Virus record (IMG/VR): IMGVR_UViG_3300036861_000507
Coordinates: 1-64,000 of that record
Length of the DNA: 64,000 nucleotides
Source: a virus
Strand: one strand, 5' to 3'
In this document: positions 1 through 64,000 of the stretch, in pieces
Layout: each line of letters begins with the position of its first letter
Position numbering within the stretch: the first letter of the stretch is position 1
Made by a program: the position numbers and the translations under genes
The notes under the pieces: generated by a model
What the model saw: the letters and a program-made list of their open reading frames with translations, nothing else
Told to the model about the DNA's origin: nothing
The model's database searches: none

Positions 1-1913
1 ATCAGCTTGGGATTGGCGATGCCGAGCCGGGTCTGGGCCTCGAGGCGCGCCTCGAGCAGCATCTCGCGCGCCGTGATCGGATCGGTTCTGAGCGTGGTGA
101 ACAGCTTGCCGTTGATGCCAGCCGGGATGCGTTGGCTCTCCTGCGCCCGCTTGATGAAGGCGGCCGCCTTGGCGATCTCCGGGGCGGGCTGGAGGCGCAG
201 ATCGTCGTCCTGGCGCACCGTGATGCTGCCGTCCTCTGCGACCGACATCTGCGGCCCGCTGCCGCGCTTGAGGTTGCCGCCCGAGATCGCCTTGACGGGA
301 TCGGACGTGCGCAACTCCTTGATCGTCTGCCAGTCCTTCGCGGCCTTGTCATAGACCTTGGCAGCCGAGGCGTAGCGTTCGCCCTGGGCCACACGCTCGG
401 AGGGGGCGAGGCTCGAGATGTGGGCGTAGGCCTCGTCCTCGGTCATGCTGGCGAGCGGCGCGGTGGCCTTGAAGCCCATCACGGCCTCGTCGAGCGCCCC
501 CTTGGCCTTGGACAGCTGGTTGGGAGTGAGGACGGTCCGGGCGCGGTCGAGCGCGGTCTGGCCGGCCTCGTCGGCCGGGACCACCCCGGTTCGGGCCGCC
601 TCCGCGGCGGCATCCTTCAGATCGCGCTGCGTGGTATCGGAGAGAGCGATGCGTGCCCTGGTGAGCAAGGCATGACGCCGCTTGGGGGAGAGGTGGAGGT
701 ACTTCCCGGAGGGCGGCTCTCCCGTCTCACTCGCTGGCTTGGAAGCGGGGAGTTGCGCGCCGTCGGCGTCGGTGGCGGGTTCGCCCTCTCCGGCTGGCTT
801 CATGCCGGCAAACGACGTGATCCCGCGTTGGGAGACGGGAAGCGGCTTGGCGTCTTTGGCCACCTCGAAGTGCATCGGGTCCGGCTTAGAGAAGTCCCCG
901 CCCCACTTGAGCCCCCACTTCGCGGCCACGCTGCGGGCGAGCTCCGGGTCGATGGCCCCCTTGGTGCCTTGCGCGTTCTCGGCCCAGTTGACGTCGATGG
1001 CGCGGCCGGAGGCATGCTCGGAGGGTGTATTGGTGCCGCGGATGTTGCGCGGATTGTAGCCGCCGGACTGGTCGCCCTTGATGTCGACGCCGGCCGCCTC
1101 CAGATCGCTGATCGCACCGGCGAAGCGCTCGGCATGATCGCCCGCCACCCGGAAGCCAGCCCCGGACCCGGTCCGGACCGTCGCCATGCCGTCGTTGTGG
1201 CGCTCGATCGGGAGCGTGCTCGATGGGGGTGGAAGGCCGGTGTCTTTGGTCCGCGCCGGCTGCTGCAGATCGCGGATGATCTGATCGAGCGCCTCGCCCC
1301 GGTTGATGCGCCAGTCGACGTTCTGCTCCTCGAGGTCATCCAGATGCTTTCTGCGCACCTCGTCCTTTTCGATCGGGGACAGGTATGGATTCTTGGAGAG
1401 CAGGCTGTCGTAGTCGGCCCTTGCAGAATCGAGGTCGCCAGACTGCGCCAGCCGGTTCTTGTGGTCCTCCAGCGCGTTGATGGAGGAGCGCGCCTGCTCC
1501 TTGCGGGCGAAGACCGAGCCCGTCCCGTACAGTTGGCGCTCGGTGCCGAACAGCTTGGCGTCATACTTCGGCTTGAGCTCGCTCGGGACGCCGGCAACGA
1601 ACTCCTTGGCGCGCTCCTTGTAGCCTTCGGCCCATTGGTCGGGGAAGCCTCCGGCTTGGCCGGGCTCGACCGCGCGCATCTGCTCGTCGAGGTCGCGCTC
1701 CTGCTGCCACTTGAACTCCTGGAACTTGGCCTCGGTCTCGAACTCCTTGGCGGCCATCTCGTGCTTGTAGAGCATGTCGCCGACGCCCGACACGGCACTG
1801 CCCAATTGCGCCATGCCCTGGCCGACGGCCGAGCCATCGGCGCGCGCGATGGCGCGCCCAGTGCGGGCGGAAGGCAAGCCGCCAAGATCATCGCGCGATG
1901 GCAACTTAGCCGT
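1..1913 (-). CDS. Internal virion/ejection protein with an M15-type peptidoglycan peptidase domain (runs off the window; missed by the ORF track)
   Basis: Frame from ACG at 1913 reads (M)AKLPSRDDLGGLPSARTGR...; around 870-1030 it contains SEHASGRAIDVNW...WGLKWGGDFSKPDPMHFEV (SxH-x6-D...H, M15 motifs); position downstream of the tail genes. Confidence 0.75.
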
Positions 1914-1998
1914 GACACAGCTCCTTGGTGATGTGGTCGTTTTGTGGGATTAACGCGAGCGCGCCGAATGTGATCAGACCACTGCGCATCAGGCGCAC

Positions 1999-2493
1999 CT
2001 AATAATAGTGGCCTGCAGACGCACGCCGCGGCGCATACTTGTCCGCGATCGAGGAAATCCCGCCGAGGATGGTCGCCCCCGCCTTGTAGTAGGAGCCCTG
2101 CTTGGCGGCCTGGCCCTCGAACCGGCGACCCTCGGCCTGCGCCTCCAGCCCGGCCCGGCGCGAGGCCCCGCCATAGCGCGCCATGCCCTCCTGCAACTCC
2201 CCGTACTCGGCGATGTCCTCGGAGAGGTTCAGAGAGGTGGGGTCGGTGGCGGAGAAGCCGGAGGCCGCGGCCCGGTTGGTCAGGGTCGACAGCGCGAGCT
2301 GCTTCTTGCGGCGGTACTGCTCGGCCTCCTGCTGGCCCTGCGCCATCTCCTCCTTGCCCTTGAGGTCGAGCTGGGCCGCCTCGTAGTTGGCGGCCTGCTG
2401 GGCCGACTTACCGGAGGCAAGCGTGCCCATGGTGCTGATGGCCGTTCCGGCCACCGTCGCCAACGTCGATGCGACCAATGCTAGTTCTGCCAT
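1999..2493 (-). CDS. Internal virion protein (T7 gp14-like position)
   Basis: Ala/Gly-rich N-terminus, helical Q/A-rich body, synteny after the tail nozzle and GNAT-like genes. Confidence 0.65.
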   Translation of the reverse strand: MAELALVASTLATVAGTAISTMGTLASGKSAQQAANYEAAQLDLKGKEEMAQGQQEAEQYRRKKQLALSTLTNRAAASGFSATDPTSLNLSEDIAEYGELQEGMARYGGASRRAGLEAQAEGRRFEGQAAKQGSYYKAGATILGGISSIADKYAPRRASAGHYY

Positions 2494-2496
2494 TCT

Positions 2497-2862
2497 TCAG
2501 GCGCTCCAGCGGTAGAAGTAGAGAGAGCGTTGATCCAGGGTGAAACCGAGGCTTCGAGCCCACGCCATGGCGCGCGGCTCGCTGGGATCGGCCTCCCAGT
2601 AAATGAAACGGATGCCGTCGCGGCGGGCCTCGGCGACAATGCGTTTGGCCGCACGCACGATGGCGACCTTGTGGTGAGCGCGGGCCTCCGGCGTCAGGTC
2701 GCAAAAAGCGAACCACCGCCCACGGCTCAGCGCCAGTCCGCCCATGCCGATGACGCGCCCGTCGACTTCGCCGACGATGCCCCGGATCGAGGGCTTGCTG
2801 GCGAGATCGGAGAAGCCGTCGATGTCGGCGCGCGTGGCGGCGCGCACGATCAGCCCGGCCAT
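2497..2862 (-). CDS. GNAT-like virion assembly protein (T7 gp13-like position)
   Basis: IVRAATRADI start and W..SLGF end typical of an acetyltransferase-like fold; synteny. Confidence 0.55.
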   Translation of the reverse strand: MAGLIVRAATRADIDGFSDLASKPSIRGIVGEVDGRVIGMGGLALSRGRWFAFCDLTPEARAHHKVAIVRAAKRIVAEARRDGIRFIYWEADPSEPRAMAWARSLGFTLDQRSLYFYRWSA

Positions 2863-5800
2863 CTACCGCTCGGAAGTGACGACCGTTGGGACCATCGCCA
2901 GGATGGTTGCCGGCCGTGGCGATTTCCCACGCAGGACGATCCTGGAGTCCGGGCCCCACTGGTTCGGTATGGCCACCGCCGTCATGTCCAGCGCTCCCAG
3001 GATTTGATCGGGGTCGATGGTGGCGCCCTCGATCACGCGCGGAAGTGGATCGACGGTGCCCGTGTCGTCACCGTAGAAAACCCCGTTATTGTGAGTCTGG
3101 TAAAGGGCGAGCGCCAGCTGCGGTGTGCGCTTCTGCTGCGCCAGCGCCGTTCCCATCTCCGCGCCATAGGCCAGCTTCGCGCTCTTCCATGTCGGCTGGC
3201 GGAACGGCAGGCCGGCCACGGCATGGTGCACGCCGTCCGTCAGGCCCGTTAGCTGGACGTCCCCGCCCGTGTCGACGGTGTAGCGCGTCTGGACACCACT
3301 GACGTCCGGCGACAGGTCGACGTGTGGAGTGGAGCCCGTATCGAGGCTGCCCCATGCCACGACGGATTCGCCGATGAGATGCGGCGCCACCGCGTTGAGC
3401 AGCGTGGTGCGCCCCGTATCCGTGTATGACGCCGCACAATCCATCAGCCACGTGAGGCCACTATCGCCAACGCACTCAGATTGCGTCGCCCACTTCTCCA
3501 GGTAGCGCTTGGTCGCTCCGTTGATGGTGCGCCGGACGTGGTAGTAGACGGCGTCCTCGTCCTCTCCGGGCAGCACCATGGCCCGCTCGACCGCCGGATT
3601 GGTGCCGGTGTCCGAGACCCATGTGGTCCAGCACACCACTTCCTCTTTCGGCTCGTAGGTGAGAATGGCGACCGTGCCGTCGCCGAGCACCACATGCAGC
3701 CGTGTATCCGGCTGCCGCTGCACCGCCACCGAGACGATGCCGGCCGCCAGCAGGTCGGGCACCAGCAAGGTCAGGTCGGAGGATTCGTAATCCCCGAAGG
3801 CCGACTGCGTCGGCCCGATCAGGTGCACGCGCTTGTTGGAGCGCTGCACATGCAGCGCCTTGTCGTCGAGCGGCAGGGCGCGCAGGTTGCCGGAGCCCTG
3901 GGTGGAGAACGTCCGCGCCGCACTGTTGTCGGGCGTGACTGGCTCGTCGAGCGAGGAGGAGGTCAGCGCCAGTTCCGCACCGGCCGTGCCGATGATGAGG
4001 CGCAGCTTGGAGATCAGGAAGCGGATGGCGTCGACGGGGCCCGAGCCCAAGGTGCGGATGATGGGCCCGGCGTCGCCCTCGGCGGTGTCGTCGAAGTTCT
4101 CGTAGTCATCGGACACGGACAGGAACAGGCTACCGCCCTGGGCATGGGCCAGCCGTCCCCCGTGCAGGGCAATCGCGGTCGGGAAGCCCCGCGCGTCCGA
4201 CCAGTAGCCCTGCTGCCAGTTGTTGGTGGCGGCGCTGGTGCCGGTGTCGGAGAAGCGGCTGAGCACCTCGATGTCGACGCTGGTATTGGAATTGTAGCCG
4301 GTGATGCGCGCCACGCCGGTGACGCCGCCGCCGAGGTAGGTGATCGTGACCACTGCGACACCCGACGAATAACCCGTCAGCACGGCCCGGTACCAGACCG
4401 CGATGTTGCTATCCTTGTCGTCGATGGTTTCGGTGAACGTCCCGGTATCGGTGAAGCCGAGCGCGGGGCGGAAGCCGAGGTCGGGGCCATCGAACGACTT
4501 CTGGATTTCGATGTTGCCCGCCCATACTCCCGACCCGGAAACGACGATGCGGCGCTCGTTGGTGGTGTTGGGCGTCCCGGTGTCGCTCAGGCCAGTGACC
4601 TTGACGACCTCCGTGGCCGCCAGGAATGCACCGAGCCGCCATACCCCGGTCTGGCCATTGGTGAAGATGCGCAACAGCGCTCCCACGTGCCCCGCCCTGA
4701 AGAACGGGACCGTAGATCGCAGCGTCGTGTTGCCAAACCGCTGGTTGACATAGAGCGTCGCCGATGAGGAGGCAGACGACAGGAACGGGCCGTTGTCGGG
4801 AGCGTAGTCGACCACCGACCAGGACCGCCCGGTGCCCCGGCGCTCGATCTTGGAGGGCCGGACCCCGTCGCAGTCGACATAGACCACGTCGGCCGATTGA
4901 TCGTAGCGGACGTTGTCGAGGTCGTTGCGGTCCCAGGGTGCCGTGATCTCCACCGTTCCCGAATCGCCAATGGCGATCGACTGCACGATGCGGTCGATGA
5001 TGGCGTCGGTCTGAAGCGTGATGTGGAAGTTGCCGGTCGGGGTGAAGGCGAGGTTGTGGTAGCCGGTGCCGAGCGCGGCTTCCGAGATGTAATCATCATC
5101 CCCCGCAGTCGAGCCCACGCGCAGGATGACGGGGCCGCGCGAGACCGCGAGCGCGAGCGAATGCTCCGTGCCGGTGTCGCTGACGATCACGCGCTTGGTG
5201 GCCTTGGCCAAAGCGCCGATCGAGGACGCATTGAGCGTCATGATGCCGTTGGAGCGCTTCACCTGCTGCGCCACGTCGGCCGTGAACATCTCGATCTCGG
5301 CGACGATCAGCTCGGTGTCGCCGTCGACGGCCGTGAAATTGAGCCGCCAATAGCGGAAGGCTTCTATCGTGCCGGTATCGGCATCGGGCCGTGTGAAGCT
5401 GCGCTTCTCGCTGAGGGCCCATGCAGTCTGCGCCGAGCGGGAATCGACCGTGGTCCAGCCGGCACCCGTATCGACGTCGTTGTACTGCAGGGTCCAGGCG
5501 GTGGGCGCATTGTTGAGGTGCCCCGCAATAGAGCCTGCCCGCACCGAATAGGAACGGATCGCCTTGGTGTTGCCGGCCCCGAAGTTGACCTTCCACCAGG
5601 ATGGCAAGCGGCTGCCGCCGGCCCCGGTGTCCTGCCAGTTGGTGCCGACATTGTCGTCGGCGGCCTGATAGGCGGCCGCGCCACTGATCGTTGCGTCGGG
5701 ATCGGTCTCGCCACCGCCAGCGGCGCCAACGGTATTCTCCGAGGACGCCGATACGGTCACACCGTTGGTCGTCGCCGACGTCATCTGCGGAATCTGGTCG

Positions 5801-6192
5801 ACGGCCGCGGTGGCAAAGGCCCCGCCCGTGCTGGCGTTCGCCCAGCCGGTGTCGGAGACGCTGACGGTGGTGTCGACCTTCGGCCGTGAGAGCAGCGCCA
5901 GGGCATGCGCATCCGCACCCAGCCAGATGCGCATCTTCTGATGCGTCAGCTCGGGCAGTGCGACGTCGTCGGTGGAGGCGACGAACTCCAGGAATTCCGC
6001 TCCGGTATCGTTGAGCGAGGAGCCGAAGAACTTCGTGCCCGGCCGGATCGACATCGAACCTTGGGTCGCCGGCATCCAATTTTCGTAGCTTTCCGCCGAT
6101 AGCCGCGTGCGCTCCACGTCCACGCGCGCGAGCGCCTTGGGGGAGATGAGCCCGCGGTTAAACGACAAAAATGGAGGGTTGGTTCTCGCCAA
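2863..6192 (-). CDS. Tail tubular protein B (nozzle) with an inserted discoidin/F5-8C-like domain; 14 DTG and 2 DSG motifs
   Basis: N-terminal SFNRGLISP...R.D...ENW....G...RPGT, YDQSADVVY and GFP.AI.LHGGRL motifs of podoviral nozzle proteins; TTG start. Confidence 0.85.
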   Translation of the reverse strand: MARTNPPFLSFNRGLISPKALARVDVERTRLSAESYENWMPATQGSMSIRPGTKFFGSSLNDTGAEFLEFVASTDDVALPELTHQKMRIWLGADAHALALLSRPKVDTTVSVSDTGWANASTGGAFATAAVDQIPQMTSATTNGVTVSASSENTVGAAGGGETDPDATISGAAAYQAADDNVGTNWQDTGAGGSRLPSWWKVNFGAGNTKAIRSYSVRAGSIAGHLNNAPTAWTLQYNDVDTGAGWTTVDSRSAQTAWALSEKRSFTRPDADTGTIEAFRYWRLNFTAVDGDTELIVAEIEMFTADVAQQVKRSNGIMTLNASSIGALAKATKRVIVSDTGTEHSLALAVSRGPVILRVGSTAGDDDYISEAALGTGYHNLAFTPTGNFHITLQTDAIIDRIVQSIAIGDSGTVEITAPWDRNDLDNVRYDQSADVVYVDCDGVRPSKIERRGTGRSWSVVDYAPDNGPFLSSASSSATLYVNQRFGNTTLRSTVPFFRAGHVGALLRIFTNGQTGVWRLGAFLAATEVVKVTGLSDTGTPNTTNERRIVVSGSGVWAGNIEIQKSFDGPDLGFRPALGFTDTGTFTETIDDKDSNIAVWYRAVLTGYSSGVAVVTITYLGGGVTGVARITGYNSNTSVDIEVLSRFSDTGTSAATNNWQQGYWSDARGFPTAIALHGGRLAHAQGGSLFLSVSDDYENFDDTAEGDAGPIIRTLGSGPVDAIRFLISKLRLIIGTAGAELALTSSSLDEPVTPDNSAARTFSTQGSGNLRALPLDDKALHVQRSNKRVHLIGPTQSAFGDYESSDLTLLVPDLLAAGIVSVAVQRQPDTRLHVVLGDGTVAILTYEPKEEVVCWTTWVSDTGTNPAVERAMVLPGEDEDAVYYHVRRTINGATKRYLEKWATQSECVGDSGLTWLMDCAASYTDTGRTTLLNAVAPHLIGESVVAWGSLDTGSTPHVDLSPDVSGVQTRYTVDTGGDVQLTGLTDGVHHAVAGLPFRQPTWKSAKLAYGAEMGTALAQQKRTPQLALALYQTHNNGVFYGDDTGTVDPLPRVIEGATIDPDQILGALDMTAVAIPNQWGPDSRIVLRGKSPRPATILAMVPTVVTSER

Positions 6193-6198
6193 GGCTGG

Positions 6199-6843
6199 CT
6201 ATCCTATGAGGTTGCCGCGCGATCCGCGGTCGCGATTGCCGCCCGTTCCGCCCCAGCGCGCCCGAGTCCAGGACGATGGCGGCGGGAATTTCGGCTGCGG
6301 CTGATCCATCGCGTCGTAATTGAGCGCAGTGCGCCGCGCCTTGTCGCGATCCTTGGCGATGCGCTCCTTCAGCGACTCCTTCTGGGTCAGGCGCATGCAC
6401 ACGCGGTCCGCTAGGTGCAATTCCACGAAGCGCGAGAAGTGCGCCGTCCAGCGCTGCAGGTCGAGCCCGAGCCCCGTGTCGTTCGACACGTAGCGCACGT
6501 AGATCGGGGTGTTGTCGGCCGACCAGAAGTTGTCGTCGTCGTAGTAGTGCAGCAGGGGATAGGCGAAGTACTCGTCCTGCGAGACGCCGATGGTCCTGAC
6601 CCAATCCGACGGCTTGGCGAACACCTTGGGGAATCCGAACTCCGGCGTCACCCCGGTGTCGGCATCGGCCTTGATGGTCTCCATGGCGAAGTTCCAGGAG
6701 CCGGAGGCGATGGCCTCCGCCACCACCTGGTCGTAGACCGCCACGATCTCGCGCCCGGCCTCGACCGCCTCTCCCGTGTCGGAGAGGCGCCGATGCCCGA
6801 GCTCGCCGAGACAGTTGTTAAAAACAGCTAGCTTGGTTGTCAC
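6199..6843 (-). CDS. Tail tubular protein A (adaptor); 3 DTG motifs
   Basis: N.CL.ELG...WNFA...F..P.DW.R motifs; directly upstream of the nozzle gene. Confidence 0.85.
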   Translation of the reverse strand: MTTKLAVFNNCLGELGHRRLSDTGEAVEAGREIVAVYDQVVAEAIASGSWNFAMETIKADADTGVTPEFGFPKVFAKPSDWVRTIGVSQDEYFAYPLLHYYDDDNFWSADNTPIYVRYVSNDTGLGLDLQRWTAHFSRFVELHLADRVCMRLTQKESLKERIAKDRDKARRTALNYDAMDQPQPKFPPPSSWTRARWGGTGGNRDRGSRGNLIG

Positions 6844-6844
6844 G

Positions 6845-7348
6845 TCAGTCCGCCTTCTGCGTCATGGGCTTGCGGCCCGTCCACGGCAGGCCGGTCTTGA
6901 CGTCGACGGGGCAGGCCTTGCCGGTCGCGGGATCGACACTGGGGCCGATGCAGGAGACGTAGAGCCCATCCGCCTGGCCATGCATGTTCTTGCGGATGTC
7001 CAAAACCATGATGTCCGCGCAGAAGGCGAGGTCGTCGGCCACGAGGCGAATTTCCGCCCCCGCCACCGTCGACTTGGCAGCAGCGTTGGCCTGCGCCTGC
7101 ATCCTGTGCGCCACGAACGCCCAGAAGTCGGGGTTGAGCGCATCCTCGAAGTCCCAGCCGAGCGGCATCTGGGCCCGCTGCGGCAGCGAGAAATGCCCCT
7201 CCGGCTGGAGCCGGTCGGGCGGCAGCTTGCGCACCTGCGACTCGCGCAGCTTCTGCGCCCTGACCGTGGAGATATTCTGGGCGGCTGCGGGGGCTGGCGT
7301 TGCGGAAGTCGGTTGAGGTGCCGCCTTGGCGGCCACAGGAGTCGACAT
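6845..7348 (-). CDS. Hypothetical phage protein (head-tail region)
   Basis: ORF with SD (AAGGA), tightly packed in the structural operon. Confidence 0.6.
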   Translation of the reverse strand: MSTPVAAKAAPQPTSATPAPAAAQNISTVRAQKLRESQVRKLPPDRLQPEGHFSLPQRAQMPLGWDFEDALNPDFWAFVAHRMQAQANAAAKSTVAGAEIRLVADDLAFCADIMVLDIRKNMHGQADGLYVSCIGPSVDPATGKACPVDVKTGLPWTGRKPMTQKAD

Positions 7349-7381
7349 GAGATGTGGTGTCCTTCAGTGGTTGGGACGAAC

Positions 7382-7411
7382 AAAAGGGGCCGGCACCGAA
7401 GCGCCGACCCC
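7382..7411 (-). terminator. Rho-independent terminator after MCP and decoration genes
   Basis: Minus strand GGGGTCGGCGC-TTCG-GTGCCGGCCCC followed by TTTT. Confidence 0.8.
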
Positions 7412-7431
7412 GAGATTGTGACGAAGCGGGA

Positions 7432-7707
7432 TCAACCCGTATCGCCGATGAGCGTGCCGGGACCGGTGGTGCCCTGCGTCGCGCCAGTGTCCTGCACCGG
7501 AGCAAACGCAGCGGACCTGATGATCCTGGTCGTGCCAGCCAGTCCACCGGCGAGAATCAGGTCGCCGCTGTCCACACCCATATCGCCGGCATCAGCGAAG
7601 AACCCGGCAACATCCAGAACCGTCCCGGTGTCGGTATAGCTCCAGATCTTGCCGCCGGTGATGCCCTGCGAGATGAGCTTCAGCTTATCCTTGGAATAGG
7701 TAGCCAT
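7432..7707 (-). CDS. Probable capsid decoration/minor head protein; 3 DTG and 1 DSG, ends in DTG
   Basis: Small gene right after MCP and before the terminator; SD GGAGG. Confidence 0.7.
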   Translation of the reverse strand: MATYSKDKLKLISQGITGGKIWSYTDTGTVLDVAGFFADAGDMGVDSGDLILAGGLAGTTRIIRSAAFAPVQDTGATQGTTGPGTLIGDTG

Positions 7708-7721
7708 GTGGTTGCCCTCCC

Positions 7722-8816
7722 TTAGATCGCCGACGCGTCATGCAGGAACTGCACGATGCCCGACTGTTGCAGGAGCTTGGCGCCGGTGAACGAGGAGGCA
7801 CGCGCGAACGAATAGTCCTGCTCGTCGTCGTAGCCGATCTTGGTGTCGAGACCCTCTCCCGAGTCGAACGCGGAACCGACGGCATCGCGATGGTAGAAGT
7901 AGCACTTCTCGCTTGCCGTCCCGACGCCGGTGAGGTTGGGATGGAAGATCCAGTTGAAGCCTGCCCAGCGCATCATGCGCCGTGCCGGCCCCGCGAGGAA
8001 CTTCATCTCGACGTAGTCGATCTTGGTGGCCTCGGGGATTTGCATGATGTAGCCGCGCACCGCAGGGGTGGCGACGGCGAACATCTTGTCCTCCTCCTCG
8101 ACGGGCACCTCGTTCTCGCCGAGCGTCACCATCGCCTTCGCGGCAACTGACAGCGCGAAGGTCGCGGCCGCGCCGAGGTTCGAGGTCGCCGTGTCGAGCT
8201 GCGTGATGACGTCAGCATCGAGACGGCGGTTCAGAACCTTGCGCGTGGTCTCCTGCATCAACCTCTTCTGGTCGCCCTGCGACTGGAAGATGTTGAACCT
8301 CGTCTTTCGCACGAGGTCATGCCTGCTATGTTCGCTTGAGGTCGCTACTCTCAAACCGCGTCGGTATTGACGCTGCTTCGGATTGCTCCGAAGGCCAGAC
8401 CATATCATCACCCCTGTGGGGTGCTGGGCGCTTCGGGCCGCTTGGCCCTACTCCTCGAAAGGATGGTCGTTGCACCTTCCGATGTGGGAATTCCCACATC
8501 GGCTTGGCTCAGGATTGTCCCGATGGGAGGTTCCCTGAGTTCACCCAGTTTGCGACGTGCATTGCTGCACGAAGGAGCCGCATGACTCGACCAGCGTCGC
8601 GGTCGTCTGGGTCATTGAATCGGCGCGAGCCGGGATCAGACCGTTGATACCGCGGGTTACTGCAGCGGCACCGCCACTGCCGGCGACCAGGAACGTCGCC
8701 TGGTTGCCCTTGATCACGGCCTCGGTAACAGTCGTTTGCCGAAGCCACGACATACCCTCTTCAAAGGTCGCCACGATCTGCTGGCGATATTGAATTTGGG
8801 GTGCGCTTTCTGCCAT
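7722..8816 (-). CDS. Major capsid protein, two exons (8816-8585 and 8323-7722), 277 aa after splicing
   Basis: Exon 1 MAESAPQIQYRQQ...TATLVE and exon 2 HDLVRKTRFNIF... are in the same frame; joining them gives ...LVE-W-HDL...; follows the scaffold gene; strong SD. Confidence 0.85.
8324..8584 (-). ncRNA. Group I self-splicing intron (IA-like, no ORF) in the MCP gene
   Basis: P1 GAGU/GCUC with U.G at the 5' splice site; P2 and P9 with GCAA loops; P3 CUGGGUG/CGCCCAG; P4 CUCAGG/CCUGAG; P7 GACCA/UGGUC; P7.1, P7.2, P8; J8/7 AUGAUA; in-frame stop inside. Confidence 0.9.
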
Positions 8817-9004
8817 TGTTGGCATCTCCTAGTTGGTTGAGATGCCGTCGTTCTGGTTGTCCTTTTCCGATGCGTTCACGGGTTGCCCCGCCGCGAGGAC
8901 GAGGGCCGCTTGCGCAGCCAAAGGCGCTTCACGAACGGTGGGTGGAAAATGACTGCCGTCCTGGCGCCGGCGAGCCGGGTTGGCCAGACGTTGGCAGTCT
9001 GGTA

Positions 9005-10108
9005 TCAAGCCCGTTGCCGGGCCTGAATCTTGTCACGCGCGGTGATCAACTCGAGCTCGCGCTTCTGAACGGTGTCGCTCCAGTATTTGCGGGAATCCGT
9101 CTGCCGCAGCTTGTTGATCGCGGCCAACTCCGCCTCGATCCCCAGGCCGCCCTGAGCACCATCCTCCACCACGCTGGCGGCGGGGTTGACGTCCCTGGCC
9201 ACGGCCACCAGCATGCGGATGATTTCGGGGTCGTTGCCGTAGATCTGGCCATTGCCGCCGCGGCCGTTCAGCCATTCCTCGAAGCCCTCCTTCCCGCGTG
9301 GATGGAAGGCGTGGAGCGACTGGATCGAGTTCTTGTTGCGCTGGAAGGCCGGGCCCCATTCGTCTTTCAGGGCCTTCTCCGATTCGCGGCGGAAGGTGTC
9401 GTCGGCGGCGTCGATCTTGGCGGCGGCGTCCTCCTCCTGCTTGAAGTACCAGGACAGCGCCGCATTCATGACGGCGGGTGTGGCGCCGGCCTTGTGCACG
9501 GCCGCGGCAAAGCCGTCAGCTACCGGCTTGTCGGCCTCGCCGATGACGGCGCCGTTGTCGAGCTTGATGTCCTTGAAGTAGTCCTCGGGCTTCTCGGGGA
9601 CCCCCATCGCCTTGTGATAGGCCGCGATCTCCTCGGGCTTGGCGTCCTTGCCGGGGACCTTGACGAGCCCGCCGCCGGTGAACCTGCCCTCCAGCTCGCG
9701 GTACATGCCGTACATGCCGGCTGGGTCGATGATGCGCTTCAGCCGCGCCAGTTCCTTGGCGTAGACCTTCTTGTCGCCGCCGGCCAACTGCTCGGCGGCC
9801 TTCTCGCGCCAGTCCTCCGGCCAGTAGGGCTTGTGCGCCTTGTCGGCGGCGTCCTCTTTGGCCTTGTCGTCGGCCGCTACGTCGGCGCCAGCGGCAAGGG
9901 TCTTGCCCTTGCCCTCGCCAGCGGGCTTGCCGTCTCCGGCCGGTTTCCCGTCGCCGTCGGCTTTGGCAGCGTCAGCGACTTTGCCCGCCGCATCTCCTTC
10001 ATCGCCGGCGCCGTCTTGCGTCTCTCCGGCATCGCCCTTGACGTGGGACAGATCCTCTTCCGAGAACGACTCGGCCGCCTCAGCACCGCCTGCCTTTTCA
10101 TCCGCCAT
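9005..10108 (-). CDS. Capsid scaffolding protein
   Basis: Acidic low-complexity N-terminus, WPEDWRE and G.PEKPEDY motifs, LK.EWG; upstream of MCP. Confidence 0.8.
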   Translation of the reverse strand: MADEKAGGAEAAESFSEEDLSHVKGDAGETQDGAGDEGDAAGKVADAAKADGDGKPAGDGKPAGEGKGKTLAAGADVAADDKAKEDAADKAHKPYWPEDWREKAAEQLAGGDKKVYAKELARLKRIIDPAGMYGMYRELEGRFTGGGLVKVPGKDAKPEEIAAYHKAMGVPEKPEDYFKDIKLDNGAVIGEADKPVADGFAAAVHKAGATPAVMNAALSWYFKQEEDAAAKIDAADDTFRRESEKALKDEWGPAFQRNKNSIQSLHAFHPRGKEGFEEWLNGRGGNGQIYGNDPEIIRMLVAVARDVNPAASVVEDGAQGGLGIEAELAAINKLRQTDSRKYWSDTVQKRELELITARDKIQARQRA

Positions 10109-10111
10109 GGC

Positions 10112-10351
10112 CTAGTAAGTCTCCTTCTTGTCGCTCATCTTCATCGCGCCCTTGCCGCCCTTGACGGCGGCCAACGCCTTCATCTGCTCGGCGTGACACT
10201 TCATGGCCGCGCCGTAGCGGGCCTTGTCCTTCTTGATTTTCTCGGCCTCGATCAGGGTGCGGAGATCGCTCTCCGCCATGTACTTCTTCTGCTCTTTTTC
10301 CATCGCGGCTTTGTTCATGGCGCGTCCTGGGTCTGTGGTTGGAACGTCATG
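10112..10351 (-). CDS. Hypothetical phage protein
   Basis: AESDLRTLIEAEKIKKD small helical ORF in the head operon; start uncertain. Confidence 0.6.
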   Translation of the reverse strand, partial: HDVPTTDPGRAMNKAAMEKEQKKYMAESDLRTLIEAEKIKKDKARYGAAMKCHAEQMKALAAVKGGKGAMKMSDKKETY

Positions 10352-10679
10352 CATCGCGGGCACTCTTCTCGAACACCTTCGGGCTCAGCCGCATCAGCTT
10401 GACCAGCTGCTGTCCCACCGATTGCCGGCCATCGATGAAGGCGCCGATGCGCCCGTGCGGGTCCTCGGCCACGAATCCGTTGTCGTAGGACTGGGCCGCC
10501 CCGTGGATGATCCAGTCGAGCGCCCGCCTGACGTCGGCCGGGGACGGGGCCGGGGGCTCCTCGCCGGCCGGCCACGGCCGCTCGGCCCCCATGGCGTAGA
10601 GAGCGAGCGCCTGAACGGCCCTCACATCCTCAGGCTGCCACTCGGCTGGGTGCCACACTGCGCGCTCGGGTTTCGCCAT
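10347..10679 (-). CDS. Small head-region protein (Bbp19-like position)
   Basis: AF.DGRQ.VG motif; follows portal. Confidence 0.6.
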   Translation of the reverse strand: MAKPERAVWHPAEWQPEDVRAVQALALYAMGAERPWPAGEEPPAPSPADVRRALDWIIHGAAQSYDNGFVAEDPHGRIGAFIDGRQSVGQQLVKLMRLSPKVFEKSARDA

Positions 10680-10682
10680 GCG

Positions 10683-12356
10683 CTACTGCCCCCGCCCGTT
10701 GACCGGCACGGGCTGCTGGGTGGTGCCCTTGACCAACGCCTCGAGCCCCTTGCCCGCCTGCTCGGCCACCTGCCCGCCGGCGGCGATCTCTTCCATGACC
10801 TGCTGGGTCTCAGCCTGCTCCGCCATCTGCGCCCGCTTGGCCGCGACGGCCTCCTTGGGCTTGAACCAGGTGGCCTTCCAGCCGTTGGAGCGCAGGGCGT
10901 CGCGGGTCGCCTCGTGCAAGTCCACGATCTCGGCCAGCGACTGGTCGACCTGCATCGCCGGCATCAGGATGCGGTCGCGGTTGTCGAGGTAGAGCTCGGC
11001 CTCGTTCTGCTCGGCCAATTCGTCGATGGGAGAGCGGAACTTGAACTTCAGATCGCTGCCGGCCAGCGAGTCCGGCATCCGCTCGGCGATGATCCGCTCC
11101 AGGCCGTTGTCGCGCAGCACCTGGAACAGCCCGTCGCAGAGCGGGTGATTGCTCTCCTTCTGGATCGGCTTGGAGATCGGCGAGGCGCTGCGGATGTGCT
11201 CCTGGATGCGGCGGCGCACCTCGGTCGCCGTCATCTTGGCGTTGGTCTCGGGCAGTTGAATCTTGTCGAGGAAGAAGCCAGAGCGGATATCGGCCTTGAT
11301 GGCCGCGGCCAGGTCCACGCCGATGGGAAAGCCGCTGTGCTGCTGGGTGACCGGGCGCAGCACGTCGCCGATCTTGTTGTCGTACTCGATGTCGGCGGTG
11401 GTGATGCCGCCCGGGTAGTAGGCGATGTCGCCGCGGATCGCGTCGCCGATCTGGATCATCGGCGGGTTGACGTACATCTCCCCCGCTTCCCTGAGCGTGC
11501 GCATCATGACCTGCAGGGTGCGCCCGTCGGGGAGCAACACGTCGGTGGCCATCGAGGTGCCGAACACTGAGCCCGCCACCCGCTGCCAGCGCGGGATCAC
11601 GTAGCCCAGATAGTTCTGCCCGACCTCCTCCAGGACGGTCTCGGACTCCTTCTCCACATACAGCGAGGCGAACGGGAACCGCTTGCCGCCCTTGGTCTTG
11701 TAGTCGTAGAGCCGGGTGGGCAGAACTACATGGCGGCACTCGAAGGTCTTCTCGGGGTCCTTCTCGCAGGCGCGTTTGACCTCGGCCGACACGGCGTCGC
11801 CGAACTGGTTCTTGAGCTGGCGGGCGGTGGGGTTCCATTTGCACCACACCGCATCGGTCTTGTGATCGGCGTTGTCGGCCCACACCACATCGCGCAGGTG
11901 CCGGCTGGACGTGAGGAGGGCGTCACGGCTGGTGTTGGTGCCGTACTTGACCACGGCGTTGCCGAAGGCCGCGAAGTCGTGATCGTGCTGGGCCATCGCC
12001 GTCACCAGGTCGGCGACCGGATCGGTCATCGCCCGCCACTGGATTTCGGTGAGGAACTCCAGGAAGGCGCGGTTGTAATCGTCCTTGTCGAGGTCCTCGT
12101 CGTCGACGTGGATGGAGAACCACTTGTCGGGCCTGAGGAACTCGGCCAGCATGTTGCCGAGCTCGCGCCGGGCCATGCTGGGGTAGGAGGAGAACAGGTG
12201 GTCGGAGTATTCCTCGCCCTGGTCCCGCTCGACGGTGAAGCTGGCCATCTTCGGGTAGAAGTTGAGCGCGATCTCCTGCCATAGGGCATCGACGGTGCGC
12301 TTCTTCTCGAAGAGGCCTTCGCCGATGCGGATGACCTCCCTGGCTCGACTGTCCAT
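10683..12356 (-). CDS. Portal (head-to-tail connector)
   Basis: 557 aa; WQEIA..FYP, PRW..V.GS.FG.S and MTATEV motifs of podoviral portals. Confidence 0.92.
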   Translation of the reverse strand: MDSRAREVIRIGEGLFEKKRTVDALWQEIALNFYPKMASFTVERDQGEEYSDHLFSSYPSMARRELGNMLAEFLRPDKWFSIHVDDEDLDKDDYNRAFLEFLTEIQWRAMTDPVADLVTAMAQHDHDFAAFGNAVVKYGTNTSRDALLTSSRHLRDVVWADNADHKTDAVWCKWNPTARQLKNQFGDAVSAEVKRACEKDPEKTFECRHVVLPTRLYDYKTKGGKRFPFASLYVEKESETVLEEVGQNYLGYVIPRWQRVAGSVFGTSMATDVLLPDGRTLQVMMRTLREAGEMYVNPPMIQIGDAIRGDIAYYPGGITTADIEYDNKIGDVLRPVTQQHSGFPIGVDLAAAIKADIRSGFFLDKIQLPETNAKMTATEVRRRIQEHIRSASPISKPIQKESNHPLCDGLFQVLRDNGLERIIAERMPDSLAGSDLKFKFRSPIDELAEQNEAELYLDNRDRILMPAMQVDQSLAEIVDLHEATRDALRSNGWKATWFKPKEAVAAKRAQMAEQAETQQVMEEIAAGGQVAEQAGKGLEALVKGTTQQPVPVNGRGQ

Positions 12357-12363
12357 CAGATCG

Positions 12364-12582
12364 TTATCCCAGCGTGGCGCGGGTGTAGTCGGCGCCGACG
12401 GTGGCGCTGGTCTGGTCGGTCAGGATGGTCGACAGACGGCCCTTGCGCTTGAGCGCGGCCTCCCTGGTGCGCAGGCCCGCCGCCTGCACGTCCGGGTCGG
12501 CGATGGTGGGCATACGCGTGGGCGCCGGGGGGTCCGGCATCTTGGGGGCCTTGGGGGCGAACATCTTGCCGAGACCGGCCAT
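12364..12582 (-). CDS. Small virion-associated protein upstream of portal
   Basis: PKAPKMP...R.GR.STILT motif typical of this position. Confidence 0.7.
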   Translation of the reverse strand: MAGLGKMFAPKAPKMPDPPAPTRMPTIADPDVQAAGLRTREAALKRKGRLSTILTDQTSATVGADYTRATLG

Positions 12583-12821
12583 TCAGCGTCTCCCTTTGGC
12601 GTTGTGGTATGCGAGGATCATCTGCGGCGGCGATCGGTGCGAGCGTTTGCCGGGCCGCGGCGGCTCCGGGGGGTACTCGTCCGGGCGGGCGCTCTCGGGC
12701 ACCCATTCGACCGGCGGCAGAGGTTGAGCGCGCGGCGAGCGATTGCGCGGCACGTGTTGTGGTTCCTGGGCCGGCCTGGTGGGCCGCCGAGCGGGATGAG
12801 CCAAGTGCGCTCCTTAAAGGA

Positions 12822-14291
12822 TCAGTGCCGGCGGCCGTGGTGGGACTTGGCGCCGGCGTAGGCCAGGATGACCCTGGGCGGCGGTCGTGCCTTGCCGCCG
12901 CGGGCCTCGCGGGCCATGGCCGGGAAGATCGCCGTGCAGCCCCAGATCATGGCATCGGCGCGGTCCGGCGACCGGTCGCCGAGATAGCCGCCGGTGGTCA
13001 TGGCGCAGAGTTGGTGCTCGAGTTCCTGGAAGCGTCCGACCATGGATAGCTTGCCCTGCTGGAACAGGGCGGCGATCGGCTCGGCGCGGACGATCTTGCC
13101 GCGCGAGGCATGCACCTCGCGGCAGGGGATCGGCAGGCCATCACTGGTGGCCGCGGTGCGGATCACCTCGCGCACCATGGCGCCGCCGAAGTTGACCTCG
13201 GCGATCACCGCGTCAGCCTGCCAGCGGTCATAGGCGGAAGCGACGATGGTCTTCCACTTGTCGGGACCGAACCGGCCGGATAGGTCCTCCAGCACGTAGC
13301 CGCGCCCATCGACCCCGAGTCCAACCACGAGGATGCCGACCTCGTCGGAACGCAGGTCCTCCGGGCCCGAGCAGCCCGAAGGGTCGACCGCCACCATGAT
13401 GCGCTGCATCTCGGGCGGGTCGTTGTCCAGGAGCCGCCCGTTGTCGAGCATCTCCGGCGTCCACAGGGCGGTGTCGTCGTCGTCGGAGAACACGCCCAGC
13501 AGGAAGCGCTGGCGTTTCCTTTCGTCGAGGTTCTCCAGCTCGTGGAGATATTCGTCCTTGAGGTTCGCCCGGTTGTGGCCGGGGTTGATCTGCAAAGAGA
13601 CGTAGTTGTCGGGGTCGGCCAGCGGCTGGTGGCGCGCGGGCGCGATCTTGTCGATGAAGTAGAGGTAGGTCCAGTGCCGCTTCGACGGTGGATTGCAGTC
13701 GTAGAACATTTTGAACGGCAGCGGCGTGTTCTGCGCCAGCCGCGTCACCGCCATGTCGCGCGAGGCGATGGGGATCTGGCTGCACTCGTTCAGGAAGATG
13801 GATGCGAACTCGGATCCGAGAATCTTCTCGGTGCGCTCCTTGTCGTCGAGTCCGCCGAACCAGACCTCCGAGCCATTGGGGAGCTGGTAGAACCAATCGG
13901 TCTTGTTGAGCTTGCTGTCGGCGATGGCGCCCGGAAAGCACAGCTTCATCACCTTGGGCAGGGTGTCGTAGATGATCGACCCCTTGAGGTGGTTGAAACG
14001 GAAGCGCAGGACCGCGTGCCGGCTCTCGTGCTTGAGGGCCCGGCGGATGATCTTGCGCATGATGAGGAACGTCTTGCCCGAGCGCGAGCCGCCGAACAGC
14101 ATGCAGTGGGTAGCTGTGGAGTCGAGCAGATCATCGGCTTCGATCTGGCGTTGCGTGAGGTCGCAGGTGGCGCCGATGCGGTACTTGATGTCGGGCATCG
14201 CCACGAGGGCGTTGCGCTTGTCCGCCGGCAGTGCGCTGATCCGACGCTCCAGCTCATCGAGGAGCGGGTCGGCGAGGGTGGCTGTGCTCAC
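12822..14291 (-). CDS. terL: Terminase large subunit
   Basis: Walker A GGSRSGKT, Walker B-like IFLNE, CNP motif, nuclease VAVDPS and SPDRADA. Confidence 0.93.
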   Translation of the reverse strand: MSTATLADPLLDELERRISALPADKRNALVAMPDIKYRIGATCDLTQRQIEADDLLDSTATHCMLFGGSRSGKTFLIMRKIIRRALKHESRHAVLRFRFNHLKGSIIYDTLPKVMKLCFPGAIADSKLNKTDWFYQLPNGSEVWFGGLDDKERTEKILGSEFASIFLNECSQIPIASRDMAVTRLAQNTPLPFKMFYDCNPPSKRHWTYLYFIDKIAPARHQPLADPDNYVSLQINPGHNRANLKDEYLHELENLDERKRQRFLLGVFSDDDDTALWTPEMLDNGRLLDNDPPEMQRIMVAVDPSGCSGPEDLRSDEVGILVVGLGVDGRGYVLEDLSGRFGPDKWKTIVASAYDRWQADAVIAEVNFGGAMVREVIRTAATSDGLPIPCREVHASRGKIVRAEPIAALFQQGKLSMVGRFQELEHQLCAMTTGGYLGDRSPDRADAMIWGCTAIFPAMAREARGGKARPPPRVILAYAGAKSHHGRRH

Positions 14292-14296
14292 TTGAA

Positions 14297-14479
14297 TTAG
14301 TCGAGAAGCCCGCCAAGCGTGCCGCCACTGCTGGCGATGGTCGGTGTGGGCGCAGGCTTCTTCTTGTCCTTGCCGCGGATGCGGTCATAGGCGAGTTGGG
14401 CAAAGCCCATCGGCTTCATCACATCTCCGAGCGGAAAGGGCTTGGTCATGCTCGACATGGTGTCTTTCAGTCCGGCCAT
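14297..14479 (-). CDS. Hypothetical small protein
   Basis: ORF with SD GGAG abutting terL. Confidence 0.55.
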   Translation of the reverse strand: MAGLKDTMSSMTKPFPLGDVMKPMGFAQLAYDRIRGKDKKKPAPTPTIASSGGTLGGLLD

Positions 14480-14533
14480 GCTTCGGTCTCCAGGAGCGTT
14501 GCGCGCGCCAGCGAAGCCCGGTAGAAGGCTTGC

Positions 14534-14785
14534 ATGCTGACGACGCGAAGAGGATTGATTACGGGGCTGGCGGCCTTCTTGGCCGCGCCGGCCATCGTGC
14601 GGATTTCAAGCTTGATGCCAGTGAAGGCGTTCGCGACTGCGGAAGAAGTGTTCTGGTCCGCGCCGTTGCAACTCCCGCCATCAGCGCTTCAGTACAGACA
14701 GGAGTTCATCCGCGTCTTTGAGGAGAGCGTGCAATGGCTGCGACACACAAGTAATGATCAGGCGGCCAGGCTCTTCCAATCCTGA
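14534..14785 (+). CDS. Tat-signal-like small protein carrying an MCP N-terminus-like segment
   Basis: TRRGLITGLAAFLAAPAIVR leader; LQYRQEFIRVFEESVQWLRHT resembles MCP IQYRQQIVATFEEGMSWLRQT. Confidence 0.6.
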   Translation: MLTTRRGLITGLAAFLAAPAIVRISSLMPVKAFATAEEVFWSAPLQLPPSALQYRQEFIRVFEESVQWLRHTSNDQAARLFQS

Positions 14786-15327
14786 CGGATGCGGTCCAAA
14801 TCATCTGCCGGGCACCCGTTATCTACGAACCACGCCTCGCCCCACGGCGGCGCCCAGGCCTTGCGCGTTTCCCGGATCACCGACACCGCCTTGAGCTCCA
14901 GCGCCATTGCGCACGCGACCCGGTGGGAGCCGTCGAGCAGCTCGCCGTCGGGGTCGATGGGGATCGCTCCCTGAGGCAGGAACCCATGGCTCGCCATCGA
15001 GGCGCAGAGTTCCTTGGCGGCTTCCGTGTAGTCGACGAGGCTCGTCTTCCACTTGTCGGTGGCGAGGCCTGCCTTCATGCGGGCGCCGGAGCGCTTGTCG
15101 AGGTGCCAGCGATACAGTCGCTCGGCGTCGACGTCACCGCTTCCACCAGGGAGGAGGAACCGAAAGTAGCGGACCTTCAGGGCAATATCCCATCGCCGCG
15201 GCGTCACAAGCGCCCTGGTCGGAGAACTCGAGTAGCTGGGCTCGGGCTGCCTGGATGGACTGGTGCTGCACGTCAATTTCAATGACCGGGACACCGCGCT
15301 CACGAAGCACCTCTTTTGCCAAAGCAA
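14758..15327 (-). CDS. ParB/Srx-like domain protein (start uncertain)
   Basis: IPIDPDGELLDGSHRVACA motif. Confidence 0.6.
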   Translation of the reverse strand: MLWQKRCFVSAVSRSLKLTCSTSPSRQPEPSYSSSPTRALVTPRRWDIALKVRYFRFLLPGGSGDVDAERLYRWHLDKRSGARMKAGLATDKWKTSLVDYTEAAKELCASMASHGFLPQGAIPIDPDGELLDGSHRVACAMALELKAVSVIRETRKAWAPPWGEAWFVDNGCPADDLDRIRQDWKSLAA

Positions 15328-15796
15328 TCGACGGGATCATGAACGCGACCTGATGCGATCTGTTCTCGTGCCGAGTGGCCGGGTTCTTCTCTCGCTCGCG
15401 GTTGCGCGCCAGGATGGTTTCGAGGTCGGCCTCCAGGAACGCCACGCCCACCGATACCGGCATTCGCCACAGGGCGGGGCGGATCAGATTGATGTCGCGG
15501 CCCAGCTCCTGCAAGCGCCAGCCGAAGCCCAGAATGCGCTGCACCAGCCCGGTCTGCACGAAGGTCCTGTCGTCCTGCATCCGCTCGACAGTCGCCATCT
15601 TCTTGGCGGAGCGGTCGTTCATGCGCAGGACGGCCTCGAAGCTCGGGTGATCGCGAACGAGACCGCACAGGGTCGTGATCTCGTCCAAGAACATGCGCCA
15701 GTAGGCGGGTGGGAGCTTGCCGTCCCACGTGACGGATTTGTCGCCCCAGACGGGATAGCAGAGGGTGGACTTTCCGCAGCCTGGAGGGCCGGCCAC
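15134..15796 (-). CDS. P-loop kinase-like protein
   Basis: GPPGCGKST Walker A at the N-terminus; lid-like ARNRER; true start may be a few codons upstream. Confidence 0.7.
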   Translation of the reverse strand: MAGPPGCGKSTLCYPVWGDKSVTWDGKLPPAYWRMFLDEITTLCGLVRDHPSFEAVLRMNDRSAKKMATVERMQDDRTFVQTGLVQRILGFGWRLQELGRDINLIRPALWRMPVSVGVAFLEADLETILARNREREKNPATRHENRSHQVAFMIPSIALAKEVLRERGVPVIEIDVQHQSIQAARAQLLEFSDQGACDAAAMGYCPEGPLLSVPPPWWKR

Positions 15797-15797
15797 A

Positions 15798-16658
15798 TCA
15801 ACGTGCAGGATCGCCGCCTCCCGCCCGCTTGATGGCTGCCTCTATGGATACGCCATCATTCACAAGTGCGTAGACGTAGTTGCGGCGGCCGCGGCGTTCA
15901 ATACCAGCGAGCTCTACCGCTTCCGCTATCGTCATCAGGCGCCCGCAGAAGGTCACCGTGTGGTTGCAGCGTCTGTTGCGTTGCTGCTCTTTGCAAGTGG
16001 CCCACCGACAGTTTGCTGCCGCGTAACCCTTGTCGTTGTCGATGCGGTCTATGGTCTTGCCGGGGGGCCGTTCTCCCATGTCGGCGAGGAAGTTTTCAAA
16101 TCTGCGCCAGTGGGCGCAAACAGTGATGCCACGTCCGCCGTAGTCAGCAAACTTTCCATTGTTCTCGTTGAGACACCGCTGCATCATCGCGTCCCACGCT
16201 TGGTACGTCGCTGACCGTCTGTGTGTCGCGTTGTGCCCATGCCTATATCTGCGCTCTGTCGCCCAGCACCCGCATGACTTCGTGTGACCGCTTGTCAGTC
16301 TGCGAGCGACTGTGACGACCTCATTCCCGCATTTGCATCGGCACCGCCACTGTCTTCGTGGCTTGCCGTTCGCACGAATGTATCGCGGCGCTTCATCAAT
16401 AATTGTCAACCGGCCGAACGTGCGCCCGATCAGGCGCGACGCTATCTGCTCGCCATCGTCCACCCGGTAGCAACCGCAATTGGTCGTGTTACCACGACGA
16501 AGCGCCGATTGCCTGATGACGCGTTCGGTTCCGCAATCGCAGCGACAATGCCATTGCTTCTCCGTGCGACCGCTTCGCGCAATGTGCATGGGCGCCTCGG
16601 CGACAAGCGTCCACTTGCCGAAGCGTTGACCGACATTCAGGATGACGATCTTTGGCAT
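15798..16658 (-). CDS. Free-standing HNH homing endonuclease with duplicated N-terminal Cys module
   Basis: Two G..FG.LT...W.CRC.CG...CGC repeats; YGGRGITVC..W; TIDRIDNDKGY...NCRWAT. Confidence 0.85.
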   Translation of the reverse strand: MPKIVILNVGQRFGKWTLVAEAPMHIARSGRTEKQWHCRCDCGTERVIRQSALRRGNTTNCGCYRVDDGEQIASRLIGRTFGRLTIIDEAPRYIRANGKPRRQWRCRCKCGNEVVTVARRLTSGHTKSCGCWATERRYRHGHNATHRRSATYQAWDAMMQRCLNENNGKFADYGGRGITVCAHWRRFENFLADMGERPPGKTIDRIDNDKGYAAANCRWATCKEQQRNRRCNHTVTFCGRLMTIAEAVELAGIERRGRRNYVYALVNDGVSIEAAIKRAGGGDPAR

Positions 16659-16717
16659 CGGCCATACACAGCACGCGCGGAGTCCGCAGGCAAATCAACT
16701 GCGCGCGGATTCCACAG

Positions 16718-17431
16718 TCATCGCAGGTGCTCACTTATCCAGCGGTTGCGCGCCAGCACCTCCGGTCGATCATGCTTGCCATGGCTACCGGGAAACGTGA
16801 CCACGCACGCGTTCGCCGGCAGCTCCCCATCGACCCCCGATCCCGGTGTATCGGCACGCGCAAGCCGGTAGACCCCGTCCCGAACCCCATCGAAGTACGG
16901 CACATACGGCCCAAGAGCATCGGAGAGATACCACTGGTCGTCCTTGGCCGGCACCTTCTTGCCGAGGTCGAGGAAGCACTGCCACAGCTCGGGCATGGAG
17001 CCGCACTTGTGCAGCAGCAGAGACGTATTGTAGAGGGCGCGTCCTGGCCTGGATGGGTGCCGGGCCGGGTTCCTCCACAGCACTAGGTCCTCGGTGCGGG
17101 TCACGAGGTGGTCCATGTTGCCGACGATGATGGTGTCCAGGTCCAGCTGCAGGACCCGATCGCCGATCATGGCGTAGGCCTCCATGCAGAAGGTGAACAG
17201 GCGCACGAAGCACGTGCCTGGCACGTGCGTCCGCTTGTCGATGTCGACAGCCCTGATGTGCTGGTCGCAGACGAACGCCTCTGGCTGATCCGTGATGACC
17301 ACGAACTCGTGCGGCACGGTCAGGTGGCGGGCGACCATCCTCTGCAGCAGGCGGACGTCGTCAGGCGTGTAGGGGGCGGCGAACTTGCTGCCTGGGTCTG
17401 GTTGCCAGAAGTACGTGCAGACAACTACCAT
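16718..17431 (-). CDS. GT-A-like glycosyltransferase, paralogue 1
   Basis: RMVARHL..PH.FVVITD, DLD (DxD), YNTSLLL, DDQ, V.FPG motifs. Confidence 0.7.
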   Translation of the reverse strand: MVVVCTYFWQPDPGSKFAAPYTPDDVRLLQRMVARHLTVPHEFVVITDQPEAFVCDQHIRAVDIDKRTHVPGTCFVRLFTFCMEAYAMIGDRVLQLDLDTIIVGNMDHLVTRTEDLVLWRNPARHPSRPGRALYNTSLLLHKCGSMPELWQCFLDLGKKVPAKDDQWYLSDALGPYVPYFDGVRDGVYRLARADTPGSGVDGELPANACVVTFPGSHGKHDRPEVLARNRWISEHLR

Positions 17432-17880
17432 CAGACCCCCAGACACTTATTGCGCTCAGCCCAGAGCGGGGCCATGCGACCGGGGATCAGGCCACTGATG
17501 GCGCTCGGTTCCGCACTGTGGAGCATGATGGCGTCCTGCTCCTCATCGTAGCGGACGACATAAGCACGGTGCGAGGACTTCGGCAAAAGCCCGTTGATTC
17601 CGCGCGTTGCGGTGGGGTCAAAGAACAGGACGATCGGATCGGACCAGATCACCACGACGTCGTTAGAGGGTGGCTCGCGCTTCGACAGATCGCAGGGCTT
17701 GCCGCTGGCCTTGATGAGCGTCTCGAACTCAGCGTAGGTCAGCGTCTTCGGCGTGATGTCGGGCTGCGAAGGGATGTGCCGCCCCACCACGGCTTCGAGC
17801 TCGGCAACAGTCGGCGAACGCGGCTGCGCATTGATGAGTTCGATAAGCGCGCTGGTTATCGCCGTCACGGGCTGGGTCAC
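17431..17880 (-). CDS. Hypothetical protein containing MCP-like peptides
   Basis: GTG start and TGA stop coupled to both neighbours; contains ATRGINGLLP, YDEEQD, ISGLIPGR. Confidence 0.65.
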   Translation of the reverse strand: MTQPVTAITSALIELINAQPRSPTVAELEAVVGRHIPSQPDITPKTLTYAEFETLIKASGKPCDLSKREPPSNDVVVIWSDPIVLFFDPTATRGINGLLPKSSHRAYVVRYDEEQDAIMLHSAEPSAISGLIPGRMAPLWAERNKCLGV

Positions 17881-18572
17881 GCCGCCCTCGCGAAGCGCAT
17901 GACGCGGTAGTCGAGGACGTATCCAGCCGCGCTCTCCGCCAGTTTCCAGTCCGGCGTCAGCACGCTCTCGAACAACTCCTGGCTCCTGGCCTCGCGATGA
18001 TTGGCGACGCGGGCTGTCAGGATGATCCGTCTGCGGGCCACCCGCTGCAGCTCCCGCATCATGACCTGATTGTCGGCCGGGGACAGCCAGCGCGAGATTC
18101 GGCAGGCAACCGCCGCGTCCACGCTCTTGTCCTCGAGCCCGCTCTGGCGCACGTCGCCGATGATGAGGGAGCCCTTGTCCTTGATCCGGAGCGGCAGGAT
18201 GGTGTTGCGCTGGTTGGAGGCGGCCACCCACTGCTCCACTTGGTGCTGCGGCATGACCTTGAGGGCCGACTGCACCAGCATGTCGCCGGAGATGTCGGCG
18301 CCTACGAAGTGGAACCCTTTTTCACCGTAGAAGGTGAGAAATCGCCCCGTCCCCACCGGGCAGTCCAGGACCACGGAGCCCGCCGGCAGGTCGGAGAGCA
18401 TGCCCTCGATGAGCCGCTGCTCGCATGTCCACTTCGGGGAGGACTCGCGCTTGGCGTCGTAGCCCTCGGCGATGGGGCCGTGGTACTTCTCCGCGCCGTT
18501 CGCTCCGGGTGCCTGCGGGTGCGGGCGCTGCTGCTGGACGGGCGGGAGGTATTCCATCAGGGGGTGGGTCAC
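17877..18572 (-). CDS. Class I SAM-dependent methyltransferase
   Basis: VLDCPVGTGRF, GADIS.DML, GDV...LEDKSVD motifs. Confidence 0.85.
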   Translation of the reverse strand: MTHPLMEYLPPVQQQRPHPQAPGANGAEKYHGPIAEGYDAKRESSPKWTCEQRLIEGMLSDLPAGSVVLDCPVGTGRFLTFYGEKGFHFVGADISGDMLVQSALKVMPQHQVEQWVAASNQRNTILPLRIKDKGSLIIGDVRQSGLEDKSVDAAVACRISRWLSPADNQVMMRELQRVARRRIILTARVANHREARSQELFESVLTPDWKLAESAAGYVLDYRVMRFARAA

Positions 18573-18829
18573 TGGGCGACCTCGCCTTGATGGCCGTATG
18601 CGATCATGAGTCGTTCGAACTCCTGATCACGCTGCGTTTCGGTTTCAAACACCCACTGCGCCGCCGTGCCCGCAAAGTGGATGGACGGCGCTTTGCCCGC
18701 ACGCGAGTAGTCGTCCCGACGCAGCTGCTCGCAACGGTAGATGTTGACGGGCTCGTTAGCCACAACCGCGCCATCGACTTTCGCGCTGGGCACTGAGCAT
18801 TGAATGAAGATGATCCGTGCCATCGTCAT
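18569..18829 (-). CDS. Hypothetical protein
   Basis: Translationally coupled ORF (ATGA and GTGA overlaps). Confidence 0.5.
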   Translation of the reverse strand: MTMARIIFIQCSVPSAKVDGAVVANEPVNIYRCEQLRRDDYSRAGKAPSIHFAGTAAQWVFETETQRDQEFERLMIAYGHQGEVAQ

Positions 18830-19143
18830 CTCCAGAACTCCCGCTCCGTGTCTGCCTGGGCTTCTTTCTTCTTCCAAATCCACGGACGGCGGTTCAGCGC
18901 CCAACAGCGATAGGTCCGCGTCTTGCTTAGGCCGTGCGTCATGGCGTGGTTCTTCGCCCATTCGCGCCTGTGGCAGCCGCAGCTGGTAGTCACACCTTTG
19001 CGAAGCGTGTTTTGCAACACGAGCTTCTTGGTGCCGCACTCGCAGAGACACATCCACTGTGTGTGAGCGTGGCCGCGCGGAAACTTCCGCTTTGGCGCCG
19101 CTTCCAGGACTGTCCAACGTCCGAACCGCTGCCCGATCATCAT
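18826..19143 (-). pseudogene. Truncated HNH endonuclease (N-terminal Cys module only)
   Basis: MIGQRFGRWTVL...CLCECG...SCGC...THGLSKTRTY then loses similarity; no nuclease domain. Confidence 0.7.
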
Positions 19144-19922
19144 CGGTACCACTCGCGCACCCAAGGATGCTTCTCCTGCACTTCAGGTTGCGATGGGCTT
19201 CGATCACCTGGGAAGTAGATGATCCTCGCGTTCTCCGGCAGCTCCGACTGCACGCCCGCGCCCATCTTGCCGTTGAACAGCCGGCCGGCGCCGTAGATGC
19301 CATCTTCGGAAGTCCAGTGCGGGATGTTCCACTCCCAGCCAGCTTCGGGATAGGCCGCGTTCAGCCTCTCGCTGATCCAGCACTGCTCAGCGCCGCCGAA
19401 CCGGCGGTTGAGCGGCACCGAGCCGACCTTGGCGCCGTTGACACTCCCGGCCATGGCGCGCTCGTCGAAGTCCTCCCATAGGAAGGAGGTCGTCCCGACG
19501 GTGAACAATTGCATGCTGCCCTGCACGAACCCGCGCTTGCGCCCGTCCTCGGTGTTCGGATCGTGGTTCGGGTTGCGCCAAAAGCACATCGGCTCAGCGC
19601 GGGTCACGATCGGGTCCATGCTCCCCGTCACCACACAATCGATGTCCATCAGCAGGACGCGCTCGCCTTCCTTGGCGACCCCTCCGGGCTTGTGCGCCTG
19701 CAGCTTGACGAGACACGTCCCCGGCACATGCTTGGTCATGTCCAGCGGCACCGTATTCATGAAGTCGATAAGATCCGGCCGGTGGGTGACGCAGACCCGG
19801 CGGTGCGGGATGGTCAAATGGCGGGCGACCATCCGGTCCCAGATGCGCACGTCCTCGGGGGTGAGCGCGACCTGGCGGTTGCGGGCGGGATCGACCCAGA
19901 AGAAGGCACAGACGACCAGCAT
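19140..19922 (-). CDS. GT-A-like glycosyltransferase, paralogue 2
   Basis: RMVARHL.IPH, HVPGTC, DID (DxD), LPENARIIYFPG shared with paralogues. Confidence 0.7.
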   Translation of the reverse strand: MLVVCAFFWVDPARNRQVALTPEDVRIWDRMVARHLTIPHRRVCVTHRPDLIDFMNTVPLDMTKHVPGTCLVKLQAHKPGGVAKEGERVLLMDIDCVVTGSMDPIVTRAEPMCFWRNPNHDPNTEDGRKRGFVQGSMQLFTVGTTSFLWEDFDERAMAGSVNGAKVGSVPLNRRFGGAEQCWISERLNAAYPEAGWEWNIPHWTSEDGIYGAGRLFNGKMGAGVQSELPENARIIYFPGDRSPSQPEVQEKHPWVREWYR

Positions 19923-19931
19923 CTGCGTCCT

Positions 19932-20264
19932 TTAGTGACGGAAGAAAAGTGCAAAGCTAGCCGAGCCACTGCCGCCACCAACGAACACCGGGCGGACGGC
20001 GCCAACGAAGCTCGCCCTGTCCGCAAGCCCAATCATGTCTTTCCCACCAGTCGAGTATATTTCACTGAAACTGGCTGGCGTTATCTCGTTGCTGCCGTCG
20101 ACGCGCACGGTTCCGGAGAAGCTGCCAAACGTCTGAAGAGACGCCAGCTCAAGCCCGGCGCTAGCAAATATTTGCCCATCATCGCCGGGGGCTAGACCTG
20201 CCCACTCCACCTTCGTGTAACCAGCCGGAATATTCTCACTGACGGTGTAGTTGATCGTCGCCAT
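19932..20264 (-). CDS. Small beta-rich protein, possible virion accessory protein
   Basis: Gly/Ser/aromatic beta-strand pattern (GSFSGTVRVDGSN); lower GC than neighbours. Confidence 0.5.
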   Translation of the reverse strand: MATINYTVSENIPAGYTKVEWAGLAPGDDGQIFASAGLELASLQTFGSFSGTVRVDGSNEITPASFSEIYSTGGKDMIGLADRASFVGAVRPVFVGGGSGSASFALFFRH

Positions 20265-20268
20265 GCCT

Positions 20269-21006
20269 TCAAACCCTGTGCTGATTGATCCACGGTGCAG
20301 ATTCAAGAACCTCCGGTAGCCAAGGCTTCTTGGCCCCAGGAAAGAATACGATGCGTGCGTTCTCTGGCAACGTGCCCACTACGCCAGATCCTTGCCAGCG
20401 AGGGTGTCCGTTTTCGAGGCGGTAAACGCCATCATCTTGATCCCAATACGGTACTTCGCGCCCCAGGACGAGGGATAAGTACTGGTCATCGTCAACCGCT
20501 GGCAGTGACTTTGGATCAAACTCGGACCATAGCTGCGTCATCGTTCCGCATCGATGCAGAAGCAATGACCCGTTCCAGAAGCCGTATGGGTGCTCTTTCC
20601 GGTGAGCGTAGTGGAGCTGCGTCTTCTCCATCCACCACCGCGCTGGGTTGCGCCAGAGAACAAGGTCGTCATGTCGATCGACAAGCCTATCTAGGCTACC
20701 CACCACCACCGTATCGAGATCGATACGCAGCACTCGTGCACCAAGGACATCTCGCGCTTGCGGCGTAAACGTGAAGAGACGGACGAAGCAAGTACCAGGC
20801 ACATGCGTCGTCCAGTCAATCGGAACCGCAGCAATATCTCTGTCGTCAGCGAAAAGCTCTGTCCTGTCCGTGACGACCAAGAACCGATGCGGAATCGACA
20901 GATGACGCGCGACCATGCGCTGCAGCAGCCTGACGTGGTCTGCTGCATAAGCAGTGTACTTGCTTTCCTGGTCCGGTGACCAAAGGTAAGCCACCACACT
21001 GAGCAA
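20269..21006 (-). CDS. GT-A-like glycosyltransferase, paralogue 3
   Basis: LLQRMVARHLSIPH, HVPGTCFVRLFTF, DLD, DLVLWRNPAR nearly identical to paralogue 1; lower GC. Confidence 0.7.
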   Translation of the reverse strand: MLSVVAYLWSPDQESKYTAYAADHVRLLQRMVARHLSIPHRFLVVTDRTELFADDRDIAAVPIDWTTHVPGTCFVRLFTFTPQARDVLGARVLRIDLDTVVVGSLDRLVDRHDDLVLWRNPARWWMEKTQLHYAHRKEHPYGFWNGSLLLHRCGTMTQLWSEFDPKSLPAVDDDQYLSLVLGREVPYWDQDDGVYRLENGHPRWQGSGVVGTLPENARIVFFPGAKKPWLPEVLESAPWINQHRV

Positions 21007-21008
21007 GA

Positions 21009-21599
21009 TCAGACGCCCCCGTTCATCCGGATCACCTGCCCCGTGATGTACCCCTGATCCGTGTACAGGAGGAAGTGGATTGTGCGCGCCACTTCTTCGG
21101 CGCGTAGGAACCGTTGCTTCGGCGACTCACGTCGACGCTTTTCCAGGTTCTCGGTGTCCTCCCGGCACAGCGTCATCGAGCAATCCTCGATGATCGACGG
21201 CGCCACGCACACCAGCTGCTGCTCGGGCTTCAGTCTCTTGGTCTCGACGTAGCGGTGCAGGGCTGCCTTGGCTCCGGCGTATGCCCCATCGTGGGACCAG
21301 GTGAACCCGGATTCGGAGCCCACCACGCAGATGCGGGCCCTGGCGTTGTTCTCAAAGATGTGGTCGCAAAGTTGGATAGGACGGATGCAGTTGACGTGCA
21401 GGCTCTCGGCGCTCTGAGCTGGCGTCTGGTCGAGGAGTGGGCGTGGTCGCAACAGGCCCGCGCAAAGAAGATAGCGTTCGCACCCAATGAGCGGCGGCGC
21501 GTAGGATGCGCGCTCAATCGGAACGACCTCTTCATCCTTCGGCAACAGTTGCCGCAACTCGGATACGATCTTGGAGCGGTAGCCGGTGACGGCGAGCAT
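21009..21599 (-). CDS. Short-chain dehydrogenase/reductase
   Basis: AVTG..S.I, catalytic S...YAGAK, C-terminal YITGQVIRMNGG. Confidence 0.8.
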   Translation of the reverse strand: MLAVTGYRSKIVSELRQLLPKDEEVVPIERASYAPPLIGCERYLLCAGLLRPRPLLDQTPAQSAESLHVNCIRPIQLCDHIFENNARARICVVGSESGFTWSHDGAYAGAKAALHRYVETKRLKPEQQLVCVAPSIIEDCSMTLCREDTENLEKRRRESPKQRFLRAEEVARTIHFLLYTDQGYITGQVIRMNGGV

Positions 21600-22234
21600 C
21601 AGGCGCGTCGCGCACCAAGTGGTGCCGTGATGGCGCGCTCGACGGGCCATCCCCTGTCAAGTCGCGAGCGCAACGTATCGTAAGGCAGGCCCGTCCGCTC
21701 GCAGACCTCCGACAGCGTCATAACTTGATCCTGGAACGGTACGAGGCGGTTCTTGCGACTATTCCGCGCCTGCTCTTTCTTCGTCGCCCATCGGCAGTTG
21801 CCGGGTTCGTATCCTTTGTTGTTATCGATGCGGTCTAGGCTCAACCCATCGGGTCGATTGCCCATGTCGACAACGAACGCGTCAAACGTCTGCCAACGCT
21901 CGCACACGGTGATGCCGCGCGCACCATAGTCCTGCCATCTCTCGCCGATTTCACGCGTGCACCGCGTCCACATTGACGCCCACGATCTGTAGGTAGGCGT
22001 ACGCTTGTAGCCGGTTGTGTGTCCGTGGGTTCTGAGACGCGCGCTTGCCTTAACGCGAGCCACGCAACCGCAGCTCTTGGAGTTTCCGCTCTTCAGGCTA
22101 GGGTCGGCGATAGGTCTCTCGTTGCCACAATTACAGCGACACAGCCACCGTTTCTGCAGCCTACGTCTCTTGCCAACGAAGATCGGCGGCCCAAGACGAA
22201 TGACTGTAAGCTTTCCGAAGCGCTGCCCTATCAT
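21599..22234 (-). CDS. Free-standing HNH homing endonuclease
   Basis: MIGQRFGKLTV, CRCNCG, YGARGITVCERW, SLDRIDNNKGYEPGNCRWAT. Confidence 0.85.
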   Translation of the reverse strand: MIGQRFGKLTVIRLGPPIFVGKRRRLQKRWLCRCNCGNERPIADPSLKSGNSKSCGCVARVKASARLRTHGHTTGYKRTPTYRSWASMWTRCTREIGERWQDYGARGITVCERWQTFDAFVVDMGNRPDGLSLDRIDNNKGYEPGNCRWATKKEQARNSRKNRLVPFQDQVMTLSEVCERTGLPYDTLRSRLDRGWPVERAITAPLGARRA

Positions 22235-23277
22235 GCCGCCACCACCGTTCGATCCTCTGCCAAGAGAAGATCGCACACGCGATTCGCGGCAGCAACGGCC
22301 GTCCCTAGCTTTCCACTTAGAACGGTGATGATCTGATCATCGATTTGGCGCGTAAGGGTGGGCCTCGCATCGGTTTTCTCTTGACCCGCGAGAACGCACC
22401 GAACGGTGTAGCTAGACCCGATGTGCCGAGCCTTCTCCACACCCGGCACGTATCGGTTAAGGTCCGCCACCACCTCACTGAAGCGCGTTACGGGCGGGTC
22501 GGCGATCAGGCCGCGATCGATCAGGCCCGCCAAGTGACCCGGCACCTCCGCTTCGAGCCCCGTGTTGCTGGCGTGAATCGTATGCACAACATGCCCCAGC
22601 ACGTGCAGATCGGTGGCGTCGAGCGGGTCGAGGCAGCCGAACGGCCCGTCGATCACCACGATGGACGTGTCACGGAAGGCCTCCGGCAGCTTGACCACGG
22701 GCCGCTCCACCATTTGGAAGCGGTAGGCCTCGGGTGGGCAGCCCAGATCGGCCAGCACCGCATTGAGCCGGGAGTAGGTGGCCACCACGATGCGGTCGAA
22801 CTGCCGGCGGATGGACCGCGGCGCCGTCGCGCCCAGATGCACCGCAACCCCGGCGTCGGCCACCTTCTGGCGAACGATGGCCTGCAGGACGCCCAGGTTG
22901 AGGCGCGGCTCGCTCACGCTGAAGACGTGGCCCTCTTCCGAGAATGGCAGGTCCTCGGTATCGAGGAACGCACGGTAGGCCTCGCCGCCGACCTGGCTGC
23001 CCACGGGCGGTACGATGTAGAACTGCTGGCCGGCGTCGATCACGGCGGCACCGTACTCCTTGCGGAAGGCGCGCTCGGCGAGCCGGCTCTCGCGGCCTGT
23101 GCGGCTGTCTCTGGGGTAATGAAAGCCGCGGTGCAGCCGGCTGTAGGTGCTGGCCGTCGCCCCCATCAGCAACCCGCGCTTGGCCTCGTAGAGATGCACC
23201 TCGTGCCCGGCGCGGGCGGCGAGGATGGCGGCGGTGGCGCCAAACAAGCCCCCGCCGATCACGCAAACCCGCATCAT
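22231..23277 (-). CDS. FAD-dependent oxidoreductase
   Basis: VCVIGGGLFG...VHLYE dinucleotide-binding motif; RLHRGFHYPR; SGK near the C-terminus. Confidence 0.85.
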   Translation of the reverse strand: MMRVCVIGGGLFGATAAILAARAGHEVHLYEAKRGLLMGATASTYSRLHRGFHYPRDSRTGRESRLAERAFRKEYGAAVIDAGQQFYIVPPVGSQVGGEAYRAFLDTEDLPFSEEGHVFSVSEPRLNLGVLQAIVRQKVADAGVAVHLGATAPRSIRRQFDRIVVATYSRLNAVLADLGCPPEAYRFQMVERPVVKLPEAFRDTSIVVIDGPFGCLDPLDATDLHVLGHVVHTIHASNTGLEAEVPGHLAGLIDRGLIADPPVTRFSEVVADLNRYVPGVEKARHIGSSYTVRCVLAGQEKTDARPTLTRQIDDQIITVLSGKLGTAVAAANRVCDLLLAEDRTVVAA

Positions 23278-23675
23278 GCCGCGGAGACCGCTATATCGCC
23301 GGCATTGAGGAGGCCGGTGGAGTCGTCGGCCCAGATGATGGCGGCGGCATCCCCGTCCATGCCCCTGAGGTCGTAGAGGATGTCGGTGACGTCGGCGGCC
23401 AGGATGCGGTCGCCCGCCTTGTTCTTGGCGTAGCCCTCGGCGTCGATGAAGAAGGGATAGCTCGAGGCGGTGCGTTGGAACTTCTGGCGCGGCATGATCG
23501 GCGGGTCGACGCAACGTTCCGAGGCAACCTGCACAATCGGCGCCACACTGCCGTCCGTCTCCACCTTCAGGGCCAGCAGCTTCTCCTTGATGCGGCCCCA
23601 CTGCTTCTCGGTGGGCGCGGCCTCGATGTTCTCCGAGATGCCTTCGAACCAGTTGAGGAAGTCTCTGAGCGACAT
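23274..23675 (-). CDS. Hypothetical phage protein
   Basis: F..WFEG..E...PT..QW..IKEKL N-terminus; coupled ORF. Confidence 0.6.
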   Translation of the reverse strand: MSLRDFLNWFEGISENIEAAPTEKQWGRIKEKLLALKVETDGSVAPIVQVASERCVDPPIMPRQKFQRTASSYPFFIDAEGYAKNKAGDRILAADVTDILYDLRGMDGDAAAIIWADDSTGLLNAGDIAVSAA

Positions 23676-23678
23676 TGG

Positions 23679-23837
23679 TCAATATCCCTCGGCGATGGTC
23701 TTCTTGCGCTTCTTGGCCATGTCGGCCTTCATGTACTCCTTGGCCACGGCGATGGGCGGCGCCTTCTTCTTGGTCGGCTTGAAGCCATGGGCAATGGCTT
23801 TCATGAAGCGCGCTTGCTTGGCGGATTTCGAAGGCAT
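23679..23837 (-). CDS. Small basic protein (52 aa; not in ORF track)
   Basis: MPSKSAKQARFMKAIAHG...RKKTIAEGY; TGATG coupling to the upstream gene. Confidence 0.7.
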   Translation of the reverse strand: MPSKSAKQARFMKAIAHGFKPTKKKAPPIAVAKEYMKADMAKKRKKTIAEGY

Positions 23838-24646
23838 CAGATGCTCCTGTTCTTCGCAATCAGCATGCAGAACCCCGTCTCCTCGCGGTGCAGGATGTCG
23901 AAGCCGGCACCCGTCAGGATGGCCTCGCAGGCCTCCAACGTGCGCTCACCGTTCCGCTCGGCGCTGGCGCAGACGCTGACGTACGCGGTGATCTTCAATG
24001 TCTCGTGCGCGCCCTCCAGCACCTCGGGCTCCGCCCCTTCCGCATCGCCGCAGATGAGGTGAACGCGGTCGATACCTTTCTCCGCAACCAGAGCGTCGAT
24101 GCGCCGCGCCGGCACCACGCTCTGACGGTCGGAGGCGTTGAACAGCGAGCTGTCGGCGCTCTCCGGCTTCAGATGCAGGATGAGGTTCGCGTCCTCATTC
24201 CAGGCCGCGACCGGAGCGACATCGATGGCCCGGCCTTGCGCATTCGCATCGAGCAGCGGGATCACGTGCGGGTCCGGCTCGATCGCCAGCACCCGCGCCC
24301 CGGCATCGGCCAGCGTGATGGCGACCTCGCCGATGTTGGCGCCGAAGTTGACGATCTGGGCGCCAGCGTGCATCGGGACCAGCTGCTCGTCGGCGTCGTG
24401 GCCGAAGACGTAGCGGGCGGCCACTCTGTTGCACCGCCTGGCAACTCCGTGGCGATAGAACCGGAAGGCCCGCTCTGGCCGGCAGGCGATACGTAGCTTG
24501 CCATCGAAGAGCCAGTGGATGCCGCCCGCATCGGTGGTGGTCCAATACTCCCCGCCGTCACCTGCCTTGTCGAGGTTCTCCCACACCAGGTGGGTCGACC
24601 CATCGGCTGCGGGCTCGGTGCGGTATTGCAGGCGCTCGCCCGCCAT
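23837..24646 (-). CDS. FkbM-family methyltransferase
   Basis: FGANIGE, LAIEPDP, RIDA, DAEGAEPEVLEGA motifs. Confidence 0.85.
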   Translation of the reverse strand: MAGERLQYRTEPAADGSTHLVWENLDKAGDGGEYWTTTDAGGIHWLFDGKLRIACRPERAFRFYRHGVARRCNRVAARYVFGHDADEQLVPMHAGAQIVNFGANIGEVAITLADAGARVLAIEPDPHVIPLLDANAQGRAIDVAPVAAWNEDANLILHLKPESADSSLFNASDRQSVVPARRIDALVAEKGIDRVHLICGDAEGAEPEVLEGAHETLKITAYVSVCASAERNGERTLEACEAILTGAGFDILHREETGFCMLIAKNRSI

Positions 24647-24649
24647 GCC

Positions 24650-25351
24650 TCAGAAGTCCTCCGGCGGCGGCTCCAGCAGCCCGCTCTCGGCCGCGACCTT
24701 GACCTTGATGCCGGCCTTGGTGGCGGCCCAGATCATGTTCTGCGTGCCTTGCCGCTGCTTGCTGTACTCGTCCTTGCCCATCTGCAGGATGCCGTAGAGC
24801 GGCATCTCCGGTGGACCGTCGCCTCCCATGATGCCCTTGGCGACCATCGCCTCGATGTCGAGAATCGCCTTGCCCATGATCAGCGAGATCGAGGATGTCC
24901 AGGTGAATGGGCCGAACCGATCCTTGACGGCTCGCTCGGGGTAGAGCGCCGCGTTGGGGAACAGCAGGTTCCCTTCGCGGGTACAGAGGTTCATCGCGAC
25001 CTGGTCGCGCATCCACAATCGCTTCTGCGTTTTGGCGATCCATTCGAGGTAGGCGTAGCGTCTGCTGCGGTCAAAGATGGGGTTGTGAATTTCGAAAAAT
25101 TCGTCGACCCGCGGCAGCGGCGAACAGAGCGGCTTGCCGTCTTTCCCGATGCTGCCCCTCGCTCCGAATGGACTATTGTCCGGAGAGCAAGCGTAAATCA
25201 AGAAACCGGGATCAGAGAACGGCGCGAGGTGTTTTGTATGTGGGTTTGAGCCGCAGATCGCGATACCCTTCAAGCGGGCCTGCGGCGCGATCGAAGTCTG
25301 AGCCGCTCCCGTCGGCACGTCGGCTGTGGTGTCATCTACCTGATCCAGCAT
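24650..25351 (-). CDS. Rossmann-like protein, possible divergent glycosyltransferase
   Basis: IAICGSNP...APFSDP...IYAC N-terminus, TSSISL.M..A, LYGI; resemblance to Maf/sialyltransferase-like folds is inference only. Confidence 0.4.
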   Translation of the reverse strand: MLDQVDDTTADVPTGAAQTSIAPQARLKGIAICGSNPHTKHLAPFSDPGFLIYACSPDNSPFGARGSIGKDGKPLCSPLPRVDEFFEIHNPIFDRSRRYAYLEWIAKTQKRLWMRDQVAMNLCTREGNLLFPNAALYPERAVKDRFGPFTWTSSISLIMGKAILDIEAMVAKGIMGGDGPPEMPLYGILQMGKDEYSKQRQGTQNMIWAATKAGIKVKVAAESGLLEPPPEDF

Positions 25352-25947
25352 TGTCCCCTCATTCCAGCCAGGCCCATCTCTCTCGACGCCATATTTTGCT
25401 GATCGTTCCGAAACTGACGCCATACTGCGCAGCCAGCAACTTCCGCGGTGATCGTCCCCCGTGCGGCGCGGATCTCACGGATATCCGACTCGGTCAGCTT
25501 CGCCCAAGGGCTGCGTTCCCCACGATTGTCCGTCCCATGGATCACTTTATCGGCAAGGTTTTCTGACGGGGTTTTCCACACGATGTGACTTGGCGTGCAG
25601 CACCCCTCATGCCCCTTGCCACACAAGTGCGCAGCTTGATGTTTGGGGGACGGCGCAGCCCCGTGGATGATTTGACAGACGACCCTATGAACAGGCTGTT
25701 GGCGGCCTTCCCATTTCATTACGCCATAGCCGTTCTGCGTCAGGCGGGCATACGGCCACACGAGGCAATCATCGCCGCCGTACTGAAGAACAACTTGCCG
25801 GAGGTAGCGAATGCGGTCGCCGTTCGGCGCTCGGCCTTTGAGCGGGTCGCCATACAATTTCCAGCGTCGGTAATGGTTGCAGCAAAAGCCGTAACCAAAG
25901 CGCCGCTTGCCGCAGCCGTCGACAGAGCATATGCGTGGGGAAGCCAT
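25336..25947 (-). CDS. HNH endonuclease
   Basis: CSVDGC...GFC..HY.RW..YGDP, VHRVVC..IHG, AAHLCG..H..CC.P.H..W.T..EN..D. Confidence 0.85.
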   Translation of the reverse strand: MASPRICSVDGCGKRRFGYGFCCNHYRRWKLYGDPLKGRAPNGDRIRYLRQVVLQYGGDDCLVWPYARLTQNGYGVMKWEGRQQPVHRVVCQIIHGAAPSPKHQAAHLCGKGHEGCCTPSHIVWKTPSENLADKVIHGTDNRGERSPWAKLTESDIREIRAARGTITAEVAGCAVWRQFRNDQQNMASREMGLAGMRGQCWIR

Positions 25948-26048
25948 CTTCGAACCTCATCCGTTCGGGGCTGGTCAGAACGCGCTGAGTGCTCGAACAC
26001 TCAGCGCGTTCGCTATTGGTACTATGCGGTCATGGAGCCTTCAAGAGG

Positions 26049-26903
26049 CTAGAGTCCGGTATCCCTGTTTGCGCTGACGTTGATGTAGTCGGTGTCGAAG
26101 GGGAGCGCGGCCGCATCCGATGCGAACGCGATGACGACCGGCACCAGCGCCGTGGCGGCATTGATCGGCTGACTGATGCGGCCTTCCTTCTTGCCGTTGA
26201 CGTAGAAGTCGGCAAACAGCTGGCCGCTGTCGCTGTCGAGCGCCACCTCCAGGGTGTCGTAGACGTTGGCGGTCGGGGACGACGTGAGGGTCGCAGTCTG
26301 ATCGCCGGAGTCGCCGGCCACTGATCGGGCAGCAATGCCACGCCACACCGTGGTGCCGGAGTTGCCGCCGTAGACGAAACCGATGCCGTCGGCCATGTTG
26401 GTGATGATGCCGCCTCCGGTGTCATACGCGGGCATTTCGGCCCCGCCGCTGTCGGAGAACCCGACAAACAGCTCGGAGCCCGCCAAGGTGCCGATCTTGA
26501 CGCGGGCGGCAAAGCGCAGGTTGCCTTGGTTGGCCTTCCACTGCTTCTGCAGGCCCTGGGTGAATCCGATCGCGGCCACCGGGGTCAGCACCGCATCGGC
26601 AGATGTGGTGATCCTGAGCACGCCGCCCACGCCCGTGACCTTGACGACCGAGCCGATGCCGGCGACGCCCGTGTCGCCGTTGACGCTGGTCCAGTCGAAG
26701 GCGCCGGTGTCGCCCAGGAAGTCGTCGAACAGGGCGATCGTGTCGTGGGATCCCGGCATGACGATGCGCGACTTGCCCTCGCCGCCGGTGCCGAAGGCGT
26801 TGCGCGAGACCAGCGTGTTGTTGGGGGCGATGTAGGCCTTGGGGCCCCACAGGGACTTCTGCTTGGTGAACGGATCGGTCTTGTCCTTGGTGTAGTCGGT
26901 CAT
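26049..26903 (-). CDS. Beta-sandwich (lectin/ConA-like) putative virion protein; 4 DTG and 3 DSG
   Basis: FDDF.G, LRFAARVK, FYVNG pattern; T/G/A/D-rich composition. Confidence 0.6.
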   Translation of the reverse strand: MTDYTKDKTDPFTKQKSLWGPKAYIAPNNTLVSRNAFGTGGEGKSRIVMPGSHDTIALFDDFLGDTGAFDWTSVNGDTGVAGIGSVVKVTGVGGVLRITTSADAVLTPVAAIGFTQGLQKQWKANQGNLRFAARVKIGTLAGSELFVGFSDSGGAEMPAYDTGGGIITNMADGIGFVYGGNSGTTVWRGIAARSVAGDSGDQTATLTSSPTANVYDTLEVALDSDSGQLFADFYVNGKKEGRISQPINAATALVPVVIAFASDAAALPFDTDYINVSANRDTGL

Positions 26904-26907
26904 CTGC

Positions 26908-27561
26908 TCAGTCCTTTCCTTTGTCCTTATCCTTATTGAGGAACACGCCTACCGTCGGCCCGTAAGAGCCGAACTCTCTTTCGTGCTCAGGCCCGCACGG
27001 GCCGCTCGCCTCGATGACTTTCGCGTCCATCCAGGCCGACCGCGCCACGAGCCCTGGATGATCGGAGAACTTCGCATTGGGGAAGGCGGCGACGGCTGCG
27101 GCCCGGTGCGGGGAGGGCCCGCCGTGATCGAGCTTCCTCATGTCGTGGATGAAGCCCACCAGGACGTGGGGGAACTGATCGAAGCAGTGCCTGACGATGC
27201 GAACCGCGCCGGCGCCTTTGGGGCCGTCGCAGAGAATGGCGGTGCGCCTGGGTGCGACGAGCAGTGCCAGGCGCGGCACCTCGAAGGTGCCGTTGCCGCG
27301 ATGTAGCGTGACGTTGGCGAGGCCCGCGCAACGCTGGCGGCCGAACTCCGCATCCACGTCCGCGCGCATCTCGATGGAGTGGATTTCCACGTCCGGCAGG
27401 TACTTGGAGAGCAGGGCGGTGGACTGCCCCCGCGCCCGCCCCGACTCGATGACCACCTCGATCCCCAACCTGCGTGCGGTGTGGATGATGAGGACCATCT
27501 CGGAGTGGATGATGCCGCGCCGCTCGTAGGGCTCGGCGGCGATGGCATCCAGGTCCATCAT
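26908..27561 (-). CDS. SAM-dependent methyltransferase-like protein
   Basis: VVIESGRARGQST, IHSIE, LCDGPK, FIHD motifs. Confidence 0.7.
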   Translation of the reverse strand: MMDLDAIAAEPYERRGIIHSEMVLIIHTARRLGIEVVIESGRARGQSTALLSKYLPDVEIHSIEMRADVDAEFGRQRCAGLANVTLHRGNGTFEVPRLALLVAPRRTAILCDGPKGAGAVRIVRHCFDQFPHVLVGFIHDMRKLDHGGPSPHRAAAVAAFPNAKFSDHPGLVARSAWMDAKVIEASGPCGPEHEREFGSYGPTVGVFLNKDKDKGKD

Positions 27562-28085
27562 TGCAGAGCCGCCTTGTCGGGCGCCGGCGCCGATGTGAAC
27601 CGCACCTCCTCCGCCAGGCCCCAGCCCTCGCCCTCCATGATGGCGGCCATCTGCGCCAGCGTGGCGAACGGGATCGGGTTGGCGTCGAGCTTCAGCGCAT
27701 CCTCGGACAGCAGGACGAGGTCGACCTCGTGCTTCTCGTCCATGAACATCTGGTTGATGCGGGTGAATTCGGTGATCTGCTCGGTGAAGGTGTCGACGCG
27801 CGACTGGTAGTCGGGCTTGTCCTTCTCCACGACCGGTGGCGGCTGGATGTCGGACTTGCCGCCCGACACCTGCACGATCAGCCCGGCCCGCACCTTCTGG
27901 TAGGCATCGCTCACGGCCTGGCACTTGGCGAGGTTCTTGGCGATGGCCAGCCGGGTCATGGGGGCGAAGCTATAGGGCCTCTGCACGGTCGCATGCTTCT
28001 CGCCCTCCTTGACCACCTCCGGGTGGCTGTTGAGCGAGGCGAGCGCGTTGGCGAGGTTGATGATGGTCTGGGTCGAGAGTTTCAT
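27558..28085 (-). CDS. Hypothetical protein (tail-fibre-associated, chaperone-like)
   Basis: Helical ORF, RLAIAKNL motif, SD AGGAG. Confidence 0.5.
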   Translation of the reverse strand: MKLSTQTIINLANALASLNSHPEVVKEGEKHATVQRPYSFAPMTRLAIAKNLAKCQAVSDAYQKVRAGLIVQVSGGKSDIQPPPVVEKDKPDYQSRVDTFTEQITEFTRINQMFMDEKHEVDLVLLSEDALKLDANPIPFATLAQMAAIMEGEGWGLAEEVRFTSAPAPDKAALQ

Positions 28086-28174
28086 GGGGCTCCTGTGGCC
28101 AAGGGCATTTTGGGCTTGCGCTGGGGCGGGTAATTTGCATCCATTCGGGGCGTAGGCGAGGGAGGGTATTGCCA

Positions 28175-29173
28175 ATGTCCGATGCGTTCGTGGTCGCCGC
28201 CGTCATTCCGCTTTACAACGGACATAGGTTCATCTTCGAGGCGATCGCCTCCGTTCTCAATCAGACCCGTATTCCCGACGAAATCATTGTCGTTGATGAC
28301 GGGTCTACCAATCCGCTCGGAGCGCAAATCGTCGAAGCATTCATCCCCAGAGACAAGCGCGTTCGCCTTCTACGCAAACCCAACGGGGGGCAATCCTCGG
28401 CACGCAACTTTGGCGTGGCTCACTTCACCGCCACCCACATCGCCTTCCTGGATCAGGATGACCGCTGGTATCCTGGGCATGTCGAAGCGCTGCTGCGGCC
28501 GTTCAAGAAGAAACGGGACGGTGCGCCGCTTGGGTGGGTCCACAGCAATGTGGACGAGATCGACGAGGGCGGCAATCTCGTCTGCAAATCCATTCTTTCT
28601 GTGCACGGCAAGGATCGCGCGAAACCGCACTTGTTCGATTGCTTGAGCGACGATCTGTTCATCACGCCATCAGCCACGCTGATATCGCGCGCCTCCTTCG
28701 ATGCAGTCGGAGGCTTCGATGAACGCCTCTGCGGCTACGAGGACGACGATTTGTTCCTGAGATTGTTTCGGGCTGGATACGATAGCGCATATCTGAACGC
28801 ATCGCTGTCGCAATGGCGCATTTATGGGTCGTCGACATCGTTCACGCCGCGCATGCGACAATCGCGCGACATCTACGCCAGGAAATTGATGGCCGCTTTC
28901 CCTGACAATCCAGCGCGCAATCTTTACATCACCCGCGACCTGATCGGTCCTCGCTTTGCCCGTTTGAACTATTCCGACCTGCTGCACGGCCTGGCAACAC
29001 ATGACATCGCCAGAGTGGATGGCGCTCTTAGCAGCCTGCGCCCGTTCTCCAAATGGCTGCGACAGAGGCAACGTATCGTGGTGATGTTGGCGTCGATCTT
29101 GCTGCGCGCACGATTGTTGCGACTGCCCTATACGTGGCACATGATTGACGCCTATCGCACGGTGCGCCGCTAG
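28175..29173 (+). CDS. GT2-family glycosyltransferase (moron, opposite strand)
   Basis: VIPLYNG, IIVVDDGS, NGGQSSARNFG, FLDQDD, GGFDE, YEDDDL; lower GC. Confidence 0.92.
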   Translation: MSDAFVVAAVIPLYNGHRFIFEAIASVLNQTRIPDEIIVVDDGSTNPLGAQIVEAFIPRDKRVRLLRKPNGGQSSARNFGVAHFTATHIAFLDQDDRWYPGHVEALLRPFKKKRDGAPLGWVHSNVDEIDEGGNLVCKSILSVHGKDRAKPHLFDCLSDDLFITPSATLISRASFDAVGGFDERLCGYEDDDLFLRLFRAGYDSAYLNASLSQWRIYGSSTSFTPRMRQSRDIYARKLMAAFPDNPARNLYITRDLIGPRFARLNYSDLLHGLATHDIARVDGALSSLRPFSKWLRQRQRIVVMLASILLRARLLRLPYTWHMIDAYRTVRR

Positions 29174-30990
29174 GTCGGGGCCACGGTTCCGCACGGCACG
29201 TAGACAGTCGTGCCGTTAAGGTCGAAGATGAAATACTTACCGAAGTTGGTGGAACTGTCTGCGGCGTTCGAAATCGTCTTGACCCCGGTGCCGATGGTGC
29301 TGACTGCTTGATCGATCCGCAGCGAGTCCGTTTGGAATAGGCCCACATGATCCGTGCCGCCGCCAGCCGCGATGGTCATGCGCGGGGTGTTGCTGGTCTT
29401 GAATACGAACGCTCCGGCGCCTTCCTGGGTGAACGAGAAATCGCCCGTCCCGGTATTGGCAAACGAAGCCGCGCCATTTACCCCGCCAAGTCTCAGAAAG
29501 CGGCATTCGTAATCGGTCGAAGCGACGGCGTGAAAGTCTATGTAGACATTGCCGTCACCTGTGCGGCTACCGCCGAGTTCAATCTTTGCATCCCCGGTCG
29601 ACACGCCCACGCCAGTAGTGATTTGCGGCCCGAAGCTTGGACTCGACGTGGTCTTTACATCTTGGTCGAACCAATCATTGAGAGTCGGATTGCCATTAAG
29701 CGTTACGGTCCTAGCTGCGTCGCCTGTCGTAATTGTCAGATTGCGATCAACCGTCAGATCTGAGCCAGGCACGATGATCAGATCGTGCGAGGCGTTCGTG
29801 TCCAGAAGATGCAGGCCAGTATTTGGCAGCGTCAGCGTGCCACCGGCAAGTGCAAGATCACCGGCCGAATGCGTGAGTGTGATATTGCCGCTGTTGAAAT
29901 TAATCACCGCGCCTGAGGCTAGGAAGACATCAGACCACTTGAGCGATGTACTTCCCAGTGCCCCGATATCGTTCTGAGCTGGTAACAGCGCGCTGTTGAC
30001 AAAGAGGCCGCCCGCGCTGCCCCACATCGTTGTATCAGTCGTTGCGCCACTATTGACCCATCGCACCTCCTGATTACGCGCCAATTCGATTGCCACGCCA
30101 CCGGCGCTGACGCCGACCGACGTGTCGAGATCGTCAAAAACAATGATCCCCTTGCGAAATGTTGCCGTAACAGAAGTGCCGATGATCAGGCCGGCCGAGC
30201 AATTGGCGGTATAGCCGCTGTAGCCCGCCGAAATATTGATGCCGAGGGTGCTGCCGGGCAACACTCCGGAATACGGAGTCAGATCAACGATTGATCCAGC
30301 ATTTGCGACGGTGAATTCGTTCTCGGTAGCGCCGCCAACACCGATATTGCGGATCGCGAGACCGTAAACGCCAACCGCAATGGGGAATACGCCGCTCGTG
30401 TCGTCATTCAAGCCGAAACCGCTGACACCTTGCGATCCTCCAGACGCCGAACCTGCCCACGAGAAGAAATCGCACGTGCGCGCCCCCCCGACCACGCCAA
30501 GCGTCCCGATTGCGCTGACGGCCGACAACTGCGCATTTTGAGTCGATGCTGGGAATGTAGTCTCCAACCAATCTGGGGTCGACATCGGAGCGTCAGAGCT
30601 GCCGAGCGCAGCCGTGCCCACAAACAGTCGATTGAGCCGATGGACCTTGGCTGTTCCAGGGTTTGTAAAGTATGTCGGATTCCAGAACGTAGCTGGACTG
30701 CCGATGACGGCGGAACTATCATTGAGGCGGCCAGCGGCACCAAACGTAACCGAAGCCGGCACCATCAGGTTGTCGCTGTCGTCGATGGTGACGCCGGAGC
30801 CCTGCAGGAGCCCGGTGCTGGCGTCGTAGCGGATGACGGCATTGTCCGTGGTCGCGCTCGGAATGCCGACGCCGACGATCAGGTCGGCGACCGTGATCCG
30901 ACGCGAGTTACCGCTCAGGACCCCGTAGAGGTAGTCCGTGGAGAGGATCGAGACGCCAGGTGGCAGGGACGAGAGGGCCTTGTCGCTCAT
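29170..30990 (-). CDS. Tail fibre/spike (receptor-binding protein)
   Basis: N-terminal anchor KALSSLP...D.LYGV.SGNSRRIT; G/S/T-rich beta-repeat body; lower-GC C-terminal region. Confidence 0.75.
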   Translation of the reverse strand: MSDKALSSLPPGVSILSTDYLYGVLSGNSRRITVADLIVGVGIPSATTDNAVIRYDASTGLLQGSGVTIDDSDNLMVPASVTFGAAGRLNDSSAVIGSPATFWNPTYFTNPGTAKVHRLNRLFVGTAALGSSDAPMSTPDWLETTFPASTQNAQLSAVSAIGTLGVVGGARTCDFFSWAGSASGGSQGVSGFGLNDDTSGVFPIAVGVYGLAIRNIGVGGATENEFTVANAGSIVDLTPYSGVLPGSTLGINISAGYSGYTANCSAGLIIGTSVTATFRKGIIVFDDLDTSVGVSAGGVAIELARNQEVRWVNSGATTDTTMWGSAGGLFVNSALLPAQNDIGALGSTSLKWSDVFLASGAVINFNSGNITLTHSAGDLALAGGTLTLPNTGLHLLDTNASHDLIIVPGSDLTVDRNLTITTGDAARTVTLNGNPTLNDWFDQDVKTTSSPSFGPQITTGVGVSTGDAKIELGGSRTGDGNVYIDFHAVASTDYECRFLRLGGVNGAASFANTGTGDFSFTQEGAGAFVFKTSNTPRMTIAAGGGTDHVGLFQTDSLRIDQAVSTIGTGVKTISNAADSSTNFGKYFIFDLNGTTVYVPCGTVAPT

Positions 30991-31241
30991 ACGACGGGCT
31001 CCGTGACCCGCTTGGTGATGGTCGCGCCGATGGCGGTAACGTCTCCCTCCAATTTCAGGGCATCGGTGCCGATGTCCTGCATGTCACCTTCCAGCAGCAG
31101 CACGCCCTCCTGATCACCCTCCAAGGCCAACAGGAAGGAGATGCGCGAGGTGTTGAAGGCTCCCGTCGGGGCCTCCGACACGCGCACGGTCTTCCCGCCG
31201 GATGCAGCGCCGCTGATCCGCTTGGTGACGGTCGTGGGCAT
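30987..31241 (-). CDS. Small putative virion protein
   Basis: Repeated L.LEGD motif; coupled to the fibre gene. Confidence 0.55.
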   Translation of the reverse strand: MPTTVTKRISGAASGGKTVRVSEAPTGAFNTSRISFLLALEGDQEGVLLLEGDMQDIGTDALKLEGDVTAIGATITKRVTEPVV

Positions 31242-31247
31242 AGGGTG

Positions 31248-31574
31248 CTAGCGGTTCTCGCTGGACCAGACGTAGAGCCGGCCAGCGCCAGTGGCGCCGG
31301 CCTTCGTGACGCGCAGGCGCTCACCGTGGGCATGGACCACGACGCCAGTGTCTGTGGGGTCGAAGGAGGCGCGCAGTTGAGGTGAAAGCCCAGTCGACAC
31401 AATCAGCCAGCCATCGCCCGTATCGCCAGCCCGCGGATAGAGCCCGATCTCGAGCGAGCCGCCGGTGTCGCCGGATATGTTGACCCAGCGCCACTGCTCG
31501 ACCCGACCCGAGAGATTGGGGCCCGTGTCGGTCTGCGTGCCGGTGTCGTTGAGCTCGAAAAGATGGCGCTGCAT
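31248..31574 (-). CDS. Small putative virion protein; 5 DTG in 108 aa
   Basis: Beta-rich ORF with SD; DTG motif shared with the tail proteins. Confidence 0.65.
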   Translation of the reverse strand: MQRHLFELNDTGTQTDTGPNLSGRVEQWRWVNISGDTGGSLEIGLYPRAGDTGDGWLIVSTGLSPQLRASFDPTDTGVVVHAHGERLRVTKAGATGAGRLYVWSSENR

Positions 31575-31588
31575 GGCGCTGGCCCTCT

Positions 31589-31993
31589 TCAGTGCGCGCG
31601 AATGGATTTGCCGGTGGTCGCAACGAGTGCATCCAGCACGGGCTTGGGCAGGTCGTAGTAGCTGCGCGAGTAGTACACGACCCCGGCGATGGAGCGCTGG
31701 AAGACGATCGCCAGCTTCAGGTCGTGGGGGTAGACCTGGACCAGGACGTCGTCCTCGTCGAAGCGGATCGGCCTGAGCGCGCCCTTGGCCGCGAATGCCT
31801 CGATGGCATTGGCCACCGCGTCGTCGAACACGGGACGCTGGAGCTTCTTCTGGCTTGCCGTGACGAACTTGCGCTTGGGCGCGTACTGGGTCCGATAGTT
31901 GGTCAGGTTGGCCACGACGCGCGGGTGGATCACGACGTGGCCGGAGGCCTTGAGGCCACCGAGGTGCTCACCGTTCACGCGGTCAAGGGGCAT
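31589..31993 (-). CDS. Hypothetical protein
   Basis: ORF overlapping the terS 3' end. Confidence 0.55.
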   Translation of the reverse strand: MPLDRVNGEHLGGLKASGHVVIHPRVVANLTNYRTQYAPKRKFVTASQKKLQRPVFDDAVANAIEAFAAKGALRPIRFDEDDVLVQVYPHDLKLAIVFQRSIAGVVYYSRSYYDLPKPVLDALVATTGKSIRAH

Positions 31994-32504
31994 CCGGCTC
32001 ATCCTTCTTGTCGACCTGGGCCTCGCGCAGGATGTCGAGCACGGCCCTGGCGACGTCGCGGGAGGAGGCATCCGGGATCAATGGGGCGCCGTCCTTGCCG
32101 GTCACCTCGTTGGACACCCGCTCGCGCCACTTCTCCGGCTGCCTGTTGGTCAGCCAGAACTTGGCGGCGCTGACGTCGGGAGGCACATGCTCCTTGTGGG
32201 GCACGATCACCGGGACGCCCTCGTACTGCATGATCTTCACGGCGTCGTAGGTGTAGCCGACGGCGCGCTCGTAGACCGAGAAGCCGACGCGCTCGTCCGC
32301 GACCTCCTTGCCTACCCTCACTGCGTCTGAAAATTCCTGATGCGCTGCAAGCCATTGGTAGATGGTTGAACGCACAACGCCGAACTTGTCGGCGAGCTCG
32401 GCCATGGTGGCGCCGCGGGCGCACATCTGGACGGCGATGTCTGCAAATTCAGGGCGGTAATCGGTCGGTCGACCCGGGCCGCTGTCGGTGCTGGCGTCGC
32501 TCAT
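31983..32504 (-). CDS. terS: Terminase small subunit
   Basis: GRPTDYRPEF, HTH, W...H.EFSDA, PPDVSAAKFWL.NR.PEKWR, EVTGKDGAPL motifs. Confidence 0.88.
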   Translation of the reverse strand: MSDASTDSGPGRPTDYRPEFADIAVQMCARGATMAELADKFGVVRSTIYQWLAAHQEFSDAVRVGKEVADERVGFSVYERAVGYTYDAVKIMQYEGVPVIVPHKEHVPPDVSAAKFWLTNRQPEKWRERVSNEVTGKDGAPLIPDASSRDVARAVLDILREAQVDKKDEPDAP

Positions 32505-32704
32505 GTCTCGGCGATGGTCTTCTTGCGGGCGGGCTTGTGCTTGTAGAGCTCGCACCAGCCATCCGGGCTGATGGTGCCGGCGACGGCCGTGCAGGCGTGC
32601 GGCGGCCGGAACATCGTGCACTTGGCGCACTGCCGGTCACCCCGGGGGCGATCCTGGTAGCGGACGATGCCCTTGCTGCTCTTCTTGTCGGCGTACGTTG
32701 CCAT
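32501..32704 (-). CDS. HiPIP-like [4Fe-4S] protein without signal peptide
   Basis: YQDRP.GDRQCAKCTMF.PP.ACTAVAGTISPDGWCELY: four Cys with HiPIP spacing and GWC. Confidence 0.8.
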   Translation of the reverse strand: MATYADKKSSKGIVRYQDRPRGDRQCAKCTMFRPPHACTAVAGTISPDGWCELYKHKPARKKTIAET

Positions 32705-33656
32705 GCTCGATTGCTCGATTGAACCTCGCACGCTTCGGCTGGGCACCCGGTATTTCATCAGCCGCTCGAGCCCGTTCCTCCGCCTTGGATCCTGAGATCG
32801 TTTGGTGCGCGGGGCGTACGGGTATCTCGGTAACGGCGAGTGAAACTGGGTACTCCGCTGGAAGCGGGTAGCTGATTTGCGCTTGAGCGCGAAGGGGTCA
32901 TGTCGCCGAAATACCAAAGCATCGACATGAGGGGATGGATGTGTCGGCGCCGACGACATGCGCGGGGCCAGAAATGCGAAGCCCCAGCGCTTGGGCCGGG
33001 GCTTGTGCTCACCTGATTCGGGAGCGTGCCTACATTGGCTGACACAGACCCGGCCGCCCGTCCAATCACGTCTTCGTGATATTAGTTAACCGAAGTTCGC
33101 GCCCACTCCATCGCCTGCTTGCAATCGGTCATCTTGGTGTGACCGAACATGCAGGCGCCGCCGTGCGGAACCTTGTCGGTCCACAGCAGATAGACGCACT
33201 GCCAGCACACCTTGCAGTAGGCCGAGAACGGCTCATCGGGGAAGGCGAGAGCGCGGCGGTCGGGCAGATTGTCCATGGCTCACCCCTTCCCTCCCGGCAC
33301 CTTGCCGTCCAACTCCCTGCTCACCCGCATCGCCCAGGCAACCGCCTTGCCGATGGCGCGAGCTCGCCGAAGCCTCGAGGCGTAGTCGTCCCGGTGCGAG
33401 GTAGCGGGCTCGACCATGGTCGCCTTCTTCCAACCGAAGCGGCGAGCAGGAGGCCAGTCGGCGGCGATTCTCTGCTTGTCGATGTCGGTCATGGTCCTAA
33501 CCTCGTGTGACGGGATTCGTGCGGGCTGGTTTTCGCTGTTTTCGCTCTGTTCGCATGTTTTGGCCACCTTGGACAGTGCCGAGATTCGCGCTTATCATTC
33601 TAATTCCATGACATTTTCCGGGTTGAAGGCGCAATACGCGTACTTAGCCTGCTGAA

Positions 33657-33701
33657 TTTGTAAACCGTTGGTCGGGGGTTCAAATCCCTCAGCCGGCACC
33701 A
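33657..33701 (+). other. attP core: 3' half of tRNA-Thr(UGU)
   Basis: TTTGTAA anticodon loop, GGGGG-TTCAAAT-CCCTC T arm, AGCCGGC-A-CCA; no 5' half upstream; 30 bp from the integrase stop. Confidence 0.85.
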
Positions 33702-33731
33702 TGAAATCATTAGCTTTTTGCCATTCCACCG

Positions 33732-35096
33732 TTACTCAAGCTCATCGATTGTGACGGCCTTTGTGCGGCCCGCTGTCGCGGATTGCGCCGGACCCGGCAA
33801 GGCGGTGTGACGGCTCCCCTCCTCGAACGCACGACCGCGATCAAGCGCGGCATGCAAATGCTTCACCTCGAGGAAGGCGTAGGCGCGCTCGGTCTGCTCG
33901 ATCGAGGCGTGTCCCAGCCACTTCGAAACTTCCTCCATGGAGAGCCGCAGGTCCTGCAAGAGCCGGCACCCGCACGTGCGTCTCAGGTCATGCCAGCGCA
34001 GATCGGGGATGACGTCGGCCCAGGCCTGCTTCTCCTGGAGGGCGGCGATCTCAGTCCGGCGTGCCGGGGTCAGCTTCAGTCCCTTCTGCGCGAGCTTGGT
34101 CACCTCGCGGCGAAAGATGTAGGTGCGCCCGCCTGTGGCAATGTCCTTGAGCATGGGCAGCAGGTCAAAATAGCGGCTGCGGGTCTCGCCATCCTGGTGC
34201 CATAGCACGAACGGAGCCTTCTCACGCCCGCGCGGGTCGTTCTTGCCGGCCAACACATCGGCGGCCCGCGGCAGGGCTTTCAAGATCTTGACGCTGCGCT
34301 GAGGGATCGGAATAGTGCGGCCCTTGCCCGTCTTGCGACCAGTCTTGGCGAGCTCTCTTGGGACGTGCCACTCCGGCGTAGCCTTATCCAGATCGATCAT
34401 GGTCCAGTCAGCAGCGAGCAACTCCTCCTTGCGCAAGCCTATGTCGATCGTCAGCACGATACCGGCGAACAGCATGATGTGGTCCTCCTGCCGCATCGCC
34501 TCGCCATCCCAGCGCGTGAGCTTACCCCGGCAACGCCTGATCAGTTCGTCCTCCTCCTGGTGGCTCAGATAGCGGGTGCGGGTCGGCGCTGGCAACAGCA
34601 GGCCGCGCTTGGCGCGATTGCGCACGTAAGCTGCCACGCGGTTGCCCTCCACCCACTCCCACTCCATGGCGCAGGTGAACATGGCGGATAGGCAGGTGAG
34701 GTCGTTCAGGATCGTGCCGCTGGTGACGCCATCGCGTCGGCGCTTCTGCTCGAACTCCGACAACGTCGACGAGGTGATCTCGTCCAGCATCTTGCCCTTG
34801 AATTGCGCGGTGAGCACCTTGAGGGACTGCAGATAGCGCTGCGCTCCACGCGGCTTCAACCGCGGCAGATGTTCGTCTATGAACTTGTTAGCTGCCTCCG
34901 TGTAGGAGCGCGCAGGCTTTTCTCCCCAGCCTTGACCCTCGAGCTCTGCGAGCCACTTCTTGACCCGCTCTCGAGCAACCTTTGGATCCTTTGTTCCAAG
35001 AGGGTCTCGGAATGGCTTTCCATTCTTTTCCTTGCGCCCCCACGCCCACTCCCCGCGCCACCAGACGTTGTCGATTTTCGGCTTCTTGCTTGCCAT
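33732..35096 (-). CDS. int: Tyrosine recombinase (integrase)
   Basis: GLRKEEL, K(TG), HDLRRT, LGH...T..AY catalytic motifs. Confidence 0.95.
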   Translation of the reverse strand: MASKKPKIDNVWWRGEWAWGRKEKNGKPFRDPLGTKDPKVARERVKKWLAELEGQGWGEKPARSYTEAANKFIDEHLPRLKPRGAQRYLQSLKVLTAQFKGKMLDEITSSTLSEFEQKRRRDGVTSGTILNDLTCLSAMFTCAMEWEWVEGNRVAAYVRNRAKRGLLLPAPTRTRYLSHQEEDELIRRCRGKLTRWDGEAMRQEDHIMLFAGIVLTIDIGLRKEELLAADWTMIDLDKATPEWHVPRELAKTGRKTGKGRTIPIPQRSVKILKALPRAADVLAGKNDPRGREKAPFVLWHQDGETRSRYFDLLPMLKDIATGGRTYIFRREVTKLAQKGLKLTPARRTEIAALQEKQAWADVIPDLRWHDLRRTCGCRLLQDLRLSMEEVSKWLGHASIEQTERAYAFLEVKHLHAALDRGRAFEEGSRHTALPGPAQSATAGRTKAVTIDELE

Positions 35097-35299
35097 GCGG
35101 TCTTCCTCTTGGCGCCGGCCGCGAGCCAGCGCTCGAAGGCCTGCAGGTCGAATAGATAGGAGGTGTGAGCGCCAGCGGGCTGGGTGGCGAAGTCGATCTT
35201 CTCCTCCGACGCCATGCGCTGCCAGTAGCGCGCGGTTTTGCCGGTGCGCTCGGCAAGATACTTGGCACTGACGAGAGGGGGGCGCTCATGGATGATCAT
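34877..35299 (-). CDS. Excisionase-like winged-helix protein
   Basis: HTH-like N-terminal ~70 aa directly upstream of and overlapping int. Confidence 0.6.
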   Translation of the reverse strand: MIIHERPPLVSAKYLAERTGKTARYWQRMASEEKIDFATQPAGAHTSYLFDLQAFERWLAAGAKRKTAWQARSRKSTTSGGAGSGRGGARKRMESHSETLLEQRIQRLLESGSRSGSQSSRVKAGEKSLRAPTRRQLTSS

Positions 35300-35703
35300 T
35301 CGTAAATCTCCCCGCTATGCTCACGCACCCATACCCGCAGTGCATCCAGATCATCCGGGCACATGCGGAACCACTCGCAGTGCATGCGCTGGGCGCGGAA
35401 TTGCTTGTGTAAGGCGCGCTCGTCGCGGCCCTGTCCCTTCGCGACAGCCCACAGCTTGAGTTGGAAGGGGCAGCCAGGCTGCAGATTGGCCATCCGGGCC
35501 CCTGCGCTGTCTTCGGTGTATCCGAGCTTGATGCAGCCACAGCATTCGATGAAGTACACGCGACCGCGGTTAAGGCGATCAATCTCGCGTCGCGCAGCTC
35601 GACGCTCCTTGACGCTCTTCGAAGTGATCTTGGCGGTCAGCGCCAATGCCTCGGCCACCTCGTCGCTTGCGACCATCACGGACGGGTGCAGGCGTCTACC
35701 CAT
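35296..35703 (-). CDS. GIY-YIG (T5orf172-like) protein
   Basis: VYFI....IKLGYT...R...LQ.GCP...E..LH..F...R...EWF. Confidence 0.75.
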   Translation of the reverse strand: MGRRLHPSVMVASDEVAEALALTAKITSKSVKERRAARREIDRLNRGRVYFIECCGCIKLGYTEDSAGARMANLQPGCPFQLKLWAVAKGQGRDERALHKQFRAQRMHCEWFRMCPDDLDALRVWVREHSGEIYE

Positions 35704-36382
35704 GTCTCTCCCCTTCCCCCGCCGCCGTGAGCGCCCCGTCCGGTGCACGAGAGCCGGGCCTTGTCTCGAGGTCATCGTCCTCGGGCCCGTCGTGGCAGAC
35801 GCAGTCGCATGGCTCGTCGGTGTCGTCGCCGTAGCGCTCCCTTGCACAGTCGAGGGCGTCGTCGTGTAGGCATGCGCAGTGGCGCCTCATGACGCTTCCT
35901 CCGGCTTCGCCGCCTTGCACCACTCCGCGCACTTCTTGAACGAACGAGGCCGTGAGCCAGCGTGCGGCGAAGCCGGGCCGCTCCTGGATACCCACCGGCA
36001 TGCGCTGCTCGCCGTCCTTGACCACGCCGGCGACGTTGCTCAAGAGCTCGTGCGCCCTGGCGACCTGGTCTCTCAGCTTGAAGGCTTCGTCCGGGCTGGC
36101 CCAGCCGCTTTCGATGAGGCGCTCGATGACCTCCTGGGCGTGCGGGTCGCAGCCGCAGTGGGGCCAGTCGCAGTCCTGGGGCGGGTCGGCTGTGGGCTGG
36201 GCTTTGCACTTCCAACTGACGAGCGCATGCCACTCGCGGATCGGCTTGACGACGACATGGCCGCCCACATCCATGCCGATGCCGCCGCCTTGGGTGACGT
36301 GCAGGCTGGGCGCGTAGTAGTCGCCTTCGCGCTCGCGCCAGAGCTCGCGGTCGGTGTTCTGCTTGCCGACTTGATCGGTCAT
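35696..36382 (-). CDS. Hypothetical phage protein with Cys-rich segments
   Basis: ORF in the early left operon; PQDCDWPHCGCDP. Confidence 0.5.
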   Translation of the reverse strand: MTDQVGKQNTDRELWREREGDYYAPSLHVTQGGGIGMDVGGHVVVKPIREWHALVSWKCKAQPTADPPQDCDWPHCGCDPHAQEVIERLIESGWASPDEAFKLRDQVARAHELLSNVAGVVKDGEQRMPVGIQERPGFAARWLTASFVQEVRGVVQGGEAGGSVMRRHCACLHDDALDCARERYGDDTDEPCDCVCHDGPEDDDLETRPGSRAPDGALTAAGEGERHG

Positions 36383-36539
36383 GATCTGCCCCGATCGTGA
36401 GAGCCGTCGTGGTGACCGGCGATGTAGCCGGCGATGCTCACGAAGGCGATGGCGATGGCCGACGCCGCGTTGTGGTGCGCGACCCAGGCGATGATCACGA
36501 GCGTCGAGACCGCAATGCTGACTGCGAGGGTGGTGCGGG

Positions 36540-37235
36540 TCATGCCGCCTCTCCGCTCTTCTGCTGCTCGGGAAGGTTGAGGGCGCGCTTCACGGCCGCT
36601 TCCGCCGCGATGATGGCTTTGAGGATCGCCGTCCCGACCTGCGGGACAATCGCATCCCCGAAGGCGCTTCTGCAGTCGGCAGCCAGTGTGGAGGAAATCC
36701 CATCACCCACTCGTAGATGGCGAGCAAGACTTGCGGGTCCGTCACGCCAGCCGCTGTGAGCTTGTCGGAGGTGCGGAGCCCCCGCATGGATAGCGCCCAC
36801 CACCAGTGGCCAGCAGGCGTAACCGCAGGCTTCCAGCTTCCCAAGTACTCGGTCGACGCCGCGAGTTCTGAGGCGAGGGCTGTTCTCAAGACATGCCCAA
36901 TGAGGCCGTACCTCGTCGATGATCCGGACCGCTTCGAAGACGAGTCTCGTCTCGGCGCCGTCGATCCCGCGGCCGCGATGATTGGCAGCGCTGGCGTCCT
37001 GGCAGGGAGGACTTCCGAGAACAAGATCAACTGCTCCGCATCCATCCTTGTCGAGCCTCTTGGCTGTCAGCTTGGTCACGTCGCGATAGAGCCGCACGCC
37101 AGGAAAATGAGCCGCGTAGTGGGCGCGCTTCCAGGCGTCGATCTCACAAGCGGCCACGGTCTCGATGCCGCAGGCATGTGCTGCGAGCGTCCAGCCGCCG
37201 ATGCCGGAGAAGAGATCGAGCACGCGCAGCATCAC
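36540..37235 (-). CDS. DNA cytosine-5 methyltransferase, large (alpha) chain, internally shortened
   Basis: DLFSGIGG (I), GSPPCQ (IV), ENS (VI), GDAIVPQV (X). Confidence 0.8.
   Translation of the reverse strand: MMLRVLDLFSGIGGWTLAAHACGIETVAACEIDAWKRAHYAAHFPGVRLYRDVTKLTAKRLDKDGCGAVDLVLGSPPCQDASAANHRGRGIDGAETRLVFEAVRIIDEVRPHWACLENSPRLRTRGVDRVLGKLEACGYACWPLVVGAIHAGAPHLRQAHSGWRDGPASLARHLRVGDGISSTLAADCRSAFGDAIVPQVGTAILKAIIAAEAAVKRALNLPEQQKSGEAA
36590..37045 (-). CDS. Overlapping alternate-frame (beta) chain of the C5 methyltransferase
   Basis: Nested ORF MDAEQLILF...EWVMGFPPHW carrying a motif IX-like segment missing from the main frame. Confidence 0.6.
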   Translation of the reverse strand: MDAEQLILFSEVLPARTPALPIIAAAGSTAPRRDSSSKRSGSSTRYGLIGHVLRTALASELAASTEYLGSWKPAVTPAGHWWWALSMRGLRTSDKLTAAGVTDPQVLLAIYEWVMGFPPHWLPTAEAPSGMRLSRRSGRRSSKPSSRRKRP

Positions 37236-37646
37236 TCCACCCCCATCCTCGCCAATGCCAACTCGATCTTGCGGATCACGTCGTCGAGCGTCTGGGCCAA
37301 TGCCTTCTGCTCTTCCCGTGCCGTGTAGGTGCCGAGCTTCTCGGCCAGCATGTGGCCGACGAGCGCGAGCTTCTTGAGCGCGACCAGCTCGATGCCGCGC
37401 ACTTCGATGGTGACGGAGGCGGTGTCGACGATGTTGAGCATCACGTGGTCTCCACCTTCGCCAACCTCTTCCGGTGATAGTCGCCCCGATGCTGCTGCAG
37501 TGCCCTCTCGGTCTTGAACCGCCTTGAACACAGATCGCACTTGATCCTGGTGAGCCGTGCGGCCTTGTCGGCCTGCTCGTGGGCGTGCTGGGACTCGCGC
37601 TCTGAGGTGAGGGTTGGGGAATGGGCGATGGATTGGGTGCTCGGCA

Positions 37647-38399
37647 TCAGGCGGCCTCCGCTCTAGCCGCACTCACTGGGAATTGCCGGACCATGAGATC
37701 GTCCGGGATCGGTTTCTTGCCGGTCATCTGCTTGAAGAAGAAGGCGACGCCAGCCGTGGCGCATTCGTCGCGAAGATCACGCGCCCATTGCGGGTCCATC
37801 ATGCGGGCCCCGGTGCCGCTCTCTCCGCCGCAGATGATCCAGTCGGGCACTGGGTAGACATCCCGGAGCGAGAGCGGTCCGAGCGCGGGCTCGTAGCTGA
37901 TGAAGTGCACGGCGGCTGACACGCTCGCGAGGTGCCGGTAGCGCTGCTCAAGATGGTTCTGATCTTCCGCCGTCGTGCCAAGCCACACGTTCGGAAAATG
38001 CCCGGCCTGCACCCACAGGCTCGGCAGCATCTTGCGGATGTTCTGCGGCCGCTTCGTCAGCAGCAGCCAGTCAAGCTCTGGCGTCTTCAGGATCAGGCTC
38101 CACAGATCAACTCGCCACTCGACCGGCACCTGGTTGTCGAACACATCGGCGAGCGAGGCGCAGAACACGCGCGGGCGCTCACCCGATGCACGCGCCGCCT
38201 TCGCCCATTGCAGAGGCTTTTTCCAGGTCTCGGGCGACGTGCGCTTGCGCTCGCCGTGCGGACCCCAGCCCTGGACCCAACCCCAGCGCTCGTTCATGAC
38301 GCGCGCGTAGCAATGATCGCAGGCTGGCGACATCTCCTGGCAGCCAATCCATGGGTTCAGCGTATGCGTGGCCCACTCGATCTTGGTGTTCTCGGCCAT
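37647..38399 (-). CDS. Phage Gp37/Gp68 (DUF5131) protein
   Basis: TKIEW..T.NPWIGC...SPACDHCYA, LLTKRP, WIICGGESG, FFFKQ. Confidence 0.88.
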   Translation of the reverse strand: MAENTKIEWATHTLNPWIGCQEMSPACDHCYARVMNERWGWVQGWGPHGERKRTSPETWKKPLQWAKAARASGERPRVFCASLADVFDNQVPVEWRVDLWSLILKTPELDWLLLTKRPQNIRKMLPSLWVQAGHFPNVWLGTTAEDQNHLEQRYRHLASVSAAVHFISYEPALGPLSLRDVYPVPDWIICGGESGTGARMMDPQWARDLRDECATAGVAFFFKQMTGKKPIPDDLMVRQFPVSAARAEAA

Positions 38400-38872
38400 C
38401 ACTCCACCGCCCCCTCGTACTTCCTGAACCGCCAGGACTCGACCGTGCATTCGCCCCACTTGCCGGCGATCTCCATCAGCAGGACGATGTCGTCGCGGTC
38501 CCACTGCGACGTCTTGCTGCGCGAAGGCTCCTGGTTGATCAACGCCGAGACGATGGCGAGCTTGCCGGCTGACGGCTCGGAGTAGACGGAGAACTCCGGG
38601 ATCTGCTCGACCAGATCGCCGATCTGGAACGGATTGGTGCGCTGCACCGCGGGCAAGAGGTCGCGCAGGACGCGCGCCTGCATCGCAAGCGACGGCGGCG
38701 ATGGCGGCTTGCCATGGTTCCGATCGAAGAGGCGCTGCAGGTCGGCGGCGCTGAGCATGACTTTTTCCATCTCTCTCTTTCCTTCAGGTGAGGCGGCGGC
38801 TCCGGGGCGACTGCTCATGGGCAACAAGCCGATCGCTCACTCTTGCCGGGGCCGCCGCCCCATTCGTGAAAC

Positions 38873-39151
38873 TCACGCTGCTTTCGCCTCCTGCATCATG
38901 CCTCGCATCTCCAAGGCCGCGACGCGCAACGCGAGGACGTCGAACTCCGCCCGCGATACGCTCTTGGCAACGGGGTACATGAAGTGCTCCCGCTTGTAGG
39001 CCTTGACCCACTTCGGCATTCTTCCCCGTCCGAACCATCTCTGTCCGGTGTCGGGGTCCTCGCAGACGAAGGGCGGGACCTGGGCACGCTGGCGGCGCTC
39101 CCGCTGGAGGGGAAGGGAGAGCTGGGCCGGGGTCTGGGTCGGGCGGATCAT
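38873..39151 (-). CDS. Protein with an H-NS-like DNA-binding motif
   Basis: DPDTGQRWFGRGRMPKWV matches the H-NS C-terminal TW.GRGR.P.W motif. Confidence 0.65.
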   Translation of the reverse strand: MIRPTQTPAQLSLPLQRERRQRAQVPPFVCEDPDTGQRWFGRGRMPKWVKAYKREHFMYPVAKSVSRAEFDVLALRVAALEMRGMMQEAKAA

Positions 39152-39634
39152 GCTGCGCTCTCGTCCTCGACCCGCTCCACCTTGATCAGGCTGTCCCCCA
39201 GCAGCTCCTCGAACATCTCCATCACCTCGGCCATGACGACGTCGTAGACCCGGTGCCGGTTGGTGCTCGACAATTCCTCCGCCTCTCGCAACTGCGAGGC
39301 CAGATCCTTGCCGCGCCGGAAGCGGGCGAGGTTGGACCTGGGCTGGGCGGGCCGGCGGATGATGCGCTCCGGCCCCGTCTGCTGGACCTTGACGATGCCG
39401 AGGTTGAGGGGTTGAGCGGTCACGCTGCGACCTCCGGCTTCCTGTGTCTCGCCAGCCAGTCGATCGCCGCCGCCCGCGAGGGGAACTTGGCATCGAGCCA
39501 CGGCATGCCGCGCTTCCGCTCGCGCAGGAATATCTTGGCGTGCACGACGCCTTTCTCTTTGTGCAGCACGAACCGGTAGGGACCTTCGGTGGCCACATCC
39601 ATCTTGCCGGTGGTGCGGACGAAGTGGAGCTCCT

Positions 39635-40105
39635 TCACGCCGCCTCCTCCCGGAACATGTCGCCCTGCGCGCGCTTGCCGTTGAGGTAGGCGAGCGCTTC
39701 GGCCTTCACTTTCTCCAGTGCCTCCTGCGCATCCTCCGGCATCAGCGGAGATTTGCCGGTGGCGCTGTATTGGGCGTAGGGCAGATGCGGTGTGTTGAGG
39801 ACCAGCGGGGAATTGGCCGTGCCCAGATGCACGAACGCGGTGATGGTCGCGCCCTCCACGTCCTCGTCGGACTTGGAGAACGACACGCCGCCGATGGTGA
39901 TGGCGCCGTTCCACTGCTCCAACTTCAGTTCGAGGATGCCGCGTAGATGCTTGACGAGAACGTCGAACGCCTTGGTGAAAGACGGGGACGGCTCATCCGA
40001 GCACTTGAGCAGCGTCGTCTTGACGTTCTCGGCGAGGTTGCCGATCGGCTCCTCGGCCGTGATCTCGACCTTGCCGTCCTTGTATTTGACCTTGGTGATG
40101 TCCAT
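39635..40105 (-). CDS. Hypothetical phage protein
   Basis: ORF in the early operon; SPLVLNTP, YLNGKRAQ.DMF. Confidence 0.55.
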   Translation of the reverse strand: MDITKVKYKDGKVEITAEEPIGNLAENVKTTLLKCSDEPSPSFTKAFDVLVKHLRGILELKLEQWNGAITIGGVSFSKSDEDVEGATITAFVHLGTANSPLVLNTPHLPYAQYSATGKSPLMPEDAQEALEKVKAEALAYLNGKRAQGDMFREEAA

Positions 40106-41141
40106 CACACCAATCCTTTCTCGGTCGCCACACGCTCTGGCATCGTTACGGTGCCGTCGTCGTTCACCTCGCACTGGCTCTTCGGAATCCAGAACCACTT
40201 GTCCCGTTGTGTAATCTCACCCGTCCTCGGGTCGGCGTGTTCCTCCGTGGTCCCATCGGTGATGGCGATGGCTTTCTCGGTCTCGCGCACGACCTTGCAG
40301 GCGATGTCCACCAGCGTTGCGTCGCTCATCCCTTCCTCCTGCACAGTTCCCGATACGCCGGCACGCTCACCCGCCTCCACTCCAGGCCAGCCGCCTGGTC
40401 GGCCCTGACCTGCTCCAGGTAGTCCGCGCGCCGCTTGGCCCTGCCAGTAGAGAGCGTTTCGCCGTTGGCGTGCTTCCTCTCCGCCGCGAGCTTGCGCTTG
40501 CGTGCCGTGCGCTTGGCGAGACGCTTGGCCTGCCGCAGCCCGCACATTCTCTCCGCCATCATCCGCATCGCGCGCTCCCGTTGACCGGCCGGCCCCCGGC
40601 AGGAACCAGTGCGGCTCTTTCGTGTGCAAGGCTGTCGAGGTCCAGTACCAATGCCTTGGTGGCGTCCGACTCGGCGCCGCGATAGGCGAGCGCATTCGCC
40701 AGGCGCATCGCATCCCATGGCGTTCGGCTGCGACGGAAGCCCTCGATCTCCAATCGGACGGCGTAGGAATCCGGACTGGCAGCGACGGCGCGGTCGCACA
40801 GATTGTCGACCAGCTCGGACTCCATCGGGCGCAGATGCGCGAGGCCTTCGCCGGGCGTATCGCTCATGGCCCCGCCCCCTGCATGGAATTGTAAGCACCC
40901 GCCCCGCCCTGCTGGACCGTCTCTGCCTGCGGCGGCAGGAGGTCGATGTGGGAGAGCGGCTTGTAACCGGAGAGCCCCTTGAGCTTGACGACCGGCTTGC
41001 CGCCGCTGAGATGGAAGACGCGGCCTGCGGTCTCGGTGTCGAAGTAGGGCGGGACGGCTTGGGCGTGCGACAGTTGCGGCGTCTTGCCCATCGGCCAGAA
41101 GCGCACGCGGATGCCGGCGCTGGGTAAATCGGATACGGTCG

Positions 41142-41588
41142 TCATGCGGAGTCTCCAGCTTGCATCACGCTCGCACGCGCATCGGATTTCTTGCGGCTGC
41201 CGACCCGGCTGCAAATCTCGACTGCCCGCTGGCACAATTCCTCGTCGAACATCCCGACGTGGCACTGCTCGAATGCGATCCCCAGCTCACGTGCCAGCCA
41301 GGCGTAGGCCTTGCGCCGCGCGATGCCCTTGCCGCACTTGTCCCTGGCCTGCTTGGCCTGCCACAGCGGATCGAAGACGGCGTGGACGCCCTGCTTCGCA
41401 CGGCGGAGCTCGGCGTTGGCGAGGATGCCGAGCGGCTTGGTGGTGCCGGGATGACATCCAACCCATGCTCCGCAAGGCGCGCAGTGCCAGAAGCGCTTCG
41501 CAGCCAGGTCCTCCCGGTGCGGATAGATGGCGGAGCCGGGGACGAGGGTGGCTGGGTTGCGGCAGTAGGTGCAGAGGATGTCGGTCAT
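41142..41588 (-). CDS. Zinc-finger protein (DUF3268-like)
   Basis: CTYC...C.PCGAWVGCHPGT..PLG.LAN..LR..K...H..FDPLW. Confidence 0.8.
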   Translation of the reverse strand: MTDILCTYCRNPATLVPGSAIYPHREDLAAKRFWHCAPCGAWVGCHPGTTKPLGILANAELRRAKQGVHAVFDPLWQAKQARDKCGKGIARRKAYAWLARELGIAFEQCHVGMFDEELCQRAVEICSRVGSRKKSDARASVMQAGDSA

Positions 41589-41930
41589 GCCGCGATCTCC
41601 CGCGCATGGCTCTGCGCCACCAGCCACGCCTCGAACTTGGCTTTCCAGTAGTCGAACTCACCCCGCGCCTTGTTGGCCTCGTAGCGCGCTCGCGCGATCT
41701 CGCCGACGTGGTCGTGCCAGGATTGCGTGGCCTTCACCTCGCGCTCTGCAGCGGCAACGGAAAGCTCTCCGCCCAGCGCCTTGCAGCGCCTCGCCAGCTC
41801 GGCGGTCTTCTTCTCCTCCAGCTCGTAGGCCTTGGCGTCGGCCTCCGCCCAGGCGAGCGCGAACACCCTCAGTTGCTCGGGGATGTCCATGCCGGCGATC
41901 TGGGCGAGGCGCACGGCGCTGTCGAGGGCT

Positions 41931-42557
41931 CTATGCAGCTGCGGCATGCTTGTACCCCCTGATCTGATCGACGGTCCTGGCTAGCTCGGCGTTGAAGAGC
42001 TCGACGGCGTCCGCCAAACCGCGGATATAGGCCTCGTCGCGATAGGCCCGCTTCACGAACAGCGGCATCTTCGGCCAATAGACGCACAGATCTATGTGGT
42101 CGCGCTCGGCAATCCAGAGCGCCCCTTGGCACTGAGCACGATGCGCCGGCGGGAACTCGTCCTTGAGCAGCGTCTCGATCAGCAGATCGCCGCGCTGGGT
42201 CTTGATCTCGAGCATTCCGTTCTCGCCGATCAGAGAGTCCGGCGAGCACCCCTTGGGACCGTTGCGGATGAACCCCACGCGCTTCGGCTCGGCGTCGTGC
42301 ATGAAGGCGTAAAGGTCGCGAGCCTCCGCTTCCATAGCCTGCCCTCTGGCCATATCGGGGCTGCAATACGTCTCGACCGGCGCGCCCGTGAGAACTTCGG
42401 CCGCCAGGCGCAACATGTAGCTGCGCCGCATCTTGCTCTCACCGCCGCCGCGGCCATTGGCCAGGAGGCAGTGGAACTCGGAGGCCGTAACGAGCCCGCG
42501 GCGCAACTCTCGCCATTGGTCCGTTCCCTGTTCGACATCGGCAATGATTTGCAGCAT
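41931..42557 (-). CDS. YqaJ/lambda-exonuclease-family nuclease
   Basis: QGT..W...R.G..TAS, GCSPD, LEIK, QCQG.LW. Confidence 0.9.
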   Translation of the reverse strand: MLQIIADVEQGTDQWRELRRGLVTASEFHCLLANGRGGGESKMRRSYMLRLAAEVLTGAPVETYCSPDMARGQAMEAEARDLYAFMHDAEPKRVGFIRNGPKGCSPDSLIGENGMLEIKTQRGDLLIETLLKDEFPPAHRAQCQGALWIAERDHIDLCVYWPKMPLFVKRAYRDEAYIRGLADAVELFNAELARTVDQIRGYKHAAAA

Positions 42558-42566
42558 GGCGCGACC

Positions 42567-43691
42567 CTAGTAGCTCACAGTGATGTGGGGGATTTCCCCG
42601 CGCGCGATGGCGGCGATGACGATGTGCGCCGTCTTGGTATCGAGGCCGGCACAGTCCCCCAGCGCATCGGCAATCGCCTTGTTGATCTTGGCGACGTGCT
42701 TGGCGTTAGCCTCGCGCTTGGCGGCGGCCGCGTCCTCTGCGGCCTTGGAGTCGGCGACGCGCTTGCGTTCGGCCTCGATGGCGGCGAGTTGGTCGCGCGC
42801 GGCCTTCTCCTCGGCCTCCTTGCGGGCGCGCTCGGCCCTTTCGGCTGCGGCATTCTTGTCGGCTTCGGCGCGCTCGGCGCGGGCGATGGCGTCGGCCTTC
42901 TCGCGCTCGGCACGCAGCCGCTCCTGCTCGATGCGCTCACGCTCAAGGGCGGCGCGACGCTCTGCCGCGCGGGCCTCGGCTTGGGCCTTCTCCTCGGCTT
43001 GCTGGCGGGCGCGCTCGGCTGCCGCGGCAGCGATCCTTTCCTCGCGCTCACGTTGCTCGCGAGCGGCGGCTTCCTGTCTCAACCGCTCCAGCTCGGCGCG
43101 CTCGGCCTCGCGCTTGACCGCCGCCTCGCGCAATGCCGTCAGCTTTTTGCGTACTCCCTCTGCGGCCTCGGCAGCCCGCACCGTGAACTCCTGCCAATCG
43201 CGCTGCGGGGCGGCGTCCAGTTCGGCGAGATGGGCGTCGATCTCCCGGACGGAGGGCTCGAGGTGGAACGTGCCGCCGATGGCGATCAGCTGTGCCAGCG
43301 CCTGCTCGTGCGCATCGACGCGCGCCTGCTCGGCGTTCTCCCAATCGGTCAGGGGCTTGCGGACCTCGTCCCGCAGCGCGTCCAGCGCCTTCTCGATGAG
43401 GGTGCGTTCATTCGAGATGGCCTTCCAGGCGTCATAGTGGGTGCGGCCCAACTCCTGACCCCACTTGTCGAGCAGCGTCTTGGAGCGGGCGACCTTGTAG
43501 GCGAACGAGGCGATGTCCTTCCTGCCGATGGCCGTGGACATGTCACCCTTGAAGGCGCGCACCTCGGCCGTGATGCGGGCGAGCACGGCGTCGACCCCGC
43601 CCTCGGTGCTGAACACTTGCGCCGGGGTGAGGACCTTGGGGTCGATCAGCTCGGTGGAGGGCATGCGCTCCAGGGTGACGGCGTCGTTCAT
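42567..43691 (-). CDS. Coiled-coil phage protein
   Basis: GRK.IAS.AYKVARSKT; long A/E/R heptad region. Confidence 0.7.
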   Translation of the reverse strand: MNDAVTLERMPSTELIDPKVLTPAQVFSTEGGVDAVLARITAEVRAFKGDMSTAIGRKDIASFAYKVARSKTLLDKWGQELGRTHYDAWKAISNERTLIEKALDALRDEVRKPLTDWENAEQARVDAHEQALAQLIAIGGTFHLEPSVREIDAHLAELDAAPQRDWQEFTVRAAEAAEGVRKKLTALREAAVKREAERAELERLRQEAAAREQREREERIAAAAAERARQQAEEKAQAEARAAERRAALERERIEQERLRAEREKADAIARAERAEADKNAAAERAERARKEAEEKAARDQLAAIEAERKRVADSKAAEDAAAAKREANAKHVAKINKAIADALGDCAGLDTKTAHIVIAAIARGEIPHITVSY

Positions 43692-44473
43692 TGGCTCTTC
43701 TCCCGGCGCTGATCGAGTCGGGTCATGGCTTCGTCGAAACGCGTGGCGGGCAGATCATCCACCTTCGCGATCTTGAAGTACTTGTTGAACTTCACGAGGT
43801 CGACGTTGGTGTCGACGATGGCCAATTGCAGCTTGGAGAGTTGCTCTTCGGAGATGGCTGCCGACGCGCCGGCCCCGTTGCCGTCGTCGTTCGCGTTGCC
43901 CTCTTCCGACGCGATGCCGGTCACCGCCTCGTAGGTCGCGAGCTTGAGATAGGTGGTGGTCGACTTGATCTGTTGGATCGGGTTCTTGGAGCCCGACACG
44001 TCGGGTGGACCTGACAGTGACACGCGCTCCGAGTGCCCTCTGGCATGGGTCAGAACGCACGTGACCTTGATGCTCTTCTCGCCCTGATCGAACTCCCAAC
44101 TGGCATCGAGCCCGTGCTTGCTCAGAGCCTCGTTGGTGGCGCCGACCACGTTGCCGATCGACGAATAGCTGGAATCGTACTGCTTGTTCTTCATGTCCTT
44201 GATGATGGTCGGGGCATTCGCCTTGAAGGCGGCCTTTGCCTCGGTGAACGCCTTCTTCGCCTGCGCCTGATCCATGCGCTGATAGAAGTCGAACGCCTGA
44301 TTGATGCGCTCGATGGGCAGGTTGGTGTCCGTCATGATCCGCTCGAGGATCGCGAACATCGCTCCGCTGCTCTGAGGGAGCGCCGCGATCTGGGTGTTCG
44401 TAGCGGGAGCCCGATGGGCGACCGCCGTCGTTTCCCCCTCGGCTTCCATCAGTGCTGCGTTGGCGTCGGCCAT
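43688..44473 (-). CDS. ERF-family single-strand annealing protein
   Basis: L.KHGL, VTC.LTH..GH.E, KNPIQ...STTTY, DDG; adjacent to exonuclease. Confidence 0.85.
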   Translation of the reverse strand: MADANAALMEAEGETTAVAHRAPATNTQIAALPQSSGAMFAILERIMTDTNLPIERINQAFDFYQRMDQAQAKKAFTEAKAAFKANAPTIIKDMKNKQYDSSYSSIGNVVGATNEALSKHGLDASWEFDQGEKSIKVTCVLTHARGHSERVSLSGPPDVSGSKNPIQQIKSTTTYLKLATYEAVTGIASEEGNANDDGNGAGASAAISEEQLSKLQLAIVDTNVDLVKFNKYFKIAKVDDLPATRFDEAMTRLDQRREKSQ

Positions 44474-44906
44474 GTCACGTCCTCCTTCACACTTCCACCG
44501 CACGCGTATAGAGCCGCTTGATCCAACTGCTTTCCGGGTCGGAGTAGGCCTGCCTGATGGCTCGGTCGACCACGTCCTGCACGCGGTGGTTCCACGGATC
44601 GGACAGCAGTCGCAGCTCGATGCGCTGGGCGATGTCCTTGGGCGGAGCGATCTTCTCGATGATGGCCACGTTGGTCCCGGCCCTGATCTCGACCCGGCCC
44701 AGTTCGATCTCGATGCTCATCACCCGCCACAGGCCGTCCTTGCCGAAGTCGATGGCGGCTGTGCCGTCGGCCAGGAGGCCGATCGAGCCACGGTCGTTGG
44801 AGAGGATGGGCAGGTCCTCGAAGTGGTATTCGCAGAGCATGGGGTCGTCCGTGGTGAGAGTGTGGGGCTCAGGAGTGGGTTGGGCGCGGGGTTGCGGGCG
44901 GGGCGA

Positions 44907-45206
44907 TCATGTCCGCACCCTCAGATGCATGTATTCCTCGGGGGTCATCTGTGGTGGTGCGAACTCGCCAAACAGTTCTTTCTGTGCTTGCTCGGCCCAG
45001 GCGGCGTCCCAGGCGGCTGCGAGCGCGTGCTTGTAGCCCGCCGCCGCATCCGGCACCCAGACGATGGGCCGTTCCGCGAGCCCGAGCGCAGCGATGTGGG
45101 CTCGCATCGCGGTCTCGACGCCAGCGCGGTCAAGCGTCGGCCGCCGCACATCGAACCGATGCAACCGCGCAATCGCTGCGCTCGCTTCCTTGCCGATGGT
45201 CGCCAT
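44907..45206 (-). CDS. Short protein with AAWDAAW repeat (possibly truncated DUF6745-like)
   Basis: P.VWV...AAAWDAAWA; follows its usual partner gene. Confidence 0.4.
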   Translation of the reverse strand: MATIGKEASAAIARLHRFDVRRPTLDRAGVETAMRAHIAALGLAERPIVWVPDAAAGYKHALAAAWDAAWAEQAQKELFGEFAPPQMTPEEYMHLRVRT

Positions 45207-45208
45207 GG

Positions 45209-45556
45209 TCAATCCGCCACCACCCGCATCTCGCCAGCATCAAACTCCCGTTGACGACGCACCCGATAGGTGCCCTGCGGCAACGCGATCGCGTCATGCT
45301 CCTCATGCTTGAGCGTGGCGCCACCCTTGTTGGCGATCTTGATGTGGCCGAGATAGAGTTGGGACGGGAGGTCGCGCGCGAGCGCGTCGTCGCGGAACAT
45401 CACGGCGCCGCCGTAGAAGGCATGCCGGTGTCCCGTGACCTCGCCGCGCGCCAGCACGACGGCGCCGTCTGGGTCTACGTTGATGGGCTCCGAAGGCGCC
45501 GCGTCGGCGACGCGCTCCAGGATGATGTCGCCCTGGGCAAAAAATTCACGATGCAT
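45209..45556 (-). CDS. Conserved His-rich phage protein
   Basis: QGD..L, LA.GEVTGH.H, HEEH..I.LP.G.Y.VRRQRE. Confidence 0.7.
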   Translation of the reverse strand: MHREFFAQGDIILERVADAAPSEPINVDPDGAVVLARGEVTGHRHAFYGGAVMFRDDALARDLPSQLYLGHIKIANKGGATLKHEEHDAIALPQGTYRVRRQREFDAGEMRVVAD

Positions 45557-45903
45557 ATTCGTTCTCCGGTTCTCGAAACGCGCACGCGTCTGTCTCAACC
45601 AATCGGGACGGCGAGCCCCTCCAAGATCAGCGATGCCCCGCATCGCGCGACCCCGTACGCACCACCACTGACTCGCCGAACTCGCCGTCCCTCGGCCTTG
45701 CCTTGCGCTCACCCCGCACGGGCCGGGCCCTCACGCGGCCCACTTACGCAAGACTTCCCGCACCGGCCGATCTCTAAAAATTCGCCATTGCCGCGAACAG
45801 CACGATCCAGGCGATGGCCAAAACGCCGTACCAATCATCCAGCATGGGGCGCCTCCGCGAACCAGCCCGCGACCACGTCGGCGATCTCGGCGAAGGTGTG
45901 CTT

Positions 45904-47063
45904 GTGACATGCTCCCCGGCCTTCAGACCGGAGCTTCCCAGTGGGGTTCTCCTGGCTCACAGCGGGGCTCCTTCTGCAAGCGTGCCCAGTCCGGCACGGG
46001 CGATGTTGAGTGCGGCGTTAACGTCGCGATCGTGGACCGCTCCGCACTCGCTGCACTCCCATCGCCTTACTCCAAGGTCTGCGATACCTTTCGGCCTCCC
46101 TTCCGGCAGTGCGCCGCAAGCGGAACAGACTTGGGAAGTGAAGCGCTCATCCACTTCCACCATCCTGCCCCCATGCCTCATGGCCTTGTAGGACAGCTGC
46201 GTGCGAAGCGTGGACCAGCCGGCATCGAGCACGCTCTTTGCCATCCTGGTCCGAGACAATCTGCTGCTCGACACGTTGCCCACGGCGATCAGGCCGTGGG
46301 CCAAGGCGATGCGAGCACTCGCCTTGTGAAGGTGATCCTTGCGTGCGTTGGCGATCTTCGTCGCAATGCTGCAGGCGAGCCGCTTCTTGTTGGCGCGCTG
46401 CGCCTTGCCGAGCTTCTCTTGCAGCCGACGATAGTGTTGCGGCGCGGCGATCTTCTCGCCCGTCGAGAGCGTGGCCAGCTCCTTCAGGCCGAGATCGATG
46501 CCAACCGCCGCTGCGCCCGATTTGGCGAACGCTTCGGCTGGGAACTCGACCGGCACGTTGATGTACCAGTGGCCCTTGGTATCGGCATTGAAGCTGCCCG
46601 CGTGGATCACGGAGCCCGCGGGAATGTCGCGCAGGTGCATCGGCTGATACTTGATGCCGCGGAACTTGAACGCTACACCATCGAACGTGACGTGCCCCTG
46701 ATTGAACGGCACCCAGCCCAGGGACTTGCGGCCGCGAAACCGTAGCCACGCCTTCTTGTGCTGTTTCCGCGAGCGGTCGTACTGCTGGCACACCTTCTGA
46801 ATCGTGTGGGCATGCAGGTCGAGCCACTTGCCGGCGCCAGCAGTGAGGCGCTGGAGGTCGACGGCCGTTAGCCACCTGCGCCCCGACTTGGCTGCCTTCT
46901 GCTGGGTCTCGTTGGCGTAGTTCCAGACATAGTGGACGGAGCGTGCCTGCCGGTTCAATTCGCGCGCATGCTTGTCGCGCAGCCTGAACTTGAGCACCAA
47001 CAGGATGGGCTCGCTATCCCCGCCCTGAAGGACGGGTCTTGCGCTCGCGAGTTCGTGGCTTGG
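45904..47063 (-). mobile_element. IS200/IS605-family (IS1341-like, tnpB-only) element
   Basis: Left-end hairpin CCCGTCCTTCAGGGCGGG, right-end hairpin CTCCGGTCTGAAGGCCGGGG followed by TCAC; inserted after TTGAA; no tnpA. Confidence 0.8.
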
Positions 47064-47078
47064 TTCAAACAGGGTCAT
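45957..47078 (-). CDS. tnpB: RNA-guided endonuclease TnpB
   Basis: GIDLG (RuvC-I), DERFTSQVCSACG, WECSECG..HDRDVNAALNI. Confidence 0.92.
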   Translation of the reverse strand: MTLFEPSHELASARPVLQGGDSEPILLVLKFRLRDKHARELNRQARSVHYVWNYANETQQKAAKSGRRWLTAVDLQRLTAGAGKWLDLHAHTIQKVCQQYDRSRKQHKKAWLRFRGRKSLGWVPFNQGHVTFDGVAFKFRGIKYQPMHLRDIPAGSVIHAGSFNADTKGHWYINVPVEFPAEAFAKSGAAAVGIDLGLKELATLSTGEKIAAPQHYRRLQEKLGKAQRANKKRLACSIATKIANARKDHLHKASARIALAHGLIAVGNVSSSRLSRTRMAKSVLDAGWSTLRTQLSYKAMRHGGRMVEVDERFTSQVCSACGALPEGRPKGIADLGVRRWECSECGAVHDRDVNAALNIARAGLGTLAEGAPL

Positions 47079-47286
47079 GTGCTGCCTCCCTTTCGCGCCT
47101 CGTACGCTTCCCTCGACACGCACTCGATCCCGCGCGCCACCGGAACCCTCAAGCCGTCGGCGAGGATGACGGTGCGCAAGATGCCGGCGTGCACCTGCTG
47201 CAGATCGGCAAGGCACTGGGCCTGGCTCGGCTGCGGCAGCGCGATCCGCTGGCCGGTGGTGAGGACCTGGATGATGAGGAACCACT

Positions 47287-47817
47287 TCACGACGGCCGCC
47301 TCCCATCGTTACGTGAATGGACGATCTGTCGCCGCTTCTCGGCCAAATCGCGGATGGCACCGAGCGCGAACCGCTCGCGCACCTCGCGCATCAGCTCGAC
47401 GCAATGGTCGGGATCGTGCCGGTGGCGCAGCCATAGCGCGAACAGCTCCCGGCGCAGCGCATAGGGATCGATGGCCCGTACCCACCACCAGGACTCCTCC
47501 CCGTCGGGATGGTGGTGGAGGCTGTCATGGCAGTGCCAGCAGAGTGGGACGACGAACCAGTCGGGAGGCTGGCGCCCGAGCCCCGCCATGCGCCCCGCTT
47601 CTCCGAAGCGGATGTGGTGCGCGTGCATGGCGCGATTTTCGGGGCAGGTGCAGCACGACACCTGATTGATGATGGCGACGTAGCGGGGCATGCGCCAGCC
47701 GGGCGGGACGGACACGCCCTTGCGCGCTTGGAAGCGCTCGGCGGGGCTGGGTCTGAAGTTGGCTAGCACGTGCGGTGTCTCAATCTCGTAGGCTCTATCC
47801 CGTCGACGCATGGTCAT
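47287..47817 (-). CDS. HNH-like zinc-binding protein (DUF968-like); start uncertain
   Basis: CCTC...HAHHI...G.G..PPDWFVVPLC..CH..LH. Confidence 0.65.
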   Translation of the reverse strand: MTMRRRDRAYEIETPHVLANFRPSPAERFQARKGVSVPPGWRMPRYVAIINQVSCCTCPENRAMHAHHIRFGEAGRMAGLGRQPPDWFVVPLCWHCHDSLHHHPDGEESWWWVRAIDPYALRRELFALWLRHRHDPDHCVELMREVRERFALGAIRDLAEKRRQIVHSRNDGRRPS

Positions 47818-47930
47818 GAACGCAACCTCCGCAAATGAACTCGTTGTCGCCGGACGCCCTGTCCGTGGGATGTGGGGCCCGCGGTACCAATGGGGGTTGG
47901 GGCGGGCCGGAGCATCCGGCGACAAACATC

Positions 47931-47958
47931 ACTCTACCAACTCGGTAGAGAATTGCAA
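47931..47958 (-). promoter_or_regulatory. Leftward early promoter with repressor operator
   Basis: TTGCAA-16nt-TAGAGT on the minus strand overlapping palindrome CTCTACC-N5-GGTAGAG (47932-47950). Confidence 0.7.
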
Positions 47959-48139
47959 GGCCTATTTTCTCAAATTCGGTAGAGGCTGTTCCACAGGTGT
48001 GCCGCCGCTGCAACAAAGTTCCATAATTTGTGAAGCTCGCGCATAGACCCGATTGCAACTGCTGCTAGAGTGCGACGTCTACGTACGTTAGTGACGACAC
48101 AGCAAAAAACGGGAACACACCTGTTGGGGGGGTGGAGGT

Positions 48140-48856
48140 ATGCGTGCGGCTATATTGACCTTGCGTGTGGAGTGGGATCGGAGGTGGCAATTCAACGGGC
48201 GGCCGAGAAACCTGTTGATCGCTGCGGCGAGCATGGCGGCGGCGACGGGCGTCGGCCTCGCTGCGGGGCGCTACGGCATTCTGTGGTATGGCTCGCCCTA
48301 CGTCGCCATCGTGGCGGTAATCGCCAACCGTCTCGGACTCCGTGCGGCACTGCTGGCGGCGGCCATGGGCATCGCCGCTCTGCATTTTCTGTTCATGGAT
48401 GCGGACTACACGTGGCCCACCCGCTGCGTGGCCTACCTATCGATCATTGCGGTTGCGGTGTTCGTGGCCCGGCCGAGGCCGCCGGCGACGACCACGGTCT
48501 ATGACCGCGGGCCGGACCTGCCATTCACCGGACGCAACGGCGGCAGTAGCGCCGAAGAGAACCAGCAAGGCGACCGCAGCCTGCATTCGGCAGGCTGGGT
48601 TTACTGGGACGTGCGCCCGTCAGGCAAATGGGCCGAGGATTGCCGAGTCGGCAGCGAGTACTGCCGCATCTGGATCAACCGCGCTCTCCATGCCGAGCGC
48701 GTCCCTCTACTATCTTGGATCGTCCATGACATGGTGCGCGCAGGTCGCTGGTCGGGCGTAGAGGCGGGCTTCACCAGTGCCTTGGAAAAGCTGGCACTTA
48801 GGCCGACCCCACGGGCACCGGGTTCCGCAGAACCACCCCCACAATCGTCGGGTTGA
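48140..48856 (+). CDS. Membrane protein in the immunity region
   Basis: About four hydrophobic segments followed by a soluble tail. Confidence 0.55.
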   Translation: MRAAILTLRVEWDRRWQFNGRPRNLLIAAASMAAATGVGLAAGRYGILWYGSPYVAIVAVIANRLGLRAALLAAAMGIAALHFLFMDADYTWPTRCVAYLSIIAVAVFVARPRPPATTTVYDRGPDLPFTGRNGGSSAEENQQGDRSLHSAGWVYWDVRPSGKWAEDCRVGSEYCRIWINRALHAERVPLLSWIVHDMVRAGRWSGVEAGFTSALEKLALRPTPRAPGSAEPPPQSSG

Positions 48857-49352
48857 CGGTCGGGTCGCTCAGGTCGATCGCCAGATTGGCGCCGCCGCGA
48901 TTGGTGACTAGCATGGATGGCGGCACGAACTGCCGCAGGGCCCGCTTGCGTTCCGGCCCGATCTCCACCAGCACTACGTCGAGACCCTTGGGATTGGCCA
49001 CGGCCTCGGGCGATTCGTCAACGGTGATGACGTCTCCGGGACCGATTCCCAGGTTGACCACGGACCGCTCGGTGACGCGGTAGACCCGCAAGCCCCGGCT
49101 GGCGATGGCCGCCACCACGGGGCTCGATTCCATCGGCTCGACCTCGACCGCGACCTCTGCCGCCACGACATTGGCGATCAGATCGGCCGGGTGGCAGTTC
49201 AGAACCTCGGATAGCCGTTCCATCCATTCCTGCGTCAGCTTCGTGGCGCCGCTCTCGAGGCGCCAGATGTGATTGGCCGTGGTCCCGACGAGGTCGGCCA
49301 GGGCTTCCTGGGTGAGCGTGGCTCGTTCGCGCAGTTCTTTGATGCGGTTCAT
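48798..49352 (-). CDS. CI-like repressor (XRE HTH)
   Basis: NRIKELRERATLTQEALADLVGTT...I.RLESG; divergent from cro. Confidence 0.85.
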   Translation of the reverse strand: MNRIKELRERATLTQEALADLVGTTANHIWRLESGATKLTQEWMERLSEVLNCHPADLIANVVAAEVAVEVEPMESSPVVAAIASRGLRVYRVTERSVVNLGIGPGDVITVDESPEAVANPKGLDVVLVEIGPERKRALRQFVPPSMLVTNRGGANLAIDLSDPTVNPTIVGVVLRNPVPVGSA

Positions 49353-49451
49353 GGCGGGTTCTGCATAGCCACGCCACTTTTCGCATTCATCTACGAAGCT
49401 AGTCGGTTGTACTGGCATGACGCAAACCCGTAACTGAGATACTCCACAGCA

Positions 49452-49480
49452 TTGACGTAACTCTACCCATCCGGTAGAGT
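49452..49480 (+). promoter_or_regulatory. Rightward early promoter with repressor operator
   Basis: TTGACG-17nt-TAGAGT enclosing CTCTACC-N5-GGTAGAG (49461-49479); cro ATG only 8 nt after the -10 box. Confidence 0.8.
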
Positions 49481-49488
49481 GCTTCGCC

Positions 49489-49692
49489 ATGAAGCTAACC
49501 GACTACCTGAAGAAGCACAAGATTTCGGTCGCCGACTTCGCCAAGAGCGTCGGCGTCGATCAGGACAGCGTCTACCGCTACTGCAACGGCACGCGGCGGC
49601 CGAGTTGGCGCGTGCTCCCCAAGATCATGTCGGTGACGGGCGGAAAGGTGAAGGCCGAGAGTTTTTTGCCTCGGCCCAGCCGCGCCGCGTGA
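49489..49692 (+). CDS. Cro-like repressor
   Basis: 67-aa HTH, V.RY.NG.R.P...I..VTGGKV....F. Confidence 0.85.
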   Translation: MKLTDYLKKHKISVADFAKSVGVDQDSVYRYCNGTRRPSWRVLPKIMSVTGGKVKAESFLPRPSRAA

Positions 49693-49724
49693 AGCGAGTG
49701 AACCGAGGCTCTGGATAAAAAACG

Positions 49725-50390
49725 ATGACCCGGCGGTCGATAGCATCACTGGCACCCGAGGAGGTGATCGGCGACGGCTCGCAGGCGGTCTACCTGTACT
49801 TTGCCGAAACGGAGCGCCGGCTCGCATGCCTTGAAGGACGCTACCGCTGGCCCTGCAAGATCGGCCGCACGGGCGGCGATGTCGCCCAGCGCATCTATCA
49901 GCAAGGAACCACGGCCTGCATGGCTAGGGCCCCGATCGTCGGGCTCTCGATCCAAACCGATGACGCCATTCAGTTGGAGCGCAGCATCCATCTTCATCTG
50001 CGCCTGAAGGGCGCCGCGCTCCCGGGTGCGATCGGCCGGGAATGGTTCGAGACCTCGCCCGGTGAGGTGCGTGATCTCTTCCTCTCGGGCGTAGCGAGCA
50101 CCATCCCAATACTGCCCCGCCGGGCCGCGTCGTTGAAGGCGAAACGACCGAAGGCAGAGAGGGATCAGGCTCTGCTTGAGGCCTTTGCACGCATGCGCCC
50201 AAGCGCAATCGCAACCAAGCTCGGGCTGACGGCGGCCGCCGTATGCGCATGGAGGACGATCCCGGCAAAGCATGTGCGTGTGGTCCAGCAATTGACCGGG
50301 ATAGGCGCTCATTTGCTGAGACCTGATCTGTTTCGTCCAGAGCACAGCCGGAGTTTCGCAGCAATGGCGCTGACGAGTTCCCCTCCGTAG
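49725..50390 (+). CDS. GIY-YIG-like domain fused to a Cro-like HTH
   Basis: VYLY..KIGRT..LERSIH..G.EWF followed by IATKLGLT.AAV..W..IP..LRPDLF. Confidence 0.65.
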   Translation: MTRRSIASLAPEEVIGDGSQAVYLYFAETERRLACLEGRYRWPCKIGRTGGDVAQRIYQQGTTACMARAPIVGLSIQTDDAIQLERSIHLHLRLKGAALPGAIGREWFETSPGEVRDLFLSGVASTIPILPRRAASLKAKRPKAERDQALLEAFARMRPSAIATKLGLTAAAVCAWRTIPAKHVRVVQQLTGIGAHLLRPDLFRPEHSRSFAAMALTSSPP

Positions 50391-50960
50391 CGTTCCCCGT
50401 TCCGTTGCGTCCCTGCGCGTCGCCTTCGGCTCGTCCATCACGGTTGGTTGGGAGAGCCCAAGTCGATCACGTCGCGTTTCCCGTGCGTGGATCATAGGAG
50501 GGCGCTGTAGGTGGCCGCCCTAGCACACTAAGACCCCCTGCGCGCCCGCCGCGCACCGGCCTTCGACATTGGGCCGCAGACACGGGCAAGGAGGTCGAGC
50601 CGCCGGCGTGAGGTTGCGTCTCCTGCGTCAAGAGAAATCCGGTTCAGGCTGGCGTCGGCGTGCGTGCTCGCTTCCGTCAGTCATCGTTTCGCCAGTGCTG
50701 CGGTGAGGCCTCACGCGGCGCGGGAACGATGACTGCTCCACCGGAGGCAGCGCGTGGCGCGGCCGGCCTGAACCAGAACACCGGAGCCGCACATGCTCGT
50801 CTCTCCCAAATCGATGCTCCAACTGCTGGGGCTGGTCCTGCTGATGGCCGTGGCCGTCAACCTCGCCGCCTGCTCGCAGGCGCGATTCCTCGGCACCGAG
50901 GACTTCTACGCGACCCAGGCCCGTCAATCGGGCGGGTCAGCGGAATGACAGGGGCGTGCC

Positions 50961-51518
50961 GTGAGCGGCTGGACTGACGAAAGGGTCGAGCTTTTAAAGC
51001 AGCTGGTGGCCGACGGCCTGAGCGCTGCGCAATGCGCCGCTCGGCTCGGCGGCTTCAAGCATTGCGCCGATGGTGGGCGCTCCGCCGTGATCGGCAAGAC
51101 GCATCGGCTCGGCATCGCCCAGAGCCGCTCCAGTTATGTGTCCAAGCCACGACGCGGAGCAGGCAAGACCAAGCCGCGCAAGCTGCACCGGCTCTCTCCA
51201 GATCACGCCGCCCTGGCGCAGATGCGGCGGGAGGCGTTCCGGGCCGAGCCGGACCTCGTCGTGCCCGAGAACGAGCGGCGCGGCCTGCTCGATCTGCAGC
51301 CTGGAACTTGTAAATGGCCGATTGGGGATCCCAAGGCACCCGACTTCCACTTCTGCAATCGGATGCAGATCGGCACCGACTCGCACGCCCGCCGCGGCAT
51401 GCACGTCTACTGTGAATTCCACGCAGCCCGTTCGAGCGATGGCCCGGCCGTTCGCAGCCGGAGACCTTCTGCCGCTCCGGCTCCGGCTCGCCAGCGCGAA
51501 GACATGGAGACCGCATGA
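50961..51518 (+). CDS. gcrA: GcrA-like cell-cycle regulator
   Basis: WTDERVELLK.L..DGLSA, R.AVIGK.HRLG, LLDL...CKWPIGDP...FHFC...YCEFH. Confidence 0.88.
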   Translation: MSGWTDERVELLKQLVADGLSAAQCAARLGGFKHCADGGRSAVIGKTHRLGIAQSRSSYVSKPRRGAGKTKPRKLHRLSPDHAALAQMRREAFRAEPDLVVPENERRGLLDLQPGTCKWPIGDPKAPDFHFCNRMQIGTDSHARRGMHVYCEFHAARSSDGPAVRSRRPSAAPAPARQREDMETA

Positions 51519-51796
51519 CTCCCGAACAAGCGCGCGCCGACATCTCCGTCATCCTCGCCACCAGGGCCGAGTTCTGGGAGCGCATCTGGGGCATGGCCTC
51601 GGCCGGCTACAAGCCGCCGGGCGTGGCCGGACCGCCCCTCCTGTCACAGCACCAGCGGGCCATGCTCGGCCACTCGCTCGGGGAGCGGAAGGCGCGACAC
51701 ATCCAGCAGGAGATGCGCGAGGGGCGGAGTGTGCGCGAGCGGGCGCGCGGCAGTGGGTGGGTGGTCAGGAATTCATAAGGGGACGGAGAGGGACAG

Positions 51797-53476
51797 ATGC
51801 ACGTGAAATCGGACGGAGCCTTTCAGCGCTACACGCTCGGGCCGCTTGGATTGGCAGCGTCGCTGATCATTCTGGCCGTCAGCGCGAGCATGAACTATCG
51901 CTTCGGCTACAGCCTCGGCAAGTCGCCACTCGACTCGCTGATCTACGGCTGGGCCTCGGTCGGCGCCGACATCTTGAAGGCGATCGCGCCGTTCCTGTTC
52001 TTCGCCGCCGTCACCAGCCGGCGCAAGGCGGTGGCGGTGGCGGCAGGGCTCGTATGGGTGGTAACGACCTGTTACGGCCTCACCAGCGCCGCCGGCCATG
52101 CCGCGCTCAACCGGCTCGACACCACCGGACAGCGCGCCGTGGCTGCGGATAGCTACAAGGACACCCGCTCCGATCTGTCCGAGGCCCGCAAGGCGCTCGG
52201 TTTCATCCCGGCGCACCGCGGCGAGTCGGCGGTGCGCGCCGAGCTCGAGAAGCTCAAGACCAACCGGGCATGGTCGCAGACCAACGAATGCGGCGAGGTC
52301 GGCGGCAAGGCAGAGCGAACCTTCTGCGCGCAGTACCAGACGCTCAAGGGCGAGCTGGGCAACGCCGAGAACGCCACCAAGCTGACGGCGCGCATCGATG
52401 TCCTGACCGCCAAGCTCGACAAGGTTTCCGAAGGCGGCGGCGCCGTTCTCTCCGAGGCCGATCCGCAGGCCTCGATCCTGGCCCGGCTGTCGCGCCAGGA
52501 CGTGCCGACCGTGCAGTTGGGGTTGGCCCTCCTGATCGTCTTGATGCTGGAGATCGGCGGCGGGCTCGGTCCCTACGCCTCGCTCTGGTACATGACGGGT
52601 GGCGTCAGGGTCGTCGATCTGAAGCCGGAAAGCGCGCCCGATGCCGTGGCTGCAGCGGCACCGACAGTTGCATTGGCATCGCCGCTAGCTGTTCTGGCCT
52701 TGGCGGGCGTTCCCTCGGGTTCACCCGCGGGCCCCGCGTTGCCGGCCCAACCGGCGATAATCGGGGAATCCGCGATCGCAGAGGCCAAACCCGAGCCCGT
52801 TCCGGCGACCGCCGGGTTGCCGAAGCCCACGCCCAAGGCCGCCGACAACCGGCCCATCAACATCTTCCTGGGCCGGCCGATCCCCGGTTCCGAACCGGAG
52901 CTGCGTTCCTTCGGCTTCCCGGTCGACGGCCGGCCGCCGGGACCGGCGCGCTCCAAGCTCCCCGTCAAGGACGAGGCCGATCAGTTCTGCCGGGCACTGA
53001 GGGCCTACGGCATGGCCGATACCCCGATCTGGCGGAACGAGGTGCCCAAGCTCTACCGCCAATACTCGATCGCCAACCACCGCGAGATGGTGGAGGAGGC
53101 GGCGCTCCTCGATGTGATGCAGAGGATGCGCTCCAAGGGCGTCGAGTACGGCAACATGCGCTACGACGGCGACAACAAGCGCCTGTCCTACCGCATTGCC
53201 GGCAAGCAGTACCCAAAGCCGAAAGTCTCCAACGACAACACCGCCCCCAAGGAGGTGGGCGGACCGAAGTCTTTCCCTACCGTATCGTCGGCGGAGCCGG
53301 CGAATGACGCTCCGCCGCAGAAGCCCGCCCTCCGCATCGTTCCCCGCGCTCCCGCCTTCCTCAGCGAGCACGAGCGCTGGGACATCGCCGAGGCGCGCAA
53401 GGTGAAGTGGGAAGCCACGGCTCGCTCGAGGAAACAGCGTGGATCACGTGTGCATAAGCTGGGGAGAGCGGCCTAG
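51797..53476 (+). CDS. Membrane-anchored coiled-coil protein
   Basis: Three N-terminal TM segments, coiled coil, a further TM segment, Pro-rich tail. Confidence 0.65.
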   Translation: MHVKSDGAFQRYTLGPLGLAASLIILAVSASMNYRFGYSLGKSPLDSLIYGWASVGADILKAIAPFLFFAAVTSRRKAVAVAAGLVWVVTTCYGLTSAAGHAALNRLDTTGQRAVAADSYKDTRSDLSEARKALGFIPAHRGESAVRAELEKLKTNRAWSQTNECGEVGGKAERTFCAQYQTLKGELGNAENATKLTARIDVLTAKLDKVSEGGGAVLSEADPQASILARLSRQDVPTVQLGLALLIVLMLEIGGGLGPYASLWYMTGGVRVVDLKPESAPDAVAAAAPTVALASPLAVLALAGVPSGSPAGPALPAQPAIIGESAIAEAKPEPVPATAGLPKPTPKAADNRPINIFLGRPIPGSEPELRSFGFPVDGRPPGPARSKLPVKDEADQFCRALRAYGMADTPIWRNEVPKLYRQYSIANHREMVEEAALLDVMQRMRSKGVEYGNMRYDGDNKRLSYRIAGKQYPKPKVSNDNTAPKEVGGPKSFPTVSSAEPANDAPPQKPALRIVPRAPAFLSEHERWDIAEARKVKWEATARSRKQRGSRVHKLGRAA

Positions 53477-53668
53477 ATGAAGCGTTACGAGCCCACCACG
53501 CCGATCATCCGACGCACCCGCCTCATCAGGGTCGAGAGGGTCGTGCGCGTGTCGAGGGTGGCGGCACGCAGGAAGAGGTTGGCGTTGCTCGATAGGAGGG
53601 CGGCCTAGTGACTGATCTGATCCGCGACTACCTGCCATGGCTGCTCTCCGCCATCACTGGGGGCGCAC

Positions 53669-54205
53669 ATGGCTGAACTGACGGTCGAGCGTCTGCGCGC
53701 TCTATTGGATTACAATCCCCTAAGTGGCGTGTTCACTTGGAAAACGAGAACCGTGTTCACGAAGTGGGACAAGGTGTGGAACACGCGTTTCGCTGGCAAG
53801 ACGGCTGGCGGCAAATCTCAACTGAAGCACCGTAAGAGTCCACAATGGACGATCGCGATTGATAACCGCAAATACCTAGCTCACCGCCTTGCGTGGCTCC
53901 ATCACTACGGCGTCTGGCCGACTCTGGACGTCGACCATCGCGACACCGACAGCTGCAACAACAGGATTGCTAATCTGCGCGAGGCAACGGGCGCGCAGAA
54001 CCAGGCGAACGGCGGCTCTCACTCTCACAGCCACTGTGGGATCAAGGGCGTGTCATTCCATAAGCTGACCGGCAGGTGGATGGCGCGCATCGCAGCCAAC
54101 GGCAAGCAGCACTATCTTGGTCTGTTCGACAGCGCGGACGCAGCACGCGCCGCCTATGCCGCCGCCGCACCAATCCATCACGGCGAATTCGCGAGGCTCC
54201 GATGA
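53669..54205 (+). CDS. HNH-AP2 homing endonuclease
   Basis: LRALLDYNP.SG.FTW, AHRLAW, VDHRD....NNRIANLR, KGV...W.ARI...LGLF. Confidence 0.9.
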   Translation: MAELTVERLRALLDYNPLSGVFTWKTRTVFTKWDKVWNTRFAGKTAGGKSQLKHRKSPQWTIAIDNRKYLAHRLAWLHHYGVWPTLDVDHRDTDSCNNRIANLREATGAQNQANGGSHSHSHCGIKGVSFHKLTGRWMARIAANGKQHYLGLFDSADAARAAYAAAAPIHHGEFARLR

Positions 54206-54504
54206 CGTGGCGCGACATCATCATCGCTTATCTGCCGTGGCTGTTGTCGGCACTGACGGTTTACATGACCCTTCTTGCCGGCAACAAGCACCCGTCAGCG
54301 TGGGCCGTCGGCCTCGTCAATCAGGCGCTGTGGCTCGGCTGGATCGTCACGGTCGGCGCCTGGGGATTGCTGCCGATGAACGCGGCGCTGTGGGTCGTCT
54401 ACGCGCGCAATCACTTCAAGTGGAGGATGCCCAATGACGTGATCCCGAAAAGCGAGAAGGCCCCGGAGGGCGAACCCCGGGGCCTTCGAATTCCAACCGC
54501 GTAA
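54202..54504 (+). CDS. Small membrane protein (PnuC-like half unit)
   Basis: W...GL.NQ.LW..W hydrophobic pattern. Confidence 0.55.
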   Translation: MTWRDIIIAYLPWLLSALTVYMTLLAGNKHPSAWAVGLVNQALWLGWIVTVGAWGLLPMNAALWVVYARNHFKWRMPNDVIPKSEKAPEGEPRGLRIPTA

Positions 54505-54566
54505 GCGTCCACCCGACCAAAGGAGACACTCACAATGTCACAGCGAAACCAGAGGAGATTTCAACC

Positions 54567-55472
54567 GTGAACGCACAGAATGTACACGACAAAGGCAGCA
54601 AAAGCAAGGCGCCAATGCCGTGGTTCAAGATGTATCCAGAGGCATATCTGGAGGGCACACGAAAGCTAACACCAGAGCAGCGCGGTATTTATTCCGACTG
54701 CCTGATGCTGCTCTACAAGCACGACAAGCCGCTTCCGAAAAATGATGCCTGGATGGCGTGCGAGCTGCATGTGAACGTCAAGGTCTGGCGACGGGTGCGG
54801 GATCTTCTGCTCTCGCTCGGGAAGCTGATCGAAATGCCAGATGGGTACATCAACAACCGCGCCGCAATCGAGTGTGAAGAGCGGTTGAAACGCCGTTCCA
54901 ACAAGGTTGCAAGCCAGTTGCAACTTGGTTTGCAACTCGGTTCCAAACCAACTGCAACCGAGTTGCAAACCGTTTCCGACCCAGGATTGCCCAGCGATAA
55001 CAACGACCGGCCTCCGAAGTTGCATGTTATTGCGGGCGCGACTTCGGCACCAAATGGCCCGAGACACGCGTGCGCGCGCGCGCGCGCCTCAGATCATCAG
55101 ATCATAGAAGAAGAGAAAGATAGTTCTTCTTCTGATGCTCCGCTGATTGATGATGATCCCCTCAAGCGCAGGCGGACGTTGCCGTCACATTTGGTGATGG
55201 CGCTGGCTAACCACGTCGGGACCGAACGCGCGCAGGAGATCGCCGACGAGTACATGGGCAGTGAGTTCGGCAGAGGCGCCAAGGTCTTTGAGCGCGCCTT
55301 CCCGGCATGGGTGCTGAAAGTTCACAAGATCAACATCGACGCAGCGCATGCGCCGACGTTAGCCGCAGAGATCATCGCTCTGTGTGGAACCGATGCGAGC
55401 GGCAAGCTGGACTTGTCGTTACCGAAGCGTGTGAGCCAAGCACCCCCGCCGAACAAGGGGAGGGCTGCGTAA
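54567..55472 (+). CDS. Replication initiation protein (YdaU/DUF1376-like)
   Basis: PWFKMYP..YL.GT..LT.EQRG.Y...L...Y N-terminus. Confidence 0.75.
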   Translation: MNAQNVHDKGSKSKAPMPWFKMYPEAYLEGTRKLTPEQRGIYSDCLMLLYKHDKPLPKNDAWMACELHVNVKVWRRVRDLLLSLGKLIEMPDGYINNRAAIECEERLKRRSNKVASQLQLGLQLGSKPTATELQTVSDPGLPSDNNDRPPKLHVIAGATSAPNGPRHACARARASDHQIIEEEKDSSSSDAPLIDDDPLKRRRTLPSHLVMALANHVGTERAQEIADEYMGSEFGRGAKVFERAFPAWVLKVHKINIDAAHAPTLAAEIIALCGTDASGKLDLSLPKRVSQAPPPNKGRAA

Positions 55473-56098
55473 TGGATAACGCTCCTTTCGGCTCACCGAT
55501 TGAGATCGAGCTGGCGGCCGGCATCGTCGAACATGGCGGAATGCAATTCGTGCCCAAGTTCGGCTTGCCTTACGAGGAGATCCGCAACGAAGCAGCGAAG
55601 GCCATTGGCCGAAGAGACCAGGCGCGCCTCAAGAAGGCGGTCGTTTTTCCGCAAGTGAAGATCGCCAAGTATGTCGTCGATTTCCTGGCTCTGTTTTGGG
55701 ACGACCGCGATTTCATCATGCCGATCGCCGTCGAGTGCGACGGGCATGATTTTCACGAACGCACGCCCCGACAGGCCCAATACGACAAGCTGCGCGACCG
55801 TTTCTTCGCAACCAACTCGATTTTCGTCATGCGGTTCACGGGCCGCGAAATCAAGCGCGATCCCGTCGACTGTGCGCGCCAAGTCTATCGAGCGACGGAG
55901 TTCACCGCACGCGGTCCATCCGCCAGCTTGGTGGGCGTGCAGTGGATCCTCTCCGAAGCTGAACTCGATGTGCTGCTTGAAGCGCAAGAGCACGAAGCCG
56001 AGCAAGAGTATTTCCGCGAGCAGCAGATCGAGGACTTCAAGCGCAAGCTGAGCATCGATGAGATCATGTCGGGTACCTACGAGGGCCTCTACCCATGA
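55472..56098 (+). CDS. DUF559/Vsr-like endonuclease
   Basis: QV.I.KY.VDF, AVECDGHDFH, D..RDR, MRFTG.EI. Confidence 0.8.
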   Translation: MDNAPFGSPIEIELAAGIVEHGGMQFVPKFGLPYEEIRNEAAKAIGRRDQARLKKAVVFPQVKIAKYVVDFLALFWDDRDFIMPIAVECDGHDFHERTPRQAQYDKLRDRFFATNSIFVMRFTGREIKRDPVDCARQVYRATEFTARGPSASLVGVQWILSEAELDVLLEAQEHEAEQEYFREQQIEDFKRKLSIDEIMSGTYEGLYP

Positions 56099-56610
56099 CC
56101 CTCTACCACCTCACCACCGGCCACTACCCTTCCAAGGCCTACGCCGTCCGCGCTGGCACGCACCAGGACGAGCCCGTCATCGCCTGGGTCCAGCGCAAGG
56201 GTGCGGCCGCCCTGTTCAAGAAATCCGATGCGCTGAAGTTGGCGCGCAGAATGCGCAAGGTGGTGCGGGTGAAATTGGAGGTGGCCGCATGACGCCCTGC
56301 ACCTACTGCTCCCACCCCCTCAAACCCACCGACTCCCACCTGACCGTCAACGCCATGGACGGGGTCTCCGGGATGTTCTGCTCGACGCTGTGCTTCGACG
56401 GGGCGCGCATGCGGGGAGCGGTGGTGGAGACGGGGTTGCTGCTGGCCGATCTCGATGGAGCACGCGGCTGGTACGAGTTGATGCTGGAAACGGTTGCACC
56501 GCGGATGATCGGGAGGTGTGCGTGATGAGGGATTCGGGATCAGTTCGGCGGTGTGCCGGTACGGCGGCTGGAGAAAGTCATCGGACCGTTGGAGCAACGG
56601 AGGGTAAGCC

Positions 56611-57312
56611 ATGACCATCTCGACCTCGACGATCGCTCGACCGAAGGGTCACTCCGCCGTCATGGCGGGGCGTGTCGAGCCGCCCAGCAGCTTGGACTTT
56701 TTCCCGACCCCGCCGTGGGCGACGCGCGCGCTCTGCGAGTGCGTGCTGACCGAGTCCGATTGGCATGGCCGCAGCGTGTGGGAGCCGGCCGCCGGCGAAG
56801 GGCACATGGCCGACGTGCTGCTGGAGTATTTCGCATTTGTCCTCGCGTCCGACGTGCACGACTACGGCCGTGGTCATGCGATCGGATCATTCACGGGCAG
56901 CGGCCCGGACGTGATCGAGTGGGACGGCGAGCATCGTGAGCCGGATTGGACGATTACGAACCCACCGTTCAACGCTGCAGTCGACTTTGCCGAGCGGGCG
57001 CTGCAGGAAGCAACGCATGGGGTCGCGCTGCTGTTGCGCTCGGCCTGGATCGAGGGAGCGGAGCGCTACAACCGACTGTTCTCCCGGTGTCCTCCGAGCG
57101 TCGTCGCGTTCTTCGTCGAGCGCGTGCCGATGGTCAAAGGCCGCTGGGACCCAAATGCATCGACGGCAACGTCCTACGCGTGGTTCGTTTGGCGCATCAC
57201 CGAAGGCTCACAGCCGACGCAGATGATTTGGATACCGCCGGGCCAGCGCAAAGCCCTGGAGCATCCCGACGATCGCCGTCGCTTCGGACCGCAAGAGGTT
57301 GCCGTGTCATGA
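56611..57312 (+). CDS. DNA amino (N6-adenine) methyltransferase
   Basis: DFFPTP.WAT, WEPAAGEGHM, ITNPPF, YAWFVW. Confidence 0.85.
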   Translation: MTISTSTIARPKGHSAVMAGRVEPPSSLDFFPTPPWATRALCECVLTESDWHGRSVWEPAAGEGHMADVLLEYFAFVLASDVHDYGRGHAIGSFTGSGPDVIEWDGEHREPDWTITNPPFNAAVDFAERALQEATHGVALLLRSAWIEGAERYNRLFSRCPPSVVAFFVERVPMVKGRWDPNASTATSYAWFVWRITEGSQPTQMIWIPPGQRKALEHPDDRRRFGPQEVAVS

Positions 57313-58190
57313 CCTGCCGACACCACCGCAAGTTCCGCCACCCCAGCGCCTGCAAATTGTGCCGCGCGGACACGAGTGACACCATACCGCTCGCACCGTC
57401 TGAGCGCGCGAAGATGGAACTCTCCAAGCGTGGACGGATTGCATCGCAATTGCGCTTGGCGCTCGGCGACGAAAAGCCGGCGACTCGTGTCACCGCCGAG
57501 CCGCCGCCCCAGCCAGCCCATCGCCGGGCCCGGCCGCGGCACCTGGCCCTGGTGCTCGCCCTGCTGCTCCTGGGCGTGCTGCTGGGCCTGCCGACGCCAG
57601 CCTGGGCACAGGTCGAATCCCACCCCGACTGGAAGGCCATCCGGGCACGCCAGGTCGGCAAGTGGGTGTGGCAGTGCCGGGAATGGCCGGTCGGTTGCGC
57701 CTGGGAGTATCGGCGGCGCTGGGTGCGGCGCTACCGGCCTCCGGTCTACAGCTACGTGCGCCGCGATCGCGACGAGGACGACGTGCCGGAGCGCGCCAAC
57801 TGCCTGTGGCACCATCCGCTCGTGCGCGCCACGGGCGACGACAAGCTGACCGACAACGACGCCAAGATCAGCGCCCAGGATCGATGGTCGATCGAGGTCG
57901 AGACGCGCTATGGCACGCGCTACTCGGGCATCGACAATGCCGAGCGCTTGACGACCGCGTGCGTGAAGAAGGTGCCGACCAGCACGATCGAGAAGGGTCA
58001 GGCGGGTTTGGGCATCCGGCATTTCGTGTGCACTGTCGAAGCCGTGCCGTGCCCGCCCGACAAAATCCACGAGGATGTAACGAAGCGCCGCTCCGAGAAG
58101 ATCAGCGAGGATGTGGGGCGGCGCAACGATCCGCGCTGGGACGAGGAGCCGCCGAGGAAGCGCTGGTACCAGCGCTACAGGAGGCAGTGA
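57309..58190 (+). CDS. Hypothetical exported/membrane protein
   Basis: Hydrophobic stretch ending in AWA followed by a Cys-containing domain. Confidence 0.5.
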   Translation: MTCRHHRKFRHPSACKLCRADTSDTIPLAPSERAKMELSKRGRIASQLRLALGDEKPATRVTAEPPPQPAHRRARPRHLALVLALLLLGVLLGLPTPAWAQVESHPDWKAIRARQVGKWVWQCREWPVGCAWEYRRRWVRRYRPPVYSYVRRDRDEDDVPERANCLWHHPLVRATGDDKLTDNDAKISAQDRWSIEVETRYGTRYSGIDNAERLTTACVKKVPTSTIEKGQAGLGIRHFVCTVEAVPCPPDKIHEDVTKRRSEKISEDVGRRNDPRWDEEPPRKRWYQRYRRQ

Positions 58191-58579
58191 TGAAACCGCT
58201 CTCCGCCTACGCCGCCAAGCGCGACGAAGCGCTCTGGCTGCGGGTCTACCGCAGCGATGCCCATGGCAAGCAAGGCGGGCGCTGCGCCTACTGCCGCTCG
58301 CCGATGCGCAAGCCACAGACGACGGCGGATCACGACCGGCCGCGCTCCGGCGGCGGCCTCACCAAGGCGGAAAACATCAAGGCAGCGTGCGAGCCCTGCA
58401 ACAACGCCAAGCGCTCGCGCACCGGCAAGGACTTCCGCAAGGCCATCTCGGGCCCACGACCAGATGGACCGTACTACGGGATCTGGCGCGCGTGGATGCG
58501 GCTGCGGCTCAGCAAGCGCATCGAGCAGGCCGAGCGGCGCATCTTGGGCGTCGTGGGGCTGAAGGAGGCCAACCCATGA
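58190..58579 (+). CDS. HNH endonuclease
   Basis: CAYC...TADH..PRS.GG....NI.AAC..CN..K. Confidence 0.8.
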   Translation: MKPLSAYAAKRDEALWLRVYRSDAHGKQGGRCAYCRSPMRKPQTTADHDRPRSGGGLTKAENIKAACEPCNNAKRSRTGKDFRKAISGPRPDGPYYGIWRAWMRLRLSKRIEQAERRILGVVGLKEANP

Positions 58580-59187
58580 GCGATGTAGCACCGAGACCGG
58601 CAATGTTCGTTGATGGAGAGCCGTGGTGGCATTTCCTCTACAGCTACGATTGGGAAGGCAAGACCTACGTCTTCGCAATCTGTGCGCGCTCCAGCGAAGA
58701 GGCGAATGCGCGATTGAAGCGGCTTCCGCTCGCCCGCTTCGATGGGCAGGCAGACGGCAATCCCATCCCCGCAAACGCTGCCACCGGCATCTACGTTCGT
58801 GCGCTCATCTGGTGGAGAAATTGGCGGAATGGGGGCGGGGTGTGATGTACGTCGAGCCGTCGCCGCATATGAAGCGCCGCGCACTGGAGCAAGTTCGCAC
58901 TGCCGGCCGCGACGGTCTGCTCGTCGATATAGGCTGGGAGAGCCGAACGCAGATGCACCTCGTCGCGGACGGTTTGCTGTGGCAGTCGGTGGCGCGCGGC
59001 GGCAAGTACAAGTTCGAGCTTACACCGCTAGGTCGGCGTGCATTGGAGCAAAACTGATGGGAGTGTGACTCGCCCGTCCTTGCACTGAGAGAGTCCGCCG
59101 AGTAAACGCTTACGGTTTGTAACCAGTTGCGTCGCCCGAGTTGAAACGGTCCGCGCTGTTCAGCGCATCACCTTGGAGACGCATCGC

Positions 59188-59898
59188 ATGAAACTCAAAC
59201 ACCTCTTCGCTCCCATCCTGGCGCTCGGTCTGTGCGCGGGGATCACCTCGGTTCAGGCCGAAACCATCCGCAACCGTACGCCCGCCACTGCCAACGTGTT
59301 CGCCGACGCGCCTGTCGCCAAGGTCAGTTGGACCGGAGTCTACGTGGGCCTGCACGGCGGCTACGGCGCCGCCAACGGCGAACTGAGCTTTGGGCCCGCC
59401 ACCATCGACGGCTTCTCCGCCACCGGTCCGGCCGGCGGCATCCATGTCGGCGCCGACGTGCAGATTCCCGGCTCCATGCTGGTCCTGGGCGCGCGCGGCG
59501 GCTACACCTGGGAGAACACCGAGTTCACCATCACCGCGCCCGGCGGCGCCTTCAAGGCCGGCATCGATCGCGGCTGGAACGCGGACGGCCGCATGGGTCT
59601 CGCGATGGGGACTGCCCTGCCCTACATTTTTGGGGGCTACACCAAGGTCGAGACCTCGGCCTCGCTGACGGGAGCGCCGGCCATCAGCACGCCAGACCTC
59701 AAGGGCTGGCGCGCCGGCGGCGGCGTCGAGTTCCGCCTGCCCAAGGTGGCCTCCGGCCCGGTCACGCCGACGCTCGCCCTCGAGTACATCTGGACCGATT
59801 TCAGCGACGTGACGCTGGGCACGGGTCCGTTTGCGCCCAACCTCAACGTCACCGAGCAGGTCGGCATGGTCAGGCTAAACCTGCGGTTCGGGCAGTAA
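59188..59898 (+). CDS. Outer-membrane beta-barrel protein (Omp25/RopB-like)
   Basis: Signal peptide, SWTGVYVGLHGGYG, GW.AGGGVE, terminal LNLRF. Confidence 0.85.
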   Translation: MKLKHLFAPILALGLCAGITSVQAETIRNRTPATANVFADAPVAKVSWTGVYVGLHGGYGAANGELSFGPATIDGFSATGPAGGIHVGADVQIPGSMLVLGARGGYTWENTEFTITAPGGAFKAGIDRGWNADGRMGLAMGTALPYIFGGYTKVETSASLTGAPAISTPDLKGWRAGGGVEFRLPKVASGPVTPTLALEYIWTDFSDVTLGTGPFAPNLNVTEQVGMVRLNLRFGQ

Positions 59899-59904
59899 GC
59901 AATC

Positions 59905-59946
59905 CCCCCTCACCCCAGCCCTCTCCCCCTCGAGGGGGAGAGGGGG
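59905..59946. repeat. REP-like palindromic element
   Basis: CCCTCACCCCAGCCCTCTCCCCCTCGAGGGGGAGAGGG hairpin of the type scattered in alphaproteobacterial genomes. Confidence 0.6.
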
Positions 59947-59967
59947 AACGCAACAGGAGACGCACGC

Positions 59968-60546
59968 ATGCTGGAACATCTAACGCCTGAGCAGAAGCTC
60001 CGAATGCACTGCCTCGCCATGGCCGTGCACTGCAACGAGGAGGTGACCGGCGAGATGCCGTTCATCATCGGCGACGCGGCAAGCGCCTACGATTTTGTCA
60101 TGCAAGGCGCAACGAAGCCCGCCAGCGAGGTCGCGCCCATCGGGGACACGATGGCCAAGATCGCCGACGCGGTGCTGCCGGCGGGGATCGCGCCGCTCAG
60201 CGACCCGTACACCGCGCGCGATCTGGCGCTGCCCAAGAGCAACGTCTTCAGGATGGCCGACCCCGGTGAGAGCCAGTTCTTGGGCGACCCCAAACCCAGC
60301 CCCGCCACCGACCCGGAGCCGACCCCAGAGCGCAAGCCGCGCGGACCCAGCAAGGCCGCACTGGCGAAGGCTGCCAAGGAAGCCAAGAAGGCCGAGCGTG
60401 CCAAGCGCAAGGCCGAGAAGGCGGCAACCAAGGACAGCGATACGGCAACGGTTTCCGAAGGGGAAAAAGACGCCCCCGTTGCCAACGGAGCCGGGGAGCA
60501 CACGTCGCCCATGCCGGTGGACGAACCGCAGCCGGTCGCGGCGTAA
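59968..60546 (+). CDS. Hypothetical protein with K/A-rich tract
   Basis: ORF with SD AGGAG. Confidence 0.55.
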   Translation: MLEHLTPEQKLRMHCLAMAVHCNEEVTGEMPFIIGDAASAYDFVMQGATKPASEVAPIGDTMAKIADAVLPAGIAPLSDPYTARDLALPKSNVFRMADPGESQFLGDPKPSPATDPEPTPERKPRGPSKAALAKAAKEAKKAERAKRKAEKAATKDSDTATVSEGEKDAPVANGAGEHTSPMPVDEPQPVAA

Positions 60547-61929
60547 CGGGAGCACCACGTGCAGAACAAGCGACAAGGCGAGCAGATGAAGCGGGCACGG
60601 TATCCGCGGCTGCTCGCCTTGCGTGCTGCTCGAGCGCAGCGGGAGGCGGTCATTCGCGAACCGCTGGAGCGGGAACTGCAAACCGCCGCGAGCATGATCC
60701 GCGAGCTCGGACACCAGTTGGATCAGTTGCGACGGTTCTTGGGGACCGAGATCAGCAAGCACGTCACGAAGCCGATCGGGCACGCGACCGGCAATGCGCT
60801 CCGGCGGGAGATCGTGCGAGCACTCTCCGCCGCAGGACGCAAAGTCGAGGGTGACGACTTGGTGCGGATGGAGTTCTCGGCTGCCGAACTGCGGTGGGCT
60901 GACCCGGATTCGGTGGAGCGCCGCGTCCTCGAGGATTGGAAGGCGCGCAGCGCCCCACATCTGCGGGTCACGTTCCCGAAAACCGGAGAACTCATGAAGG
61001 CATCCGACGTGACGGCGGTGCTCGACGTGCGCGTCCCCGAACTTGGCTATCGCCAGTACATCAACAACCACGCACTGGAGCGGGTGTGACATGGCGGACC
61101 ATCAAATGATCGACGACGCCTTCAGGGTCCGCCCTCCCTACGGAGCGATGCTCGCCGTCACCCTCGGTCTCGTATTGGGGCTGAGCACGGCCTGGCTGGT
61201 CTACGACTTCGTATCGGGCGGAGTAGTCGACTGGGGGCGGCAGATGGCGCAAGTCGCGAAGGTGAGGTGAGGCCACGATGACGACCCCCGCCACCTGCTG
61301 CCAGGACTGCGACCGCCCCTACGGGGCCGAGCACGGGTTCCCTGATCTCATCATCCCGTTCGACGTGTGGAAGCGCATCTCGCCGAGCGGCGACGAAGGT
61401 GGCCTGCTCTGCCCGTCGTGCATCTGCGCACGCCTACACAAGGCTGGCATCCGCTGCGAGGGCGCCTTCATGTCGGGGCCGATTGAGAGCGTGTCCTACC
61501 ACACCATGGATGCGCTACGCCGCATCGAGAACATCGAGCTTGCCATCAAGGGCCGGAACAACGCGTGGGGCGGAGTGAGGGAGATGGTGGAATGAGCCGG
61601 CTAGACAAGGTCACCCGCGTCGAGGTCATTGAGAAGGGCAGCGGCCGGGTGTACGTGCGCTACGGGGTGGAGAAATTGGAGTTGAGCGAGCAGGACGAGG
61701 GGCGGACGCTGAAGGTGTTCGTGGAGGCGCGGCTGGCAAGGCGGGCGAAGACGCACATGGTGAAGGGCATGACCCCGGGCGACAGAGCGGCACGCCGGGC
61801 AGCTTCGCAGATCGGGAAGCCCATCACCGGCACCTGGACCAAGCGGGACGACAAGACGGCCAAGTTCATGGACGTGAAGGCGGACCCCAAGCCGTTCAGG
61901 GGCGTGCGCAAGGGGAAGGGAGTCGTGTC

Positions 61930-62472
61930 ACGACCACGATCGCGGTGACCAAGCACGAGATCGCAGCCGATGGGCTGGTCCAGGAGGACGGCATCGTCAT
62001 GGAGCGCAACGGGCGCAAGATCATCGTCGAGGATCGGGTGATCTATGCGCTCGCCGGCACGACCGCCTGCCTTGCGCCGCTGATCGCCTGGCACAAAGCC
62101 GGCGCCGATGCGGACAAGCTGCCGAAGTTCGGCGACTGCCACTGGGCTCTGCTCGTCATCAAAGGGGGCCAAGCGCCCGTCGTCTACAGCCACCAGCTCC
62201 CCCATCCGGAGGAGCAGCGCTATCCGTTCGCGATGGGCAGCGGAAGGCTTCTGGCACGCTCTGCCATGCTGCTCGGCAAGACGGCGCGGCAGGCCGTAGA
62301 GTTCGCATGCGCCAATGATGTGCACTCGGGAGGTGACATCCTGGAGGTGAACATCCCCAAGGCGCTCGGCCTCTCGCAGCCCGGCGACGTGCCGGCGCAG
62401 AGCTATGTCCCGCATCCGGAAAAGCCCGGCAAATTCATCGTGCGGCAGACGAAGCGGGAGCGGGCGGCGTGA
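61930..62472 (+). CDS. Ntn-hydrolase/proteasome-beta-like protein
   Basis: (M)TTIAV...IAADG, GRKI, ALAG, AMGSG...A..AM..G..A..AV..A...DVHSGG; requires an ACG start at 61930. Confidence 0.7.
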   Translation, partial: TTTIAVTKHEIAADGLVQEDGIVMERNGRKIIVEDRVIYALAGTTACLAPLIAWHKAGADADKLPKFGDCHWALLVIKGGQAPVVYSHQLPHPEEQRYPFAMGSGRLLARSAMLLGKTARQAVEFACANDVHSGGDILEVNIPKALGLSQPGDVPAQSYVPHPEKPGKFIVRQTKRERAA

Positions 62473-62726
62473 TCGTCGACACGGCCACGGAGGCGGGCCA
62501 CATGCGCGGACTGAGCATTACATTGGCGGGAGCCGCAGCGGCGATCGCGATCGTCGGACGCACGTATCACATCGTCTGGCATCCAGAGTGGACAGAGCCT
62601 CAAGCACTGACGGAGCTGTGGATGGTGTGGACGCTCACGGTGTCGTGTGCTATCGCCGCGGTCGCCGCGTCGGCGATTGGTGGCCAGCGCTCGCACCTCT
62701 CCTGAACCCCTCCACCTTAGGACTGC

Positions 62727-63542
62727 ATGCCCTCCCCGCCCGATTCCCGACCCAAGCTCGCGGCCCCTCCCAAGGCCCAGCAGGTGCATGCCAAGAAGAA
62801 GAGCGGCGGCCTGCTCGGGTCGCTCCCGGGGTTGATGGGGGGGCGCAAGAAGAAGGGCAAGCGGGAAGCCTCCCCGCCGGTCCGCACCGCCACCACATCG
62901 GCAACCCCGACCACCGAGCGCAAGTACAAGGAGCCCTACGGGTGGCTGACGCAAGAGCACGTCGGCGGCCAGGTTGGATACCGGCCCAAGGTGTTCGTGG
63001 ACGTGTTCGATCATCACTTCGACGACGAGGACCGGGAATCGATCGCACTGCTGTTGGCGGCCTGGGAACTCGCCACGCGGGTCCGGGTGACCTCGGATCG
63101 GGCCTACACCGGCAAGCCGTTCACGGGCGGTGTCATCGATGTCGAGAGCGCGAAGGGGCCGACGCGCATCGGCCAGCGCCTGCTCACGGAGAAGAACCAG
63201 CAGGACCTGGAGATCTTCGCGCATGCCTACCAGCTGCTGGTCGCGGACTCCGCCGAATTCTGGGAGCCACTGAAGGCGCACGTGCTGCGCATCCCCGACG
63301 AGCGTACCGGCCGCCTCCCGACGATCGCCGATCTGGGGGCCGCGGTGACCGACTACAAGCTCGGGACCGACAACGCGACGGCCTCGGGGTTGGGCTTCAT
63401 GAAGGCCTGCATCAAGAGATGGCGGGAGTGCGTGCAGGGCGCGCACCGCATCGTCGGCTACAAGCGACGCCAACGACAAGAGCAGATGGCCAAGGCTGTC
63501 ACACAGCACGCCATGCGTGAGCAGGCGAAGCGGAGAGCTTGA
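62727..63542 (+). CDS. Hypothetical protein (possible late regulator position)
   Basis: Long ORF with typical codon usage at the end of the rightward operon. Confidence 0.5.
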   Translation: MPSPPDSRPKLAAPPKAQQVHAKKKSGGLLGSLPGLMGGRKKKGKREASPPVRTATTSATPTTERKYKEPYGWLTQEHVGGQVGYRPKVFVDVFDHHFDDEDRESIALLLAAWELATRVRVTSDRAYTGKPFTGGVIDVESAKGPTRIGQRLLTEKNQQDLEIFAHAYQLLVADSAEFWEPLKAHVLRIPDERTGRLPTIADLGAAVTDYKLGTDNATASGLGFMKACIKRWRECVQGAHRIVGYKRRQRQEQMAKAVTQHAMREQAKRRA

Positions 63543-63779
63543 CGCTCCTATCTTGCTGCTTTCTCACGGCGCCAAACCGCGACCGTGACCCAGATTGCGA
63601 CTGATGCCGTTCCGATAATCATGCTCGCCGCCCCGACGTAGTGTATGAGCGTTGCCGGCACGTCGATCGGGTCAACCAGGAACCAAAACGCGGCACCGAC
63701 CACGACGAGAAACAAGCCAGACAATCCGACGCGGATCGGTCCTATCTGTTCGCTGAAGGGCTCGCGCTCCATGATGCTC

Positions 63780-63986
63780 CTATCGTTCTGTCGATTTGCG
63801 CAAATCTTCCACCGAAGCCATGTCCCGCAAGTGGTCCTCGATGAGTGCTGCTATCCTGCGGTAGCCAGTCATCCAGTGCTGGCACGCGACGCCGCCAACC
63901 GCATACGGGCACGCGGTCTCCACCTCGCCGAGCTCGGCGGCTCGTTCGCCCATCTTCTGCCACTTGATGACCGAGCCCACGCGCAC
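63780..63986 (-). CDS. Rmf/CrpP-fold small protein
   Basis: G..A...G.....CPY.......W..GY pattern. Confidence 0.45.
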   Translation of the reverse strand: MRVGSVIKWQKMGERAAELGEVETACPYAVGGVACQHWMTGYRRIAALIEDHLRDMASVEDLRKSTER

Positions 63987-64000
63987 CTCCCTATCGGAAT

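Follow-up and report, generated by a model that had tools for sequence, protein, structure and literature searches.

Tail proteins of an uncultured soil phage with a 94-kb genome, and those of the whole clade to which it belongs, contain the tripeptide D-T-G (DTG) in an about 20-fold excess, and this motif is inherited together with a cassette of enzyme genes located between the two terminase genes. Judging from sequence comparisons and predicted structures, we give a probability of about 0.55 to the reading that D-T/S-G serves as a tag which is read by the phage's own cytoplasmic glycosylation enzymes. The analysis started from a stretch of 64,000 nucleotides of viral DNA, called the window below, for which a virion glycosylation system had been predicted from the sequence. 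The proteobacterial host assumed in that prediction is only hinted at.

Excess of D-T-G in five proteins of the window

The motif is concentrated in the products of five genes:

2863..6192, (-) strand: tail nozzle (tail tubular B-like), 1109 aa, 14 DTG and 2 DSG; phrog_376, 3e-122
6199..6843, (-) strand: tail adaptor (tail tubular A-like), 214 aa, 3 DTG; phrog_394, 1.6e-31
7432..7707, (-) strand: 91-aa protein with DTG as its C-terminus, 3 DTG and 1 DSG; downstream of the capsid gene
26049..26903, (-) strand: 284-aa ConA/GH16-like jelly-roll protein, 4 DTG and 3 DSG; assigned from structure rows of the protein atlas
31248..31574, (-) strand: 108-aa beta-sandwich protein, 5 DTG; AF2 model with pLDDT 88

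Together, these proteins contain 29 DTG in 1806 aa, compared to an expectation of 1.56 from their composition (Poisson P ~1e-26), and all counts and coordinates given for them in the original prediction were reproduced. Shuffling the five proteins 20,000 times as a control yielded a mean of 1.59 and a maximum of 8 DTG, and no other of the 8000 possible tripeptides is enriched as highly in them. As had been proposed, the motif exists at the level of the protein and does not represent a DNA repeat, because the codon spellings vary, with 13 different 9-base sequences coding for DTG. On the minus strand there are 34 copies of the degenerate sequence GAYACNGG, with 29 located in frame in the five tagged genes, and the plus strand has five. 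The reported absence of DTG from portal, scaffold, large terminase and tail fibre was likewise observed and extends to the small terminase, and the internal virion protein (3-1904) and the H-NS-like frame (38873-39634) contain one DTG each, again as described.

We also considered the D-T/S-G catalytic motif of aspartic proteases, in which each pepsin or retropepsin fold has one DTG or two within conserved hydrophobic surroundings, and rejected it, as there are up to 14-32 copies per protein with varying flanks, no match to a protease family and a beta-sandwich fold in the 108-aa protein.

Position and conservation of the motif in the clade

The tail nozzle is extended at its N-terminus, where a discoidin-like insert spans about aa 130-308, and the nozzles of epsilon15-like and Pelagibacter podophages match only aa 415-1108 in tblastn searches. 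In the nozzles of the clade, 14 of 24 alignment columns with DTG sites fall into clade-specific insertions, which represent 21% of the residues. All three DTG sites of the adaptor are invariant in the alignments throughout the clade, and the orthologues of the 91-aa protein keep DTG26, DSG46 and DTG73. The family of the 284-aa protein is bimodal: its DTG-rich members nearly all end with R-D-T-G-x (R-D-T-G-L in the window), and the DTG-less members end with ...NR(A/V). Four of the five sites of the 108-aa protein are invariant among 16 homologues, down to about 44% identity. The suggested mapping of DTG sites on a predicted structure was performed with this protein, for which no specific PDB match was found, and the AF2 model places the four invariant sites in the loops and turns that connect strands, or at their ends. 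DTG thus sits in loops, insertions and C-terminal tails.

In five genomes of the clade, the tag occurs in one constant set of six protein families (adaptor, nozzle, fibre and those of the 91-aa, 284-aa and 108-aa proteins), for which we counted 207 DTG vs. 8.8 expected and 23 DSG vs. 6.8 expected, and there was no enrichment of DTA (4 vs. 8.4 expected) or DTS (3 vs. 6.1 expected). The DTG-rich fibres of the clade carry 10-32 DTG each, with gains and losses of sites, and in fibre repeats the motif recurs regularly, about every 11 residues. Core sites show no variation at identities as low as about 40%; where sites change, they do so by an exchange of Thr and Ser or by complete loss, and near-misses are few. 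The flanking residues show only a weak bias, and the motif is common to unrelated folds (beta-sandwich, ConA-like jelly roll, adaptor, nozzle and repeat fibres). One tag in unrelated folds with such weakly biased flanks points to something acting in trans. The capsid protein contains no DTG and a single, poorly conserved DSG; it is not a target, and the targets are tail-associated proteins rather than the virion surface as a whole. Therefore, the original proposal that a glycan could shield the particle is doubtful. In the other late proteins of the clade, we counted 5 DTG vs. 14.1 expected, with baselines of 0.64-0.92 of the expectation in other phages, which may indicate avoidance, although only as a trend. 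The excess of DTG, its conservation and its restriction to one clade and one set of proteins are evident from these data.

Many DTG sites are more invariant than is usual for glycosylation sites, and a structural role would also fit. DTG may then represent a clade-specific structural or assembly motif of the tail, which could form a turn, bind a metal in a loop or dock a shared tail component, and the cassette would do something else. The invariance of core sites across orthologues, the turns between strands in the 108-aa model, the regular spacing in the fibre repeats and the tail-associated or tail-adjacent nature of all tagged proteins next to an untagged capsid are consistent with this explanation. 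However, it does not account well for the recurrence of one exact tripeptide, between variable flanks, in six unrelated folds, its addition to C-termini, the range of 10 to 32 sites per fibre, or the exchange of Thr and Ser without enrichment of DTA and DTS. Moreover, homologous adaptors, nozzles and 284-aa proteins function without DTG, and the fibre of the window has none. We regard a structural or assembly motif as unlikely.

Enzyme cassette between terS and terL

The candidate enzymes for a trans-acting system are encoded between terS and terL on the late-gene strand, interleaved with the tagged proteins:

12822..14291, (-) strand: large terminase (terL), downstream border of the module; phrog_979, 5.4e-63
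14758..15327, (-) strand: 189-aa protein, core; conserved in all clade genomes
15134..15796, (-) strand: P-loop (Walker A) protein with GPPGxGKS, core; in all clade genomes
16718..17446, (-) strand: GT8-like GT-A glycosyltransferase, paralogue a; phrog_1962, 1.4e-10; AF2 model with pLDDT 93
17877..18572, (-) strand: class I SAM methyltransferase, core; Pfam Methyltransf_25 and Methyltransf_11; in 6/6 clade genomes
19140..19922, (-) strand: GT8-like glycosyltransferase, paralogue b; phrog_1962, 4e-7; included in the DxD alignment
20269..21006, (-) strand: GT8-like glycosyltransferase, paralogue c; phrog_1962, 1.2e-9
21009..21650, (-) strand: short-chain dehydrogenase-like protein (SDR), optional; Pfam adh_short_C2, 3.7e-13
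22231..23859, (-) strand: FAD/NAD-binding oxidoreductase, optional; Pfam DAO, 6e-10
23837..24646, (-) strand: FkbM-family methyltransferase, optional; Pfam PF05050, 2.3e-11; TIGR01444, 1.6e-21
24650..25423, (-) strand: 257-aa protein, core; adjoins the 284-aa gene wherever both were seen
26908..27924, (-) strand: 338-aa protein; adjoins the 284-aa gene in the clade, where its C-terminal 210 aa are conserved
31983..32630, (-) strand: small terminase (terS), upstream border of the module; phrog_309, 6.5e-48

The core cassette, found in each of the six genomes of the clade that were analysed, consists of two or three GT8-like GT-A enzymes, a methyltransferase, the P-loop protein and the 189-aa and 257-aa proteins. 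SDR, FAD oxidoreductase and FkbM protein are optional: the SDR is missing in genomes G004 and G005 and the oxidoreductase in G001 and G005, and the FkbM methyltransferase occurs only in G000 and G001. The true start of the FAD oxidoreductase is probably near aa 190 of the open reading frame, because the orthologues are about 350 aa long. No family match was found for the 257-aa protein, and the 189-aa protein showed no significant one (marginal phrog_498 at E 0.007).

The three glycosyltransferase-like paralogues gave no Pfam match at E values up to 0.01, including none to GT8, and were recognised at the level of sequence only via phrog_1962 'glycosyltransferase' (1e-7 to 1e-10). The model of paralogue a matches LARGE1, LgtC, glycogenin and GT6 enzymes in Foldseek (E ~1e-7, probability 1.0) and 'Glycosyl transferase, family 8' in BFVD (2.7e-12), and the residues D102 and D104 of the DxD motif are invariant among 38 aligned sequences. 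As far as structure models can show it, the fold of these proteins is established, and the three DxD glycosyltransferase paralogues of the original prediction are borne out. They resemble the retaining GT-A enzymes of families GT8 and GT6 (LgtC 1g9r, glycogenin 1zct, LARGE1 7ui7, BoGT6a 4cj8) in fold, with TM values of 0.5-0.6, and in the invariant DxD motif, but differ from them in sharing only 13-17% identity, and their retaining mechanism is putative. Proteins, or glycans bound to them, are the substrates of glycogenin and of bacterial GT8 enzymes from serine-rich adhesin pathways.

Regarding the other enzymes, the SDR and the FAD oxidoreductase had been recognised correctly, and two of three proposed methyltransferases were confirmed, but not the third. 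Of the proposed kinase, no more was borne out than a P-loop protein that weakly resembles thymidylate kinases, and no PDB relative was found.

Co-inheritance of tag and cassette

Tag and cassette are jointly present or jointly absent across about 90 related loci, which shows that they are co-inherited. At the sites aligned with those of the clade, the adaptor and nozzle proteins of Burkholderia phage KL4, Microcystis phage Mel-JY33, Yersinia phage YeP5 and the loci L021, L037, L041 and L078 are without DTG, and so are the solved adaptor homologues 8ck1_E and 9efk_T. We further analysed 80 loci with DTG-less homologues of the 284-aa protein, 50 of them with portal and 25 with adaptor homologues, and found neither a DTG-rich open reading frame nor a cassette gene within 10 kb in any of them (0/80). 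The expectation that DTG is less frequent in homologues from phages without the cassette is thus supported by the relatives of adaptor, nozzle and 284-aa protein. Because tag and cassette define one clade, one event in an ancestor may account for their association.

Homologues of paralogue b with more than 40% identity occur only in loci of the clade, and the type of paralogue c is widespread in other podophages, with homologues in 51 loci. Glycosyltransferase homologues in related phages adjoin the adaptor gene; among these, distant GT8-like homologues (27-37% identity) were found in L021, L037, L041 and L078, where there is no excess of DTG. Therefore, the glycosyltransferase family alone does not predict the tag.

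The fibre locus of the window differs from that of the relatives:

28169..29173, (+) strand: GT2-family glycosyltransferase; Pfam Glycos_transf_2, 3e-28
29170..30990, (-) strand: tail fibre/tailspike-like protein, 606 aa, no DTG; in a low-GC stretch (GC 0.578)

At the same position, the fibres of related phages contain 10-32 DTG, and the 606-aa fibre, which replaces them in the window, looks newly acquired. The adjoining GT2 gene codes for the sole glycosyltransferase recognised at the Pfam level and is oriented opposite to the cassette; its NCBIfam matches are all under their cut-offs, and no homologue was found in the loci of the clade. It is probably an accessory gene which arrived together with the fibre.

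Other roles for the tag or the cassette

The tag may also direct a modification other than a glycan, namely phosphorylation or nucleotidylation by the P-loop protein, or methylation, with the glycosyltransferase-like enzymes acting elsewhere. The P-loop protein belongs to the core and is among the best conserved proteins of the cassette (43-76% identity), and homologues were detected neither in the 80 control loci nor, with the cut-offs applied, in the distant loci with glycosyltransferases. Glycosyltransferase-like homologues do occur in untagged phages, and exchanges of Thr and Ser are compatible with any chemistry at a hydroxyl group. However, the P-loop protein weakly resembles nucleotide kinases for small molecules and matches no protein kinase family, and two or three glycosyltransferase paralogues combined with tailoring enzymes of a sugar type are most simply understood as builders of a glycan. 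We consider a non-glycan tag somewhat less probable still than a structural motif.

Least probable of the three is that the cassette modifies envelope glycans of the host or phage DNA, with DTG being an unrelated motif read by a host factor or shared by descent. Lipo-oligosaccharide is used by GT8 enzymes such as LgtC, a GT2 gene of opposite orientation adjoins the fibre gene, and phage P-loop kinases and transferases are known from DNA hypermodification. Against this stand the location of the cassette among late genes and tagged proteins and its joint presence or absence with the tag, and common descent is no explanation for a tripeptide found in six protein families unrelated to each other. 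There is also no homologue of a hydroxymethylase-type thymidylate synthase in the genome, which argues against DNA glycosylation via hmC or hmU.

Comparison with known glycosylation systems

Mycobacteriophage virions are reportedly glycosylated by phage-encoded glycosyltransferases, and their capsid and tail-tube subunits are said to be the substrates, with C-terminal tails serving as sites; we know of no strict tripeptide sequon defined for them. PMC12582341 cites Freeman et al. 2023 (Cell Host Microbe 31:1216) for such virion glycosylation. The clade described here resembles these phages in its own cytoplasmic glycosyltransferases and methyltransferases encoded among or beside structural genes (three GT8-like genes between terS and terL), in virion proteins as presumed substrates and in the use of C-terminal tails. 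Unlike them, it has an untagged capsid, tagged podovirus tail proteins and an exact D-T/S-G motif. Podoviruses have no tail tube, and the capsid and tail-tube substrates of the mycobacteriophages thus have no counterpart among the tagged proteins.

In the O-glycosylation system of the Bacteroidota, a preassembled glycan is transferred in the periplasm to exported proteins; virion proteins such as adaptor, nozzle and fibre fold and assemble in the cytoplasm. No oligosaccharyltransferase-like gene was found in the searches made. The general motif of that system is (D)(S/T)(A/I/L/V/M/T) (PMC8550257). It shares with the tag of the clade a length of three residues, Asp in the first and a Ser/Thr acceptor in the second position, and its presence in many unrelated proteins, but the third residue in the clade is Gly, and DTA stays below expectation in the target proteins. 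The analogy to a D-(S/T)-X sequon drawn in the original prediction is therefore poor.

The autotransporter heptosyltransferases TibC and Aah are cytoplasmic and add many sugars to Ser/Thr residues that recur along a beta-rich surface protein. The DTG-rich fibres of the clade look similar to their substrates, but the enzyme family is different, and to our knowledge TibC and Aah use no strict tripeptide.

Proposed modification of tail proteins

Taken as an acceptor tag for glycosylation, D-T-G and, less often, D-S-G would mark the adaptor, the nozzle, the fibre and three small proteins, and would be read in the cytoplasm by the late-expressed cassette. Most likely, one GT8-like retaining glycosyltransferase would O-glycosylate the hydroxyl group of Thr/Ser, and its paralogues would extend the glycan. 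Tailoring may be achieved by the methyltransferase(s) and, where present, by the SDR and the FAD oxidoreductase, and the host would supply the sugar nucleotides. We infer that the tag is what the cassette enzymes act upon and that the modification is a glycan, and the same applies to which enzyme would initiate and to how the phage would benefit. The original reading as a phage glycosylation system stands in part, with a protein-level, lineage-specific and conserved motif in loops and tails on the one side and the GT8-like DxD fold on the other. Considering the excess of DTG and its inheritance together with a sugar-transferase-like cassette, this phage clade probably uses a new sugar attachment signal on its virions.

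Over-Representation of Asp-Thr-Gly in Tail-Associated Proteins

The five tagged proteins of the window, namely the nozzle (1109 aa), the adaptor (214 aa) and three smaller proteins of 91, 284 and 108 aa, contain 29 Asp-Thr-Gly (DTG) tripeptides in 1806 aa vs. 1.56 expected from their composition, and none of the other 8000 tripeptides is as strongly enriched in these proteins (P ~1e-26). All DTG counts of the original prediction were reproduced, and 20,000 shuffled controls yielded a mean of 1.59 and a maximum of 8. The rest of the genome (~26,600 aa) contains two to four DTG, depending on the gene calls, vs. ~6 expected. Because 13 different codon combinations spell DTG and, of 34 matches to the DNA pattern GAYACNGG on the minus strand (plus strand: 5), 29 lie in frame in the five tagged genes, the signal resides in the protein, as had been proposed, and a DNA-level repeat or restriction-type site is ruled out. 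An aspartic protease motif was rejected as an explanation of DTG, because single proteins carry as many as 14-32 copies with variable flanks, no protease family matched and the 108-aa protein is modelled as a beta-sandwich.

Genome and Late Gene Order

The full virus record comprises 93,968 bp, the window being its first 64 kb, and is marked as linear by IMG/VR and as 100% complete by CheckV. An overlap of ~143 bp between its ends makes the genome either circular or circularly permuted. The phage is podovirus-like and temperate, with a high GC content of 64%. Its late genes all share the minus strand and run from terS through a 17.7-kb module to terL, followed by the genes for the portal, a scaffold-like protein, the capsid, the 91-aa and a 167-aa protein, the adaptor, the nozzle, internal virion proteins and a giant protein.

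Features of the phage genome
2863-6192, minus strand: nozzle
7722-8411 and 8541-8825, minus strand: split capsid gene
10683-12356, minus strand: portal
12822-14291, minus strand: terL
15798-16658, 21599-22276 and 25336-25947, minus strand: three genes for HNH homing endonucleases, dispersed within the enzyme module
28169-30990: low-GC stretch (GC 0.58 vs. 0.64) with a DTG-less 606-aa fibre/tailspike gene and an opposite-strand GT2 glycosyltransferase gene
31983-32630, minus strand: terS
33732-35096: integrase
38873-39634, minus strand: H-NS-like frame of the early region, with the C-terminal DNA-binding signature W-F-G-R-G-R
80030-93250 of the genome (past the window end), minus strand: giant protein (4406 aa), after the internal virion proteins, reached in gene order by crossing the record's ends

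The giant protein has clade orthologues of 3947 and 4977 aa, each with at most one DTG despite its size. In the split capsid gene, the match of the downstream ORF to the capsid profile is confined to positions 83-292. The ORF upstream of it (94 aa) shares 78-84% identity with the N-terminus of uninterrupted 277-aa capsid proteins in related phages; the split would fit a candidate group I intron at 8324-8584. Only two hints at the host were obtained, the H-NS-like frame and a single matching contig of 4.9 kb in the bin of a Pseudomonadales MAG. This contig was also all that species genomes yielded, and searches with the fibre, the glycosyltransferases (GT) and the window DNA found no cultured relative.

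Conservation of the Tag in Related Genomes

Two IMG/VR contigs with nozzles of 57-58% identity (L001 and L002) show the same DTG pattern in adaptor and nozzle as well as in the small protein encoded after the capsid gene. Metagenomic homologues of the 108-aa protein extend to ~42% identity; the DTG of this protein at positions 10, 36 and 75 are invariant in all 16 aligned homologues, and that at position 51 is present in 14, the remaining two carrying DTA and DTS. The contigs reached via this protein also encode fibre-like proteins with 32 DTG in 680 aa and 10 in 386 aa, placed within repeats at a spacing of ~11 residues. Clade totals were obtained from five genomes (that of the window and four further ones, complete as far as the contigs extend), and the same protein families were tagged in all five.

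DTG per protein in the five clade genomes
Nozzle: 14-18
Adaptor: 3
91-aa protein: 2-3
284-aa protein: 4-5
108-aa protein: 4-5
Fibre: 10-29

Tripeptides in the target proteins of the five genomes, observed vs. expected
DTG: 207 vs. 8.8
DSG: 23 vs. 6.8
DTA: 4 vs. 8.4
DTS: 3 vs. 6.1

Several of the aligned sites show Thr/Ser swaps; the other sites are either intact or entirely different, with few near-misses, and the flanking positions are only weakly biased. The tag thus is an exact tripeptide, D-(T>S)-G.

Placement of the Sites

For the 108-aa protein, AF2 predicts a beta-sandwich of seven strands (pLDDT 88), for which the fold search returned generic beta-sandwiches and no specific relative. 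In this model, the four conserved DTG map to the loops and turns between strands or to their ends, the variable fifth one being placed inside a strand. Adaptor site 3 falls within a four-residue insertion relative to DTG-less homologues, and 14 of the 24 DTG site columns of the nozzle are located in clade-specific insertions that hold 21% of the residues. The nozzle of the window also contains an inserted domain at residues ~130-308, which is absent from L001, bears several DTG and matches phrog_17517; its SWWKVNFG signature recalls discoidin-type (F5/8 type C) sugar-binding domains.

The family of the 284-aa protein, a ConA/GH16-like jelly roll, was surveyed among 1.84 billion representatives and proved sharply bimodal: about 50 clusters contain 4-10 DTG and nearly all of them end in R-D-T-G-x, while the remaining clusters contain none and end in ...NR(A/V). 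From these ends, the tag looks appended at the C-terminus.

Proteins and Phages without the Tag

Not a single DTG is present in the homologous adaptors and nozzles of Burkholderia phage KL4, Microcystis phage Mel-JY33 and Yersinia phage YeP5, and in the solved adaptor homologues 8ck1_E and 9efk_T different residues occupy all three sites. As controls we used 80 IMG/VR loci with DTG-less 284-aa homologues, 50 of them with portal and 25 with adaptor homologues. Neither a DTG-rich ORF nor a cassette gene within 10 kb was found in any of them, and their DTG number was unremarkable (109 vs. 118.7 expected).

Within the clade, the capsid protein is untagged in every genome. The 606-aa fibre of the window contains no DTG, as originally noted, and looks like a recent replacement of a DTG-rich fibre: homologues of this fibre and of the adjacent GT2 gene were not found in the clade loci, and the low-GC stretch at 28169-30990 looks like a swapped receptor-binding module with a co-arriving accessory glycosyltransferase. 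Non-target proteins showed a trend towards DTG avoidance, with 1 vs. 12.1 expected in a sample of loci and 12 vs. 23.1 in the five whole genomes with better gene calls (late non-targets 5 vs. 14.1, the rest 7 vs. 9.0); other phages have baseline ratios of observed to expected DTG of 0.64 and 0.92. We take the avoidance as a trend only. If real, it would strongly signal a cytoplasmic reader.

The Enzyme Cassette

Every sufficiently long clade contig shows the module order terS, 108-aa protein, fibre, 338-aa C-domain, 284-aa protein, 257-aa protein, enzymes and terL. About seven small genes make up the cassette; its core, present in six of six genomes, comprises two to three GT8-like genes, a class I methyltransferase, a P-loop protein and the 189-, 257- and 108-aa proteins. 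An FkbM methyltransferase, an FAD oxidoreductase and an SDR are variably present, a pattern of gain and loss that might be expected of tailoring enzymes. Two of the three HNH genes are close paralogues (phrog_374, 7e-74 and 1e-61), and HNH genes are missing from the corresponding positions in most related contigs, a distribution that suggests insertion of mobile elements between the cassette genes.

None of the three GT-like paralogues (16718, 19140 and 20269) reached the Pfam threshold, and all three match phrog_1962, annotated as glycosyltransferase; the family includes more than 247 unnamed metagenomic proteins. A model built from 38 sequences (pLDDT 93), in which D102 and D104 of the DxD motif are invariant, resembles retaining GT-A enzymes of families GT8/GT6, i.e., LARGE1, LgtC, glycogenin and BoGT6a, and its best BFVD match is "Glycosyl transferase, family 8" from an uncultured phage. 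PDB sequence searches with two of the GT-like proteins and a P-loop protein profile gave nothing useful. Two BFVD entries from uncultured phages (A0A6J5PVH5 and A0A6J7XC21) carry a GT8-like domain of the same fold fused to an MptE-like domain, the domain of the Maf flagellin glycosyltransferases; this fusion hints that the fold family acts on proteins.

DNA hypermodification via hmC/hmU was rejected, as the genome contains no thymidylate-synthase-like hydroxymethylase gene, and so was phage-made sugar nucleotides, as it contains no NTP_transferase or sugar nucleotidyltransferase.

A GT8-like search of IMG/VR yielded 223 matching stretches. Many other podophages (L021, L037, L039, L041, L078) carry one or two GT8-like genes inside the structural block, immediately preceding the adaptor gene; in some cases an FkbM or class I methyltransferase gene accompanies them, and there is no tripeptide excess. 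Glycosyltransferases inside podovirus structural modules may be widespread. In L021, L037, L041 and L078, these genes are 27-37% identical to those of the cassette, and neither a DTG excess nor another outstanding tripeptide was found. The GT family by itself therefore does not predict the tag. Specific to the clade are paralogue b (19140), the P-loop protein and the proteins of unknown function.

Interpretation and Significance

The best explanation for a single tripeptide that occurs in six unrelated folds, sits in loops, insertions and C-terminal tails, is conserved amid drifting flanks, tolerates only Thr-to-Ser exchange and is missing from working homologues elsewhere is a trans-acting reader. 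Because the cassette travelling with it is most simply understood as a set of enzymes that build a glycan, our main reading is that the phage encodes a cytoplasmic system for O-glycosylation of its tail machine at D-T/S-G, to which we assign a probability of roughly 55%. D-T/S-G in loops, insertions and C-termini of the adaptor, the nozzle, the fibres and three small lectin-fold proteins would guide the GT8-like enzymes. The fuller version, in which this clade of temperate soil podophages uses sequon-directed GT8-like enzymes to coat the tail machine, and not the capsid, with a methylated glycan, is more tentative, with slightly less than an even chance. The tagged carbohydrate-binding-type folds (ConA-like 284-aa protein, CBM-like 108-aa protein, discoidin-like nozzle insert) might in turn dock onto the glycans.

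A structural or docking motif would agree with the invariance of many DTG sites; set against its recurrence in six unrelated folds and its absence from working homologues, we regard it as unlikely. Less likely still is another hydroxyl modification, e.g., by the P-loop protein, in which case the GT8-like enzymes would have some other substrate. Because tag and cassette mark one clade, their association may reflect one event, and it represents co-inheritance, not repeated co-evolution. That the cassette has a function unrelated to DTG is improbable, given the absence of both from the 80 control loci.

To our knowledge, phage-encoded virion glycosylation has been demonstrated only in mycobacteriophages, without a simple sequon. 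Compared to that system, the O-glycosylation proposed here would involve other substrates and an exact sequon, and is predicted from sequence. The Bacteroidota O-glycosylation system operates in the periplasm. Its motif has the Asp and Ser/Thr positions in common with DTG and differs in the third residue (PMC8550257). The mycobacteriophage system, cited in PMC12582341, is the closest known one, and full-text searches of the literature yielded no paper about a DTG tag in phage proteins.

The original prediction that the modification shields the whole particle fits poorly, because the capsid is untagged in all clade genomes; a role at the adsorption apparatus seems more likely, as a speculation. 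If the main reading is true, D-T/S-G would represent the first portable sequon of phage origin for O-glycosylation in the cytoplasm, read by small soluble enzymes, and could become a glyco-engineering tag. Phages of probably Gram-negative soil hosts would then glycosylate their adsorption apparatus, which would bear on host recognition, stability in soil and antibody recognition of therapeutic phages.

Follow-up and report, generated by a model that had tools for sequence, protein, structure and literature searches.

The split capsid gene

The virus record that holds the locus (IMGVR_UViG_3300036861_000507) is 93,968 bp long, corresponds to a soil phage of about 94 kb and is rated complete by CheckV; the window analysed here is a stretch of 64,000 nucleotides that begins at its first position. 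The gene for the major capsid protein (MCP) is split into two exons by an intron, and all three lie on the minus strand. Exon 1 (8586..8825) comprises 80 codons, translated as MPTMAESAPQ...TATLVE, with the second ATG (MAESAPQ, 8816) being the start in most homologues and the point at which the homologues of 277 amino acids begin. The last exon-1 nucleotide, as placed by the Rfam alignment, is U8585, the first base of a split Trp codon. Exon 2 (7722..8323) opens with GG, the last two bases of that codon, and runs on through HDLVRK to the stop; its translation from 8321 to 7722 is HDLVRKTRFNIF...DASAI*. It matches the Pfam family PF19821 (Phage_capsid_2) with an E value of 1e-15, and the major head protein profile phrog_3437 is matched by exon 1 at positions 5-79 and by exon 2 at positions 84-292 of 294. 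The gene lies between a scaffold-like gene and two tail tubular genes, with a portal/adaptor gene (phrog_332) also among its neighbours; the profile match extends over both exons, and this gene order is the expected one. There is a single capsid gene copy in the whole genome. A protein search returned 1153 capsid homologues, the majority of them uninterrupted and 277 amino acids long, of which the best-named comes from an Aquamicrobium record; comparison of the capsid protein found no closely related cultured phage.

The intron is inserted inside the Trp codon (U|GG) of the motif E-W-H-D-L-V-R-K. More than 100 homologues that have no intron read TLVE-W(or F)-HDLVRK, and 106 close proteins without an intron have W (95) or F (11) at the junction and never S, which confirms the Trp that the initial annotation had proposed to verify by such an alignment. 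At the DNA level, 29 of 32 intron-less viral loci read GAR TGG CAY GAY. In a groundwater contig, only 'AT' separates the bases that correspond to 8323 and 8587, giving GTCGAA-TGG-CA; this is thus an intron-less allele that carries the predicted junction. Removal of the 261 nt from 8584 to 8324, and of these only, gives GAG U|GG CAU GAC and restores the conserved E-W-H-D; the excised segment ends ...CAUAGCA|GGCAUGAC. Since the conserved junction is restored only by this excision, the last base of the intron is A8324. Taken together, the intron-less homologues and the groundwater junction uphold the exact coordinates first proposed for the excision.

Other 3' ends were considered and set aside. 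With the normal 5' site, G8323 or G8322 as the terminal base shifts the frame, while G8318 keeps it at the cost of the conserved W-H, giving E-Y-L-V. The statement in the initial annotation that the 261-nt excision alone is in frame and that the next G shifts it was therefore correct as to the next G and too strong as to uniqueness: besides the G8318 choice, a displacement of both splice sites by one base (E-S-H-D) is also in frame. Neither of these two in-frame choices restores the conserved capsid sequence.

The intron, its fold and its relatives

An ORF-less group I intron with a core of P1 to P9.2, a 5' splice site after GAGU, a guide that pairs in register with the ligated exons and an unaltered guanosine-binding pair in P7 had all been proposed from the letters alone, and each of these proposals was substantiated. 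A scan of the whole window with Rfam gave a single match, to the group I model RF00028 at 8594..8376 on the minus strand (72.9 bits, cut-off 50; E value 1.4e-16). Model positions 1-253 are all matched by the intron, and this is the sole group I intron match in the entire 93,968-bp record. Together with a consensus fold, the match defines an intron of 261 nt at 8324..8584 (minus strand). The 5' splice site, GAGU|CAUGCGGCUC, is set by the U.G pair of P1, in which U8585 faces a G of GGCUC; this pair (alignment columns 25/32) is invariant in all five same-site introns. The internal guide sequence, CAUGCGGCUC, was read from the sequence at 8575..8584 (minus strand). Its GGCUC part pairs with exon GAGU and intron C1 to form P1, and its CAUGC part pairs in register with GCAUG at +2 to +6 of exon 2 to form a P10 of 5 bp, leaving at exon-2 position +1 a G/G mismatch that the G-ending sister introns have in common with it.

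The fold was evaluated on an alignment of five same-site introns. With P1-P9.2, the P7 pseudoknot and P10 all included, 96% of the cells are paired, compared with 32-39% when the partners are slid by 1-3 columns, and 32 pairs are changed on both sides; none of 500 shuffles reached any of these measures. The core helices P3 to P8, including the P3/P7 pseudoknot, are supported by covariation. The 3' strand of P7, UGGUCU, lies at 8394..8399 (minus strand) and its 5' partner ACGACCA at about 8465-8471. P7 pairs 155/243 and 160/239 covary, whereas the guanosine-binding pair (columns 157/242) is G-C in five of five, the same as in the G-ending relatives. Compensatory changes are also found in helices 10 and 11 (columns 162-173 and 177-192), which are P7.1 and P7.2, and in helices 14 and 15 (columns 267-296 and 298-320), which are P9.1 and P9.2. 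We assign the intron to subgroup IA because of the P7.1 and P7.2 hairpins and the P9.1/P9.2 extension.

No homing endonuclease ORF was found within the 261-nt intron or among the neighbouring portal, scaffold-like and tail genes. An ORF of 57 codons with an ATG start (window 8326-8499, minus strand) runs in the sense direction through the ribozyme core, and its UAG stop lies immediately upstream of the 3' splice site. An endonuclease would need a longer frame, and this one is probably a chance occurrence.

The terminal guanosine that characterises group I introns (omega-G) is replaced here by A8324. An error in this base had been raised as a possibility by the initial annotation. The probable source run (X1) contains a contig of 1684 nt over 7731-8900, and a second soil run (X2), which comes from a different sample and study, contains contigs over 8008-8444 and 8416-8644; none of them differs from the window, so that contigs of both runs agree on the A. 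Word depths of the identical sequence in the two soil runs are about 21 and 7.

The same base also ends a diverged copy. The viral contig L004 carries at the same site a homologous intron of 300 nt (L004:2199-2498; Rfam, 70.8 bits) that is 71% identical to the window intron and ends ...GUAUCA|GGCACGAU. The ENA protein P0018 has the sequence of the L004 exon-2 ORF and reads Arg (AGG or CGG) at the junction codon instead of Gly (GGG); its omega base is therefore not G. At that codon the proteins P0069, P0057 and P0082 read Gly (GGG), which would fit further G-ending copies, as deduced solely from the codon before HD.

To leave the terminal base free, the pattern used to scan the metagenome collection specified a portion of J8/7-P7' and the beginning of exon 2, with the tail and the omega position open. 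It returned the L004 contig and four further introns at the same site (L106-L109). Their 3' ends read ...AAUACAG|GGCAUGAC in L106, which is present without its 5' part, ...ACAACAG|GGCAUGAU in L107, ...ACAUCG|GGCAUGAC in L108 and ...ACAUCG|GGCACGAU in L109, and L107, L108 and L109 share the 5' site GAGU|CA(U/A)GCGGCUCC. In the column homologous to A8324 (column 331), L004 has A and L106-L109 have G, and the terminal column of the five-sequence alignment reads A, A, G, G, G. Given the terminal G and the U.G site in the sister introns, the lineage is canonical and yields Trp at the junction, and the window intron and L004 represent a G-to-A change at omega.

The free-omega pattern had 0 matches in genome_contigs. 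A 17-mer scan gave 120 loci in genome_contigs and 2 extra ones in viral_contigs, all of them chance matches that lack the intron core, and neither a 5'-end 20-mer nor a core motif of the G-ending clade nor a tail-plus-exon pattern found further same-site introns in viral_contigs. Wastewater and groundwater runs (X3 and X4) contain contigs that are ~91-92% identical over exon 2 and the 3' half of the intron (window 8281-8454), indicating that closer intron-bearing relatives exist in other habitats; X3, which is probably a DNA run, contains relatives that are all intron-less or partial. The A-ending introns (261 and 300 nt) have lengths divisible by three and the G-ending ones (277, 266 and 259 nt) do not. 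This may be a coincidence, because an in-frame UGA 15 codons into the intron blocks read-through.

Beyond this site, the 25-nt core from P7.2 to P3', GTAGGGCCAAGCGGCCCGAAGCGCC, occurs unchanged in 54 viral contigs (L049-L102) in many different genes, and all 54 show the same tail layout of P8-P9-P9.1-P9.2-GAA(C/G)A. From the shared core and tail layout we conclude that the intron belongs to a large family in soil and freshwater phages. Other insertions interrupt capsid genes nearby. In L017 (IMGVR_UViG_3300009285_000364) a 910-nt insertion (1585-2497) lies between the His and Asp codons of E-W-H-D, about 5 nt downstream of the site in the window, and encodes a protein of 264 amino acids with two LAGLIDADG motifs. 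In L016 (IMGVR_UViG_3300046115_000144) an insertion of about 1 kb (1346-2395) occupies a second capsid-gene site, after about residue 43, and encodes a LAGLIDADG protein of 308 amino acids that resembles that of L017; the W site of the L016 gene is uninterrupted. Rfam found no group I match in either insertion at E < 0.01. Truncated capsid ORFs (P0014, P0026, P0017, P0058 and P0063) read ...NIR/NTW/NTR-LVRK or MYLD-LVRK. This points to an apparent hot spot at the conserved motif, with more intron insertion sites at most a few bases away.

Proposed splicing with a terminal adenosine

Selection on the intron and its exons could be assessed from the two A-ending copies. Between them there are 17 compensatory double changes. 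As a pair they are set apart from the three G-ending introns by 17 fixed differences, where other groupings give 0-4, and the most economical reading is therefore that the A had a single origin. In the two phages with the A, the capsid exons have a dS of 0.71 and a dN of 0.092 (dN/dS 0.13), and we take it from this ratio that the product of both genes is under selection. Purifying selection has thus acted on ribozyme fold and capsid protein alike across a deep divergence while omega was A. From this conservation we infer that the A-ending intron is spliced productively, with the proviso that homing could uncouple the histories of intron and exons and weaken the dN/dS argument.

We consider it probable that the 261-nt ORF-less group I intron, which lies within the Trp codon of the single MCP gene and has a genuine encoded A as its terminal base, still splices itself along the usual pathway of two steps. 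Established at the level of sequence are its fold, the U.G 5' site, the boundaries needed to restore the capsid protein and the encoded terminal A. In the first step, an exogenous G would attack after U8585. In the second, the 3'-OH of exon 1 would attack after A8324, which would act as the leaving-group nucleotide and would sit in, or next to, the unaltered G-C guanosine-binding site. The 3' site would be fixed mainly by the in-register P10 of 5 bp together with a contact between J7/9 and the tail, and the second step would probably be slower with a terminal A. The A would have arisen from G in the common ancestor of the window intron and L004 and would have been tolerated since; alternatively, as has been proposed for the intron of sea anemones (PMC8146996), it may lower hydrolysis at the 3' site and circularisation.

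Features of the family bear on this scheme in both directions. In the wider family, changes in the tail element GAAC are matched by changes in the first base of J7/9, and the distance from GAAC to the terminal base is 6 nt in the window intron, L004, L108 and L109 and 7 nt in L106 and L107. G8323, which directly follows A8324, stands at the L106/L107 spacing, and one can conceive of some mis-splicing that yields a frameshifted mRNA. The P10 helix measures 5 bp in the window and 3 bp in L004, against 5 bp in L107 and 2 bp in both L108 and L109, all three G-ending; it is not consistently longer in the A-ending copies, which counts against the explanation that we favour. No change specific to the A-ending copies that remodels the binding site was found, and their P7 sequence occurs in other family members. 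Work on the Tetrahymena intron, by Michel in 1989 and by Been and Perrotta in 1991, is said to imply that a G-C binding site should disfavour a terminal A.

Two alternatives retain a terminal G at position 8323. If both splice sites lay one base further 3', with the cut after C8584 (a C-G pair) and G8323 as the terminal base, the product would read GAG UC|G CAU, with Ser for Trp. This alternative was not considered in the initial annotation and has some appeal: the excision would keep its length (261 nt) and the frame, in the window as in L004; an unbroken helix of 10 bp, one of them G.U, would form between the guide CAUGC|GGCUC and GAGUC|GCAUG; and the terminal G would face the unchanged G-C binding pair. 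Yet the invariant U.G wobble stands one base upstream, the sister introns use the U.G site with a canonical terminal G (the 5' site being read in L107-L109), and the cleavage site would adjoin the 4-nt loop of P1. The main objection is that close homologues always place an aromatic residue here, W or F and never S in all 106 that lack an intron, and we give the shifted sites low odds. A terminal G8323 combined with the normal U8585 site would leave the mRNA one base short, and another mechanism, for example ribosomal frameshifting, would have to restore the frame. Although this G lies 7 nt after the GAAC tail element, as do the terminal G residues of L106 and L107, the ligated sequence GAGU|GCAUGACC reaches a stop after about 23 wrong-frame codons, no slippery sequence is evident and the register of P10 would be off by one base, all of which makes such an arrangement very improbable.

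Conversely, the A may be real and harmful. If the change from G to A cripples exon ligation, the capsid gene would be non-functional or weakly expressed, and the phage would be inviable, in decay or reliant on co-infecting relatives. The second step is considered to require the terminal G (PMC6545197, PMC8146996, PMC9223047), and no compensating change is seen in P7. Against this, the A has been kept in two lineages separated by the synonymous divergence and under the constraint on the capsid exons given above, the ribozyme has accumulated its compensatory changes, the genome is rated complete with its one capsid gene, and the identical sequence recurs in two soil runs at the word depths already stated; we therefore regard a crippled intron as unlikely. 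That the A is simply a sequencing or assembly error for G is a natural concern with a single base in a metagenome assembly. However, the contigs of the two runs, from different samples and studies, show no differences, diverged L004 has the same A and P0018 reads Arg and not Gly, and an error is accordingly exceedingly improbable. Our preferred reading thus remains an intron that splices by the normal route with its encoded terminal A.

A bolder extension of this reading is that A-ending introns are recurrent and selectively kept in phage capsid genes, that an unaltered G-C site accepts the A, and that the A suppresses 3'-site hydrolysis or circularisation or tunes the timing of capsid production. 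We put this forward tentatively and regard it as doubtful. If it were true, the G- and A-ending sister introns at one site would be a matched natural pair for testing the selective upkeep of the A.

Comparison with known introns

The terminal G of group I introns has been described as universally conserved (PMC6545197, PMC8146996, PMC9223047). A published exception is the mitochondrial ND5-717 intron of hexacorals, which ends in A and whose exons are perfectly ligated in vivo (PMC6545197, PMC8146996). This intron, found in sea anemones and mushroom corals, resembles the window intron in having a natural terminal A. It differs in being a mitochondrial giant with genes inside P8, strictly vertical inheritance and, in some species, back-splicing, whereas the window intron is a phage intron of 261 nt with subgroup-IA architecture and has G-ending sisters at the same site.

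Capsid genes are also known as hosts of such introns. The capsid-gene intron of mycobacteriophage LittleE was demonstrated by RT-PCR and N-terminal sequencing (PMC3706429), and a group I intron in the capsid gene of the lactococcal phage Tuc2009 is cited in PMC3706429 as well. On the strength of these two cases, the second as cited there, the view in the initial annotation that a capsid gene is an unusual host could not be sustained. LittleE and Tuc2009 share with the window a self-splicing intron in the MCP gene of a tailed phage, with capsid production dependent on splicing, as is predicted for the window. The LittleE intron has a terminal G and a homing endonuclease gene (PMC3706429), in contrast to the window intron with its terminal A and no ORF.

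The subgroup IA2 introns of the T4 genes td, nrdB and nrdD (sunY) have similar P7.1 and P7.2 elements between P7 and P3' as well as P9.1/P9.2, the likeness being drawn from the IA2 fold, and like the window intron they contain an early in-frame stop. The T4 introns lie in genes of nucleotide metabolism, have a terminal G and in most cases contain an endonuclease ORF. Another intron without the canonical terminal G, Cbu.L1917 in the 23S rRNA of Coxiella burnetii, was reportedly described by Raghavan and co-workers in 2007 as a self-splicing group I intron; it is a bacterial rRNA intron, whereas the one in the window interrupts a phage capsid gene.

Although the terminal G is usually presented as universal and as indispensable to the second step, the published exceptions make it near-universal and not strictly defining. 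Annotation rules that require it would mis-join this capsid gene. At one site in an essential, highly expressed gene, a single ribozyme family ends in G in four copies and in A in two diverged copies, with an identical binding pair, and a one-base swap in either direction would test exon ligation without a terminal G. A capsid-gene host and a terminal A have each been published before, LittleE and ND5-717 being examples; what makes the intron described here particularly valuable is that its G- and A-ending copies form a matched natural pair at one site.

Follow-up and report, generated by a model that had tools for sequence, protein, structure and literature searches.

A soil-phage mini-protein that pairs a twin-arginine-type leader with a homolog of the phage's own capsid N-terminal helix

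Here we describe ORF83, a phage protein in which a twin-arginine-type leader is joined to a segment resembling the N-terminal helix of the same genome's major capsid protein (MCP). ORF83 lies in a 64,000-nucleotide stretch of viral DNA (the window), where it is an intact, selected and accessory gene of a soil phage, and it belongs to a very large family of phage mini-proteins that combine a near-invariant RR leader with a hypervariable tail. Whatever the role of such genes (decoy, eviction, exclusion or assembly control), the union of a leader with a capsid piece would be a new principle, for which ORF83 is a convenient case: the copied element is one confidently predicted helix, its conserved residues are known, and relatives exist with and without the gene. 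The features of the locus are:

14534..14785, plus strand: ORF83, an 83-aa mini-protein (leader, linker, capsid-like helix) with an ATG start.
14523..14528, plus strand: Shine-Dalgarno-like AGAAGG, 5 nt 5' of the ATG, read from the sequence.
14534..14632, plus strand: twin-arginine-type leader, residues 1-33, with the RR at 14546-14551, the h-region GLITGLAAFLAAPAIV and the c-region R..SSLMPVKA, recognised by homolog conservation.
14687..14764, plus strand: capsid-like segment, residues 52-77, LQYRQEF..FEE..WLR.T, within the AF2 helix 49-82, placed by alignment to the MCP.
8718..8795, minus strand: the copied MCP stretch, residues 11-36 of exon 1, in the N-terminal helix, located by tblastn.
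8586..8825, minus strand: MCP exon 1, ~80 aa, contiguous with exon 2 in the relative L045.
7722..8321, minus strand: MCP exon 2, ~199 aa, Pfam PF19821 Phage_capsid_2, from Pfam and comparison with L045.
14292..14757, unstranded: stretch missing from the syntenic L045, containing ORF83 (plus) and a 60-aa ORF (14297-14479, minus), from comparison with L045.

ORF83 is the sole long frame, on the plus strand, in a 280-base gap between minus-strand genes. Its N-terminus, MLTTRRGLITGL, is letter-identical in several homologs, which fixes the start codon, and its GC content by codon position (0.56/0.48/0.71) is compatible with coding on the plus strand. A consensus scan, weak for these hosts, detected no sigma-70-type promoter or intrinsic terminator near the gene. 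An 895-base contig from a second soil study is identical at the DNA level. When the leader of the window is compared with its nearest homologs, synonymous sites have almost saturated (pS 0.5-0.86), yet the peptide has changed little (pN 0.07-0.18); the same pattern led us to reject the idea that the leader is a conserved DNA or RNA element rather than a peptide.

Comparison with related loci places ORF83 among genes that come and go. In the syntenic relative L045, whose terL is 67% identical, the homolog of a 189-aa gene directly abuts terL and ORF83 is missing, indicating that the gene is optional. The metagenome contig L054, by comparison, carries an ortholog of the leader ORF in matching position and orientation. 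It converges there on a homolog of the 189-aa gene (56% identical) and begins ~55 nt from the divergent terL start. Absence from L045, location on the opposite strand and a third-position GC of 0.71, against 0.86-0.94 in the head genes, are moron-like traits. A tyrosine integrase is encoded on the minus strand at 33735-35096 (PF00589, 36.7 bits against a cut-off of 27.1), and the phage is thus probably temperate; expression of ORF83 in lysogens, for which a check had been suggested, would fit its inverted orientation and the presence of this integrase in the window. The 60-aa ORF at 14297-14479, coupled to the terL start, belongs to no family, is found in neither L045 nor L054 and has no homolog in any locus fetched; it may be real or spurious.

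The likeness between ORF83 and the MCP, first noticed by reading the sequence as an ungapped alignment whose DNA differed at synonymous positions, was confirmed in several ways. Residues 52-77 of ORF83 match MCP residues 11-36 without gaps, with 12 of 26 positions identical and 18 of 26 similar (BLASTP, pair E 1e-8). Six-frame tblastn of ORF83 against the 93,968-base genome returned the MCP N-terminus as its only significant non-self match (E 3.7e-5; next 0.33), and in the reverse search with MCP exon 1 ORF83 ranked first (E 8.9e-6). Comparison with shuffled sequences, proposed as a check on the alignment, gave a Smith-Waterman score of 73 against 21.7 +/- 4.3 (z 12), a score reached by none of 5,000 shuffles. 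Over the corresponding 78 bases the DNA is 58% identical; of the 12 residues shared, 8 are encoded by different codons. The likeness is therefore an old similarity at the protein level. The divergence of the DNA and the use of different codons for identical residues also led us to reject a diversity-generating retroelement or recent gene conversion as the source of the segment. Antisense RNA control of the MCP gene was rejected as well, since the ORF83 mRNA carries the sense version and identity is too low for pairing.

The residues kept are chiefly those that the capsid family holds constant. Eleven positions are invariant in 40 MCP homologs (Q10, Y11, R12, F19, E20, E21, G22, W25, L26, R27 and T30), and ORF83 keeps 9 of these 11, whereas it shares just 4 of the 15 variable ones (Fisher p 0.008). 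The motif YR.EFI..FE follows the leader in 18 of 160 family representatives, with the consensus YR.EFI.AFE.....LR, and in many of the carriers an F-E-V-V strand comes next, corresponding to the MCP hairpin. A profile comparison of this 18-member subfamily with the MCP family (hhalign) gave a probability of 94.6% and E 7e-8 over MCP positions 7-48. These results support a true homology, kept by selection, between the ORF83 tail and the capsid N-terminal helix, and together with the L054 ortholog they rule out the alternatives raised at the outset, that the segment is not conserved or decays neutrally. An AF2 model on the subfamily alignment has two helices, that of the leader at residues 5-26 and a long one at 49-82 (pLDDT 88-92), joined by a floppy linker. 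ORF83 has no Pfam match, and just 26-41 of its residues correspond to PF19821, at MCP positions 7-48, whereas the full fold spans ~277 aa; by this measure it is a fragment copy and not a capsid protein.

The MCP itself belongs to a family of 5,319 homologs, the best 120 clusters of which are 77-86% identical to the 277-aa query from L045 (L045:5795-6628). These best homologs are unusually uniform, and their names come from Burkholderiales and Aquamicrobium records. In the window, ~264 bases (8322-8585) that are missing from the intact L045 ortholog interrupt the MCP gene. An AF2 model of the intact ortholog was poor (mean pLDDT 48), and sequence and profile searches of the PDB found no solved relative; on the basis of Pfam membership and position, the copied stretch is probably the N-arm helix of an HK97-type capsid protein.

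The leader was originally described as twin-arginine-like, and its anatomy agrees. The n-region reads T-R-R-G-L-I, with consecutive arginines of the S/T-R-R-x-F-L type; the h-region GLITGLAAFLAAPAIV consists of 16 uncharged residues, is rich in Gly and Ala and includes a proline; a basic residue (R) and then PVKA follow. Most homologs also have a VRA site, so that the leader sites are VRA and/or PVKA. Across 85 homologous leaders or loci the two arginines are conserved at 100% and 98%, although the loci were collected by the pattern LAAPAIVR and invariance there is partly by construction. The curated Tat models TIGR01409 and PF10518 do not match ORF83 at threshold, and the homolog in L007 reaches 14.4 bits against a cut-off of 16.7. 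Language-model neighbours in the ESM Atlas place ORF83 near Fe-hydrogenase small-subunit and TAT_signal clusters. The leader has all the sequence features of a Tat signal but scores below the curated thresholds, and export is putative. Conservation of AAPAIVR.SSLMPV exceeds what a signal peptide needs. Six-frame tblastn found no second copy of the leader in the 93,968 bases of the genome.

A search for homologues, likewise proposed with the original prediction, revealed the size of the family. Among 5.8 billion proteins, 30 small proteins of 74-122 aa carry an ORF83-type leader, a near-invariant M..(S/T)RRGLITGLA.FLAAPAIVRASSLMPVKA ahead of tails that are unrelated. Searching 1.84 billion representatives with a profile yielded 7,214 clusters at E<=1e-3, 1,313 of them also at E<=1e-10, and among the best 150 of the 7,214 clusters nearly all proteins are 67-201 aa long with the leader at the N-terminus. 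The family architecture can be written as ..RRG(F/L)..GL...LAAPAIVR..SLMPV, N-terminal on a protein of 70-130 aa, and ORF83 has it. At one locus (L067, 271-1320) the leader stands on a 349-aa tail with repeated G/N/T motifs, beta-helix-like and with no Pfam match, which shows that full-size cargo, too, is carried by the leader. ORF83 had no tblastn match in 50,697 deposited phage records; 185,579 species genomes yielded three matches, all in alphaproteobacterial MAGs. ORF83 and nine homologs belong to no family in Pfam, PHROGs or NCBIfam, and we found no description of the RR-leader family in the literature, including a November 2026 review of phage countermeasures (PMC13728456). The suggestion that some other tails of the family resemble DUF2190 decoration proteins found no support in Pfam.

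We then compared tails with the proteins of their own loci, covering leader-bearing loci of which 42 were viral and 80 came from metagenomes. Strong matches fall on the resident major capsid gene, across unrelated capsid families:

L007: P22-coat MCP (PF11651), E 4e-13, with a further piece, its order swapped, at E 4e-4.
L003/L004: GP7 MCP (PF20911), residues 116-144, E 1e-6.
L033: phrog_9953 major head protein, N-terminus, E 1e-5.
L096: again the N-terminus of a phrog_9953 major head protein, E 3e-11.
L031: phrog_1357, a weak match, E 0.018.

In L009, a complete 62-kb phage, three leader ORFs lie in tandem at 7930-10363, and two of them copy pieces of a P22-type MCP: one matches MCP residues 8-68 (52% identical, E 2e-20), and the second copying ORF matches residues 376-413 (E 3e-12) and then 103-130 (E 2e-5). 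N-terminal, helix and C-terminal pieces are thus split over two ORFs, and the third tail is unexplained. In all, one leader has taken up capsid pieces independently at least four times, from unrelated MCP families. We nevertheless rejected the idea that copying the capsid is a rule throughout the family: most tails have no match within their own locus, and in L039, which has the MCP type of the window and a similarly inverted layout, the tail of the leader ORF lacks MCP similarity. Judged by these searches, the capsid-copying genes are a subset of the family. In L022, the tail has a strong match to a neighbouring protein of unknown function.

Leader ORFs also tend to lie next to the packaging genes, usually immediately upstream of terL, the gene for the large terminase. 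The leader ORF touches or overlaps the terL start, and shares its strand, in L003, L007, L033 and L096; in the window and L054 it adjoins terL in inverted orientation. About half of 28 large genes located <=1.2 kb downstream of leader ORFs are terL by PHROGs, several encode portal proteins, and the rest belong to replication or modification. A crude gene call put 32 of 65 leader ORFs in the orientation of both their neighbours; 6 of 65 run opposite to both, as in the window. The capsid-copying relatives for the most part share the strand of terL and overlap its start, and so look like late genes.

How the two halves of ORF83 work together can be approached through one reading, the only one we found that uses both the leader and the capsid-like tail. 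Since Tat targeting follows translation, ORF83 would be complete while still in the cytoplasm; its capsid-like helix would bind the normal recogniser of the MCP N-terminal helix, candidate partners being a host capsid-sensing factor or an assembly partner (the scaffolding protein or a neighbouring MCP); and the leader would bring the complex to the Tat translocon, where the partner would be tethered to the membrane or carried out, like Tat 'hitchhiker' pairs. Tat targeting is post-translational and tolerates bound partners, and there are documented cases of cellular Tat substrates exporting partners that have no signal themselves (PMC4273604, PMC10924467). Taken as a whole, this proposal is an argument from design, which we regard as a real possibility falling somewhat short of an even chance; the identity of ORF83 and its mimicry are much firmer than the statement as a whole, and the transport step is much weaker. 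Several observations count against the proposal: the curated Tat models stay sub-threshold, the scan detected no promoter or terminator consensus near the ORF, many family tails have no match in their locus, the tail in L039 lacks MCP similarity, and L045, the closest syntenic relative, is without the gene. A bolder generalization, which we advance as speculative and rather unlikely, is that Tat serves as an eviction route, whereby virion-mimicking mini-proteins would capture cytoplasmic recognisers, either capsid-sensing immune factors or the assembly partners that rivals use, and drag them to or through the translocon. If true, eviction via Tat would be a new general principle of anti-defence or competition involving thousands of phage genes. 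The original prediction had cast ORF83 as a capsid mimic, either a decoy for capsid-sensing host defences or an inhibitor of capsid assembly by related superinfecting phages. As anatomy this stands, with the tail a selected MCP-helix homolog, but the interpretation is otherwise only partly supported: both ideas require a mimic in the cytoplasm, whereas the near-invariant export-type leader would point outward.

Other readings account for some of these observations. ORF83 might be a small periplasmic protein with a job unrelated to capsid partners, such as envelope exclusion, lysis timing or signalling, for which the capsid piece served as raw material for a helical tail. The resemblance of the leader to a normal cleavable signal and the extreme diversity of the tails, many without a capsid match and one of 349 aa, would suit such a protein, yet we consider it unlikely, given that MCP pieces were recruited independently from at least four unrelated MCP families and that precisely the MCP-invariant residues are kept, when raw material put to a new use would be expected to lose them. 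Doubtful, too, is the second idea of the original prediction in the form of a poison subunit made by the prophage and tethered to the membrane by an uncleaved signal-anchor, whose helix would compete with the N-arm of an incoming related MCP for scaffold or neighbour contacts, block head assembly and thereby exclude superinfecting phages. The inversion of ORF83 relative to the late genes, its lower GC3, its presence or absence among relatives and the integrase are all consistent with this role, and in a huge MCP family of ~80% identity one mimic could hit many competitors. Against it, most capsid-copying relatives are late-gene-like, co-oriented with terL and overlapping it; the N-side position of the RR predicts a tail that faces the periplasm; and the h-region, 16 residues that include a proline, is short for anchoring stably in a membrane.

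The siting of family members at the start of the head and packaging module, and the distribution in L009 of N-terminal, helix and C-terminal parts of one MCP over two ORFs, could also be explained if ORF83 assisted head morphogenesis in its own phage or formed a minor part of the head; it might cap the MCP N-arm site until scaffold arrives or occupy special shell positions. With the gene dispensable in the close relative L045, whose head module is near-identical, and with a strongly conserved export-type leader left without a role, we judge this quite improbable. Lastly, the failure to find a promoter and a GC3 below that of neighbouring genes might be expected of a non-functional recombination remnant or a chance ORF in a GC-rich gap, but the syntenic ortholog, the large family and the combination of saturated synonymous sites with a conserved protein contradict this, as does the enrichment of identity at MCP-invariant positions, and we give it very little credence.

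Known systems share parts of the ORF83 design. Capsid, portal and terminase proteins are the main phage cues for bacterial immune systems, and the Gol peptide of T4 gp23, a short conserved MCP stretch, is read by the host Lit protease. MCP and Gp54 trigger CapRel-SJ46, so that host defence recognises an MCP or a small phage protein (PMC13728456). In Gol/Lit and CapRel-SJ46 the stretch sits within the MCP itself and activates defence, whereas ORF83 is a separate gene with an export-type leader; we found no description in the literature of a separate gene that copies an MCP stretch and bears an export leader. Carriers of Tat hitchhikers (PaoA for PaoBC, and hydrogenase small subunits) resemble ORF83 in being small proteins with an N-terminal RR leader, but they are cellular redox enzymes with cofactors, whereas ORF83 is phage-borne, has no cofactor domain and has a capsid fragment as its putative cargo-binder.

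Mimicry of head-assembly partners is also known: CpmB of SaPI1 copies the C-terminal helix of the scaffold, and Sid of P4 is likewise a hijacker of capsid assembly. Both are, by description, small proteins imitating one helix of a head-assembly partner, as ORF83 appears to be; unlike ORF83, they mimic the scaffold rather than the MCP, have no signal peptide and are encoded by satellites, and they share no sequence with it. Morons and superinfection-exclusion genes resemble ORF83 in being small, optional, inverted among late genes and lower in GC3, in phages with an integrase. They differ in that no promoter or terminator of its own was detected for ORF83 and most members of its family are co-oriented and coupled to terL. 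To our knowledge, no moron family has the architecture of an RR leader with a capsid copy.

Two further ORFs of the window deserve mention. A 286-aa ORF on the minus strand (15798-16658) has repeated C..C pairs and an IDRIDN..GY...NCRW motif of a kind seen in HNH homing endonucleases; Pfam gave no match supporting such an assignment. Within the ORF at 17431-17880, which has no RR leader and no Pfam family, TRGINGLLP (17581-17607, minus strand) matches TRGINGLIP of MCP residues 57-65 at 8 of 9 positions. This is the second-best match of MCP exon 1 genome-wide (E 0.11, not significant alone), and the ORF may encode a second capsid-piece protein.
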